Origin: Flectonema sp. DT1601
Taxonomy: Eukaryota
NCBI GenBank assembly: GCA_964019425.1
Contig: OZ025802.1
Location: 930,001-994,000 of the forward strand
Reading direction: 5' to 3'
Length of the DNA: 64,000 bases
Within the stretch, counting starts at the first letter, position 1. Every line of letters starts with the position of its first letter. Both the position numbers and the translations under genes were made by a program. Positions 1 to 64,000 of the stretch are shown one piece after another. The notes beneath the pieces are model-generated. The model saw only the letters and a program-made list of their open reading frames with translations, was not told where the DNA came from and ran no database searches.

Positions 1-3000
1 TGGAATGCAACTGCTGGGGAGTGTTTCAAGGAACCGGTGCCAGATTGCCACTGCAAGTTCGACACCAACGACGATACCTACAACAAGCAAAAGTGTGATG
101 CCAACGCGGAGTGCTTCTGGAACGCCCCACTTTCGAAGTGTGAGGTTGACGAGTGCAGTGCGAACAATGCCGGAGCAGTCTGTGCTGCAGCTGGACAGAC
201 GTGCACTGATCCTAACAAGGAGCCGTGCAGCTTACATGATTGGACTTGCGAGTGCACACCTCCTGCTACTGGATCCAAAGTGGCTGATGTCGCTGAATGT
301 GTTCTCGATGAGTGTATCGTAATGGGATGTCCAACATGTGCTAATGGTACCTGCCCAACTGGACAGACTTGTAAGGATCCAAATCCATCAGCTTCTTCAA
401 CAAATGATTGGATGTGTGAATGTGATGATCCAGCAACTGGAAGTGCTATCATCGGAGTTGCTGATTGCAAGATCGATGAGTGCACCTACGACTGCGCATC
501 ATGTGAAAAGAACACATGTGCAACTAAAGGTCAGAGTTGCCTGGACCCCGACCAGTCGTCAACGTCGTTGAATGACTGGATGTGTGTTTGCGCGCCACCT
601 GCTACAGCTAACAAGACGGTGGGCCTCGCTGACTGTAGGTTCAACGAGTGCGACCTCGTCACTGTTTGTGATGCCAATGGACAGAAGTGTGTTGATCCAG
701 ATCTCGAGAAGAAAGACGACTGGAAGTGTGTTTGCAAGGACCCTGCCGTGGGAGCGTCGATCGGCAAGCCAGCGATCTGCGTTTTGAATGAGTGCAACAC
801 AACTTGTGCCACTTGTGCCAACGACACATGCACATCCCAGAACCAGGTTTGTGATGATCCAAACAAGTCTGAGACAAGCACCGGTGACTGGACTTGTACT
901 TGTGTCCCCCCGGCAACAGGCCAGGCTACCGGAAATAACGCTGATTGTCTGATTGATGAGTGTACCTACACGTGTCCAACATGTGCGAACACCACCTGCA
1001 GTGACGACAGTCAAGCCTGTCTTGATGCCGACAAGACTTCGACTTCGCTCGGGGACTGGGAGTGCATCTGTCCTCCACCGTCTAACGCAACTCAGCTAAC
1101 GGGGATTGCTAACTGCAGTATTGACGAATGCGACCTGCACCGTGATATTTGCACGAACCAGGGACAGCTTTGCCATGATCCCAACGGACTGAAGCAGGGT
1201 GACTGGATGTGCATATGCGTTCCTCCATCTAACGGCACCAACGTCGGTGATGTCGCTGCGTGTAAGATCGACGAGTGCGTCGCCACCTGCCCAACGTGCG
1301 CAAACGACACTTGCTCTGCCCAGAGTCAGGAGTGCAATGATCCGGATCCTAGCGCTGACGTTACCGGAGACTGGACATGCAAGTGTGTACCTCCAGCGGT
1401 TGGAAACGCCACCGCCAATGCTGCCCACTGTGTGATCGATGAGTGTACTTTCACTTGTGACACTTGTGCGAACACAACCTGTTCTGATGCTACTCAGGAA
1501 TGTTTCGATAAGGACACCACTTCGACGTCGAAGAATGATTGGGAGTGCGTCTGCCCTCCGCCATCGAACGCAACTGAGGTGACTGCTGTTGCGAACTGCA
1601 GCTTTGACGAGTGTGACCTTCACGGAGACACCTGCACTCGCCACGGACAGGTTTGCAATGACACTGGCCTGCTGACTCTGGATGACTGGGAATGTATTTG
1701 TGTTCCACCAGCAACGGGAAGCAACGTCGGAGACGTCGCAGCATGTCAAATCGATGAGTGTATCGCTGATTGCCCAACATGCGCTGGGACAAACTGCTCT
1801 GATGCACATCAGGTTTGCGTTGACGACAACATGAACGCCACCTCAACTGGAGACTGGCACTGCGACTGTGTTCCTCCACTCAACGGTACGGCGGTTGTCG
1901 ACGCTGCTTCCTGTACCATTGATGAATGTGTTTCAGTTTGTCCAACATGTGCTAATGATACTTGCAGTGGTGTTGGTCAAACTTGTTTTGATCCTGATAA
2001 ATCAGCAACCAACACCAGCAACTGGATTTGTACTTGCGTTCCTCCAGCATACGACTTCGCTGTTGCTCAAGCGGCACACTGTGTAGTGAATGAGTGCCAC
2101 GACCACGAGAAAACCTGTCACGCTGCTGGTCAGACTTGCGAGGACCCGGACACAACACCAAGTGCTTCGGGAGATTGGGTGTGCAAGTGCGTGCCACCAG
2201 CGACGAATGCAGGTACCACTCAACAGGGAGGAGTAGCGATGTGTGATTACCCGGGTGATTGCTCAGATACTATGGTTAGTGATGTTTGTACGAACGCTGG
2301 TCAGGTTTGCGACGACCCAACTGATATCATGACACCAGGTGACTGGACTTGTGAATGTGTGCCTCCGGCAATACTTGCGATGGGAAGCAATCCAGTTCAG
2401 GGAGCTCCGTCTGACTGCGTTCACGACGAGTGTGTGTTGGTTTGCCCAACTTGTGCTGACACCGGATCTGGTAACATCTGTTCTAAACACGGACAGGTTT
2501 GCAAGGACAGCAACACCAGTTCCCTCTCACTGAGCGACTGGGTGTGCGAATGCAACCCTCCGGAGAAGCCAGTTGACCCGAGCGCTGTTGCAGTTGCCAA
2601 GCCTGCTGAGTGTCAATTAAACGAATGCATCGAAACTTGCGCAACCTGTCAAAACGGAAAGTGCAACGGGCAGACTTGCGAAGATCCAAACATGGACCCA
2701 ACGATCACGAATGACTGGACTTGTACTTGCATCGCTCCGGGTGTTGGTGTTGCTACTGGCAAGGAAGCCGCTTGTGTTTGCGATGAGTGTCTGACGACAA
2801 CAGTTTGTGGTAACCAAACCTGTTTCGATACCAACACCTCGTGTCCTGCTGGCAATGACTTCACTTGCACTTGCCAGCCTCCATCGATTGACTTCGATGT
2901 TGCAGCGCCGGCTGTCTGCAAGTACGACGAGTGCAAGGAGAAGAGTGGTGAGTGTAACGCTGTGGGCCAAACTTGTAACGATCCGAATCTCACTGTTGCT

Positions 3001-6000
3001 GGAGATTGGGAGTGCGAGTGCATCCCACCGCAGTTGCCGGATGGCAGGAACTCGACGAATGACAAGCACGCGGTGTGCAAGCTCGACGAGTGTGTTCAGA
3101 CGTGCCCAACTTGTGCCAACAACACGGCCTGTGGGTCGCAGACTTGCAAAGACCCTAACACCGACCCTACGATGGTCGGTGATTGGACCTGTACCTGTGT
3201 TGAAGGTGTTGGTTTTGCAACAGGTAAGCAAGCGGAGTGTGTGTGTAACGAATGCTTAAATACGATGATCTGTGAGAATGCCAACCAGACGTGCTACGAT
3301 GCGGACAAGTCGTGTCCTCCAAAGAATGACTTCGACTGCGAGTGCCAACCTCCATCAGCTGATACCGCAGTGGCAGCAGCCGCAATCTGTACTTACGATG
3401 AGTGCATTGATCACAAGGCAAGCTGTACTCAGGTGGGTCAGGTGTGCAAGGACCCGGACACTGCTGTTGGAGGAAACTGGATTTGCGAATGTGTCGCACC
3501 TCAGGTTCAACAGGGTAACACGGTTCAGGGAAGACCTGTGACGTGTGCGATTCCGGAGTGCGACGTGGTTGGATGTCCAACTTGCGCGAATGACACCTGC
3601 AGTGGAGCTGGGCAGACTTGTTTTGACCCAAATACTGATCCGTCAAGTTTGAGAGACTGGACCTGTACTTGTGAGCTGCCTGGTGTGGGGTTTGCGACGG
3701 GGAAGCCTGCGGACTGCGTTTGCAACGAGTGCCTCAACAGCACGACGTGCTCTGATGCGGACCAGACTTGCCACGATGCCGACAAGTCGTGTCCTCCAAG
3801 GAACGACTTCAAGTGCGAGTGCAAGTTCCCATCGAGCGATTCTGCTGTGGGTCAGGCGGTGGCTGTTTGCACGAACCCGGAGTGTGAGAAGAACAAGGCT
3901 GTGTGCGCGTCTGTCGGGCAAACTTGTGTGGACAACAACATCACGAGGGACAACGACTGGGAGTGTGTGTGCCCGCTGCCATCTTTAGGAATCGGTTTGA
4001 TGCAGCCAGCTGCCTGTACTCTGGTTGAATGTGATCAGACTTGTTCGACTTGTGCTAACGATACTTGCAGCAGTGTTGGTCAAACGTGTTCGGAGGTGAG
4101 CACCGACCCAACGGATGTGAACGACTGGGAATGTGTTTGCAAACCGCCTGCGACCGGAAGAGCCAGCGGTGCGGCAGCGCACTGCGAGCGTGACGAGTGC
4201 AAGGAGCACGGGGACAAGTGTACTCTGAACTGCAAGACTGGTTCCCTTGACTGCGCACAGAAGTGCGTTGATCCGGACAAGTCGGTTACGTCGCTGAACG
4301 ACTGGAAGTGCATCTGCGAGCCTCCTTCGAGCAACTACGCTGTTGGGAAGTCAGCGAAGTGTTCGGTTGATCCGTGCGTGGCGGACAACGAGGAGGCGTG
4401 CCTGAACGACAATGCCGGATGTGAGTGGACGGAACTGCCAACCAGAACGTGCAAGAAGATTCCTTGCGAGTTCGACAACCCAGCGAGCTGTAACTCGACC
4501 GCGGACTGCGATTGGGTGAGCACCGCTGGGAGCAGAGGGGGACTGGGAAGCATTTCGTACGACAACGTCAACGCGGTGAGTCCGTTCGCATCGGTGACGT
4601 GCGACGGAATTTCGTTTACGGGTTCCTGCAGCTGCAACATGCTGCTGGGAGCTGCTGGAGAAAAGGGAGGGGCGCAGGTGACGATCGAGGACGGATACTC
4701 GAAGGGATCGGACTCGCTGGAGTGCACCGGGTGCGCGGGAGCTGGAATCGAGTCGGTTTGGAACGCCAACACTGGAACCCTCATTTTGAAGAAGTCGGCG
4801 GGGGCGGGGGCGACTGCGCGCGAGCTTGTGGAGGCGATCAAGACGGTGGCGTTCAGAACTTCATCGAGTGACGGGAACTTGCGTGGACTGACTTGGAACT
4901 TGGGTAACGCGATGTACTCGAAGAGGACGAGCCACTACTACCGTCACTTCACCGCTGCGGAATGCAACGGTGCGGGTGGGGGCTGCACGTGGGAAGAGGC
5001 GCAGAACATGTGTTCCAGCAAGTCATTGTTTGGATTGACGGGTTACCTGATGAGTGTGACGTCTGGGGCTGAGAACTCGCTTGCGAAGGGGAAGTTGGAG
5101 GGATCTGGTTGGATTGGAGCGATGGGAAGCGGAAACTCTTGGAAATGGGTAACTGGACCAGACGCTACGAAGGGACCGTCCCCGTGCCGGTCGTTCACCG
5201 GAGGTGCGTCGAGCTGTGACTTTGCGGGAGTGGACAGCGGGAAGGGATACCCGATCGGTTCAGGGGTGGCGGACCAGTTCGTGGCGGCGCAGGTTCTCGG
5301 ACTTGCTGCGTACAACCAGTGGGATACCTCGGAGCCAACGCAGTCGGGTAGGTTCGCTTCCTTTGCGGTTCCATCTGGTGAATGGTCGACACCTGGATCT
5401 TCGAGTGACGGATTCATCTGCGAGTGGGGAGAGATCGGGAACGCGTGCCTGGCTACGGCGGATGACTTGTGGGGAACGGTCGACCTGGTTGCGGGAGTCT
5501 GCAAGGAGAAGAGATGTACCGAGTCGTCGCAGGCGGAGTGCGAGGTGGATCCGTTCTGCAACTTCGTTGGTGGAAACGTCGACCCTTGCGTGCCAAAGCC
5601 ATGTACCGAGTACCCTGATGAGAAGAGTTGCGACAAGGATGAAAGATGTGATTGGGACACCAGCGTTGCACCGGGGCTCTGCAGTGAGACGGTGTGCGAG
5701 AAGTTGAAGACGGCCGAACTGTGTGAGAAGCACCCTGACTGCGACTGGGACACGCTGACTGGACACTGCAAGGAACAGATCTGCCCTGTGAACACCGACC
5801 GATGCTCGTGTAACGAGGAGCCGAAGTGCTTCTGGTCGGACTCTGCGGATGCAGCTGCGAGACAATGTGTAGACTCGAAGTACGCGTTGTGCCCGGTGAT
5901 GGATATGATTATCATGTTCTCGGGTACGAAGAACATGGCTCAGGTATTCGGACGTCACCCTGTTGGGTTCGACGCGGTGACTTCGATCTTGAGGGATTGG

Positions 6001-9000
6001 GTGTCGACGATGTACTTGACGGGTGAGAGGTACACTGTGAATCCGTCGGTGGCGAACGGTGGGGGGGTGAGAGTTGGTTTGGTGCAGTTCGCCGGAGAGT
6101 TGGCGCCGTCGACGACTGTGGTGACGAAGGCGGTAAGGACCTCTCCAACTGGTGTCGGTGAGAGCGGACAACTGTCTGGAGACATGAACGAGCTCCTTGA
6201 GGGGATCACCTACCACGAGTCGAACTACTTGATGGGACAGGGAGCCTACATTGTTCCTGCTTTGGAGAAGGCGTCGAGCATGTTCACGTCGACTCCGATT
6301 GGTAGAAAGAGGGTGTTGATTGTGTTGACCGGTTCAACGATCAAGGACATCGATCAGGTTCAACCTAGCCAGAACAAGTTGGAGACGCAGGGAGTGGAGA
6401 TCTTCGGAGCGGTGATCCGCAGAATGGACACGAAGACCGCTGAGGACATCAGGGCTGAGGCTGCGATGAAACCGTTGGCGACTGATCCTGCTGTTGACCA
6501 CTCTGATGGCATCAAGGTCGACGATTTGGAGGCAATCCTGCACGGAATCTGCGATCCAAACTCGAAGTGGAACGTCGCGACGTCACCGGCGGTGCCGCAG
6601 GCTGGAGTGCACAAGCCGTGCGCTCAGTATGGTTCCCAGAAGGACTGCACGGCGGACAAGGGATGCGTGTACTCGGGAGTGTTCCAGAAGTGCGAAGCTT
6701 CGCCGTGCATTGCGCACTGTGGGGAGGTTCAGTGCAACGCGGACAACGTGAACCTGTGCGAGTGGGACGCGGCGAACCAGACGTGCTGGAAGCGTGAGCT
6801 CTGTCCACACCACAACTCGACCGCTTGCGAGGACGACCCTGCGTGTGACTGGAACTCGAGCGCTTCGACGGTGGAAGACAAGTGTGTCGAGAGGGAATGC
6901 AACTACAAGTCTGAGCAGGAGTGCGCTGCCGAGGTTCTCGTGAAGTGCGACTGGGATTCAGCGTCCAGAACCTGTGGATTGACACCTTGCCAGCACGCGA
7001 ACGAGACGAGTTGCACTGCGGATGCGTCTGAGCATTGCGAGTGGGACGTCTGCGTGGCATCGCACAACTCGGCGGATGCGTGCAGGAAGGATCGCTGCCT
7101 GGACTACGGAGCGGAGTACAGCAACTGCACCCAGGACCCGATGTGTAGGTGGGATGCCCTCGCCGGAAACGGGAAGTGCTTGCGCAAGACTTGTACCGAA
7201 TTCGGAGACGAACGTTGCTGCAATGACCAGGACGGATGCTTCTGGGACATCAGCGTGTCGCCGGCGCTGTGCAGTGAGAAGCTGTGCGAGTCGTTGAAGC
7301 AAGACCAGGGTGCATGTGGAACTGAGCCAACTTGTGAATGGGACAGCGCGAAGAACACGTGCGTTGACAAGGATTGCAGTGTGATGGAAAGATGTGACTG
7401 CGAGAAGGACGTGGACTGCTTCTGGAGATCTGCGAACGGGACGGAGTCGTGCACGTGGAAGAGCTACGGCGAGTGCCCGGCAATGGACATGGTGTTGCTG
7501 TTGGGAGGATCGTCGACGATGGGGCTGCCGTTCGGAAGACACCCGAAGGGATTCAACGGAATGACCGAGGCACTGAAGAAGTGGGTTGCGACGATTCCGC
7601 TTTCAGGGGAAGCTGCCTCTGTTGGACTGGGGAGCAAGCCGACGGGGATCCGAGTGGGAGTTGTGCAGTTTGGGGGAGAGAACAAGGACGGTGGGAACCC
7701 AGGAAGGGCGGACGCGAAGACGGCGCCGGTGGGTGTCGGAGCTGCGGGGCAGTTCAGTGGTGACGTGGCTGAGCTGAAGGCGGACTTGGACTGGCAGGAG
7801 GACAACTTCTACGGAAGCGGGATGATGATCGCCAACGGTCTCGGAGTTGCTGAGAGAATGATGAGAGACTACTCTCCACAGGATGGAAGAAAGAAGGTTG
7901 TCGTGATCCTCGCGGACGGGAAGATGTACGACACGGACACCGTGTCTGGAACGATCGCGTCGATGCAGGTTCAGGGTGTGGAGGTGTTCGGGGCGGCGAT
8001 CAGAAGGCAGCCGGTGAGCACGCTGGTTGACCAGAACGCGGTGGCTTCCCTTCGAACGATCGCGACTTCGCCAAGCAGCGGGCACGTTGCGAACATCGTT
8101 CTCGACGAGTTGGTGGACACGACTAAGAGTTTGGGAGGGATCTGCGACAGCAACGCGTTCTTCGGAAAGCTGCTGGTGGACGCGCAGCCGGACACGACGG
8201 TGGCGGTTGGAGGACAGCACAAGCCGTGTGATCAGCATCTCGAGAAGTCGCCTTGCAACATCGACCCTGGTTGTGTTTGGTTTGATGCGTCTCTGTCTTG
8301 TGTTGAGACCCTCTGCATGCAGCACAGCTGCAACCAGAGTTCTTGTGAGCAGGACGTTGCCAATGGATGTGTTTACGAGACGGCCACCCACAGGTGTTGG
8401 AAGGAGCCAAAGGACTGCTCGCTGTACACGAACATGACGAAGTGTGCTGAGGACGCGGAGTGCCAGGCATCTTCGGACAAGACTACCTGTGTGGACAAGA
8501 AGTGCGACCACGACGACGAGAAGGGATGCATTGCCGATTCAGACTTGTGCGTGTGGGACAACCTGCAGAGCATCTGTGGAGAGAGGCCGTGCAGCGCGAC
8601 GACCGAGGCGGACTGCAAGTTGGCAACTGGGGAGCAGTGTGTTTGGAACACGTTGCTTCCGGTGAACGGAACAACTGAGTCGTTCGCAAAGGGGAAGCCG
8701 ATGCAGCCGTTCAACAGCGTTGGGACGACTGGATACCCGGAGGACTGCTCTGCGGGGATGTTCGCTGGCGGGTCTTGCAGCTGCGCGACGACGCTGAGCG
8801 AGGCGCACGTGGGGGTCGAGGAGGGATACACTCCGAGCAAGGATGTGTTCGAGTGTCCGAAGTGCGCGTCTCTCGGAGTCAACACTGAGTGGAACTCGGC
8901 GACCGGAATCATGACCCTCAGAGCGGCGGGTTCGGCGGCGGGGGGGACGGCGGACACGTTCTTGAAGGCGATCCGGGAGGTGACCTTCACCACGACGTCG

Positions 9001-12000
9001 GACGACGGGAACGCGAGGAAGCTGACGTGGAACTTGGGGGGAGCATTCTACTCGTCGAACACGGGACACTACTACAGGTACTTCGCGAAGTCCGAGTGCG
9101 GAGGCGTGCAGGGAGGCTGCAGATGGGACGAAGCGAAGACTGCCTGCGAATCGGACTCGAGGATGATCTTCGGGTTGAGGGGATACCTTCTTTCGATCAA
9201 CACCGAGACCGAGACAAAGGCCCTGATGGGGAGAATCTCCGGTGAAGGTTGGATCGGTGCGACCGATGCCGGGGCGAACGAGGGAGAATGGCGTTGGATG
9301 ACGGGACCTGAGGCACTGACGGGAACAACTCCGTGCGGAGCGTTCGGCAACAACAGGGCCAGCTGCGACGTTTCGATTGACCTCGCGAGCGGTAAGTTGG
9401 TGGGAGCGGACGCTGCGAAGGGTGTTTCGATTGGATCGGGAGTGGGATCGAGATTCACTGCGGTGTCGTACGCAAACTGGGCGATTGGGCAACCGGATGA
9501 CAGCCACACGGCGTGTCCTGGAAGCTGTGCTGCCTGGGGAGAAGACTTCGCGCAGTACTCGATCCCATCCGGTACGTGGAGGGACGCACCGGGGGATGCG
9601 AGCGACGTGGCCGGGTTCGTGTGCGAGTGGGGAGGAGTCGGAAGCCTGTGCGTGCAGTCGAACGCGTTTGGATCGAAGTTCGTGACGGCCGGTGTGTGCG
9701 AAGAGAAGAAGTGCACGACGGACATCGAAAGCGAGTGCAAGAGAGACCCATACTGCAAGTGGGAGAACAACACGTGCGGGATCAAGAAGTGTGCCGAGTA
9801 CCCGGATGAGGTGACTTGCGAGCAGGATGAGATCTGTGACTGGAACCCAGCGGTTTCGCCGGCGATCTGCGAACAGAACCCATGTACGAGGTACCTGGAC
9901 AACAGCACGTGCGAGGCGGACAGCAACTGCATGGTGGACCCTACCGGAAAGGCGAAGAGCCTCTGCGTGGACAAGGACTGCAATGAATACGACAAGTGTA
10001 AGTGTAAGAACGACGTTGAGTGCTACTGGAAGAACAACAGCTGCGTGAACAGCAACTACGGGGAGTGTCCGACTCTGGACATCGTGGCGATCGTCGACGG
10101 TTCGGGATCGATGTCGCAGTCGTTCGGACGTCACCCTCACGGATACTACGGACTGGTGTCAATCTTGAAGGACTGGGTGAAGAACCTTCCTCTGTCCGGG
10201 GAGCTCGCGAACATTGGTGCGGCGTCGACGCTGACTCAGAAGACGAGAGTTGGGTTCGTTCAGTTCTCGGGTCACCCGCAATACAGCGATCCTGCGACTG
10301 GTGTGTGGAGCGGTCCGATCGTGAACGACGTTGCGACGACGCCGATGGGAACTGGAGCCGGGGGAAGGATCTCGGGATCCATCACCGAGTTGAACGGAGA
10401 CCTGGCGTGGCACCAGTCGAACTACCTGGATGCCGGTACCTACATCGCGAACGCGTTGATTACCGCGAATGACATGTTCTCGAAGCAGTCGCCGCAGGAC
10501 AGCCGTACCAAGGTTTTGATCATCTTCACCGACGGAGTGATCTCTGACATCGACAAGACGTCGACTCCGAAGTCTTCACTGGAAGGGAAGGGAGTTATGA
10601 TCTTCGGTATAATGATCCGCAGAGGTGATATTCCATCAAGCGTTGACCTGACGGCTGAGGAGACGCTGAAGAAGATTGCTTCGGAACCGAACCGAGTGTA
10701 CAACCTCCAAATTGATGACATTCCGGACGTTCTGTCGAAGGTGTGCGACCCTACCGACAAATGGGGAGCTGAGATTGCGAAGGTTCCAAAGTCGCAGACG
10801 GGAGTGCACTTGCCTTGTCAGTTCTACGTTGAGAAGAAGCCTTGTGATGTGGACCCTGGATGTCTGTGGTCGGATGTGCTGTCTTCGTGTACCGACAGTG
10901 TGTGCATCGGGTACTGCAGCGAGCAGGATTGCGTTGCGGACACGGCGAACCATTGCAAGTGGGAAAACGACGAGTGTGTGAAGTTCAAGCCTTGCTCGTA
11001 CACGCAGAAGGTGCAGTGCGAACAAGACACCGAGTGCCGATTCAACGACACGTCGAACGAGTGCGGTGAGAAGCCTTGCACGCACAGCGACGAGAACAGC
11101 TGCGTTGCGGAGACGACGTACGAGTGCGAGTGGGTGCCGGGTACCCAGGAGTGCATTGAGAAGCCTTGCGTGCAGCTGACGGACTCGGGGAGCTGCGCGG
11201 CGGACGCGCAGTGCGAGTGGGACTCGGCGTGCGACAAGGATGTGTGCATCAAGAAGGTGTGCCAGCACGTGGCGATGGACCAGTGTGAACTGGACACGCT
11301 CTGCGCGTGGGTGGGGAGCGCGTGCCAGCGCAGGACTTGTGGAAACCTCGTCGACGAGAAGTGCTGCGTTGAGGACGAGCAATGCTTCTGGGACGTGTCT
11401 GCCGCACCGGGAGTTTGCAGAAAGGAGCCGTGTTTGGAGTACAACTCGACGAACTGCAACGACCAACGGGAGTGCCGTCTGGACACTTCCAACAACTGCA
11501 AGCCGAAGGACTGCGTGAACTACGACCAGTGCTCTTGCGAGGGTGACGCCGACTGCTTCTGGATCGCGGCGGCCCAGACTTGCACGTCGTCAGCTTACGG
11601 ACAGTGCCCGACGATGGACATCGTTTTGCTGATCGACGGTGGGGATTCGATGAAGAAGGCGTTCGGGCGTCACCCGTTTGGATTCTACGGGTTGACGAAC
11701 GTGTTGAGGGACTGGATGATGACTCTTCCGTTGAACGGGGAGTCGGGATCGGTCGGTAGCAACTCGAGGAGCGGGACGGACCAGGCGAGAGTGGCGATCG
11801 TGCAGTTCGCGGGAAGTGAAATCTGGGCGCCCGGGAACGAGCGTCAGTACCGAGTGTCGCCACCGGGAGTCGGAACTGGTGGGAGACTGTCGGGAATGAG
11901 GTCGGAGTTGGTTGCCGACTTGGCTGACCACGAAGCGAACTTCATGGGGGCGGACGCGGCCCTGCAGCCGATCCCGAGGAAGACGTACTTGCTTGGAGGT

Positions 12001-15000
12001 CTTGCGAAGGCGGCGTCCCTGTTCAAGAACTCGCCTGTCGACCGGACGAAGATCCTCATCATCTTCGCTGACAACGCGATGGACGACAAGAGCGCGTACG
12101 CAACGGCGCAGTCGGAATTGAACCGGCTGCAAGTGAACGTCTTCGGGGCGGTTGTGCGTCCGTACGACGTCCGCGGACCAATCGACACCGGTGCCGAAAG
12201 CGCGTTGACGACGGTGACGTCGAACGTGCAGTCGGAGCACACGGTCAACAAGCAATTGGACGAGTTGGCTGCGGTGCTCGAAGGTTTGTGCGATCCAAGC
12301 ACCCCGTGGGGCAAATACATCGCCAAGAAGGATGGTGGTGGTAGACAGCCGTGCCCGAACCACAAGGACAAGACTGTCTGCAACAAGGACTCCGGATGTG
12401 CTTGGCATGACCAGACCCTGAGCTGTGGTGACACGCCGTGTTTGACCCACTGCGCGGAGGCAAACTGCACTGCGGACACCATCAACACGTGTGTCTGGAA
12501 TTCAACAGTTGGTTGCGAGAAGGAGAAGACTTGCGACCACACCAACCCGGACGACTGCAGAGTCGACGACAAGTGTCAGTACGACGACGTCAGCAAGAGC
12601 TGCGTCGCCAAGAAGTGTGACCACGAGGCGGAGCAGGGTTGCCTTGCGGACCCTGACGTGTGTGTGTGGAACAACCTGAACAAGGTTTGCGGTGAGAAGC
12701 CTTGCAACATCCACGAGGAGCGTGAGTGCAACAATCACATCAACTGCACGTGGAACACGAGTTCGCGGACATGCAACGTCGACAAGTGTCTGTGGACCAG
12801 CGTCGACGAGTGCAACACCGATCCGTACTGCGTGTGGGAAGGTGCAGGTGGTGCGGGAAGTGCTGACCCTTGCGTGCAGAAGAAGTGCACGGAGCACATG
12901 ACGGAGTTGGAGTGCGAGTTGGAAGCAGACTGCGACTGGGACACTTCAATCTCACCGGGGATCTGTCTGGAGACGTACTGCAGACGCTACGGAAACGACA
13001 GCGGGTCGTGTGACTCCGATGGAAAGTGCATGTTCGAGAACTCGACGGATACTTGTGTGGACAAGGATTGTTCGACGTTTGAAGTTTGCAGGTGTCAGAA
13101 GGACCCGGAGTGCTTCTGGTCGGCGGATGCGTCCCCTGCGAGCTGCAAGGCTGCGCAGTTCGGAGAATGTCCACAACTGGACATCGTTGTGATGATTGAC
13201 GGGTCGGACTCGATGAATTTGGTGTTCGGACGTCACCCGTCTGGTTACGTTGGAGTTATCGAGATGTTGCGTTCTTGGGTATCGGGACTTCCGCTTTCTG
13301 GTGAGAAGGCTGGAGTTCCGTCGACGAAGAACGGAAACACCAGGGTCGGGTTTGTTCAATTCGGAGGTCTCGCACAGTTCCCAACGCAGAGCGCGAGGAA
13401 GGCACCTGCGTCTGTGGGATCGGAGGGGCGGTTGAGCGGAGACAAGATGCAGGCTTTGGGGGACCTGTCGTGGCACGCGAGCAACATTGTCGGGGGGGAG
13501 ACGTACATCGCGAGGGGTCTGGACATGGCGGCGGACATGTTCATGGCGTCGCCGAAGGATGGCAGGAAGAGGGTTCTGATCATCCTGAACGACGGAAAGA
13601 TCTTGGACGCGGACTCCCTGACGACACCTCGAAGCAGACTGATCCAAAAGAACGTGTACACGATGGGGGTTGTGATCAGAAGGTTCGATGCGCAGTCACC
13701 TGTGGACATGGATGCCGAGGGAGCTCTGAAGAAGTTGACGTTCGACCCGGTTACGAAGCAACCTGCCGACGATATGATTACGAACGTGGTTTTGGATGAT
13801 TTGATGGCGAAGTTGAACTCCCTGTGCGACCCGACTAAGTTGTGGGGACAGCGCATCGTCGACCGTGTTGGACAGCAGGTCGGTGTGCACCGTCCGTGTG
13901 GAAACTACCAGGACAAGGTGATGTGCGGGAAGGATGCGGGTTGTGTTTGGAGAGACGTGATCGATGCGTGCGTGGACACTCCGTGCACGCTGCACTGCCA
14001 GGAGGGTGAGTGCAACACCGACGTGGCGAACAAGTGTGTGTTCGATTCCAGCAGCCAGGTTTGCTCGAAGACCGACACCTGCGCTGCGCACGACCAGGCG
14101 GCATGCAGCTTGGACGCCGAGTGCAAGTTCAACACGACCTCGAACGGGTGTGAGGAGAAGCCTTGCAAGCACACCAACGAAGGGTCGTGCGTGGCGGACA
14201 AGACGTACGAGTGCGAGTGGGTGCCGAACACCCAGGAGTGCATTGAGAAGCCTTGCGTGCAGCTGACGGACTCGGGGAGCTGCGCGGCGGACGCGCAGTG
14301 CGAGTGGGACTCGGCGTGCGACAAGGATGTGTGCATCAAGAAGGTGTGCCAGCACGTGGCGATGGACCAGTGTGAACTGGACACGCTCTGCGCGTGGGTG
14401 GGGAGCGCGTGCCAGCGCAGGACTTGTGGAAACCTCGTCGACGAGAAGTGCTGCGTTGAGGACGAGCAATGCTTCTGGGACGTGTCTGCCGCACCGGGAG
14501 TTTGCAGAAAGGAGCCGTGTTTGGACTACAGTGCGGATACTTGCAACGACTACAAGAATTGCCTGTACGACAGCGGGTCCTCGAGTTGCCTGCCGAAGGA
14601 CTGCAGCAAACACGACCAGTGCGGTTGTGGAAGTGACGCCGACTGCTTCTGGGTGCAGGCAGTTCAATCGTGTATCCCACAGATCTACGGGCAGTGCCCG
14701 ACGATGGACATCGTTTTGTTGATCGACGGTGGTGTGTCGATGAAGAGCACCTTCGGACGTCATCCGGTTGGGTTCTACGCGTTGACGAACGTTCTCAGGG
14801 ATTGGATGATGACGCTCCCACTGAACGGGGAGTCGGCGAACGTTGGGGTGAACTCGGTTCCGGACACGGAGCAGGCGCGTTTGGCGATCGTGCAGTTTGC
14901 CGGTAGCACTGTGTTCGACAAGCCCGGGAACGACGGACAATTCCGAGTGTCATCAGTTGGTACTGGGGGAAGACTCTCTGGAATGAGATCCGAATTGATG

Positions 15001-18000
15001 GCCGATTTCAAGGACCACGAGGACAACTTCATGGGGGCAAACGCAGCTCTGCAGCCAACTCCAACGAAGACCTACTTGTTGGGTGGTTTGAACAAGGCGG
15101 TCAGCATCTTCAAGACTTCACCGGTTGTTCGGATGAAGGTCTTGATCGTGATCACCGATGACGAACTCGATGACAAGGACATGTACCAGACGGCGCGTGC
15201 TGAGTTGGCGCAGATGAACGTGCAGATCTTCGGAGCGGTCGTGCGTGGATTCGATGCCAGCGGACCATCGGACCAAAATGCCGAGAGCACCCTCCGCAAG
15301 GTGACGACCGAGTCGCAGCTTGAGCACACGGTGAACGTTCAGATTGATGGTTTGGAGGCGGTGTTGAAGAGCATCTGCGACCCATCGCTGAACTGGGGTA
15401 AGGACATTACGAAGTACAAGGTTGTGAAGGAGAGGCAACCTTGCCAGCTGTACCACGACAAGACCAAGTGTAACAAGGACGCTGGGTGCACCTGGTACGA
15501 TGACACCCTGAGCTGTGGAGACTCGCTGTGCCTGACTCACTGCAAGTCGAGCAACTGCACTGCCGACCGGGGGAACCTGTGCGTCTGGAACGCGACGACT
15601 GGATGCGAGAAGGAGAAGGTGTGCGACTTCAGCGCAGCCGAATGCGCGAACCACCCGGAGTGCGGTTTTGACGGGAAGAACTGCGTTGCGAAGACGTGTG
15701 ACCACGAAAACGAACAGGGATGCCTGGCTGATCCAGACACCTGCGTGTGGAACAACTTGCAAAAGTCTTGCGGAGGGGTGCCTTGTGTGTACGACGCGGC
15801 TGACGAGTGCAACAAGGACGTGAACTGCACCTGGAATGCGACGGGACTGAAGTGCGAGGTGGACAGGTGTCGCTGGACGACGAAGGGTGAGTGCGAGTCT
15901 GACGTGTTCTGTGAGTGGAAGAACCGCCGAAACCAGCCGGAGGAGTGTGTGCAGAAGATCTGCGTTGAGCACGCGGACGAAAACTCGTGCAGGAGAGACG
16001 AGAACTGCGAGTGGGACACTTCGATCGCCCCGGGGATCTGTACCGAGACGTACTGCAGGACGATCTGTGGGGACTCTTGTACCTCGACGGAAAGGATTGC
16101 CTGCAATGCCGATGAAAGGTGCATGTCGAGGGACAACAACGGAACGACGAACTGCGTGAACATGAACTGCGACGAGTTGGATGCGTGCGCTTGCCACGGC
16201 GACCTTGCGTGCTTCTACCTGGCGGACGAACAGGCGTGCGTCAACAAGAAGTACGGAGCGTGCCCGACGATGGACATCGTTTTGGTAATCGACGGGTCGG
16301 GTTCGATGAGCAACTCGTTCGGTAGACATCCTCACGGATTCGACGCGATGATCTCTGGGCTTTCTGAGTGGATCGCGACCCTGCCGCTGAGCGGGGAGTC
16401 TGCGAGCGTGGTGAACCCGGCGCCGGACACTCGCAAGATGAGGGTCGGTGTGGTTCAGTTCAGCGGACGAGTTGAGGCGGGTTCGGTTGTCGATGCGGCG
16501 CTGAAGCCACCCGCGGGAGTCGGTTCGAGCGGGAGAATCACGGGAGCTCTGCAGGAGCTGAAGGATGATCTCGAGTGGCACAGCTCCAACTACGCTGCGA
16601 AGGGAACGTACGTCGCGGAAGCTCTTGGGGTGGCGGCGACGATGTTCAAGAACACGCCGGTTGGCGCGAAGAGAGCGGTGATCATCATCACCGATGGGAA
16701 GCTTCAAGACACGCCTGCTGAGATGACGCCGAGAAGGTCGGCTTTGGAGACCCTGGGGGCGCAGGTCTTCGGTATCGTCGTGAGGAGGTTCCCATCGCAG
16801 ACCGACGTGGACAGGGATGCCGAGGCGGCGCTGAGGCCGATCACATCCGCTCCGCAGAGCGATCACTTCGTGAACCTGGACATGGATGACTTGGTTTCCC
16901 AGGACGGTCCGCTGACGAAGTTGTGTGATCCAAATTCCGCATGGGGAAAGAACATCGCTTTGTCGACGGTCGGAGGAGGACTGCACCAGCCGTGTGCGTT
17001 GTACGCGAAGAAGCCAGGTTGCGTTGCGGATGCGGGATGTGCTTGGGGAGACCACACACTGACGTGCTCGGACACCCCGTGCATCCTTCACTGCAACAGC
17101 ACCGCCTGCGACGACGATGTCGAGAATGCGTGCAGGTGGGACGCGGCTACTTCGAGTTGCTACAAGAAGGACGTTTGCAACGAGCCGACCGAGCCGTTGT
17201 GCATCTTGAGCAAGGATGACTGCGAGTGGGTTGACAACAGACAGCCTCCGTGCCAGACTCGTGTCTGCAGCCACACCGACGAGATCGGTTGCCTGGCTGA
17301 CGTTGTGGGTTGCAAGTGGTCTGACATCACGAAGAAGTGTACGGTCGTTCCTTGCCAAGCAACCGTTCAGTCTGAATGCGTTGGAGGCTGTGAGTGGAAC
17401 GCCACCGACGACACCTGCGTTGTGAAGAACTGCCTGTACACCCAGGAACAGGAGTGCAAGGACGACGTTCTCTGCGCGTGGTTCCCTGTCAACAACACCT
17501 GTGCTGAGCGTCCGTGTGCCAAGTACTTGTCTGAGAAGCAGTGTGACGAGCAGCTGCTGTGCAAGTGGGACGTCACGGCGCCACCGGGCAGTTGCCAGAC
17601 TCCGTACTGCTCGAGGTTCAACAAGGAGAAGTGTGATGCCGAGCCGGGATGCATTTACAAGACGGGGCTCGTTGTTCCGGGATACCAATCGCCTGTCGAC
17701 GTTTGTGTCGAGAAGAACTGCCGCGACATTCCGAACCCGTGTGCGTGCCAGGCGGATCCAGAATGCTACTGGGCGATCCACAACGGAGTTGGAGTGTGTG
17801 AGGAAGAGAAGTTCGGTCAGTGTCCAACACTTGACATCGTTTTGGTGTTGGATGGTTCTGGATCGATGTCGCAGTCGTTCGGACGTCATCCTCACGGATT
17901 CTACGCGATGATGGAGATGTTGAAGACTTGGGCCCAGTCGTTGCCGTTGAGCGGAGAAGACGCGACTGTCGGAATCAACTCTGCGTTGACTGGAGCTGTT

Positions 18001-21000
18001 CGTCTCGGAGTTATCCAATTCAGTGGAAACCCAACGATGCTGTCACCTCAGGGAGTAGTGGTCGGGTCGAGCCAGAGGGTTCCACCTGGAGTCGGAACTG
18101 GTGGTCGTCTGTCTGGAGACCTTACCCAGGTGTCGACCGACTTGTTGTGGCAGGAGAACCACTACTTGGCGGAGAGCACTTACATCGAGGAAGCGCTCGT
18201 CGCATCGCTCGACTTGTTCAGCGGATCTCCGCTCGACGGCAGGAAGAAGGTGTTGATAATCATCACTGATGGAGAGCTCAAGGACGCGGACAGGCTGACT
18301 GTTTCCCGTTCAAAGTTGAACCAGGCTGGAGTGATCGTGTTTGGAGCGGTCATCAGAAGGTCGGCTGCGGCCACTCCGACGGATGCTGCTGCCGAGGCGG
18401 CGCTTCTTCCGATTGTGAGCGAACCGAAGGACGGTCACTTTGCGAACTTGATCGTCGATGAGCTGCCGTTGGAGGTTCTGGACACGCTCTGCGACCGCAA
18501 CGGAAGATGGGGTAAGTACGTCGTCGACAACGGAGCTGGAAGGCAGCCTTGCCAGTACTACGAATCGCAGTCACCGTGCAACAGAGACAAGGGATGCGTG
18601 TGGCACGACAGCACATTGTCGTGTGGTAACACCCCTTGCTTCGAGCACTGTGACGAGCAGGTGTGCAATGCCGACACGGTTGAGAAGTGTCAGTGGGACA
18701 ACACGCTCGGGCTGTGCTTCAGAATCCCTGTTTGCGACTTCGACACGGAGCAGCAATGTACTGCGGACCCTTACTGCGCTTGGGATGCGGTCAAGAACTG
18801 CACTGAGATCCCATGCAAGCACGAATCCGAGGACAGTTGTTTGAGTGATCCAAAGGGATGCATCTACGATTCGATCAAGAGAACTTGCTTGCCTGACCCA
18901 TGTAAGGACAAGCCTGAGCTGGCGTGCTCCCTTCTGTCGCCTCAGTGTGTGTGGGACACTGCTGCGCTGGTTTGCAAGAAGGAGGAGTGCAACAACTGCG
19001 GTGTCGACCACCAGTGCTGCAACGACTACGCGAAGATCTGCGAATGGAACTCGACTGTCTCGAGCTGCCAGCAGAAGAAGTGCGTGGAGCACGTTACGGA
19101 GTTGGAATGCGCCAACGACAACGCGTGTGAATGGGAAGGAGCGATCTCACCGGGCCACTGTACCCGTACTTACTGTGACAGGTACTCGAACACCACTGAG
19201 TGTGGACTTGACGACAAGTGCAAGTGGGATTTCGGATCGTGCATCAAGGCTGGATGCACCAAGCACACCGAGTCCGGATCGCATTGTGATTGCAATGCGG
19301 ATGCCGAGTGCTTCTGGCACGACAGCACCTGCGTGGACATCAACTTCGGAGCTTGTCCAACGATGGACATCGTGATCCTCCTTGATGGTTCGACTTCGAT
19401 GGGAGAGGACTTTGGCACCCACCCTCACGGATTCTATGCCGTGTTGGAAATGGTGAACGACTGGATCATTAACCAGCTTCCGTTGGCCAATTCACTGGGT
19501 CGCTACGGAAAGGCACCAAGGTATGCTGAGGGCCTCGCCCGTGTTGGGTTCGTGCAGTTCTCGGGAGACTCGGCGCTTCTCGAACCGAACAAGCCGTTCA
19601 CGCAGTCGGCAATCTTGTCGATCACCGACACCAGAGGAGGACTGACGGGATACACACCGGAGATCACTCGGGACTTGGACTGGCACCAGAAGAACTTTGC
19701 CGGCAAGGGTACGTACATCGCGGAGTCCCTGAAGAAGGCGGCCACGATCTTGTCGACGAACCCGACCAAGAGCGGTAAGAAGTTGGTGATCATCATTTCA
19801 GACGGGAAGTTTGAGGACGATCCAATTTACATCACGAAGGGAGTCGATGCCCTGAAGGCGGTTGACGCTTACGTGTTGGGTGTCGTGGTGAGAAAGTTGA
19901 TAATCCACACGAAGGTCGACCTCGATGCGGAGGCTTCGCTGAAGTCGATCTCCGACTACGTTGCGAACTTCCGTTTGGACGATGTGAAGGATGGACTGTT
20001 CAAGAAGCTGTGCAGCCCTGAGACTGTTTGGGGGAAGCACTTGGTCTCCGTTGACAGCAACTCTCACGTTCCGTGCGGATTCCACGCGATCTCTGACACT
20101 TGCAACAAGGACACCGGATGCGGTTGGGATGATTCTTTGACGATCTGCGTTGACAGTCCTTGTCTGTCAATCTGTGACCAGCCTAGTTGCCTGAAGGCCG
20201 TTGCTGACCAATGCGTGTGGGATGGAAGCGAGAAGACTTGCAACAAGATCAGCGTCTGCGGTCACGGTAGCGAGATTGACTGCAACAACGACCCGTCTTG
20301 TGTGTGGGATGTGACGACTGACAACTGCATCATCACACCGTGTGACCACCACACGGAGGGAGCATGCGACAAGGATCCGGTGGGCTGTGAGTGGGATTCG
20401 AAGAAGGAAAAGTGTTCGACGAAGAAGTGCACGTACACGGGGTCGGCGAACTGCACTGCGGACACCACGTGCATGTGGGACCAGTCGAGTTCGAGTTGCA
20501 CCGTGAAGCTGTGCCAGTACACTTCGTACTCGGCGTGTGACGAAGACACACGTTGTAAATGGAAGAACACGACCAAGACCTGTGAGCAGAAACCTTGCCT
20601 CGAGCACGTCGAGGAATCCGCGTGTGGCGCTGATTCTGAGTGCGAGTGGGACATCAGCGCGTCGCCTGCATTCTGCAAGCCAACCGAGTGTTCGAGATGG
20701 AAGACCGAGACGTCGTGCACCCTCGACACTGGCTGTACTTGGGGAGGACCAGTGTCGTCGTCGAGTTCGTCGTCTTCAGCCAAGCAGTGCGTGAAGAAGA
20801 ACTGTGATGTGTACGGATCGGATTCCTGCAGCTGCAGATCTGACCCCCACTGTTACTGGCAACCTGAATCCAACGAGTGCGTTGGTGTCGACTTCGGTGC
20901 CTGTCCGGGTATGGACATCGTCGTTGGGTTCTCTGGCCACGAAAAGATGATGGAAACGTACGGCAGATACCCGCACGGATACTCTGGTCTGCTGGAGATC

Positions 21001-24000
21001 CTCGCAACGTGGTCGAAGGCTCTTCCGCTCAACAAGGACAGCCACATCGTCGCTGCCGACAAGGCTCTCATGACGGGGATGAGACTCGGGTACATGCAGT
21101 ACAGTCTTTCACCACTGACCGGTGACGAGACTACCGCCGTGCGGGGAGTTGGTGCCGAGGGACAGCTGACGGGGAAGATTGCCGAAGCCCTCGGAGACGT
21201 CGACTACTTCAAGAGCCACCACCTCTCTGGGCACACCAACTTGGTAGGACCTTCGTTGGGTTTGGTACTCAACATGTTCAAGAGATCTCCAGCTGGTAGA
21301 AAGAAGATGTTGATCTTGTTTACGGGTCCTGCCATCGACGATTCCGACAGAGTTGCTGATGTTCGTCGTTCACTTGACAGTCTCGGAGTTCAGGTGTTCA
21401 CGATCGCATTGAGAAAGTCACCGATGAAGACCGCTGAGGAAATCTCCGCTGAGCCGTCGGTCAGCGGACTGGCATCGGTTGACGTGCACGACCACTTTGT
21501 TTCTCTCCAGTTGAGTGAAATTGAGGATCAGTTGGCTGACATGTGCTCACCTTCCTCGGACTGGGGTAAGGCCATCTTGGAATTCAGTGAGAAGCACTCG
21601 AAGAAGACCAATCCAAAGACTCGTTCATGTCCGTACTACCAACTTCCATATGAATGCAAGGCTGACCCTGGATGTATGTGGTCTGAGTCGGTTCTTAACT
21701 GCATCACTTCACCTTGTCTCCTGCATGAGTGCAACGAGGCTGCCTGCAACGCTGATACTGACCACCACTGTAAGTGGGACTCCAGCAGCAAGGCTTGTTT
21801 CAAGGACCCGCCATGTCCGGCCACCACTCCGCAAACTTGCGATGCTGTTGGAGGATGCAAGTGGAACGCCGCCAAGCAGAAGTGTTACGAGAAGCTTTGC
21901 AGCCACACGTCGGAGCCAAGTTGCTTGTACGACCCTGCGGGTTGTGAATGGGACAGTGCGACTGACAAGTGCACTGTGAAGCCGTGCCAGCACACTACCA
22001 ACTCCACCTGTCTCAATGATGAGGAATGCTTGTGGATTGAGGGTCCGTCGTCGTTTATTTGTGAGAAGAAGCATTGCACTGGAAAGTCACCGGCGGTCGT
22101 CTGCGAGGTGGACAAGCGTTGCGAGTGGGACACCTCAAAATTCACCTGTGAATACAAGAAGTGTCAGGGATACTTGGATGAGGTTTCTTGTGACCATGAC
22201 TACCAGTGTCACTGGGACGTTGCGGCATCACCTGCGAAGTGTGACATCAAATACTGTCTGCGTTTTGAGACCGAAGGCACCTGCAACACAGAACCGGAGT
22301 TCCAGTGTGAGTGGAGTTCAAATGACGGAAAGTGTAAGGATAGGAACTGCGATGACCTTACCAAGAACCCGTGCAAGTGTGGCTCTGAACACGGATGCTT
22401 CTGGGACGATGGGTCTTCCACCTGCGTGACTTCCAGTTACGGAGCCTGTCCAACGATGGACATCATTGTGGCTTTCGATGGTTCGGATGCGATTACGGGA
22501 TCATTCGGACGTCATCCAAATGGATTCTACGGTCTGTTGGAAACACTGAGAGACTGGGAGAAGACTCTGCCTCTCAGAACTGTGAAGCTCGGGTTTGTTC
22601 AGTTTGCTGGTCCGAAGTCGGCTCAGAGCTCGATTCCGGGAGTAGGAACGGGAGGTAAGACCAGTGCCAGCAGTAAAGATATTTCTGATGATCTTGATTG
22701 GCACGAGGCTCACAGAATAAAGGGTTCGAGTGAAGCTCACATTGCCGATGCTTTGGATCTCGCTCAGAGGATGTTTGCGTTGAACAAGGATCCAGGACAC
22801 AAGAAGGTCTTACTTGTGATCTCATCTGCTAAGATTGTTGACATCGGTACCAACTTGGTGGAGGCGGAGAAGAAGTTGAAGGGTGATGGTGTGAAGACCT
22901 TTGGAGTAACACTCCGTCCACAAACGGCATTGTTGAAGGATGACCAGGAAGTTCTATCGAGTATGTCATCCATCGTGTATGATTCCAGCTACCTTGTTAA
23001 TGTGAAGCTCGATGATTTGAAGTACAAGGTTCTCCAGTCCCTTTGTGATGCGCATTCGTCGTTTGGAAAGAAGATCACGAGCCTCACCGTGGCGAAGCCT
23101 GAGAACCCGTGCCATACATACCTGGAGAAGTTGCGTTGCAACGTCGACATCGCTTGCAGATGGAATGCCGAACAGGCGCAGTGCGCTGACTCTGCTTGCC
23201 TGAGTCACTGCTCGGAGCTCACCTGTGTCAACGACTACAGCAGTCTGTGCAAATGGGACGCGGGGAGAAACATGTGCTACAAGCAGAGGTTGTGCAACCA
23301 CGAGTCGCTTGTTTCGTGCAGCAAGGATCCTGGTTGTAAGTGGGTGTCTTCCTCTGGGGATTCACCGATGTGTGTGGAGAAGTCTTGCCAGTACGACAAC
23401 GAGGACGGTTGCAATGACGACAAGGAGGGATGCGAGTGGCACGGTACCGACGAGCATTGCTACCCAAGAGAATGTACTTACACGTCGAAGGGTGCGTGTA
23501 GCAAGGATCCACACTGTGCTTGGGACAGTTTGTTGGAAGACGAGAAGGTTCCTTGGAAGGCGTGCATTGAGGTGCCTTGCGTGACGACGACTGACTTCGT
23601 GAAGTGTATTTCGGACTACAGGTGCAAGTTCAACCCAGCTGCCACTCAACAGTGCGAGAGGAGGCAGTGCGTCGACCACCCTGATGAGGTTGAGTGTGGT
23701 GAATATCCAAACTGCTACTGGAACACCAAGGCGTCACCGGTGTCGTGTTCCTTGAAGAAGTGCCCTGCTTACGAAGATGACCAGGCGGGATGTCAGGGAG
23801 ACGATGAGTGCTTGTGGGTGAACAGCAAGTGTGTTGAGAAGATCTGCAAGTTGATGGACAGGTGCGACTGTTCCAAAGAGAAGGGATGCTTCTGGGACAC
23901 CCGTAATGCTGGAGGTGCCGTGGTTGCACATGGCGCTGACACGGATGGAAGATGTGTCGAAACCGAGTTCGGAGGTTGCCCAGAGATGGATGTGGTGGTA

Positions 24001-27000
24001 CTGATGGATGGGTCGGGATCGATGTCAAACCACTTTGGACATCACCCTCACGGATACTACGCGATGTTGGAAGCTCTCAGGGATTGGGTTCGTGCTATTC
24101 CACTCACCGGTGAGCGTGCCACTACTCAGGGAGCCAACTCGACAGCGCCAAATGGAGGAATCAGAGTCGGTTTGATCCAATTCTCCAAGTCTGATGAGGC
24201 ATTGAGGACGCCAACCAATGTTGGAACTGGTGGAAGACTGTCGGGTGCGATCGATGAGATCCTTGCCGACGTTGGTTGGCATGAGCACCACTTCATGGCG
24301 TCTTCGACTTACATAGAGAAGGCTCTGGAATTCGCTGACAACATGTTCGGAGGGTCCCCACCGAAGCGTAAGAAGATTCTCTTGGTCTTAACGGACGGTA
24401 AGATCTACGATGCTGGTAAACTGGGAAAGACGAAGGGTTACCTCGGAACAAGAGATGTCGAGATCTTCGGAATTGTGTTGAGAAGGTTCGAAACCAGTAC
24501 GACGGTCGACAAGGACGCGGAGGAGACTCTGAAGACGATTGTCACGGCGCCAATTACGGACCACTACATGAACTTGCCGATGGACGACTTCAGCAAGGTG
24601 CTTTCGGGGATCTGCGACCCGACGACGAAGTTTGGTGGTCAGGTGTTGAAGACGGCTGCGTACGAGCTTCCTTGTATGTTCTACGAAGACGTGCGCACTT
24701 GTGAAGGAAGCAGCATATGCACTTGGAACACTTCGAATCTCCACTGCGAGGACAGCGCGTGCCACAAGTTCTGTGAGGAATCGAAGTGCACGTCTTACAC
24801 GGGAGAAGTTTGTGAGTGGGAGACGACGGGGAAGTACTGCCACAAAAAGTTGCCTTGCGTGTACACGGAGGAACAAACCTGCACAGCTGATGACAAGTGC
24901 TACTGGTACCAGGACGATCAGAAGTGTGGTAAGCAGCCTTGCGTGTCTGAAACGACTGAAGATGCGTGCAGGGCCGACAGGTTTGGTTGTGAATGGGACA
25001 GCAGCACTTCCCTGTGCACAGCTTTCCCATGCAAGTATTCGGTTGCTGCGACTTGTACTGCTGATGCTGAGTGTCAGTGGGACGGTGTGAGTGACATCTG
25101 CGTGCACAAACCATGTTACTACTCGACGGAGGACAAGTGCGTGAAGCACTCATCTGACTGTGAATGGGTTTCAGGAAACTGTCAGATGAAGGTCTGCGTT
25201 GAGCACATCAGTGAGTTGAATTGCATTAAGGATTCGAACTGTGAATGGGCCACTGATCACGCACCTGGAAGCTGCAACATCAAGGTGTGCCACACGTACG
25301 GAGACAAGACGAGCTGCGAATCAGCGCAAGCTGTTGCGGACGGATGTGTTTGGGACAAGAACAACAAGTGCGAGTACTCAGTTGATACTTGCAAGACTGT
25401 GTTGGATGACTGCGAGTGCAAGCAAACGATTGGCTGTGCTTGGGAGTCGGAGCCAGGACCAGATGTGATGCCAAGATGCTTCCCATCGATCTACAGCAAC
25501 TGTGAAGGAATGGACATGGTCTTCTTGCTCGACGGTTCCTCAGACATGAATGCGCAATTCGGACGCCATCCAAGTGGATACATCGGACTCCTCGAGACGA
25601 TGGCTCACTGGATCAAGCAGCTTCCACTTACGGGTGAGTCAGCCAATGTGGACGAGACTGCAGCCCACAAGTCAGGAATGAGAGCAGCGTTTGTTCAATA
25701 CAATGCTAAATCCAGTGCCCTCCGTACTCCAAGTGCTATCGGTGCTGGTGGAAGACTCTCTGGAAGTGAGACGGAGTTGCTGAATGACCTCGACTGGCAC
25801 ACGGCGAACCAGATCGCCAAGAAGAACACCACTGCGGACTACGAGAAGGACGACCACTACTTGCAACACGCTCTTGATATGGCTGCTAAGATATTGGAAG
25901 GTTCAGCGTACGACAGAAAGAAGGTTGTCATGATCTTTTCTGCTGGCATCATCAGCGACAAGGATTACCTCAGCAAGCCAAAGCTTCTCCTGGACTCCAT
26001 GCACGCCTCGACTTTTGCGGTTGGTATGCGCCGACACGGTGCCTCGACTCACAAGGATGAACTCGTGTTGGATGAGTTGAAGCCAATCGTAACTGCTCCA
26101 AAGGATGGCCACGCGATGAGCATCTCGTTCGATGACTTGGAGAAGGAAGTCCTGACTCAGATCTGTAACGAGGACAACTTGTTCGGATACTTCTTCGTTG
26201 AACACGGTCAGTCTACTCATCAAAAGTGTAGCGAGTGGAAGACCAGCGACAGTTGTTTGATTGATTCACTGTGTGTGTGGACTGTTGACAGTTGTGTTCC
26301 ATCATCGTGCCCTGCTATTTGTAACGAAGCGGAATGCGAACAAGCTGCTGAGGGATGCCACTACTACAGCAAGGACAAGACTTGCAAGCGATCGGTGTGT
26401 TACCACCCAGCGAAATCCGAGTGCGAAGGCGACAAGTTGTGCTGGTGGGATGTTTTAGGAAATACTGCTGAAGACAGTTGCAAACCGGTGGTAGGATGTC
26501 ACAAGCATAAGAGTGACACTCCTTGTGGCAAGGACAATGCTTGTAATTGGGATCAGTCTGTTGGGAAATGTACCGACAAGCGTAGATGTATTGTCCATCC
26601 GGACACCCTGTCGTGTAACAACGACACCGCTTGCGTGTGGAACACTGCCTCTGGTTACTGTGAGGACCGTACTGGATGTGCTCTGTACACTGAGGCAAAA
26701 ACATGTGCTGCTGGTAAAGAACAGTGTTTGTGGATAGTCCAGGATTCCCTTTCGTCTTGCATTGACAAGACATGTGGTGGATACGACTCGCAGCTCACTT
26801 GCAACGCCGAAGAAACATGTGAGTGGAATTCAAACAACGCGACTTGCTTTGACAAGACTGGTTGTGTCTTGCACATGAGACAGGATATCCCAGAGGCATC
26901 TTGTTTGAGTGACGACAGCTGTGTGTGGACTGGCCTCAAGTGTGAAGACAAGGAGGGATGTGCTGCTTACGTTAAACGTGATGCGTGTACACGTGACACG

Positions 27001-27281
27001 GGATGCACTTGGTTGAGCGAGACTAATGTTTGTGTCGATGACGGATGCAGTGCCATTGCGAACATGGATAAATGTGAATCCGATGCGAAGTGCATGTGGT
27101 TTACTAACATCGGAACTAATGATCGCTGTGATGACAAGTGCAGTGCACACTTCACTTCCAAGGACTGCAACACCGTTGCCATCTGTGAGTGGTCTCAAGA
27201 CACCTGTATCCCAAGTAACTTCTGTCCTGCTACCTACGGAAAAGACAGCGAGAACTGTAACGAGGACATTAATTGTGAATG
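1..27281 (+). CDS. Giant Cys-rich VWA/C-type lectin/EGF-like surface protein, copy 1, 5'-truncated giant exon
   Basis: Frame is open from base 1 (TGG AAT GCA...); the ORF-track start at 37 is an internal GTG. Encodes 26 EGF-like repeats, 2 lectin modules and 13 VWA domains. The repeat pattern ends at NCEW, where GTATGT (27,282) begins a T-rich intron. Confidence 0.95.
145..4370 (+). repeat. Block of 26 EGF-like Cys-rich repeats (copy 2: about 44,030-48,255)
   Basis: Consensus DEC-(xxTCPTCA)-xxxC-xxxGQxCxDPxxxxxxxxDWxCxCxPPxxG-x(7-9)-C; 26 (W/F)xCxC cores counted in the translation. Confidence 0.85.
4550..5500 (+). other. Lectin module 2 (degenerate EPT; copy 2 about 48,435-49,385)
   Basis: SHYYRHF...WEEAQNMC...GYLMSVTSGAEN...GWIGAMG...WKWVTGPD...QWDTSEPT...WSTP...FICEWG. 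Confidence 0.8.
8670..9700 (+). other. Lectin module 3 (QPD; copy 2 about 52,555-53,585)
   Basis: GHYYRYF...WDEAKTAC...GYLLSINTETE...GWIGATD...WRWMTGPE...NWAIGQPDD...EDFAQY...TWRDAP...FVCEWG. QPD at 9,490-9,498. Confidence 0.85.
11143..14525 (+). repeat. Internal direct repeat: 11,143-11,438 = 14,230-14,525 (296 bp, offset 3,087)
   Basis: Same DNA from ACCCAGGAGTGCATTGAG to GAGCCGTGTTTGGA, including third codon positions. Confidence 0.9.
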
Positions 27282-27432
27282 GTATGTTTATGTTTGTTTT
27301 GCAGTCGTGGCTGCAATAGTATACGTGGTTTTCCCTCTCCTTTTTGTTCTTTTTTCTTTTTTTCCTTTTTTCTTTTTTTTCTCTCGTTTCTTCTTTTTTT
27401 TTTGTATGGTCTTAAACAATCCGCAAAAACAG
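27282..27432 (+). other. Spliceosomal intron 1 (151 nt, phase 2)
   Basis: GTATGT...CAAAAACAG. Splicing joins TG+G (Trp) and restores the Cys-repeat frame: INCEW-DVLYERCNKKKAC. Confidence 0.9.
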
Positions 27433-27586
27433 GGACGTGTTGTATGAGCGTTGCAACAAGAAGAAGGCTTGCGTGATGTACCCATCTGAAGTTGCGTGCA
27501 ACGCCACCAGCAGCAAGTGTATCTGGGAGAAGGAGAGCAACGTGTGCAAGGACATCGCACAGTGCTCGTTCTACGATTCCTCGTTG
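27433..27586 (+). CDS. Copy 1 coding exon 2 (Cys-rich CxW repeats)
   Basis: (W)DVLYERCNKKKACVMYPSEVACNATSSKCIWEKESNVCKDIAQCSFYDSSL, the same repeat type as upstream, bounded by AG and GTATGT. Confidence 0.9.
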
Positions 27587-27749
27587 GTATGTTTTTTTTT
27601 TTTTTTTTTTTTTAAATTTTTCTATCGAAATGTGACGCAGTTTTTAAGGTGGAAGCTTTTTTTTATTCTTTTTGTTCTTTTTTTTTTGGTCACGGCAGAA
27701 ATAAAAAAAAAGGGACCAACAAAACATAATAAAATAATAATACCATCAG
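27587..27749 (+). other. Spliceosomal intron 2 (163 nt, phase 0)
   Basis: GTATGT, poly-T, A-rich 3' half, CCATCAG. Splicing gives YDSSL-ECAKDAGCQWSD in frame. Confidence 0.9.
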
Positions 27750-28290
27750 GAGTGTGCCAAGGACGCTGGTTGTCAGTGGTCCGACGCCGAACCTGTGTGT
27801 CTGCCAAGAGACGATCCATGCAGTGGAAGACCAGAGAACCTGTGTACCGCTGAGGAGTGCATCTGGGAAGGTGATAAGTGTAAGTTGAAGTGCAGCGAAA
27901 CCTGCAGCGCGGCGGGAGGAGTCTGCAACGGCGAGTGCTGCACTTGCAAGCAGGGATACCACGGAGAGAGGTGTGACATGTGCCTGTTTGGAAAATCGGA
28001 GAGTGGCGGGTGCCTCACGTGCTCTGCTGAGTTCTGCAGCAACCACGGACGCTGTGACTCTGAAATGACTTCGTGCATCTGTGACAGTGGCTACGGAGGT
28101 GCTGACTGCAGTGCGAGAGTTTGCAGTGCTGAGATGCCAGTTTGGTACACTACCTTCCCGCTTCGTCCGATGAAGAACGAGCGTTTCACTTTCATCATCC
28201 ACGGTTGTTGGGACGATGCCGCGAACAGCACTGGTCGCGACGTTAAGATAGTTCCGGCATCGCAGACGTGTGACAGCCCTGCTTCATGTG
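27750..28290 (+). CDS. Copy 1 coding exon 3 (last Cys repeats plus EGF/laminin-EGF-like domains)
   Basis: Contains CTCKQGYHGERCDMC and CSNHGRCDSEMTSCICDSGYGGADC, both with the EGF CxCxxGYxGxxC signature. Confidence 0.9.
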
Positions 28291-28433
28291 GTATGTTATT
28301 TTAATTTTACTGTTTGCGTAATTGTGTTCTCGGTTTTATGGTTTCTTTCGGATGGGGGGTTTTTTTGTGTATTTTTGAAGGGGAGGAAGATGTGAAACAA
28401 AAAGAAATAGCAAAAAAAACTCCAAACAAACAG
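28291..28433 (+). other. Spliceosomal intron 3 (143 nt, phase 1)
   Basis: GTATGT...AAACAAACAG. G+AG gives Glu, reading SPASC-EKPMLMSDEQ, in frame with ORF 28442-28972. Confidence 0.88.
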
Positions 28434-28972
28434 AGAAACCAATGTTGATGTCCGACGAGCAGCTGGAGATTGGAGATGAGGGTGCGAAGTGTACCAGCTC
28501 AAGAGTTTTGAATGCTGCATTAGAGCCAAAGAGTAAGATGGAGTTGTTGGTTAACACGACTGTGGCATTTGCTGATGAAGATGACAGAGAATTGATTGTG
28601 TGCTGGAGAGACCCGGTCAGGGACCAATGGAGAGAGCTTGAGACTCACTACAAAAATGGAAGTGTTACCAGGACTACTATCGTACAGGGTGCTGTTGATG
28701 AAGACACGGGTTCGAGACCTGCTCCAAATTTGGCTGGAACTGGTGATGAGTGTTGCGAGGGATTGAGACTCGGTGAAGTTTGTCTACCAACTGCTCTTGT
28801 TATCGTCCTCTGGGTGTTGGTACTCTTCTTGATTGGATATCTAGTTTTTGCCCTGGTCAAAGGGAAGAAGGAGAATGACGCTCTAAGCAACCAACCAAAG
28901 AAGGGTTACCAAGACTTCGAGATGGAAGATGGAAACAGTGGTTTGGTAAATGATCAAAGAAGCAGCAACTAG
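28434..28972 (+). CDS. Copy 1 terminal exon: juxtamembrane region, TM helix, cytoplasmic tail
   Basis: Hydrophobic LPTALVIVLWVLVLFLIGYLVFALV (about 28,784-28,858), then KGKK (positive-inside), a 37-aa tail and TAG ending at 28,972. Confidence 0.9.
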
Positions 28973-29380
28973 TGTGCTGCTTTCGAAGGTCTTTTCCTTT
29001 TTTTTAAGTTTTAAAGAACCCTTTGAGACCCCTTCCCGTATCCCTTACTGCTCATCATTATGTCACGAAACAGTTTATTCTGATTGCCTTACTTATGGTC
29101 CCTCCTCCCAAAGTCACGCCAACGAGCTATTGGTTGAATTGAACTTTAATAAATTTTTATTCATTCTTTTTAAGAAGCGAGAGATGTTGTTCCCGTTTCC
29201 GTTTCCCTCTCATGTTTTTTTACTTCATTTCCTTCACATATTGTTGCAGGTCTCAGCTGACTAACGGCTGATTGACAGGCCTGTCAGCTGCACAGAAGAG
29301 AAAAGAAATGAAAAAAAGTCCGTACTATTGTGTGGTTTTGCGTTGTTAAAAATATTGTACTTACGGCTTTTGTTTCCCTC

Positions 29381-29419
<39 letters not shown>

Positions 29420-30329
29420 TTGCTGTCCAATCCCGCAGTATTCTTCCCAGAAAGATCCTTACGTATCGTAATAAATACCCCCACCCTTGATTTATTTATC
29501 CAAGTACAACCCCTCCAAAGTGTTTCACCCCTTCCGTCTACGGTTGCTTTTTTATCTTCTTTTTTACAAAATAAAAAGAACCGTTTTCCTGAATAATATG
29601 ACTCTTACTACTGAGTAGGGATGAGGCAGTGGAGGTCCTGCGCAGTTATGACCTTAAACTGACTGTCATCCTTATGGTTTCATTTCTTGCTGAGTGATAT
29701 GGCTATGTGCTGCCCAATTTTTTTGTGGTACATTTCTAATACTTTTCGGTAAGCCCACATTACAATTATAATGCTTTGGACAACTGGAGGAGAACGATCC
29801 TCGGTACTGTTTCGGAGTTTTCGTTTTTCTTTCGTGGAGTGTGGGCATTTGGCACATGTGGTCGTATTATAAAGAAAGATGTATATGAAAGAAAGAAGGT
29901 TTTTTTTTTTTTTTTTTCACCTTCCCCCCGACTCTCGGATCATTTCTCTTTTATTTCCTTTAGTTGTTCGTTCACTTCCAGCCGAAGCTATAAAACCACA
30001 ATCTTCGCGATTGGGTCCTTGCTGATGCGGGCTATCCAGACCCCTCGTAGTCATCAGTTCGTATTTATGTTAACGAAATTCTTGTTGGTCTTAATTTAAT
30101 AATTTAGTGCTCTATATATTATATGTTTCTTTTTGTTGTCCTTCCTGTCTTTTTTTTTTTTGCATTTAACAACTCAGTATTGTAAGAACGAAAAAAAAAG
30201 AATGTTGGCAGCACACGTAAACCTCCTTTAGCTTTATCAGTTTAAGTCGGTTCACGGGTTTCGTGCACGAACAAAATAATCACAGTTGTTATATTAATAT
30301 TTCTGTTATGGTTGAAGATAAAAGCCAAT

Positions 30330-30360
<31 letters not shown>

Positions 30361-31265
30361 GAATAATAACTATTAATACTTAGAAATATTGGAAACCTGA
30401 ATTAGTGTTTAGCTTTGATGGACGTGCCTTTTGTCAGTCTGCCATACCAATCTTTTATTAGATACGGATGTATACTGCAAGGGTTCATTCTGACACTCCC
30501 TGTGGAATTCACGTTTGGAGAGAGATGATGTCCTTTTCTTGTAAGTACTTCTTTCTCCGGTGTAGATTTCCGTCCAGTGGAATGAATTGATACGCAATAA
30601 GTGAGAATTGTCACGTTATTACGGCATTATTTGTTTTCTTTTTTTAAGTATTTTCTTTTTCCTTCTGTTTTGCCCAAATAGGGGCAACGGGGCATTACAA
30701 GGATGTCAGCTCTGAAAGACAGCTGGTTTTTTTTTTTTTTTTTTTACAGTTTTTTAAAATGGGTGGCTGAAAGGTGGTAAAGGGTTGAACAAAAATCGCG
30801 GGGTGCTCCGACCACCCCGTCTATTCCAGAAACCCCATTTTTCATTCAAGCCAATGGAGTTATAGTTTATATGGGGGAAAAAAGAAAAAAAGGAAGCTGG
30901 GCATTTCGATGCGTCTCGTGTAAAATGAACGCCCCGTTCTGAGACTATTTGTGTAGTGGTTAGTTTGTCTGATTATTTAGAAAACTGATCTCAGAAGTTT
31001 ATAACGCAAATGAAATCGAAAAAGTCTACGACCATTTGTGGGACTTGGAGATATACTGTTTCTTGAATTCGGATAAAAACAAAAACCAACATTTTAATTC
31101 ATTCCTGGAGAAGATTAGGTCTTCTAAATTTACTCGGATCGATCCAGTGTGGTTCGATTCAAATAAATGGCTGCTGCCAACCTAGCGTTAATTTTTAATG
31201 CTCTACGAGTGCTTTAGTATATTATCAGTGTAATTGTTCTATCCCGTTTTAATTTTGATGATTTT

Positions 31266-31301
<36 letters not shown>

Positions 31302-32980
31302 TTTTTTTTTTTTTTTTAGTTCGATAGTTTAATAAGCTAGGCGAGGCGGAAAGCTGGAGATTGGTATTTATTAATCTTCAGTCGATGCTACTTCAACAAT
31401 CTATGCGAAATCTTCGGATATGGCTATGGATTGGGTCCTCTGTTACTGTGAGTTACCCTCCTAGAGCACTCATAATATACAGTAACGTTGGATTAAATAA
31501 CTAACTAACTATTTTTTTTTTCTTCCCCCCTTTTTTGTTGGAATGAACAGTTTTTTTTTTCCTTTTTTCTTTTCTTCTGTTTCAGTACTGTATTTGTTCT
31601 CTATAACTGACTAATACTAATTAGCTTTTTTTTTTTTTTTTTTTTGTTAATACTATAATTGAGGCGGTTGCCCTTACTGGGGGTGGTCGCTCGCTGTCTT
31701 TTTTTTTTTTAATTTTTGAAAACGATAAGAACGTTCTTGAGACTGAATTATAAGAAATTTGGAATAAAGTCCCCTAGTGAAGCCCTAAGAGGGACAAGTA
31801 GTATAAGATTATGGCCACTGAAAACTATGTTTTTCCACTAGTGTTCTGCTGCCAATCTAAACATAAATATTTGAATTTTTATTTTATTTTATTTTTATTA
31901 GTTTGATAGTTTAATAAAGCTAGGCAAAGGTAGAAAGCTGAAGATCGTTATTCATTAATCCTTTTGTAGTTAAATTCGATCCCTTCCGTCTTCTACTGCT
32001 GTGAGTTACTCATATATAGTAAATAACACTATCAAATTTAATGCACTTTCTTTTTTTTCAATGACCTCATCTAACTATGTTTTTTATTTTTCTTTTCCCA
32101 CATCCCCCCTCATCAGATAACTTTAACCTTTATACAGCCCGGTACTGTCCTTTCTATATTCATGGGATAAAGACACTTGTATTGCCCACAGTGAGTGCAA
32201 AAAATTCATTTCCTCTACATACACTGAAGTACATTTTCTTCTGTTGTGGGTTTCGTTGTTTTCTTCTCTATTTGTTGCTTCCTTCACAATATTGTGATCG
32301 ATTCATTCTCACTTACAGTATTAGCAACCCTCTTTAACTTCATTAGCTTGTTGTTCTTGATCTTTGATTTTACTGCTCTCTTTTTTTTTCTCTCTCTCTC
32401 TCCCTCTCCCTCTCTCAAATTTCATTTGTTAGCTTGTTTGCGTCATATGCACAAGTTACGAACAAAGAAAAAAAAAGAAAAAACTGAATGTTTTTTAAAA
32501 GCTGAACGTTTCTTTTTTAATTTTTTTTAATATTTTCATGTGGATGGAAGCTATCGGACGGTGGCACAGCCGTCTGACTACTTCGCCTCACGGAATGCGT
32601 TGTTCATTCTGTGTCTTCCCTATTGAAGCTCTGAGCTTCTCAAGGAAAGCGTGCATTCTATGTTGAGGAAAATCTGCTCTGTGTGTATGTTTTGTATCAC
32701 CTGAAGAGTTATCTATTTCTTCCCCCCACACACAACAGGGTACAGACTATTAATTGAAGTGCAGGTATTCTTTTTAAATGTGTTTAGATCCTATTAAGTG
32801 ATTTCTTCAACCCCCCACAGAACGAGGATATCTCTCACACCCTCCCACGCCCTCATCCCGTATTTTCTTTTTAGTTCCCTACAAAGGAACCCCCTCGTTA
32901 CCCCAACATCAAGGGCTGTTGTTTTTATAACTGAAAGCTCTCGTTTTGTGTGATAACAAAAAAAAACTCAAAACTAAAAA
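28973..32980. other. AT-rich spacer (3' UTR, intergenic, 5' region) with many poly-T tracts and a (TTA)n microsatellite near 31,270-31,300
   Basis: Sharp compositional change, homopolymer runs of 15-35 T, only low-complexity Phe/Lys-rich ORFs. Confidence 0.85.
31171..32033 (+). repeat. Diverged non-coding direct repeat (about 31,171-31,510 and 31,846-32,033)
   Basis: Shared blocks in the same order: CTGCTGCCAA, AT tract, TTAGT.GATAGTTTAATAAGCTAGGC.AGG..GAAAGCTG.AGAT.G.TATT.ATTAATC, CTGTGAGTTAC-like, CTCATA.TATA. Confidence 0.8.
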
Positions 32981-33031
32981 ATGAGAAGTTTCGGCTTCGT
33001 GTTAGCTGCTTTGTTACCGGTATGTCTGGCT
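32981..33031 (+). other. Predicted signal peptide MRSFGFVLAALLPVCLA
   Basis: Basic N-region, hydrophobic core, small residues at -3/-1 (C-L-A | GT). Confidence 0.8.
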
Positions 33032-36000
33032 GGTACGTACGAGCAGAATGTTCCGAAGAATGTCTTCAACGTTGATTGTCAAACGATCGTCTTTACTACC
33101 GGAGAGTGCGATTGTAACACAGTCATCCCTGGAGCATCAATTGATGTTGAAGAAGGATATGTTAACGGTAGAGACACATTGTCATGCCCAGCCTGTGCCG
33201 GACTGGGTATTCAGACTCAGTGGATCTCCGGAACTGGTGTCTTGAAGTTGACAGGTAATGGAAAAACCATCAACGACTTCGCCAAGGCAATCGACTCCAT
33301 AAACTTTTTGACGACTTCAGGAGATGGTAATTCGAGAAGAATTACTTACAACTATGGTCACGCTCTTTACACAAGTATTACTGGTCACTTCTACGAATAC
33401 TATCCAACTTCGGAGTGTTCCACCTCAGCGTGTCGTTGGGACGATGGTCAGGCGTCATGTGCCGATAAGAAACTTGATGTACTTGGGTTGGTTGGTTACC
33501 TCGCTACTATTACCAGTGCTGGTGAACGTGACATCACAAACGCCAAGATCCAAGGACACGGTTGGTTGGGAGGTTCAGATGTTGGTCGAGAATCAACTTG
33601 GAAATGGGTAACTGGACCAGAAGGATGTCCTCCTTATGACACCAGTGTCACTGGAGCACAACGTTCTGCATGTGACTTCGGATATCCACTTCCTGATACA
33701 AAAAATCCATGTTCTGGTCCAGATTGTAATGGAGGTACTTTAATGGGAACTGGAGCTAGTTGGTGGTTCCGCCGGTCAGCATTTGGAAACTGGGCAGGAG
33801 GCGAGCCGAATGAATACAGCAGACATTGCGGAGGAACGTGTTTCACTACCGGAGAGGATTTCTTGCATTTCTACGGCAACAATGGATTGTGGAATGATTA
33901 CCCACACAGACACAACAGTATCGATGGGTTTATGTGTGAGTGGGGAGGTGTTGGTGAGCTCTGCATGGACAGTGGTGATGTGTTCAAATCGTACGTCCTT
34001 GTTTCTGGATGTGACGGCTTTAAGTCGCAAGACAAGTGTGAAGCACACATTCCAGTTGGATCATGTGCCTGGGATATCAATACTGGATCATGTATTCCTC
34101 ATGGTTGTCACGTACACGAAGACGAGGCTCAATGTGGTCAGGATCCACTCTGTGATTGGGATCTTACTGTGTCACCAGCAGCATGTGTAGACAACAAGTG
34201 TGCTTCATCACACACCGATGTTAGTTCTTGTAATGGGGATCTTGTTTCTCCATGTCGATGGGACGATAACCAACCTGACGGTGCCCAATGTCAGCCACTC
34301 AACTGCGGTGACATTACCGACATGTGCACATGTACGAAACTAGGAAACTTGTGCCTCTGGGACCCATCATCAAAGACTTGCTTGGATCCTGATCAGAGTA
34401 CTTGCCCAGCTGCTGATGTTATATTTGTAGTACCAGGTACTAAACATGCTGGAACTCAATTTGGTACTCACACAAATGGATACTACGGATTAATGGAACA
34501 TCTGAGACACTGGACTTCATCAGCTCACATGGCTGGTGCTTCCGACTCCAACTACGGATTCCGTGCGGCGTATGTGACGTACGGAAGGAATGGAAAGTCG
34601 ATCACTGCATCTGACAGCACGGGCGCTCCAGCCACCTTCGACAACTGTAAGACGTGGGACCCAGTTACTGGAACTACCGGAAACAACGGAGGGTTCTCTA
34701 TGAACCCTCACGCTCTCAACATGGACATCAGTTTCTTGGAGAACTTCTACTGTCCTAACTGGGCTGGTAGTGGAAGCTATGCAGTCCCTGGTCTACAGAC
34801 TGCTTTGAGCAGTGTTCAGGCCGCCTCAGCAAACGGTCGTAAGAAGTACGTTTTCATTGTTGCTGAGTCGGAACTCAGCGACAGTTCCACGGACTTGGCC
34901 AACGTCGTTAACCAAATTAAGGCTGTGCCTGATACCGAAGTATTTGGAATTGTTCCTCGTGCGCTTCAGGGAAGTACTTCAACAGACGTTCAGGCTGAGG
35001 CAAAGTTGAAGCCGCTTGTGACATCTGACAAGCACATCGTGAACGTTGAGTTGGCGAATTTGGGAGATGAAGTTCTCTCAAAACTCTGTGACGCTTCGAC
35101 AACTTTCGGCAGCGTTATTTCTACGAAATCTGATGTCGGATGTCGCCAAAGGGACGAGACGGATTGTAAGGGTGCTCACCTTTGTCTGTGGGATATTTCG
35201 AATTCACCATCGTGTGTTAACAGTCCGTGCCTACAGAAGTGTACTGAGGTTGAATGTAATTCCCAGGCCGGTTGCCAATGGGATGCCGCTCTCGGTGTTT
35301 GTGAGAAGGATATTGTCGACTGCTCACTCCACAACGGTGACAAGGCTGCGTGTGAGAACAACGAGAACTGCGTTTTCGAACCAGTTTGGGCTGCCGCTGA
35401 TACTTGTGCAACCAACCCGTGTAGGGACTTGACTGATTCCACAAGTTGTGTTGCTGAGACGGAAACTGTATCGGCACCATGTGTTGATCCTCCTGGTAAC
35501 CCGGATTATTGTAAATTAAGTGTTTGTGAATATGATGATTCAAAGTCTCCGAAGTGTAATGTTAAGAAGTGTCTTCAGAAGGACCAGACGAAGTGTGAGG
35601 CTGAAGATGGATGTCTTTGGGAGCCACTCCAAACACCTCCGCCAACTGGACCACCATCGACTCTTGTGACGTACTGTGCTGAGAAGAAGTGCGACTACCC
35701 GAGTCAGCCGGCGTGCGTTGCGGATCCGAAGGGTCAGTGTCAATGGGACGATGGATCTCAAACATGTAAGGAACTTCCATGTGTTCACAACCCTGACGAG
35801 CTGACTTGTGACAATGATCCAGTGTGTCACTGGGATATTTCTACTAACCCACCAGGATGTATTGAGACTCCTTGTGGTAAGAACAAGAATCAAGGTGATT
35901 GTGAAGCTTCTGGTGACTGCATGTGGAACAACGATAACCCTGCGAAGCCTTACTGTGAAACATTGAACTGTGGAGAATTGAAGACTGCTTGTGAATGTCA

Positions 36001-39000
36001 GGAGTCTCCGCACTGCACATGGCACCAGGCTGGTCAGTACTCCCACTGTGTTGATCCACTGTACTCAACTTGCCCTGATTTAGATATTGGTTTCATTATT
36101 GATGGTTCAGGATCCATGTCTCTTCGGTTTGGAAACCATCCTCACGGATTCTTTGCTCTCATGAACATGCTTCAAGATTGGGTGAAGACTCTTCCACTTA
36201 CTGGTGAAGATCACACTGTTGGTGCTCAGTCAACTGTCAGAGGAGGAGGTTTCAGAGTTTCATTTATTCAGTTCTCAAAAGCTAATGCTTCTCCTGCTGA
36301 AGACCATCCAACGAACTGTGCTATTGGTGCTTGCACTGATGGTAAATTATCAGGTATGAGATCTGAGCTTCTCGGTGACATTCAGTGGCATGAGACGAAC
36401 TACCAGAGTCAGTGGACGTACATCCACGATGCGCTTTTGGATGTTGCGGAAAACACCTTTGACCCGCTTCACTCACCGGCACACAGAGAACACATTGTGA
36501 TCATTTTGGCTGACGGTGGTCTCACTGACTACGATGGTGATGCCTGCTCCTGGGGAATCTGTGGAATTTGCCCATGGGGATGTGATTCATCGTACAAACC
36601 TTCCTACAAGGCTATTCTTGACGATGGTTACGCAAAGTTAGTGGCCGACAACGTCACTGTTTTCGGTGTCGTAATCAGAAGATTCGCTTCTTCGAACTTC
36701 CAGGACCGGAACGCTGAGAACAAATTGAAGCCACTTGTTTCCTCACCTCGTGATGACCACTTTTTGAGTCTGCAAATGGATGAGATTCCTGACAAGCTTT
36801 TGAAGTCACTTTGTGATCCAAACAGCAAGTTCGGTGCCATCGTGGCACCCGCTGTCAACGTGGATCACTTCCCGTGTGCTTCATGGGGATACCGCGACGA
36901 GTGCATGTCTGATGAGACTTGTGAGTGGGTGACACCAAAACTGACAACTTGTGACGCTACCACCGGATGCCCTCAATTAAATTGCCAAGAGTTACCAATT
37001 CATTACCGAGGAATCTATGAATGTAATAAATGCAGATTAGCTCGTACCGTTATCACTTGCGGAGCCAATGTGGCGTCTTCCATTGTGGGAACCTGTCGTC
37101 AGACTGCCTGCATGGCATGCTGTAACAGCACTTGCTGTGATGCGAAACCGGAGTGCTCATGGAACACAACTGATTCTACGTGTACCCGCGATGTCTGCGA
37201 ACACCCGAACAAGGACGACTGCGAGAACGATGCCAACAACCTTTGCAAGTGGGACCCTGTGACAAAAGATTGCAGCAAGAAGGAGTGCGAGGCGACGTTT
37301 GAGCAACACAAGTGCGCAGCTAACCCTGAGTGCTTGTGGGACGCTGGTGTAGATCCTCCGGTGTGTCTGCCAATTCCGAAGTGTGATACTTACACTGCTG
37401 AGGCACAGTGTGTTACTGATGTACAGTGTACTTGGAATTGTACTGATTCGGATTGCAGATACACGCTCTGTCCGTTTGCGAATGAAGTTGACTGCCTGTC
37501 ATCAACTGACTGCGAGTGGAGCGGTACCATTTGTGTTGAGAAGCCGTGCCGCTACAACACCAGCAGTGAATGTGCCGCTGGATGTGACCCAAACTGCAAG
37601 TGGGACAACAAGACGAGCACTGAGCACTGCAGACAGGATCACTGCAAGAAGCATGCTGGCAACCCAGCCTGTGATAAGGATCCACGTTGTCACTGGAGTG
37701 GTACAACTTGTGATGAAGACTATTGTGCTGATTACGATAACGATGAAGTTGAGTGCAAGGATGACCCAAGATGTACTTGGAGTAAAGACGCATCACTCGG
37801 ATGTGTTTTGACGAACTGTTCAAAGGACCACGGGATCCCATCAACAGCTTCGTGTGCTCCTGATGTGAACTGTAAACCAGGTACAGATGCTACTGGTGAC
37901 TACTGTGAACCAACTCAGTGTCATGATTTGGATTCATGTGAGTGTCCACAGAAGGCTGGATGCTACTGGGATCCAAATGGAGGAGCCACCAACTCTGGAG
38001 AATGTAAGGAGGATGCTGGCAGTCTTTGTCCTGACTTGGATGTCGTGTTCTTGCTCGACGGTTCTGGTTCGATGAGCGCTCGCTTCGGATCTCATCCCCA
38101 TGGATACCAAGGTATGATTGAAGTACTTAAGGATTGGGTAAACACTATACCTCTTACTCATGAACCTGCTCATACTACATCAACTGTTACTGGTGGAACA
38201 TTCCGACTTGCATTCATCCAGTTTGCTAAGACTTCTGAGTACTGGGCATGCAAGAATGATGGATCTGGATGTAACAGAAACACTTGGGGATGCAGGAATC
38301 CGGATGTTTCACAACTTCCTGGTGCAAAGTGCGCGGATGGTACTTTCTCAGGAGATTTAACTGAGCTTCAAAATGATTTGACATGGCACGAGAGGAATTA
38401 CATGGGTTCGGTCACTTACATGTCAAAGGCTTTGGAAGATGCTGTTCAGGTATTTGATGACTCTCCTGCAAACAGAAAGCATGTTGTTGTTATTATTACC
38501 GATGGTTCTTTAAATCCTAGAAGTCGTCAATCTAGAGAAATTCCTCCTCTCCGTGCTCAGTTAGACGCGAAGGATGTCATCACGTTTGGTGTTGTCGTCA
38601 GAAAGGGGCAATCGCACACGAAGGCTGATCTCGATGCTGAGGCCACGTTGAAGCCGATTACTAGCGACCCTCATGATGATCATTTTGTAAACGTTCCACT
38701 TGATGACATGTTGGATCACGTGTTTAAAGACTTTTGTGATCCAGCGAGTCCATTTGGTAAGGCTGTGTCTACTGGAGGAACACGTGCTGCAGTCCTGCCG
38801 TGTTCGAAGTGGGGTTTGGAGTCTGAGTGCCACGCTGACGCAAGCTGTGAGTGGACGTCGGCCTTGCCAGCAACTTGTGTCAAACCTAGTGGATGCAAGA
38901 ATCTGAACTGCCTGGAACTCTCAGGGACTCAAGCTCAGGCATACACCTGTGAGCAGTGTGTTCTGGTTGGTTCAGTTGTGACCTGCAGTGCTGGGACTAA

Positions 39001-42000
39001 GAATACTGGCACTGGACAGTGTCTTCAATCTGATTGCTCAACTGCTTGTATTGTGTCCACTTGTGCCAACAAGAACGGATGTGTTTGGAATGGTGGCCTC
39101 TGTCAGGAGGAGCAATGTGACTACGCCAACCGCACTGCTTGTGAGAACGACGCAATCTGCAAGTGGAACACCACCAAATCACCTGAGGAGTGTGAGAAGA
39201 AGCAGTGCACTCACTTTGCTGCTGGACCTTGCAATGGTGACAAGAACTGTACTTGGGATGATGCTACTCAGAAGTGTTATCCAAACAATCCAGAGTGTGA
39301 TAAAATCAAAAATGATGCTTTGTGTTTGGCTGAACCATCTGGCAAGTGTACCTGGAACTGTATCACTGACGGGTGTGAAGTTAAAAAGTGTGTCTACACA
39401 TCGAGTGTTGACTGTACAAGAATTGCCAGCTGCCAGTGGGACAACGCGGGACAAGTTTGCCAGGAAAAGCATTGCGTCTGGACTAAGGAGAATGAGTGCA
39501 ACGCTGATGCAGTCTGTAACTGGGAGAACAACAACTGTGTTGTGAACGACTGCTACCAACACGGAACTGAATTGTTGTGTGTTCAGGATGACAAGTGCGA
39601 ATGGGATACCGCAAACTGTGGAATCTGTAATGAGAAATACTGCCAGAAGTACAACAACAAGGCAGCCTGTGACAGTGACATCAAAAATGAGTGTCGCTTT
39701 GACGATGCTACGCAAAGCTGTGTCGACAAGAACTGCGTGGACTACAACAACGGTGCGTTGTACTCAGCGGGAGCTTCTTGTCCGTGCAAGAGTGATGCCA
39801 CTTGTCAATTTGACACGACGACCACGCCTCCGCTGTGCAAGGCGACGGAATTCGAGAACTGTCCGAACCTTGACATAGCCATCACCTTTGATGGATCGTG
39901 TTCAACAAACAATGCTTTTGGTCAACATCCGTCAGGATTTGAGGGAATGTTGGCAGCTGTGCACGATTGGATTGTCACCGCACCACTTACCGGAGAAGCT
40001 GCTGGAAAGACCTCGACCGACACCAACGGTAGAATGAGACTTGCCATCAACCAGTACTCTTCCCAAGTTCACGTTGCTGACTGTCCTAACTGCGCGTGTG
40101 ACAACCTCGACTTTCCGATCAACGGAGTGAACACGACCAAGTGTGGTAAGCTTTCTGGTGACTTGGGTGAACTAAAGCAGGACTTGGGCTGGCACGCATC
40201 TGCTGCGGGCAAGGCCACCCAGACTTGTGAGTCTCGCCTGAAGCCAGTCGAAGAGTTCGCGACTGAAGTATTTAAGCAGTCACCATCAACCAGAATGAAG
40301 ATATTGATTGTCGTTACTGACGGTGTCATGACTGACAAGGATGAACTTGCTACAACCACTGCTGCTCTCGTTGCCCAGGGAGTTAAGATCTTTGCTGTCA
40401 ACGTCATGAAGGGGGCGTCCGCGACCAACACCGACGATGTTGCGTTGGCGTCTCTCGAATCGAAGATCGTCACGACGCCGGCGGCGCAGAATGCGCAGGG
40501 TTCGGACTTGGACTCCCTTTCGGAGTTGTTTGACACCTTCTGTGATCCAAGTGGTAAGTGGGGAGCTACTGTTACTGCGGGTACAACGGGAACGACTCAG
40601 GTGAAGAAGTGCAGCGATCTCACGACGGTCCTCCTCTGTGACGCTAAGCTGACATGTGATTGGGATGGAACTTCTCTGCTTTGCGGAGACCACGCATGTT
40701 TCACTCACTGTAATGAGACAACTTGTCTTTCGGATCCTCAGAACACTTGCAATTGGAATGCCACTTCCCAGTCCTGTGAAAAGATTCCGTGTGACGAGGT
40801 GACAAAACAAGATGAGTGTGAGAAGCACACGGAGTGTACTTGGGACGTAACAAAGTCACCTCAATGTACTGAAGATCCATGTCCAGCTAGAACTGAGGAT
40901 GCTTGCATTCAGTTGAATGGATGCCAATGGGCAACTGACCCAGCCCCTGCGAAGTGTGAACCTATCCCATGTAACTTTGGAAACGACTCTGTGGCGTGTA
41001 ACGCGGAGCCAGGGTGTGAATTCGACGACGTCTGTCCTGATGCGGTAGACCAGCTTTGCAGATTGAAGCCGTGCGCTCAGGACAAGCACTTGACTCTGGC
41101 CGGATGTCAGGCTGATCGCCTTTGTGTTTGGAACTCAAGCAACCAATGCGAACAGGCAGCTTGTGTTCAATACCCAGATGAGAAGTGTTGTGACCATTAT
41201 TCTAACTGTCATTGGGATGTTAGTCAGTCTCCAGCAGTTTGCTCAGAGAAGTATTGTCCAAGGACTCACGACAACCAGGTTGAGTGTGACAAGGATACGA
41301 AATGCATGTGGAACTCAACTGACGGTACCTGCATTGAGAAGAACTGTGTCGAACTGGAAGAGTGTCGGTGCAGAGCTGACGCTGAGTGCTTTTGGGATCA
41401 TCAGCACCACACTCCTCACTGTTCAGACTCAAAGTTCGGAGAGTGTCCTGTTTTGGATGTCGTCTTTTTGATTGACGCCTCAGGTTCAATGGGATGGAGA
41501 TTCGGAAGACATCCAAATGGTTTCTACGCCTTGATGGAGATCTTTCGTGACTGGATGATGACCGTTAGTCTTACTGGTGAGAAGGGTGGTGAAAACAAAC
41601 TTGGAACAGTCGACGGTATCAGAATTGGTTTTATCCAATTTTCTGGTTCCAACCCGCGTTGGTGGCGAAGAGGATCCGCATGGGCGAAGAAAACCCCAGC
41701 GAACACGGGAACTGGCGGTCGTCTCTCTGGTGACCGTAACGAGTTGCATGCTGACATTGATTGGCATGAGAATAAGTTTTACAGATGGGGGACGATGATC
41801 GAAAAGGGGTTGACCATGGCCGGTGATGTGTTCGATGCTGCTCACGCCACCAATGGAAGAAAGAGAATATTGATCATCATATCTGATGGTAGAATTTTTG
41901 ATCCGTCAAAGCTCGCTAACGCGCGTAAGGTTCTTAATCAGGAGAATGTTCAAACTTTTGGTGTCGTAATCAGAAGACAGGCTGCACACACGAAGGCTGA

Positions 42001-45000
42001 TCGTGACGCTGAGAGTACTCTGAAGCCAATCACTTCGGATGTTCACGATGAGCACTACATGAACATTCAGATGGATGAGGTCAGAACAGACATGCTTGAC
42101 TTGCTCTGTGATCCAAATGGTCCTTGGGGACACTTAATCGTTGATCAAACAAAGACTCAGGCTGGTGTTCACAGGCCGTGCACTCATTACCAGGGTAACG
42201 CTCAGACTTGTGCTGCAGACCCTGGATGTATCTTCTCCCCTACCACAAACTTGTGTGTTGACTCTCCATGTTCCCATCACTGTGGTGAAGTACAGTGTAC
42301 CGCTGATAACGTTAACTTGTGTGTGTGGAACTCTACAACTGGTGACTGTTGGAAGGACACGGAGTGTGCACACACAACGAAGAACACTTGTGAAGGAGAC
42401 AGGGTTGGATGTAACTGGGACGACACTCGCGATCCTAAATGTGAGAAGACTCCTTGCACTTATGACTCTGAGACTAATTGTTTATTAGATCAAACGTGTG
42501 AATGGACTACTGACCCAGTTACTGCTGCTGTAGGATGTACACCTATCAAGTGTTTATACAATGACAGCTCTACTTGTGGTAATGATCCTGAGTGTGAGTG
42601 GAGGACTAACATCTGTACTGGTACTGTAGACTGTGAGGAGAAGAAGTGTACTTTCACATCTCAAACAGTGTGCCTGAAAGACCCTGCCTGTGAGTGGGAG
42701 AACAGCAAGTGTCAGACTCAACCATGCGCTCATTATTTAGAAGAATCTTGTTGTGACAAGGTTGATGAGTGCAAATGGGATGTGACGACTACTCCAGCAG
42801 TGTGTGATGAAGCCAAATGCCCAAAGTACCCTGACCCAACTCAGTGTAACGCTGACACTGAGTGCTTCTGGACTGCTAACGCGACAGGTGTTGAGAAGTG
42901 TCTGCCACTTGACTGTTCGAAACTTACAGACAGGTGTGGGTGCGACTCAAACCCAAAGTGTTACTTCAAACCAACTCCAACTGGAGGTATGTGTACCGTT
43001 GTAGAGTTCGGAGAATGTCCAACTCTTGACATTGCTATTATTATTGATGGTTCGGGTTCCATGGGATGGAGATTTGGTAAACACCCACACGGATTCTATG
43101 CCCTCATTGAAGTCTTGCGTGACTGGGTTGTCACTCTGCCGCTGAACGGAGAGTCTGGATCAGTTGGAATAAACAGCAAGAGAAACAATGGAGGTGTTCG
43201 TGTTGGTTTTATTCAATTTTCAGGAAAGTACAGAAGGTCTGAGGCTAAAACCTCAACTCCAAGTGTTGGTACTGGAGGTAGACTGTCAGGTATCAACAAG
43301 GAGCTTCAAGATGATCTTGACTGGCATCACAACAACTTTTACAACAAGGGAACCTACATCAAGAAGGGTCTGGAACTTGCTGTTGACATGTTCCACGACA
43401 GTAGAATGGATGACGACAGGCAGCGTGTTTTGATTATCTTCGGTGACGGTCAGATTTTCGATAGGACGCAGCTTGCTGCTGCTCGGTCCGACCTCGACAA
43501 GGAGGAAGTTCAAGTATTTGGTATCGTTTTGAGAAGACAATCCCAGCACACGAGGTCCGATTTAAATGCTGAGAGGACGTTGAAGCCAATTACTTCCGAC
43601 CCTCACGATGAGCACTTTGAAAACGTTCTGATCGATGAAGTAAGCTCCTTGATCAAGGATATCTGTAACCCTAATGGACCGTGGGGACATTTAATTGTCA
43701 ACCACATCCCAACACCTACCACTGGTCATCACTTACCATGTCCTGACTACAAGGTCCAGGCCAACTGTGTGGGAGATCCGGGTTGTGTTTGGTCCGATGC
43801 TGGTATTGCGTGTGTCAATTCACCTTGTTTATTGCATTGTGACTCGACAAACTGTACCCTCGCTGCTGCTTCTCACAACTGCTCATGGAATGCAACTGCT
43901 GGGGAGTGTTTCAAGGAACCGGTGCCAGATTGCCACTGCAAGTTCGACACCAACGACGATACCTACAACAAGCAAAAGTGTGATGCCAACGCGGAGTGCT
44001 TCTGGAACGCCCCACTTTCGAAGTGTGAGGTTGACGAGTGCAGTGCGAACAATGCCGGAGCAGTCTGTGCTGCAGCTGGACAGACGTGCACTGATCCTAA
44101 CAAGGAGCCGTGCAGCTTACATGATTGGACTTGCGAGTGCACACCTCCTGCTACTGGATCCAAAGTGGCTGATGTCGCTGAATGTGTTCTCGATGAGTGT
44201 ATCGTAATGGGATGTCCAACATGTGCTAATGGTACCTGCCCAACTGGACAGACTTGTAAGGATCCAAATCCATCAGCTTCTTCAACAAATGATTGGATGT
44301 GTGAATGTGATGATCCAGCAACTGGAAGTGCTATCATCGGAGTTGCTGATTGCAAGATCGATGAGTGCACCTACGACTGCGCATCATGTGAAAAGAACAC
44401 ATGTGCAACTAAAGGTCAGAGTTGCCTGGACCCCGACCAGTCGTCAACGTCGTTGAATGACTGGATGTGTGTTTGCGCGCCACCTGCTACAGCTAACAAG
44501 ACGGTGGGCCTCGCTGACTGTAGGTTCAACGAGTGCGACCTCGTCACTGTTTGTGATGCCAATGGACAGAAGTGTGTTGATCCAGATCTCGAGAAGAAAG
44601 ACGACTGGAAGTGTGTTTGCAAGGACCCTGCCGTGGGAGCGTCGATCGGCAAGCCAGCGATCTGCGTTTTGAATGAGTGCAACACAACTTGTGCCACTTG
44701 TGCCAACGACACATGCACATCCCAGAACCAGGTTTGTGATGATCCAAACAAGTCTGAGACAAGCACCGGTGACTGGACTTGTACTTGTGTCCCCCCGGCA
44801 ACAGGCCAGGCTACCGGAAATAACGCTGATTGTCTGATTGATGAGTGTACCTACACGTGTCCAACATGTGCGAACACCACCTGCAGTGACGACAGTCAAG
44901 CCTGTCTTGATGCCGACAAGACTTCTACTTCGCTCGGGGACTGGGAGTGCATCTGTCCTCCACCGTCTAACGCAACTCAGCTAACGGGGATTGCTAACTG

Positions 45001-48000
45001 CAGTATTGACGAATGCGACCTGCACCGTGATATCTGCACGAACCAGGGACAGCTTTGCCATGATCCCAACGGACTGAAGCAGGGTGACTGGATGTGCATA
45101 TGCGTTCCTCCATCTAACGGCACCAACGTCGGTGATGTCGCTGCGTGTAAGATCGACGAGTGCGTCGCCACCTGCCCAACGTGCGCAAACGACACTTGCT
45201 CTGCCCAGAGTCAGGAGTGCAATGATCCGGATCCTAGCGCTGACGTTACCGGAGACTGGACATGCAAGTGTGTACCTCCAGCGGTTGGAAACGCCACCGC
45301 CAATGCTGCCCACTGTGTGATCGATGAGTGTACTTTCACTTGTGACACTTGTGCGAACACAACCTGTTCTGATGCTACTCAGGAATGTTTCGATAAGGAC
45401 ACCACTTCGACGTCGAAGAATGATTGGGAGTGCGTCTGCCCTCCGCCATCGAACGCAACTGAGGTGACTGCTGTTGCGAACTGCAGCTTTGACGAGTGTG
45501 ACCTTCACGGAGACACCTGCACTCGCCACGGACAGGTTTGCAATGACACTGGCCTGCTGACTCTGGATGACTGGGAATGTATTTGTGTTCCACCAGCAAC
45601 GGGAAGCAACGTCGGAGACGTCGCAGCATGTCAAATCGATGAGTGTATCGCTGATTGCCCAACATGCGCTGGGACAAACTGCTCTGATGCACATCAGGTT
45701 TGCGTTGACGACAACATGAACGCCACCTCAACTGGAGACTGGCACTGCGACTGTGTTCCTCCACTCAACGGTACGGCGGTTGTCGACGCTGCTTCCTGTA
45801 CCATTGATGAATGTGTTTCAGTTTGTCCAACATGTGCTAATGATACTTGCAGTGGTGTTGGTCAAACTTGTTTTGATCCTGATAAATCAGCAACCAACAC
45901 CAGCAACTGGATTTGTACTTGCGTTCCTCCAGCATACGACTTCGCTGTTGCTCAAGCGGCACACTGTGTAGTGAATGAGTGCCACGACCACGAGAAAACC
46001 TGTCACGCTGCTGGTCAGACTTGCGAGGACCCGGACACAACACCAAGTGCTTCGGGAGATTGGGTGTGCAAGTGCGTGCCACCAGCGACGAATGCAGGTA
46101 CCACTCAACAGGGAGGAGTAGCGATGTGTGATTACCCGGGTGATTGCTCAGATACTATGGTTAGTGATGTTTGTACGAACGCTGGTCAGGTTTGCGACGA
46201 CCCAACTGATATCATGACACCAGGTGACTGGACTTGTGAATGTGTGCCTCCGGCAATACTTGCGATGGGAAGCAATCCAGTTCAGGGAGCTCCGTCTGAC
46301 TGCGTTCACGACGAGTGTGTGTTGGTTTGCCCAACTTGTGCTGACACCGGATCTGGTAACATCTGTTCTAAACACGGACAGGTTTGCAAGGACAGCAACA
46401 CCAGTTCCCTCTCACTGAGCGACTGGGTGTGCGAATGCAACCCTCCGGAGAAGCCAGTTGACCCGAGCGCTGTTGCAGTTGCCAAGCCTGCTGAGTGTCA
46501 ATTGAACGAATGCATCGAAACTTGCGCAACCTGTCAAAACGGAAAGTGCAACGGGCAGACTTGCGAAGATCCAAACATGGACCCAACGATCACGAATGAC
46601 TGGACTTGTACTTGCATCGCTCCGGGTGTTGGTGTTGCTACTGGCAAGGAAGCCGCTTGTGTTTGCGATGAGTGTCTGACGACAACAGTTTGTGGTAACC
46701 AAACCTGTTTCGATACCAACACCTCGTGTCCTGCTGGCAATGACTTCACTTGCACTTGCCAGCCTCCATCGATTGACTTCGATGTTGCAGCACCGGCTGT
46801 CTGCAAGTACGACGAGTGCAAGGAGAAGAGTGGTGAGTGTAACGCTGTGGGCCAAACTTGTAACGATCCGAATCTCACTGTTGCTGGAGATTGGGAGTGC
46901 GAGTGCATCCCACCGCAGTTGCCGGATGGCAGGAACTCGACGAATGACAAGCACGCGGTGTGCAAGCTCGACGAGTGTGTTCAGACGTGCCCAACTTGTG
47001 CCAACAACACGGCCTGTGGGTCGCAGACTTGCAAAGACCCTAACACCGACCCTACGATGGTCGGTGATTGGACCTGTACCTGTGTTGAAGGTGTTGGTTT
47101 TGCAACAGGTAAGCAAGCGGAGTGTGTGTGTAACGAATGCTTAAATACGATGATCTGTGAGAATGCCAACCAGACGTGCTACGATGCGGACAAGTCGTGT
47201 CCTCCAAAGAATGACTTCGACTGCGAGTGCCAACCTCCATCAGCTGATACCGCAGTGGCAGCAGCCGCAATCTGTACTTACGATGAGTGCATTGATCACA
47301 AGGCAAGCTGTACTCAGGTGGGTCAGGTGTGCAAGGACCCGGACACTGCTGTTGGAGGAAACTGGATTTGTGAATGTGTCGCACCTCAGGTTCAACAGGG
47401 TAACACGGTTCAGGGAAGACCTGTGACGTGTGCGATTCCGGAGTGCGACGTGGTTGGATGTCCAACTTGCGCGAATGACACCTGCAGTGGAGCTGGGCAG
47501 ACTTGTTTTGACCCAAATACTGATCCGTCAAGTTTGAGAGACTGGACCTGTACTTGTGAGCTGCCTGGTGTGGGGTTTGCGACGGGGAAGCCTGCGGACT
47601 GCGTTTGCAACGAGTGCCTCAACAGCACGACGTGCTCTGATGCGGACCAGACTTGCCACGATGCCGACAAGTCGTGTCCTCCAAGGAACGACTTCAAGTG
47701 CGAGTGCAAGTTCCCATCGAGCGATTCTGCTGTGGGTCAGGCGGTGGCTGTTTGCACGAACCCGGAGTGTGAGAAGAACAAGGCTGTGTGCGCGTCTGTC
47801 GGGCAAACTTGTGTGGACAACAACATCACGAGGGACAACGACTGGGAGTGTGTGTGCCCGCTGCCATCTTTAGGAATCGGTTTGATGCAGCCAGCTGCCT
47901 GTACTCTGGTTGAATGTGATCAGACTTGTTCGACTTGTGCTAACGATACTTGCAGCAGTGTTGGTCAAACGTGTTCGGAGGTGAGCACCGACCCAACGGA

Positions 48001-51000
48001 TGTGAACGACTGGGAATGTGTTTGCAAACCGCCTGCGACCGGAAGAGCCAGCGGTGCGGCAGCGCACTGCGAGCGTGACGAGTGCAAGGAGCACGGGGAC
48101 AAGTGTACTCTGAACTGCAAGACTGGTTCCCTTGACTGCGCACAGAAGTGCGTTGATCCGGACAAGTCGGTTACGTCGCTGAACGACTGGAAGTGCATCT
48201 GCGAGCCTCCTTCGAGCAACTACGCTGTTGGGAAGTCAGCGAAGTGTTCGGTTGATCCGTGCGTGGCGGACAACGAGGAGGCGTGCCTGAACGACAATGC
48301 CGGATGTGAGTGGACGGAACTGCCAACCAGAACGTGCAAGAAGATTCCTTGCGAGTTCGACAACCCAGCGAGCTGTAACTCGACCGCGGACTGCGATTGG
48401 GTGAGCACCGCTGGGAGCAGAGGGGGACTGGGAAGCATTTCGTACGACAACGTCAACGCGGTGAGTCCGTTCGCATCGGTGACGTGCGACGGAATTTCGT
48501 TTACGGGTTCCTGCAGCTGCAACATGCTGCTGGGAGCTGCTGGAGAAAAGGGAGGGGCGCAGGTGACGATCGAGGACGGATACTCGAAGGGATCGGACTC
48601 GCTGGAGTGCACCGGGTGCGCGGGAGCTGGAATCGAGTCGGTTTGGAACGCCAACACTGGAACCCTCATTTTGAAGAAGTCGGCGGGGGCGGGGGCGACT
48701 GCGCGCGAGCTTGTGGAGGCGATCAAGACGGTGGCGTTCAGAACTTCATCGAGTGACGGGAACTTGCGTGGACTGACTTGGAACTTGGGTAACGCGATGT
48801 ACTCGAAGAGGACGAGCCACTACTACCGTCACTTCACCGCTGCGGAATGCAACGGTGCGGGTGGGGGCTGCACGTGGGAAGAGGCGCAGAACATGTGTTC
48901 CAGCAAGTCATTGTTTGGATTGACGGGTTACCTGATGAGTGTGACGTCTGGGGCTGAGAACTCGCTTGCGAAGGGGAAGTTGGAGGGATCTGGTTGGATT
49001 GGAGCGATGGGAAGCGGAAACTCTTGGAAATGGGTAACTGGACCAGACGCTACGAAGGGACCGTCCCCGTGCCGGTCGTTCACCGGAGGTGCGTCGAGCT
49101 GTGACTTTGCGGGAGTGGACAGCGGGAAGGGATACCCGATCGGTTCAGGGGTGGCGGACCAGTTCGTGGCGGCGCAGGTTCTCGGACTTGCTGCGTACAA
49201 CCAGTGGGATACCTCGGAGCCAACGCAGTCGGGTAGGTTCGCTTCCTTTGCGGTTCCATCTGGTGAATGGTCGACACCTGGATCTTCGAGTGACGGATTC
49301 ATCTGCGAGTGGGGAGAGATCGGGAACGCGTGCCTGGCTACGGCGGATGACTTGTGGGGAACGGTCGACCTGGTTGCGGGAGTCTGCAAGGAGAAGAGAT
49401 GTACCGAGTCGTCGCAGGCGGAGTGCGAGGTGGATCCGTTCTGCAACTTCGTTGGTGGAAACGTCGACCCTTGCGTGCCAAAGCCATGTACCGAGTACCC
49501 TGATGAGAAGAGTTGCGACAAGGATGAAAGATGTGATTGGGACACCAGCGTTGCACCGGGGCTCTGCAGTGAGACGGTGTGCGAGAAGTTGAAGACGGCC
49601 GAACTGTGTGAGAAGCACCCTGACTGCGACTGGGACACGCTGACTGGACACTGCAAGGAACAGATCTGCCCTGTGAACACCGACCGATGCTCGTGTAACG
49701 AGGAGCCGAAGTGCTTCTGGTCGGACTCTGCGGATGCAGCTGCGAGACAATGTGTAGACTCGAAGTACGCGTTGTGCCCGGTGATGGATATGATTATCAT
49801 GTTCTCGGGTACGAAGAACATGGCTCAGGTATTCGGACGTCACCCTGTTGGGTTCGACGCGGTGACTTCGATCTTGAGGGATTGGGTGTCGACGATGTAC
49901 TTGACGGGTGAGAGGTACACTGTGAATCCGTCGGTGGCGAACGGTGGGGGGGTGAGAGTTGGTTTGGTGCAGTTCGCCGGAGAGTTGGCGCCGTCGACGA
50001 CTGTGGTGACGAAGGCGGTAAGGACCTCTCCAACTGGTGTCGGTGAGAGCGGACAACTGTCTGGAGACATGAACGAGCTCCTTGAGGGGATCACCTACCA
50101 CGAGTCGAACTACTTGATGGGACAGGGAGCCTACATTGTTCCTGCTTTGGAGAAGGCGTCGAGCATGTTCACGTCGACTCCGATTGGTAGAAAGAGGGTG
50201 TTGATTGTGTTGACCGGTTCAACGATCAAGGACATCGATCAGGTTCAACCTAGCCAGAACAAGTTGGAGACGCAGGGAGTGGAGATCTTCGGAGCGGTGA
50301 TCCGCAGAATGGACACGAAGACCGCTGAGGACATCAGGGCTGAGGCTGCGATGAAACCGTTGGCGACTGATCCTGCTGTTGACCACTCTGATGGCATCAA
50401 GGTCGACGATTTGGAGGCAATCCTGCACGGAATCTGCGATCCAAACTCGAAGTGGAACGTCGCGACGTCACCGGCGGTGCCGCAGGCTGGAGTGCACAAG
50501 CCGTGCGCTCAGTATGGTTCCCAGAAGGACTGCACGGCGGACAAGGGATGCGTGTACTCGGGAGTGTTCCAGAAGTGCGAAGCTTCGCCGTGCATTGCGC
50601 ACTGTGGGGAGGTTCAGTGCAACGCGGACAACGTGAACCTGTGCGAGTGGGACGCGGCGAACCAGACGTGCTGGAAGCGTGAGCTCTGTCCACACCACAA
50701 CTCGACCGCTTGCGAGGACGACCCTGCGTGTGACTGGAACTCGAGCGCTTCGACGGTGGAAGACAAGTGTGTCGAGAGGGAATGCAACTACAAGTCTGAG
50801 CAGGAGTGCGCTGCCGAGGTTCTCGTGAAGTGCGACTGGGATTCAGCGTCCAGAACCTGTGGATTGACACCTTGCCAGCACGCGAACGAGACGAGTTGCA
50901 CTGCGGATGCGTCTGAGCATTGCGAGTGGGACGTCTGCGTGGCATCGCACAACTCGGCGGATGCGTGCAGGAAGGATCGCTGCCTGGACTACGGAGCGGA

Positions 51001-54000
51001 GTACAGCAACTGCACCCAGGACCCGATGTGTAGGTGGGATGCCCTCGCCGGAAACGGGAAGTGCTTGCGCAAGACTTGTACCGAATTCGGAGACGAACGT
51101 TGCTGCAATGACCAGGACGGATGCTTCTGGGACATCAGCGTGTCGCCGGCGCTGTGCAGTGAGAAGCTGTGCGAGTCGTTGAAGCAAGACCAGGGTGCAT
51201 GTGGAACTGAGCCAACTTGTGAATGGGACAGCGCGAAGAACACGTGCGTTGACAAGGATTGCAGTGTGATGGAAAGATGTGACTGCGAGAAGGACGTGGA
51301 CTGCTTCTGGAGATCTGCGAACGGGACGGAGTCGTGCACGTGGAAGAGCTACGGCGAGTGCCCGGCAATGGACATGGTGTTGCTGTTGGGAGGATCGTCG
51401 ACGATGGGGCTGCCGTTCGGAAGACACCCGAAGGGATTCAACGGAATGACCGAGGCACTGAAGAAGTGGGTTGCGACGATTCCGCTTTCAGGGGAAGCTG
51501 CCTCTGTTGGACTGGGGAGCAAGCCGACGGGGATCCGAGTGGGAGTTGTGCAGTTTGGGGGAGAGAACAAGGACGGTGGGAACCCAGGAAGGGCGGACGC
51601 GAAGACGGCGCCGGTGGGTGTCGGAGCTGCGGGGCAGTTCAGTGGTGACGTGGCTGAGCTGAAGGCGGACTTGGACTGGCAGGAGGACAACTTCTACGGA
51701 AGCGGGATGATGATCGCCAACGGTCTCGGAGTTGCTGAGAGAATGATGAGAGACTACTCTCCACAGGATGGAAGAAAGAAGGTTGTCGTGATCCTCGCGG
51801 ACGGGAAGATGTACGACACGGACACCGTGTCTGGAACGATCGCGTCGATGCAGGTTCAGGGTGTGGAGGTGTTCGGGGCGGCGATCAGAAGGCAGCCGGT
51901 GAGCACGCTGGTTGACCAGAACGCGGTGGCTTCCCTTCGAACGATCGCGACTTCGCCAAGCAGCGGGCACGTTGCGAACATCGTTCTCGACGAGTTGGTG
52001 GACACGACTAAGAGTTTGGGAGGGATCTGCGACAGCAACGCGTTCTTCGGAAAGCTGCTGGTGGACGCGCAGCCGGACACGACGGTGGCGGTTGGAGGAC
52101 AGCACAAGCCGTGTGATCAGCATCTCGAGAAGTCGCCTTGCAACATCGACCCTGGTTGTGTTTGGTTTGATGCGTCTCTGTCTTGTGTTGAGACCCTCTG
52201 CATGCAGCACAGCTGCAACCAGAGTTCTTGTGAGCAGGACGTTGCCAATGGATGTGTTTACGAGACGGCCACCCACAGGTGTTGGAAGGAGCCAAAGGAC
52301 TGCTCGCTGTACACGAACATGACGAAGTGTGCTGAGGACGCGGAGTGCCAGGCATCTTCGGACAAGACTACCTGTGTGGACAAGAAGTGCGACCACGACG
52401 ACGAGAAGGGATGCATTGCCGATTCAGACTTGTGCGTGTGGGACAACCTGCAGAGCATCTGTGGAGAGAGGCCGTGCAGCGCGACGACCGAGGCGGACTG
52501 CAAGTTGGCAACTGGGGAGCAGTGTGTTTGGAACACGTTGCTTCCGGTGAACGGAACAACTGAGTCGTTCGCAAAGGGGAAGCCGATGCAGCCGTTCAAC
52601 AGCGTTGGGACGACTGGATACCCGGAGGACTGCTCTGCGGGGATGTTCGCTGGCGGGTCTTGCAGCTGCGCGACGACGCTGAGCGAGGCGCACGTGGGGG
52701 TCGAGGAGGGATACACTCCGAGCAAGGATGTGTTCGAGTGTCCGAAGTGCGCGTCTCTCGGAGTCAACACTGAGTGGAACTCGGCGACCGGAATCATGAC
52801 CCTCAGAGCGGCGGGTTCGGCGGCGGGGGGGACGGCGGACACGTTCTTGAAGGCGATCCGGGAGGTGACCTTCACCACGACGTCGGACGACGGGAACGCG
52901 AGGAAGCTGACGTGGAACTTGGGGGGAGCATTCTACTCGTCGAACACGGGACACTACTACAGGTACTTCGCGAAGTCCGAGTGCGGAGGCGTGCAGGGAG
53001 GCTGCAGATGGGACGAAGCGAAGACTGCCTGCGAATCGGACTCGAGGATGATCTTCGGGTTGAGGGGATACCTTCTTTCGATCAACACCGAGACCGAGAC
53101 AAAGGCCCTGATGGGGAGAATCTCCGGTGAAGGTTGGATCGGTGCGACCGATGCCGGGGCGAACGAGGGAGAATGGCGTTGGATGACGGGACCTGAGGCA
53201 CTGACGGGAACAACTCCGTGCGGAGCGTTCGGCAACAACAGGGCCAGCTGCGACGTTTCGATTGACCTCGCGAGCGGTAAGTTGGTGGGAGCGGACGCTG
53301 CGAAGGGTGTTTCGATTGGATCGGGAGTGGGATCGAGATTCACTGCGGTGTCGTACGCAAACTGGGCGATTGGGCAACCGGATGACAGCCACACGGCGTG
53401 TCCTGGAAGCTGTGCTGCCTGGGGAGAAGACTTCGCGCAGTACTCGATCCCATCCGGTACGTGGAGGGACGCACCGGGGGATGCGAGCGACGTGGCCGGG
53501 TTCGTGTGCGAGTGGGGAGGAGTCGGAAGCCTGTGCGTGCAGTCGAACGCGTTTGGATCGAAGTTCGTGACGGCCGGTGTGTGCGAAGAGAAGAAGTGCA
53601 CGACGGACATCGAAAGCGAGTGCAAGAGAGACCCATACTGCAAGTGGGAGAACAACACGTGCGGGATCAAGAAGTGTGCCGAGTACCCGGATGAGGTGAC
53701 TTGCGAGCAGGATGAGATCTGTGACTGGAACCCAGCGGTTTCGCCGGCGATCTGCGAACAGAACCCATGTACGAGGTACCTGGACAACAGCACGTGCGAG
53801 GCGGACAGCAACTGCATGGTGGACCCTACCGGAAAGGCGAAGAGCCTCTGCGTGGACAAGGACTGCAATGAATACGACAAGTGTAAGTGTAAGAACGACG
53901 TTGAGTGCTACTGGAAGAACAACAGCTGCGTGAACAGCAACTACGGGGAGTGTCCGACTCTGGACATCGTGGCGATCGTCGACGGTTCGGGATCGATGTC

Positions 54001-57000
54001 GCAGTCGTTCGGACGTCACCCTCACGGATACTACGGACTGGTGTCAATCTTGAAGGACTGGGTGAAGAACCTTCCTCTGTCCGGGGAGCTCGCGAACATT
54101 GGTGCGGCGTCGACGCTGACTCAGAAGACGAGAGTTGGGTTCGTTCAGTTCTCGGGTCACCCGCAATACAGCGATCCTGCGACTGGTGTGTGGAGCGGTC
54201 CGATCGTGAACGACGTTGCGACGACGCCGATGGGAACTGGAGCCGGGGGAAGGATCTCGGGATCCATCACCGAGTTGAACGGAGACCTGGCGTGGCACCA
54301 GTCGAACTACCTGGATGCCGGTACCTACATCGCGAACGCGTTGATTACCGCGAATGACATGTTCTCGAAGCAGTCGCCGCAGGACAGCCGTACCAAGGTT
54401 TTGATCATCTTCACCGACGGAGTGATCTCTGACATCGACAAGACGTCGACTCCGAAGTCTTCACTGGAAGGGAAGGGAGTTATGATCTTCGGTATAATGA
54501 TCCGCAGAGGTGATATTCCATCAAGCGTTGACCTGACGGCTGAGGAGACGCTGAAGAAGATTGCTTCGGAACCGAACCGAGTGTACAACCTCCAAATTGA
54601 TGACATTCCGGACGTTCTGTCGAAGGTGTGCGACCCTACCGACAAATGGGGAGCTGAGATTGCGAAGGTTCCAAAGTCGCAGACGGGAGTGCACTTGCCT
54701 TGTCAGTTCTACGTTGAGAAGAAGCCTTGTGATGTGGACCCTGGATGTCTGTGGTCGGATGTGCTGTCTTCGTGTACCGACAGTGTGTGCATCGGGTACT
54801 GCAGCGAGCAGGATTGCGTTGCGGACACGGCGAACCATTGCAAGTGGGAAAACGACGAGTGTGTGAAGTTCAAGCCTTGCTCGTACACGCAGAAGGTGCA
54901 GTGCGAACAAGACACCGAGTGCCGATTCAACGACACGTCGAACGAGTGCGGTGAGAAGCCTTGCACGCACAGCGACGAGAACAGCTGCGTTGCGGAGACG
55001 ACGTACGAGTGCGAGTGGGTGCCGGGTACCCAGGAGTGCATTGAGAAGCCTTGCGTGCAGCTGACGGACTCGGGGAGCTGCGCGGCGGACGCGCAGTGCG
55101 AGTGGGACTCGGCGTGCGACAAGGATGTGTGCATCAAGAAGGTGTGCCAGCACGTGGCGATGGACCAGTGTGAACTGGACACGCTCTGCGCGTGGGTGGG
55201 GAGCGCGTGCCAGCGCAGGACTTGTGGAAACCTCGTCGACGAGAAGTGCTGCGTTGAGGACGAGCAATGCTTCTGGGACGTGTCTGCCGCACCGGGAGTT
55301 TGCAGAAAGGAGCCGTGTTTGGAGTACAACTCGACGAACTGCAACGACCAACGGGAGTGCCGTCTGGACACTTCCAACAACTGCAAGCCGAAGGACTGCG
55401 TGAACTACGACCAGTGCTCTTGCGAGGGTGACGCCGACTGCTTCTGGATCGCGGCGGCCCAGACTTGCACGTCGTCAGCTTACGGACAGTGCCCGACGAT
55501 GGACATCGTTTTGCTGATCGACGGTGGGGATTCGATGAAGAAGGCGTTCGGGCGTCACCCGTTTGGATTCTACGGGTTGACGAACGTGTTGAGGGACTGG
55601 ATGATGACTCTTCCGTTGAACGGGGAGTCGGGATCGGTCGGTAGCAACTCGAGGAGCGGGACGGACCAGGCGAGAGTGGCGATCGTGCAGTTCGCGGGAA
55701 GTGAAATCTGGGCGCCCGGGAACGAGCGTCAGTACCGAGTGTCGCCACCGGGAGTCGGAACTGGTGGGAGACTGTCGGGAATGAGGTCGGAGTTGGTTGC
55801 CGACTTGGCTGACCACGAAGCGAACTTCATGGGGGCGGACGCGGCCCTGCAGCCGATCCCGAGGAAGACGTACTTGCTTGGAGGTCTTGCGAAGGCGGCG
55901 TCCCTGTTCAAGAACTCGCCTGTCGACCGGACGAAGATCCTCATCATCTTCGCTGACAACGCGATGGACGACAAGAGCGCGTACGCAACGGCGCAGTCGG
56001 AATTGAACCGGCTGCAAGTGAACGTCTTCGGGGCGGTTGTGCGTCCGTACGACGTCCGCGGACCAATCGACACCGGTGCCGAAAGCGCGTTGACGACGGT
56101 GACGTCGAACGTGCAGTCGGAGCACACGGTCAACAAGCAATTGGACGAGTTGGCTGCGGTGCTCGAAGGTTTGTGCGATCCAAGCACCCCGTGGGGCAAA
56201 TACATCGCCAAGAAGGATGGTGGTGGTAGACAGCCGTGCCCGAACCACAAGGACAAGACTGTCTGCAACAAGGACTCCGGATGTGCTTGGCATGACCAGA
56301 CCCTGAGCTGTGGTGACACGCCGTGTTTGACCCACTGCGCGGAGGCAAACTGCACTGCGGACACCATCAACACGTGTGTCTGGAATTCAACAGTTGGTTG
56401 CGAGAAGGAGAAGACTTGCGACCACACCAACCCGGACGACTGCAGAGTCGACGACAAGTGTCAGTACGACGACGTCAGCAAGAGCTGCGTCGCCAAGAAG
56501 TGTGACCACGAGGCGGAGCAGGGTTGCCTTGCGGACCCTGACGTGTGTGTGTGGAACAACCTGAACAAGGTTTGCGGTGAGAAGCCTTGCAACATCCACG
56601 AGGAGCGTGAGTGCAACAATCACATCAACTGCACGTGGAACACGAGTTCGCGGACATGCAACGTCGACAAGTGTCTGTGGACCAGCGTCGACGAGTGCAA
56701 CACCGATCCGTACTGCGTGTGGGAAGGTGCAGGTGGTGCGGGAAGTGCTGACCCTTGCGTGCAGAAGAAGTGCACGGAGCACATGACGGAGTTGGAGTGC
56801 GAGTTGGAAGCAGACTGCGACTGGGACACTTCAATCTCACCGGGGATCTGTCTGGAGACGTACTGCAGACGCTACGGAAACGACAGCGGGTCGTGTGACT
56901 CCGATGGAAAGTGCATGTTCGAGAACTCGACGGATACTTGTGTGGACAAGGATTGTTCGACGTTTGAAGTTTGCAGGTGTCAGAAGGACCCGGAGTGCTT

Positions 57001-60000
57001 CTGGTCGGCGGATGCGTCCCCTGCGAGCTGCAAGGCTGCGCAGTTCGGAGAATGTCCACAACTGGACATCGTTGTGATGATTGACGGGTCGGACTCGATG
57101 AATTTGGTGTTCGGACGTCACCCGTCTGGTTACGTTGGAGTTATCGAGATGTTGCGTTCTTGGGTATCGGGACTTCCGCTTTCTGGTGAGAAGGCTGGAG
57201 TTCCGTCGACGAAGAACGGAAACACCAGGGTCGGGTTTGTTCAATTCGGAGGTCTCGCACAGTTCCCAACGCAGAGCGCGAGGAAGGCACCTGCGTCTGT
57301 GGGATCGGAGGGGCGGTTGAGCGGAGACAAGATGCAGGCTTTGGGGGACCTGTCGTGGCACGCGAGCAACATTGTCGGGGGGGAGACGTACATCGCGAGG
57401 GGTCTGGACATGGCGGCGGACATGTTCATGGCGTCGCCGAAGGATGGCAGGAAGAGGGTTCTGATCATCCTGAACGACGGAAAGATCTTGGACGCGGACT
57501 CCCTGACGACACCTCGAAGCAGACTGATCCAAAAGAACGTGTACACGATGGGGGTTGTGATCAGAAGGTTCGATGCGCAGTCACCTGTGGACATGGATGC
57601 CGAGGGAGCTCTGAAGAAGTTGACGTTCGACCCGGTTACGAAGCAACCTGCCGACGATATGATTACGAACGTGGTTTTGGATGATTTGATGGCGAAGTTG
57701 AACTCCCTGTGCGACCCGACTAAGTTGTGGGGACAGCGCATCGTCGACCGTGTTGGACAGCAGGTCGGTGTGCACCGTCCGTGTGGAAACTACCAGGACA
57801 AGGTGATGTGCGGGAAGGATGCGGGTTGTGTTTGGAGAGACGTGATCGATGCGTGCGTGGACACTCCGTGCACGCTGCACTGCCAGGAGGGTGAGTGCAA
57901 CACCGACGTGGCGAACAAGTGTGTGTTCGATTCCAGCAGCCAGGTTTGCTCGAAGACCGACACCTGCGCTGCGCACGACCAGGCGGCATGCAGCTTGGAC
58001 GCCGAGTGCAAGTTCAACACGACCTCGAACGGGTGTGAGGAGAAGCCTTGCAAGCACACCAACGAAGGGTCGTGCGTGGCGGACAAGACGTACGAGTGCG
58101 AGTGGGTGCCGAACACCCAGGAGTGCATTGAGAAGCCTTGCGTGCAGCTGACGGACTCGGGGAGCTGCGCGGCGGACGCGCAGTGCGAGTGGGACTCGGC
58201 GTGCGACAAGGATGTGTGCATCAAGAAGGTGTGCCAGCACGTGGCGATGGACCAGTGTGAACTGGACACGCTCTGCGCGTGGGTGGGGAGCGCGTGCCAG
58301 CGCAGGACTTGTGGAAACCTCGTCGACGAGAAGTGCTGCGTTGAGGACGAGCAATGCTTCTGGGACGTGTCTGCCGCACCGGGAGTTTGCAGAAAGGAGC
58401 CGTGTTTGGACTACAGTGCGGATACTTGCAACGACTACAAGAATTGCCTGTACGACAGCGGGTCCTCGAGTTGCCTGCCGAAGGACTGCAGCAAACACGA
58501 CCAGTGCGGTTGTGGAAGTGACGCCGACTGCTTCTGGGTGCAGGCAGTTCAATCGTGTATCCCACAGATCTACGGGCAGTGCCCGACGATGGACATCGTT
58601 TTGTTGATCGACGGTGGTGTGTCGATGAAGAGCACCTTCGGACGTCATCCGGTTGGGTTCTACGCGTTGACGAACGTTCTCAGGGATTGGATGATGACGC
58701 TCCCACTGAACGGGGAGTCGGCGAACGTTGGGGTGAACTCGGTTCCGGACACGGAGCAGGCGCGTTTGGCGATCGTGCAGTTTGCCGGTAGCACTGTGTT
58801 CGACAAGCCCGGGAACGACGGACAATTCCGAGTGTCATCAGTTGGTACTGGGGGAAGACTCTCTGGAATGAGATCCGAATTGATGGCCGATTTCAAGGAC
58901 CACGAGGACAACTTCATGGGGGCAAACGCAGCTCTGCAGCCAACTCCAACGAAGACCTACTTGTTGGGTGGTTTGAACAAGGCGGTCAGCATCTTCAAGA
59001 CTTCACCGGTTGTTCGGATGAAGGTCTTGATCGTGATCACCGATGACGAACTCGATGACAAGGACATGTACCAGACGGCGCGTGCTGAGTTGGCGCAGAT
59101 GAACGTGCAGATCTTCGGAGCGGTCGTGCGTGGATTCGATGCCAGCGGACCATCGGACCAAAATGCCGAGAGCACCCTCCGCAAGGTGACGACCGAGTCG
59201 CAGCTTGAGCACACGGTGAACGTTCAGATTGATGGTTTGGAGGCGGTGTTGAAGAGCATCTGCGACCCATCGCTGAACTGGGGTAAGGACATTACGAAGT
59301 ACAAGGTTGTGAAGGAGAGGCAACCTTGCCAGCTGTACCACGACAAGACCAAGTGTAACAAGGACGCTGGGTGCACCTGGTACGATGACACCCTGAGCTG
59401 TGGAGACTCGCTGTGCCTGACTCACTGCAAGTCGAGCAACTGCACTGCCGACCGGGGGAACCTGTGCGTCTGGAACGCGACGACTGGATGCGAGAAGGAG
59501 AAGGTGTGCGACTTCAGCGCAGCCGAATGCGCGAACCACCCGGAGTGCGGTTTTGACGGGAAGAACTGCGTTGCGAAGACGTGTGACCACGAAAACGAAC
59601 AGGGATGCCTGGCTGATCCAGACACCTGCGTGTGGAACAACTTGCAAAAGTCTTGCGGAGGGGTGCCTTGTGTGTACGACGCGGCTGACGAGTGCAACAA
59701 GGACGTGAACTGCACCTGGAATGCGACGGGACTGAAGTGCGAGGTGGACAGGTGTCGCTGGACGACGAAGGGTGAGTGCGAGTCTGACGTGTTCTGTGAG
59801 TGGAAGAACCGCCGAAACCAGCCGGAGGAGTGTGTGCAGAAGATCTGCGTTGAGCACGCGGACGAAAACTCGTGCAGGAGAGACGAGAACTGCGAGTGGG
59901 ACACTTCGATCGCCCCGGGGATCTGTACCGAGACGTACTGCAGGACGATCTGTGGGGACTCTTGTACCTCGACGGAAAGGATTGCCTGCAATGCCGATGA

Positions 60001-63000
60001 AAGGTGCATGTCGAGGGACAACAACGGAACGACGAACTGCGTGAACATGAACTGCGACGAGTTGGATGCGTGCGCTTGCCACGGCGACCTTGCGTGCTTC
60101 TACCTGGCGGACGAACAGGCGTGCGTCAACAAGAAGTACGGAGCGTGCCCGACGATGGACATCGTTTTGGTAATCGACGGGTCGGGTTCGATGAGCAACT
60201 CGTTCGGTAGACATCCTCACGGATTCGACGCGATGATCTCTGGGCTTTCTGAGTGGATCGCGACCCTGCCGCTGAGCGGGGAGTCTGCGAGCGTGGTGAA
60301 CCCGGCGCCGGACACTCGCAAGATGAGGGTCGGTGTGGTTCAGTTCAGCGGACGAGTTGAGGCGGGTTCGGTTGTCGATGCGGCGCTGAAGCCACCCGCG
60401 GGAGTCGGTTCGAGCGGGAGAATCACGGGAGCTCTGCAGGAGCTGAAGGATGATCTCGAGTGGCACAGCTCCAACTACGCTGCGAAGGGAACGTACGTCG
60501 CGGAAGCTCTTGGGGTGGCGGCGACGATGTTCAAGAACACGCCGGTTGGCGCGAAGAGAGCGGTGATCATCATCACCGATGGGAAGCTTCAAGACACGCC
60601 TGCTGAGATGACGCCGAGAAGGTCGGCTTTGGAGACCCTGGGGGCGCAGGTCTTCGGTATCGTCGTGAGGAGGTTCCCATCGCAGACCGACGTGGACAGG
60701 GATGCCGAGGCGGCGCTGAGGCCGATCACATCCGCTCCGCAGAGCGATCACTTCGTGAACCTGGACATGGATGACTTGGTTTCCCAGGACGGTCCGCTGA
60801 CGAAGTTGTGTGATCCAAATTCCGCATGGGGAAAGAACATCGCTTTGTCGACGGTCGGAGGAGGACTGCACCAGCCGTGTGCGTTGTACGCGAAGAAGCC
60901 AGGTTGCGTTGCGGATGCGGGATGTGCTTGGGGAGACCACACACTGACGTGCTCGGACACCCCGTGCATCCTTCACTGCAACAGCACCGCCTGCGACGAC
61001 GATGTCGAGAATGCGTGCAGGTGGGACGCGGCTACTTCGAGTTGCTACAAGAAGGACGTTTGCAACGAGCCGACCGAGCCGTTGTGCATCTTGAGCAAGG
61101 ATGACTGCGAGTGGGTTGACAACAGACAGCCTCCGTGCCAGACTCGTGTCTGCAGCCACACCGACGAGATCGGTTGCCTGGCTGACGTTGTGGGTTGCAA
61201 GTGGTCTGACATCACGAAGAAGTGTACGGTCGTTCCTTGCCAAGCAACCGTTCAGTCTGAATGCGTTGGAGGCTGTGAGTGGAACGCCACCGACGACACC
61301 TGCGTTGTGAAGAACTGCCTGTACACCCAGGAACAGGAGTGCAAGGACGACGTTCTCTGCGCGTGGTTCCCTGTCAACAACACCTGTGCTGAGCGTCCGT
61401 GTGCCAAGTACTTGTCTGAGAAGCAGTGTGACGAGCAGCTGCTGTGCAAGTGGGACGTCACGGCGCCACCGGGCAGTTGCCAGACTCCGTACTGCTCGAG
61501 GTTCAACAAGGAGAAGTGTGATGCCGAGCCGGGATGCATTTACAAGACGGGGCTCGTTGTTCCGGGATACCAATCGCCTGTCGACGTTTGTGTCGAGAAG
61601 AACTGCCGCGACATTCCGAACCCGTGTGCGTGCCAGGCGGATCCAGAATGCTACTGGGCGATCCACAACGGAGTTGGAGTGTGTGAGGAAGAGAAGTTCG
61701 GTCAGTGTCCAACACTTGACATCGTTTTGGTGTTGGATGGTTCTGGATCGATGTCGCAGTCGTTCGGACGTCATCCTCACGGATTCTACGCGATGATGGA
61801 GATGTTGAAGACTTGGGCCCAGTCGTTGCCGTTGAGCGGAGAAGACGCGACTGTCGGAATCAACTCTGCGTTGACTGGAGCTGTTCGTCTCGGAGTTATC
61901 CAATTCAGTGGAAACCCAACGATGCTGTCACCTCAGGGAGTAGTGGTCGGGTCGAGCCAGAGGGTTCCACCTGGAGTCGGAACTGGTGGTCGTCTGTCTG
62001 GAGACCTTACCCAGGTGTCGACCGACTTGTTGTGGCAGGAGAACCACTACTTGGCGGAGAGCACTTACATCGAGGAAGCGCTCGTCGCATCGCTCGACTT
62101 GTTCAGCGGATCTCCGCTCGACGGCAGGAAGAAGGTGTTGATAATCATCACTGATGGAGAGCTCAAGGACGCGGACAGGCTGACTGTTTCCCGTTCAAAG
62201 TTGAACCAGGCTGGAGTGATCGTGTTTGGAGCGGTCATCAGAAGGTCGGCTGCGGCCACTCCGACGGATGCTGCTGCCGAGGCGGCGCTTCTTCCGATTG
62301 TGAGCGAACCGAAGGACGGTCACTTTGCGAACTTGATCGTCGATGAGCTGCCGTTGGAGGTTCTGGACACGCTCTGCGACCGCAACGGAAGATGGGGTAA
62401 GTACGTCGTCGACAACGGAGCTGGAAGGCAGCCTTGCCAGTACTACGAATCGCAGTCACCGTGCAACAGAGACAAGGGATGCGTGTGGCACGACAGCACA
62501 TTGTCGTGTGGTAACACCCCTTGCTTCGAGCACTGTGACGAGCAGGTGTGCAATGCCGACACGGTTGAGAAGTGTCAGTGGGACAACACGCTCGGGCTGT
62601 GCTTCAGAATCCCTGTTTGCGACTTCGACATGGAGCAGCAATGTACTGCGGACCCTTACTGCGCTTGGGATGCGGTCAAGAACTGCACTGAGATCCCATG
62701 CAAGCACGAATCCGAGGACAGTTGTTTGAGTGATCCAAAGGGATGCATCTACGATACGATCAAGAGAACTTGCTTGCCTGACCCATGTAAGGACAAGCCT
62801 GAGCTGGCGTGCTCCCTTCTGTCGCCTCAGTGTGTGTGGGACACTGCTGCGCTGGTTTGCAAGAAGGAGGAGTGCAACAACTGCGGTGTCGACCACCAGT
62901 GCTGCAACGACTACGCGAAGATCTGCGAATGGAACTCGACTGTCTCGAGCTGCCAGCAGAAGAAGTGCGTGGAGCACGTTACGGAGTTGGAATGCGCCGA

Positions 63001-64000
63001 CGACAACGCGTGTGAATGGGAAGGAGCGATCTCACCGGGCCACTGTACCCGTACTTACTGTGACAGGTACTCGAACACCACTGAGTGTGGACTTGACGAC
63101 AAGTGCAAGTGGGATTTCGGATCGTGCATCAAGGCTGGATGCACCAAGCACACCGAGTCCGGATCGCATTGTGATTGCAATGCGGATGCCGAGTGCTTCT
63201 GGCACGACAGCACCTGCGTGGACATCAACTACGGAGCTTGTCCAACGATGGACATCGTGATCCTCCTTGATGGTTCGACTTCGATGGGAGAGGACTTTGG
63301 CACCCACCCTCACGGATTCTATGCCGTGTTGGAAATGGTGAACGACTGGATCATTAACCAGCTTCCGTTGGCCAATTCACTGGGTCGCTACGGAAAGGCA
63401 CCAAGGTATGCTGAGGGCCTCGCCCGTGTTGGGTTCGTGCAGTTCTCGGGAGACTCGGCGCTTCTCGAACCGAACAAGCCGTTCACGCAGTCGGCAATCT
63501 TGTCGATCACCGACACCAGAGGAGGACTGACGGGATACACACCGGAGATCACTCGGGACTTGGACTGGCACCAGAAGAACTTTGCCGGCAAGGGTACGTA
63601 CATCGCGGAGTCCCTGAAGAAGGCGGCCACGATCTTGTCGACGAACCCGACCAAGAGCGGTAAGAAGTTGGTGATCATCATTTCAGACGGGAAGTTTGAG
63701 GACGATCCAATTTACATCACGAAGGGAGTCGATGCCCTGAAGGCGGTTGACGCTTACGTGTTGGGTGTCGTGGTGAGAAAGTTGATAATCCACACGAAGG
63801 TCGACCTCGATGCGGAGGCTTCGCTGAAGTCGATCTCCGACTACGTTGCGAACTTCCGTTTGGACGATGTGAAGGATGGACTGTTCAAGAAGCTGTGCAG
63901 CCCTGAGACTGTTTGGGGGAAGCACTTGGTCTCCGTTGACAGCAACTCTCACGTTCCGTGCGGATTCCACGCGATCTCTGACACTTGCAACAAGGACACC
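32981..64000 (+). CDS. Giant VWA/C-type lectin/EGF-like surface protein, copy 2 (5' end present, runs off the window)
   Basis: ATG after an A-rich context (CTAAAAAATG). In frame with 43,886, the equivalent of base 1. The ORF track lists no stop-terminated ORF in this frame, consistent with >31 kb of open frame. Segments translated by hand give lectin, VWA and Cys-repeat motifs. Confidence 0.93.
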   Translation, partial: MRSFGFVLAALLPVCLAGTYEQNVPKNVFNVDCQTIVFTTGECDCNTVIPGASIDVEEGYVNGRDTLSCPACAGLGIQTQWISGTGVLKLTGNGKTINDFAKAIDSINFLTTSGDGNSRRITYNYGHALYTSITGHFYEYYPTSECSTSACRWDDGQASCADKKLDVLGLVGYLATITSAGERDITNAKIQGHGWLGGSDVGRESTWKWVTGPEGCPPYDTSVTGAQRSACDFGYPLPDTKNPCSGPDCNGGTLMGTGASWWFRRSAFGNWAGGEPNEYSRHCGGTCFTTGEDFLHFYGNNGLWNDYPHRHNSIDGFMCEWGGVGELCMDSGDVFKSYVLVSGCDGFKSQDKCEAHIPVGSCAWDINTGSCIPHGCHVHEDEAQCGQDPLCDWDLTVSPAACVDNKCASSHTDVSSCNGDLVSPCRWDDNQPDGAQCQPLNCGDITDMCTCTKLGNLCLWDPSSKTCLDPDQSTCPAADVIFVVPGTKHAGTQFGTHTNGYYGLMEHLRHWTSSAHMAGASDSNYGFRAAYVTYGRNGKSITASDSTGAPATFDNCKTWDPVTGTTGNNGGFSMNPHALNMDISFLENFYCPNWAGSGSYAVPGLQTALSSVQAASANGRKKYVFIVAESELSDSSTDLANVVNQIKAVPDTEVFGIVPRALQGSTSTDVQAEAKLKPLVTSDKHIVNVELANLGDEVLSKLCDASTTFGSVISTKSDVGCRQRDETDCKGAHLCLWDISNSPSCVNSPCLQKCTEVECNSQAGCQWDAALGVCEKDIVDCSLHNGDKAACENNENCVFEPVWAAADTCATNPCRDLTDSTSCVAETETVSAPCVDPPGNPDYCKLSVCEYDDSKSPKCNVKKCLQKDQTKCEAEDGCLWEPLQTPPPTGPPSTLVTYCAEKKCDYPSQPACVADPKGQCQWDDGSQTCKELPCVHNPDELTCDNDPVCHWDISTNPPGCIETPCGKNKNQGDCEASGDCMWNNDNPAKPYCETLNCGELKTACECQESPHCTWHQAGQYSHCVDPLYSTCPDLDIGFIIDGSGSMSLRFGNHPHGFFALMNMLQDWVKTLPLTGEDHTVGAQSTVRGGGFRVSFIQFSKANASPAEDHPTNCAIGACTDGKLSGMRSELLGDIQWHETNYQSQWTYIHDALLDVAENTFDPLHSPAHREHIVIILADGGLTDYDGDACSWGICGICPWGCDSSYKPSYKAILDDGYAKLVADNVTVFGVVIRRFASSNFQDRNAENKLKPLVSSPRDDHFLSLQMDEIPDKLLKSLCDPNSKFGAIVAPAVNVDHFPCASWGYRDECMSDETCEWVTPKLTTCDATTGCPQLNCQELPIHYRGIYECNKCRLARTVITCGANVASSIVGTCRQTACMACCNSTCCDAKPECSWNTTDSTCTRDVCEHPNKDDCENDANNLCKWDPVTKDCSKKECEATFEQHKCAANPECLWDAGVDPPVCLPIPKCDTYTAEAQCVTDVQCTWNCTDSDCRYTLCPFANEVDCLSSTDCEWSGTICVEKPCRYNTSSECAAGCDPNCKWDNKTSTEHCRQDHCKKHAGNPACDKDPRCHWSGTTCDEDYCADYDNDEVECKDDPRCTWSKDASLGCVLTNCSKDHGIPSTASCAPDVNCKPGTDATGDYCEPTQCHDLDSCECPQKAGCYWDPNGGATNSGECKEDAGSLCPDLDVVFLLDGSGSMSARFGSHPHGYQGMIEVLKDWVNTIPLTHEPAHTTSTVTGGTFRLAFIQFAKTSEYWACKNDGSGCNRNTWGCRNPDVSQLPGAKCADGTFSGDLTELQNDLTWHERNYMGSVTYMSKALEDAVQVFDDSPANRKHVVVIITDGSLNPRSRQSREIPPLRAQLDAKDVITFGVVVRKGQSHTKADLDAEATLKPITSDPHDDHFVNVPLDDMLDHVFKDFCDPASPFGKAVSTGGTRAAVLPCSKWGLESECHADASCEWTSALPATCVKPSGCKNLNCLELSGTQAQAYTCEQCVLVGSVVTCSAGTKNTGTGQCLQSDCSTACIVSTCANKNGCVWNGGLCQEEQCDYANRTACENDAICKWNTTKSPEECEKKQCTHFAAGPCNGDKNCTWDDATQKCYPNNPECDKIKNDALCLAEPSGKCTWNCITDGCEVKKCVYTSSVDCTRIASCQWDNAGQVCQEKHCVWTKENECNADAVCNWENNNCVVNDCYQHGTELLCVQDDKCEWDTANCGICNEKYCQKYNNKAACDSDIKNECRFDDATQSCVDKNCVDYNNGALYSAGASCPCKSDATCQFDTTTTPPLCKATEFENCPNLDIAITFDGSCSTNNAFGQHPSGFEGMLAAVHDWIVTAPLTGEAAGKTSTDTNGRMRLAINQYSSQVHVADCPNCACDNLDFPINGVNTTKCGKLSGDLGELKQDLGWHASAAGKATQTCESRLKPVEEFATEVFKQSPSTRMKILIVVTDGVMTDKDELATTTAALVAQGVKIFAVNVMKGASATNTDDVALASLESKIVTTPAAQNAQGSDLDSLSELFDTFCDPSGKWGATVTAGTTGTTQVKKCSDLTTVLLCDAKLTCDWDGTSLLCGDHACFTHCNETTCLSDPQNTCNWNATSQSCEKIPCDEVTKQDECEKHTECTWDVTKSPQCTEDPCPARTEDACIQLNGCQWATDPAPAKCEPIPCNFGNDSVACNAEPGCEFDDVCPDAVDQLCRLKPCAQDKHLTLAGCQADRLCVWNSSNQCEQAACVQYPDEKCCDHYSNCHWDVSQSPAVCSEKYCPRTHDNQVECDKDTKCMWNSTDGTCIEKNCVELEECRCRADAECFWDHQHHTPHCSDSKFGECPVLDVVFLIDASGSMGWRFGRHPNGFYALMEIFRDWMMTVSLTGEKGGENKLGTVDGIRIGFIQFSGSNPRWWRRGSAWAKKTPANTGTGGRLSGDRNELHADIDWHENKFYRWGTMIEKGLTMAGDVFDAAHATNGRKRILIIISDGRIFDPSKLANARKVLNQENVQTFGVVIRRQAAHTKADRDAESTLKPITSDVHDEHYMNIQMDEVRTDMLDLLCDPNGPWGHLIVDQTKTQAGVHRPCTHYQGNAQTCAADPGCIFSPTTNLCVDSPCSHHCGEVQCTADNVNLCVWNSTTGDCWKDTECAHTTKNTCEGDRVGCNWDDTRDPKCEKTPCTYDSETNCLLDQTCEWTTDPVTAAVGCTPIKCLYNDSSTCGNDPECEWRTNICTGTVDCEEKKCTFTSQTVCLKDPACEWENSKCQTQPCAHYLEESCCDKVDECKWDVTTTPAVCDEAKCPKYPDPTQCNADTECFWTANATGVEKCLPLDCSKLTDRCGCDSNPKCYFKPTPTGGMCTVVEFGECPTLDIAIIIDGSGSMGWRFGKHPHGFYALIEVLRDWVVTLPLNGESGSVGINSKRNNGGVRVGFIQFSGKYRRSEAKTSTPSVGTGGRLSGINKELQDDLDWHHNNFYNKGTYIKKGLELAVDMFHDSRMDDDRQRVLIIFGDGQIFDRTQLAAARSDLDKEEVQVFGIVLRRQSQHTRSDLNAERTLKPITSDPHDEHFENVLIDEVSSLIKDICNPNGPWGHLIVNHIPTPTTGHHLPCPDYKVQANCVGDPGCVWSDAGIACVNSPCLLHCDSTNCTLAAASHNCSWNATAGECFKEPVPDCHCKFDTNDDTYNKQKCDANAECFWNAPLSKCEVDECSANNAGAVCAAAGQTCTDPNKEPCSLHDWTCECTPPATGSKVADVAECVLDECIVMGCPTCANGTCPTGQTCKDPNPSASSTNDWMCECDDPATGSAIIGVADCKIDECTYDCASCEKNTCATKGQSCLDPDQSSTSLNDWMCVCAPPATANKTVGLADCRFNECDLVTVCDANGQKCVDPDLEKKDDWKCVCKDPAVGASIGKPAICVLNECNTTCATCANDTCTSQNQVCDDPNKSETSTGDWTCTCVPPATGQATGNNADCLIDECTYTCPTCANTTCSDDSQACLDADKTSTSLGDWECICPPPSNATQLTGIANCSIDECDLHRDICTNQGQLCHDPNGLKQGDWMCICVPPSNGTNVGDVAACKIDECVATCPTCANDTCSAQSQECNDPDPSADVTGDWTCKCVPPAVGNATANAAHCVIDECTFTCDTCANTTCSDATQECFDKDTTSTSKNDWECVCPPPSNATEVTAVANCSFDECDLHGDTCTRHGQVCNDTGLLTLDDWECICVPPATGSNVGDVAACQIDECIADCPTCAGTNCSDAHQVCVDDNMNATSTGDWHCDCVPPLNGTAVVDAASCTIDECVSVCPTCANDTCSGVGQTCFDPDKSATNTSNWICTCVPPAYDFAVAQAAHCVVNECHDHEKTCHAAGQTCEDPDTTPSASGDWVCKCVPPATNAGTTQQGGVAMCDYPGDCSDTMVSDVCTNAGQVCDDPTDIMTPGDWTCECVPPAILAMGSNPVQGAPSDCVHDECVLVCPTCADTGSGNICSKHGQVCKDSNTSSLSLSDWVCECNPPEKPVDPSAVAVAKPAECQLNECIETCATCQNGKCNGQTCEDPNMDPTITNDWTCTCIAPGVGVATGKEAACVCDECLTTTVCGNQTCFDTNTSCPAGNDFTCTCQPPSIDFDVAAPAVCKYDECKEKSGECNAVGQTCNDPNLTVAGDWECECIPPQLPDGRNSTNDKHAVCKLDECVQTCPTCANNTACGSQTCKDPNTDPTMVGDWTCTCVEGVGFATGKQAECVCNECLNTMICENANQTCYDADKSCPPKNDFDCECQPPSADTAVAAAAICTYDECIDHKASCTQVGQVCKDPDTAVGGNWICECVAPQVQQGNTVQGRPVTCAIPECDVVGCPTCANDTCSGAGQTCFDPNTDPSSLRDWTCTCELPGVGFATGKPADCVCNECLNSTTCSDADQTCHDADKSCPPRNDFKCECKFPSSDSAVGQAVAVCTNPECEKNKAVCASVGQTCVDNNITRDNDWECVCPLPSLGIGLMQPAACTLVECDQTCSTCANDTCSSVGQTCSEVSTDPTDVNDWECVCKPPATGRASGAAAHCERDECKEHGDKCTLNCKTGSLDCAQKCVDPDKSVTSLNDWKCICEPPSSNYAVGKSAKCSVDPCVADNEEACLNDNAGCEWTELPTRTCKKIPCEFDNPASCNSTADCDWVSTAGSRGGLGSISYDNVNAVSPFASVTCDGISFTGSCSCNMLLGAAGEKGGAQVTIEDGYSKGSDSLECTGCAGAGIESVWNANTGTLILKKSAGAGATARELVEAIKTVAFRTSSSDGNLRGLTWNLGNAMYSKRTSHYYRHFTAAECNGAGGGCTWEEAQNMCSSKSLFGLTGYLMSVTSGAENSLAKGKLEGSGWIGAMGSGNSWKWVTGPDATKGPSPCRSFTGGASSCDFAGVDSGKGYPIGSGVADQFVAAQVLGLAAYNQWDTSEPTQSGRFASFAVPSGEWSTPGSSSDGFICEWGEIGNACLATADDLWGTVDLVAGVCKEKRCTESSQAECEVDPFCNFVGGNVDPCVPKPCTEYPDEKSCDKDERCDWDTSVAPGLCSETVCEKLKTAELCEKHPDCDWDTLTGHCKEQICPVNTDRCSCNEEPKCFWSDSADAAARQCVDSKYALCPVMDMIIMFSGTKNMAQVFGRHPVGFDAVTSILRDWVSTMYLTGERYTVNPSVANGGGVRVGLVQFAGELAPSTTVVTKAVRTSPTGVGESGQLSGDMNELLEGITYHESNYLMGQGAYIVPALEKASSMFTSTPIGRKRVLIVLTGSTIKDIDQVQPSQNKLETQGVEIFGAVIRRMDTKTAEDIRAEAAMKPLATDPAVDHSDGIKVDDLEAILHGICDPNSKWNVATSPAVPQAGVHKPCAQYGSQKDCTADKGCVYSGVFQKCEASPCIAHCGEVQCNADNVNLCEWDAANQTCWKRELCPHHNSTACEDDPACDWNSSASTVEDKCVERECNYKSEQECAAEVLVKCDWDSASRTCGLTPCQHANETSCTADASEHCEWDVCVASHNSADACRKDRCLDYGAEYSNCTQDPMCRWDALAGNGKCLRKTCTEFGDERCCNDQDGCFWDISVSPALCSEKLCESLKQDQGACGTEPTCEWDSAKNTCVDKDCSVMERCDCEKDVDCFWRSANGTESCTWKSYGECPAMDMVLLLGGSSTMGLPFGRHPKGFNGMTEALKKWVATIPLSGEAASVGLGSKPTGIRVGVVQFGGENKDGGNPGRADAKTAPVGVGAAGQFSGDVAELKADLDWQEDNFYGSGMMIANGLGVAERMMRDYSPQDGRKKVVVILADGKMYDTDTVSGTIASMQVQGVEVFGAAIRRQPVSTLVDQNAVASLRTIATSPSSGHVANIVLDELVDTTKSLGGICDSNAFFGKLLVDAQPDTTVAVGGQHKPCDQHLEKSPCNIDPGCVWFDASLSCVETLCMQHSCNQSSCEQDVANGCVYETATHRCWKEPKDCSLYTNMTKCAEDAECQASSDKTTCVDKKCDHDDEKGCIADSDLCVWDNLQSICGERPCSATTEADCKLATGEQCVWNTLLPVNGTTESFAKGKPMQPFNSVGTTGYPEDCSAGMFAGGSCSCATTLSEAHVGVEEGYTPSKDVFECPKCASLGVNTEWNSATGIMTLRAAGSAAGGTADTFLKAIREVTFTTTSDDGNARKLTWNLGGAFYSSNTGHYYRYFAKSECGGVQGGCRWDEAKTACESDSRMIFGLRGYLLSINTETETKALMGRISGEGWIGATDAGANEGEWRWMTGPEALTGTTPCGAFGNNRASCDVSIDLASGKLVGADAAKGVSIGSGVGSRFTAVSYANWAIGQPDDSHTACPGSCAAWGEDFAQYSIPSGTWRDAPGDASDVAGFVCEWGGVGSLCVQSNAFGSKFVTAGVCEEKKCTTDIESECKRDPYCKWENNTCGIKKCAEYPDEVTCEQDEICDWNPAVSPAICEQNPCTRYLDNSTCEADSNCMVDPTGKAKSLCVDKDCNEYDKCKCKNDVECYWKNNSCVNSNYGECPTLDIVAIVDGSGSMSQSFGRHPHGYYGLVSILKDWVKNLPLSGELANIGAASTLTQKTRVGFVQFSGHPQYSDPATGVWSGPIVNDVATTPMGTGAGGRISGSITELNGDLAWHQSNYLDAGTYIANALITANDMFSKQSPQDSRTKVLIIFTDGVISDIDKTSTPKSSLEGKGVMIFGIMIRRGDIPSSVDLTAEETLKKIASEPNRVYNLQIDDIPDVLSKVCDPTDKWGAEIAKVPKSQTGVHLPCQFYVEKKPCDVDPGCLWSDVLSSCTDSVCIGYCSEQDCVADTANHCKWENDECVKFKPCSYTQKVQCEQDTECRFNDTSNECGEKPCTHSDENSCVAETTYECEWVPGTQECIEKPCVQLTDSGSCAADAQCEWDSACDKDVCIKKVCQHVAMDQCELDTLCAWVGSACQRRTCGNLVDEKCCVEDEQCFWDVSAAPGVCRKEPCLEYNSTNCNDQRECRLDTSNNCKPKDCVNYDQCSCEGDADCFWIAAAQTCTSSAYGQCPTMDIVLLIDGGDSMKKAFGRHPFGFYGLTNVLRDWMMTLPLNGESGSVGSNSRSGTDQARVAIVQFAGSEIWAPGNERQYRVSPPGVGTGGRLSGMRSELVADLADHEANFMGADAALQPIPRKTYLLGGLAKAASLFKNSPVDRTKILIIFADNAMDDKSAYATAQSELNRLQVNVFGAVVRPYDVRGPIDTGAESALTTVTSNVQSEHTVNKQLDELAAVLEGLCDPSTPWGKYIAKKDGGGRQPCPNHKDKTVCNKDSGCAWHDQTLSCGDTPCLTHCAEANCTADTINTCVWNSTVGCEKEKTCDHTNPDDCRVDDKCQYDDVSKSCVAKKCDHEAEQGCLADPDVCVWNNLNKVCGEKPCNIHEERECNNHINCTWNTSSRTCNVDKCLWTSVDECNTDPYCVWEGAGGAGSADPCVQKKCTEHMTELECELEADCDWDTSISPGICLETYCRRYGNDSGSCDSDGKCMFENSTDTCVDKDCSTFEVCRCQKDPECFWSADASPASCKAAQFGECPQLDIVVMIDGSDSMNLVFGRHPSGYVGVIEMLRSWVSGLPLSGEKAGVPSTKNGNTRVGFVQFGGLAQFPTQSARKAPASVGSEGRLSGDKMQALGDLSWHASNIVGGETYIARGLDMAADMFMASPKDGRKRVLIILNDGKILDADSLTTPRSRLIQKNVYTMGVVIRRFDAQSPVDMDAEGALKKLTFDPVTKQPADDMITNVVLDDLMAKLNSLCDPTKLWGQRIVDRVGQQVGVHRPCGNYQDKVMCGKDAGCVWRDVIDACVDTPCTLHCQEGECNTDVANKCVFDSSSQVCSKTDTCAAHDQAACSLDAECKFNTTSNGCEEKPCKHTNEGSCVADKTYECEWVPNTQECIEKPCVQLTDSGSCAADAQCEWDSACDKDVCIKKVCQHVAMDQCELDTLCAWVGSACQRRTCGNLVDEKCCVEDEQCFWDVSAAPGVCRKEPCLDYSADTCNDYKNCLYDSGSSSCLPKDCSKHDQCGCGSDADCFWVQAVQSCIPQIYGQCPTMDIVLLIDGGVSMKSTFGRHPVGFYALTNVLRDWMMTLPLNGESANVGVNSVPDTEQARLAIVQFAGSTVFDKPGNDGQFRVSSVGTGGRLSGMRSELMADFKDHEDNFMGANAALQPTPTKTYLLGGLNKAVSIFKTSPVVRMKVLIVITDDELDDKDMYQTARAELAQMNVQIFGAVVRGFDASGPSDQNAESTLRKVTTESQLEHTVNVQIDGLEAVLKSICDPSLNWGKDITKYKVVKERQPCQLYHDKTKCNKDAGCTWYDDTLSCGDSLCLTHCKSSNCTADRGNLCVWNATTGCEKEKVCDFSAAECANHPECGFDGKNCVAKTCDHENEQGCLADPDTCVWNNLQKSCGGVPCVYDAADECNKDVNCTWNATGLKCEVDRCRWTTKGECESDVFCEWKNRRNQPEECVQKICVEHADENSCRRDENCEWDTSIAPGICTETYCRTICGDSCTSTERIACNADERCMSRDNNGTTNCVNMNCDELDACACHGDLACFYLADEQACVNKKYGACPTMDIVLVIDGSGSMSNSFGRHPHGFDAMISGLSEWIATLPLSGESASVVNPAPDTRKMRVGVVQFSGRVEAGSVVDAALKPPAGVGSSGRITGALQELKDDLEWHSSNYAAKGTYVAEALGVAATMFKNTPVGAKRAVIIITDGKLQDTPAEMTPRRSALETLGAQVFGIVVRRFPSQTDVDRDAEAALRPITSAPQSDHFVNLDMDDLVSQDGPLTKLCDPNSAWGKNIALSTVGGGLHQPCALYAKKPGCVADAGCAWGDHTLTCSDTPCILHCNSTACDDDVENACRWDAATSSCYKKDVCNEPTEPLCILSKDDCEWVDNRQPPCQTRVCSHTDEIGCLADVVGCKWSDITKKCTVVPCQATVQSECVGGCEWNATDDTCVVKNCLYTQEQECKDDVLCAWFPVNNTCAERPCAKYLSEKQCDEQLLCKWDVTAPPGSCQTPYCSRFNKEKCDAEPGCIYKTGLVVPGYQSPVDVCVEKNCRDIPNPCACQADPECYWAIHNGVGVCEEEKFGQCPTLDIVLVLDGSGSMSQSFGRHPHGFYAMMEMLKTWAQSLPLSGEDATVGINSALTGAVRLGVIQFSGNPTMLSPQGVVVGSSQRVPPGVGTGGRLSGDLTQVSTDLLWQENHYLAESTYIEEALVASLDLFSGSPLDGRKKVLIIITDGELKDADRLTVSRSKLNQAGVIVFGAVIRRSAAATPTDAAAEAALLPIVSEPKDGHFANLIVDELPLEVLDTLCDRNGRWGKYVVDNGAGRQPCQYYESQSPCNRDKGCVWHDSTLSCGNTPCFEHCDEQVCNADTVEKCQWDNTLGLCFRIPVCDFDMEQQCTADPYCAWDAVKNCTEIPCKHESEDSCLSDPKGCIYDTIKRTCLPDPCKDKPELACSLLSPQCVWDTAALVCKKEECNNCGVDHQCCNDYAKICEWNSTVSSCQQKKCVEHVTELECADDNACEWEGAISPGHCTRTYCDRYSNTTECGLDDKCKWDFGSCIKAGCTKHTESGSHCDCNADAECFWHDSTCVDINYGACPTMDIVILLDGSTSMGEDFGTHPHGFYAVLEMVNDWIINQLPLANSLGRYGKAPRYAEGLARVGFVQFSGDSALLEPNKPFTQSAILSITDTRGGLTGYTPEITRDLDWHQKNFAGKGTYIAESLKKAATILSTNPTKSGKKLVIIISDGKFEDDPIYITKGVDALKAVDAYVLGVVVRKLIIHTKVDLDAEASLKSISDYVANFRLDDVKDGLFKKLCSPETVWGKHLVSVDSNSHVPCGFHAISDTCNKDT
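33032..34010 (+). other. N-terminal lectin module 1 (beta-rich domain plus C-type lectin domain, EPN/WND)
   Basis: GHFYEY...WDDGQASC...GYLATITSAGE...GWLGGSD...WKWVTGPE...NWAGGEPNE...EDFLHF...LWNDYP...FMCEW. EPN at 33,803-33,811 and WND at 33,890-33,898. Confidence 0.85.
34400..43700 (+). repeat. Six N-terminal VWA + Cys-repeat units (seen only in copy 2)
   Basis: VWA starts near 34,402 (CPAADVIFVVPGTKH), 36,070 (DGSGS), 38,027 (DGSGS), 39,860 (DGSCS), 41,444 (DASGS) and 43,016 (DGSGS). Confidence 0.85.
43886..64000 (+). repeat. Tandem duplication, copy 2 of the overlap visible in the window
   Basis: TGGAATGCAACTGCTGGGG at 43,886 equals base 1; the window end AAGGACACC equals 20,107-20,115. 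Confidence 0.98.

Follow-up and report, generated by a model that had tools for sequence, protein, structure and literature searches.

A tandemly duplicated gene of Flectonema sp. DT1601 predicts an apparently undescribed giant receptor with VWA, C-type lectin and EGF-like domains

Diplonemids are abundant and diverse marine heterotrophs, and we know of no account of how they recognise food or surfaces. Here, we asked whether a 64,000-nt stretch of the Flectonema sp. DT1601 genome (contig OZ025802.1, positions 930,001 to 994,000; hereafter the window) encodes one giant membrane protein, as a preliminary description had proposed, and what such a protein might do.

Two partial gene copies occupy the window: the 3' part of copy 1 (1-28,972) and, beyond an AT-rich spacer of ~4.0 kb, the 5' part of copy 2 (32,981-64,000). 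The two copies lie in tandem at an offset of 43,885 nt and are 99.96% identical over 20,115 nt, with mismatches at 9 of the 20,115 shared positions. Copy 2 begins with an ATG at 32,981, and its frame stays open up to 64,000 (10,340 codons, 0 stops); in-frame stops were sought in 32,981-43,886 in particular, and none was found. The reading frame of copy 1 is open from base 1 of the window, its 5' part lying upstream, and 12,728 codons are open across the overlap of the two copies. The 13,139-aa protein model is a composite, with aa 1-10,340 taken from copy 2 and aa 3,636-13,139 from copy 1, neither copy being whole in the window. We reproduced the claimed sum of exons (38,186+154+541+539 = 39,420 nt), which equals 13,139 aa plus a stop without internal stops (1.42 MDa, 8.5% Cys). 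The features of the window are the following:

1..27281 (+), copy 1 long coding exon, model aa 3,636-12,729, ending in terminal minirepeats
145-4,365 (+), EGF-like block of copy 1, then lectin module 2 at 4,627-5,451 (+), then VWA7-8
8,749-9,654 (+), lectin module 3 of copy 1, then VWA9-19 up to 26,166
27282..27432 (+), intron 1, 151 nt, phase 2, GTATGT...ACAG, with homologues collinear across it
27433..27586 (+), exon 2, 154 nt, Cys-x-Trp minirepeats
27587..27749 (+), intron 2, 163 nt, phase 0, with homologues collinear across it
27750..28290 (+), exon 3, 541 nt, minirepeats, teneurin/EGF-type repeats (~27,888-28,124) and the first half of a conserved juxtamembrane domain
28291..28433 (+), intron 3, 143 nt, phase 1, at whose place P0158 ends and the P0009 match stops
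28434..28972 (+), exon 4, 539 nt, remaining juxtamembrane domain, TM helix (~28,793-28,858), 37-aa tail and stop
28973..32980 (no strand), inter-copy spacer, ~4.0 kb, AT-rich, with poly-T tracts and no ORF of at least 150 aa
32981..33034 (+), copy 2 start codon and predicted signal peptide, a hydrophobic 18-mer similar to the P0158 N-terminus
33077..33970 (+), lectin module 1, a C-type lectin domain nested in an Ig/cadherin-like frame, EPN and WND
34403..43666 (+), VWA1-6 with minirepeat spacers, the distal segment, in which the sibling copy P0001 differs
44030..48250 (+), 26 EGF-like repeats, pattern DEC...C-x-D...W-x-C-x-C
48512..49336 (+), lectin module 2, degenerate, EPT and WST
49775..52030 (+), VWA7-8, both without DxSxS
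52634..53539 (+), lectin module 3, QPD and WRD
53951..64000 (+), VWA9-15 with spacers; copy 2 leaves the window at aa 10,340

The three introns all read GTATGT...CAG and have 24-33% GC. The splice model is supported by homologous proteins: the alignment of P0157 of Rhynchopus euleeides spans each of the three junctions and reaches the tail (39% over 491 columns), and those of two further ORFs, P0010 and P0007, do so as well (34% and 36%, respectively). P0158 is a single 6,189-aa ORF that runs from a signal peptide through 10 VWA domains to a 'GML' end at the place where intron 3 starts in the model; its stop at this position suggests that it shares the intron. Reading through intron 1 gives a Phe-rich stretch that mimics the end of a TM segment, a candidate that was rejected since the homologues continue into exons 2-4. 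Read contigs from one run (depth ~2), placed on 27,700-29,370 only, span intron 3 without splicing it out (1 mismatch), the behaviour expected of DNA, and may stem from the source sample. The minus strand has long ORFs, too (up to 974 aa), which we interpreted as shadows cast by the high-GC3 coding frame. Ahead of copy 2, inspection by eye of 32,650-32,980 revealed a pyrimidine tract ending ACAACAG at ~32,678, as well as another GT/AG pair around 32,765-32,940, which may represent a trans-splice acceptor and a 5'-UTR intron of copy 2.

The differences between copies 1 and 2 are grouped. Five of the nine are synonymous (1,041-3,486), all inside the EGF-like block, and the other four, which change an amino acid, fall within 600 nt of one minirepeat spacer (18,746-19,346 vs 62,631-63,231). 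This clustering suggests patchy gene conversion.

Relatives back other parts of the model, too. The closest named ones are EukProt transcriptome proteins: P0002 of Flectonema neradi matches the N-terminus (54% over 700 aa), and proteins of R. euleeides match at 50% over 871 aa, which agrees with a diplonemid origin of the window. The R. euleeides isoforms P0157 and P0159 (6,530 and 6,951 aa) are collinear with model aa ~5,590-13,139, with matches in 26 of 27 tiles of 250 aa at 34-52% identity; the Rhynchopus proteins start after the EGF-like block, without a signal peptide, P0159 with lectin module 2 as its first element. The GC content of third codon positions rises from 0.43-0.53 (aa 1-5,000) to 0.68-0.76 (aa 5,001-11,000) and is lower again near the end. 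The jump lies directly after the EGF-like block, the same point where the Rhynchopus proteins begin, and the two halves of the model coding sequence may differ in history. The EGF-like block is absent from P0158 and outside the Rhynchopus coverage, but it is found beside VWA in P0003 and P0005; because it is present in some relatives and absent in P0158, the predicted family members vary in length and content.

Two shorter JGI proteins share parts with the model. P0005 (867 aa) carries 10 EGF-like repeats, one VWA domain, a TM helix and an acidic tail, suggesting a wider family of smaller diplonemid-type receptors. P0004 (3,405 aa) is built nearly throughout of Cys-x-Trp minirepeats like those of the model, with a partial Ig-lectin module after them, so that such parts exist outside the VWA family. 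Two JGI metagenome scans yielded relatives in 0 of 97 and 0 of 17 candidates.

From its N-terminus, the model comprises a predicted signal peptide, lectin module 1, VWA1-6, 26 EGF-like repeats (aa 3,684-5,090) and lectin module 2, then VWA7-8, lectin module 3, VWA9-19, minirepeats, teneurin/EGF-type repeats that stay below Pfam cut-offs, the juxtamembrane domain, the TM helix and the tail. The counts of 19 VWA domains, three lectin modules and 26 EGF-like repeats equal those proposed initially; the HMMs behind one domain count were built partly from these repeats, which makes it a tally and not independent proof. The named domains thus stand, but that list omitted the largest part of the protein, ~180-200 Cys-x-Trp minirepeats with four Cys each (180 C-x-[WFYL] motifs counted). 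Minirepeat spacers and linkers occupy 6,266 aa (48%), VWA domains 4,246 aa, the EGF-like block 1,407 aa and the lectin modules 875 aa. Regular spacers have 40-42 Cys per ~295 aa, and 99 N-glycosylation sequons occur in the model protein.

An AF2 model of the ~520-aa unit, made from a 16-unit alignment (pLDDT 81.4, pTM 0.63), predicts each minirepeat as a short helix plus a beta-hairpin, with a VWA fold after the minirepeats. For the minirepeats themselves, fold searches were dominated by the VWA domain and ESM Atlas gave no usable match. The 26 repeats of the EGF-like block show the six-Cys pattern with C-x-C; Pfam gave no EGF match there, and the top ESM Atlas clusters carry EGF_3 (0.93, with a low recognition score and the family on less than half of the members).

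The VWA profile PF00092 scored 37.9-107 bits (cut-off 23.8) in seven of ten scanned stretches, and VWA1/2, missed by Pfam in the first stretch, were recovered by motif and self-HMM. In the AF2 model of VWA14, the one domain folded out of 19, Foldseek matched CMG2 and integrin I domains at E ~1e-9. The fold compares well with an integrin I domain (Z 20.8, rmsd 2.4, 177 aligned; best VIA Z 21.7) and also matches collagen VI and TRAP domains. DxSxS with a later Asp is present in 11 of the 19 domains and absent in V1, 7, 8, 10, 12, 16, 17 and 19, so the proposed binding through a MIDAS would apply at most to these 11. MIDAS conservation by position is partial: V15 and V18 are intact in the model and degenerate in Rhynchopus, and V1 is degenerate in the model and intact in Flectonema.

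A quick tree of 46 VWA repeats pairs most of them by position across species, V1-V6 with Flectonema or P0158, and V7-V9, V13-V16, V18 and V19 with Rhynchopus, V17 being unpaired. Given that the repeats group by position across species, the predicted architecture is older than the split of these genera. V10/V12 represent a later internal duplication (quick tree; 72% DNA identity over 1,979 nt). A run of ~100 identical residues also recurs in the spacers that precede VWA10 and VWA12 (~55,000-55,300 and 58,090-58,390), within otherwise diverged units, which we read as a sign of recent conversion between internal repeats.

In each of the three lectin modules, a C-type lectin sits inside an Ig/cadherin-like frame. 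A profile from an alignment of 33 lectin modules matched 119 PDB sequences, solved C-type lectins (best E 2.6e-13), as well as C-type mannose receptor 2 (E 5e-10). Lectin_C (PF00059) matched at E<=0.1 in 30 of the 33 members, and among the three of the model only module 2 did so individually. EPN is the mannose-type and QPD the galactose-type sugar-binding motif, and WND is a Ca-site motif. Module 1 has EPN+WND and module 3 QPD+WRD; classical sugar-binding motifs thus appear intact or nearly so in two of the three modules. Module 2 is degenerate (EPT+WST). Rhynchopus lectin modules have neither EPN nor QPD.

The same module of ~270-300 aa was confirmed in 541 of 602 candidate stretches of a prokaryotic genome scan (best E 3e-34, ~30-40% identity), and the 77 loci kept belong mostly to Bacteroidota. 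The nested C-type lectin module is shared with Ig/cadherin-like surface proteins of prokaryotes (Bacteroidota type IX-secreted CHU_C; Chloroflexota, Cyanobacteria, Methanolobus), and of the ten host proteins scanned, most were surface proteins bearing Big_9, cadherin-like, PKD or CHU_C domains; apart from the diplonemid-type proteins, such prokaryotic surface proteins were the main place in which this analysis met the module. EPN occurs in 75 of 88 prokaryotic modules and QPD in 5 of 88. The diplonemid modules differ in having 9-16 Cys each, whereas prokaryotic ones average 0.4; apart from the module, the host proteins are unrelated. One clade (SH-aLRT 99) unites the eight diplonemid-type modules in a tree that is unrooted and without a eukaryotic outgroup, includes 44 of the 88 prokaryotic modules, has eukaryotic rows differing in composition, and names no donor; the P0004 module falls apart from the others on a long branch. 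Acquisition of the lectin module from prokaryotes is plausible on these comparisons. Two Methanolobus loci (L011 and L023) show archaeal surface proteins with the same Ig-nested C-type lectin module and EPN.

A single hydrophobic helix was detected at aa 13,081-13,099 (Kyte-Doolittle 3.03), the runner-up being the N-terminus (1.61). Together with the predicted signal peptide and homologues collinear to the tail, this agrees with the single-pass order of signal peptide, TM and tail put forward earlier, and a type I membrane topology is supported at the level of prediction. The 37-aa tail contains YQDF at 28,907 and an acidic EMED (D/E 7/37 = 19%). The motif Y-x-x-F-E-M-[ED]-D-G is present in all four direct homologues with a tail (the model, P0157, P0007 and P0010), despite an overall identity of only 34-39%; the shorter paralogue P0005 has YETD in place of YxxF. 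YxxPhi is a short motif, which serves other sorting routes too.

Which known systems does such a protein resemble? Megalin/LRP2, cubilin and the mannose-receptor family are multi-ligand endocytic receptors of animals; megalin has ~4,600 aa, and the LDL-receptor family is characterised by LDL-A repeats, YWTD propellers and an NPxY tail. Like these receptors, the model has an ectodomain of great size, in which binding modules recur along a Cys-rich scaffold, and like megalin and the mannose receptor it has a single TM helix and a Tyr-based tail signal. Unlike megalin, cubilin and the mannose receptor, it carries VWA heads, at around three times the length of megalin; the Pfam scan found no LDL-A, YWTD, CUB or fibronectin-II domains, and the tail has YQDF and no NPxY.

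TRAP, CTRP and MIC2 are likewise type I proteins with VWA (A) domains and a short acidic tail, as far as the available part of PMC2169348 describes them. The acidity of the model's tail is within the TRAP/CTRP range (18-30%), and its VWA fold aligns with that of P. falciparum TRAP (Z 19.5, rmsd 2.3, 179 aligned). Unlike these adhesins, the model has no terminal Trp, adds lectin and EGF-like blocks and is far longer; a TSP_1/TSR domain gave no match in the Pfam scan, which covered all of the protein model but exon 2. By the criteria of the LDL-receptor and TRAP/CTRP families, the protein lies outside both. C. elegans DIG-1 (13,084 aa) has nearly the same size and contains VWA and EGF-like domains, but it is an ECM protein with Ig/FN domains whose VWA/EGF part is at the C-terminus only, in the accessible part of PMC8544517, and there is no sign of homology beyond the shared domain types. 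No named protein with this architecture was found in the literature searched, as first stated, nor any description of this giant receptor family; the available part of the main text of PMC13615690 does not mention VWA, EGF or lectin.

Within the same lineage group, Paradiplonema papillatum (P. papillatum) TR68965 and Bodo saltans BSAL_88760-like proteins share a signal peptide, repeated VWA domains and a TM segment with the model (PMC12697944). TR68965, likened here by architecture only, was detected as a protein, with 7 and not 19 VWA domains annotated (PMC12697944). Proteomics classified this protein (signal peptide + 7xVWA + TM) as multivesicular body/membrane trafficking (SVM 0.78) and found it enriched in nutrient-poorer medium; it figures as a table row only and is not discussed in the part of the text available (PMC12697944). 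A second P. papillatum TM protein with the same Bodo best match was classified likewise (0.67), and the remaining two of four rows with that best match were classed 'unknown' (PMC12697944). According to the same source, uptake in P. papillatum takes place through the cytopharynx into endocytic vesicles (PMC12697944).

On balance, we somewhat favour the reading that the product of this tandem-duplicated gene is a multi-ligand endocytic capture receptor. The role envisaged at the outset, capture, adhesion or uptake, is consistent with the predicted protein, and it shifts towards capture plus uptake given a conserved YxxF-acidic tail that lacks the TRAP-type terminal Trp. In such a receptor, ~520-aa units of a VWA fold and ~ten disulfide-rich helix-hairpin minirepeats, as predicted, would space the binding heads along a long stalk. 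The 11 DxSxS VWA domains would bind acidic protein groups through Mg/Mn, and lectin modules 1 (EPN) and 3 (QPD) would bind mannose-type and galactose-type sugars, respectively, through Ca; prey surfaces, debris or polymers could be bound avidly through the sum of many weak contacts. Through AP adaptors recruited by the conserved tail, cargo would be taken in at the cytopharynx or flagellar pocket and passed on to endosomes and lysosomes. The ligand range might be widened by duplicate copies with different distal binding loops. Counted against this reading are the 8 of 19 VWA domains without DxSxS, the partial conservation of MIDAS status by position, the Rhynchopus lectin modules without EPN/QPD, the two 'unknown' P. 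papillatum rows, the shortness of the YxxPhi motif and the gliding of both genera with transcripts.

The same heads might instead belong to a gliding or attachment adhesin, in which VWA and lectin domains grip a substrate or host and the tail connects to a cortical motor, as in TRAP/CTRP. Tandem VWA domains, a single TM helix and a short acidic tail (19% D/E) follow the TRAP/CTRP plan (PMC2169348), trophic cells of Rhynchopus and Flectonema glide (PMC8061765), and prokaryotic relatives of the lectin module occur in Ig/cadherin-like and type IX-secreted surface proteins. However, the tail is devoid of the Trp that, in the part of PMC2169348 available, TRAP-family tails need at their penultimate or antepenultimate position; the Pfam scan found no TSR domain, and YxxF is the best-conserved feature of the tail. 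Moreover, the P. papillatum protein matched by architecture maps to an internal trafficking cluster and not to the cell membrane (PMC12697944). We regard an adhesin as the main rival reading, albeit an unlikely one.

Variation among copies bears on a further alternative. P0001 aligns gap-free with copy 2 aa 1-3,494 (98.6% identical) and breaks off there; it is probably the missing start of copy 1 or a third copy, whose frameshift may exist in the genome or stem from the assembly. It differs at 49 residues, the final, shifted one included, and 37 of these fall in lectin or VWA domains, i.e., 37 of 1,611 residues in binding domains vs 12 of 1,883 elsewhere (p=3.4e-5), and eight changes remove Trp, Tyr or Phe. 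Within the VWA domains, 14 of 324 residues are changed in MIDAS-face loops (AF2 topology) vs 18 of 988 elsewhere (p=0.02), or 11 of 276 vs 4 of 788 (p=1.5e-4) when VWA2 is excluded, which was decided once the dense block of changes in its inserted segment had been noticed. This clustering in binding domains, the tandem copies and the 8.5% Cys would suit a long disulfide-rich glycoprotein acting as a protective coat or in self/non-self contact, with variable distal loops as identity tags. Yet the repeat order is kept across genera, unlike in fast-turnover coat families, and a sorting-type tail is conserved, which makes a coat or cell-cell recognition role improbable.

Very improbable, finally, is the lack of any full-length product through broken copies, an assembly-artefact duplication or internal trans-splicing that splits the transcript: neither copy is whole in the window, the two are 99.96% identical, P0001 stops abruptly with the sibling copy appearing frameshifted in the assembly, and no single relative's transcript covers the whole length, the Rhynchopus proteins beginning after the EGF block, but 12,728 codons are open across the overlap, P0158 joins a signal peptide to the intron-3 position in one ORF, P0003 and P0005 join VWA to the same EGF-like repeats, and five of nine copy differences are synonymous.

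Returning to the capture-and-uptake receptor, the locus predicts a conserved, apparently undescribed giant protein that would rank among the longest membrane-anchored proteins. Genes of this kind are broken up by standard gene calling, and the public record contains pieces only (P0001, P0006). With it, a protist would reach a megalin-like design with different parts, for which the use of a prokaryote-type lectin module is suggested. The family offers a conserved candidate for how diplonemids recognise food or surfaces, testable in the tractable P. papillatum. A bolder extension, which we hold only tentatively and consider rather doubtful, is a diplonemid-wide megadalton receptor with VWA heads and a bacterial lectin module, kept in tandem arrays with a homogenised stalk and diversifying distal loops; if true, such arrays would give one of the most abundant protist groups in the ocean a tunable repertoire for recognising prey or hosts.
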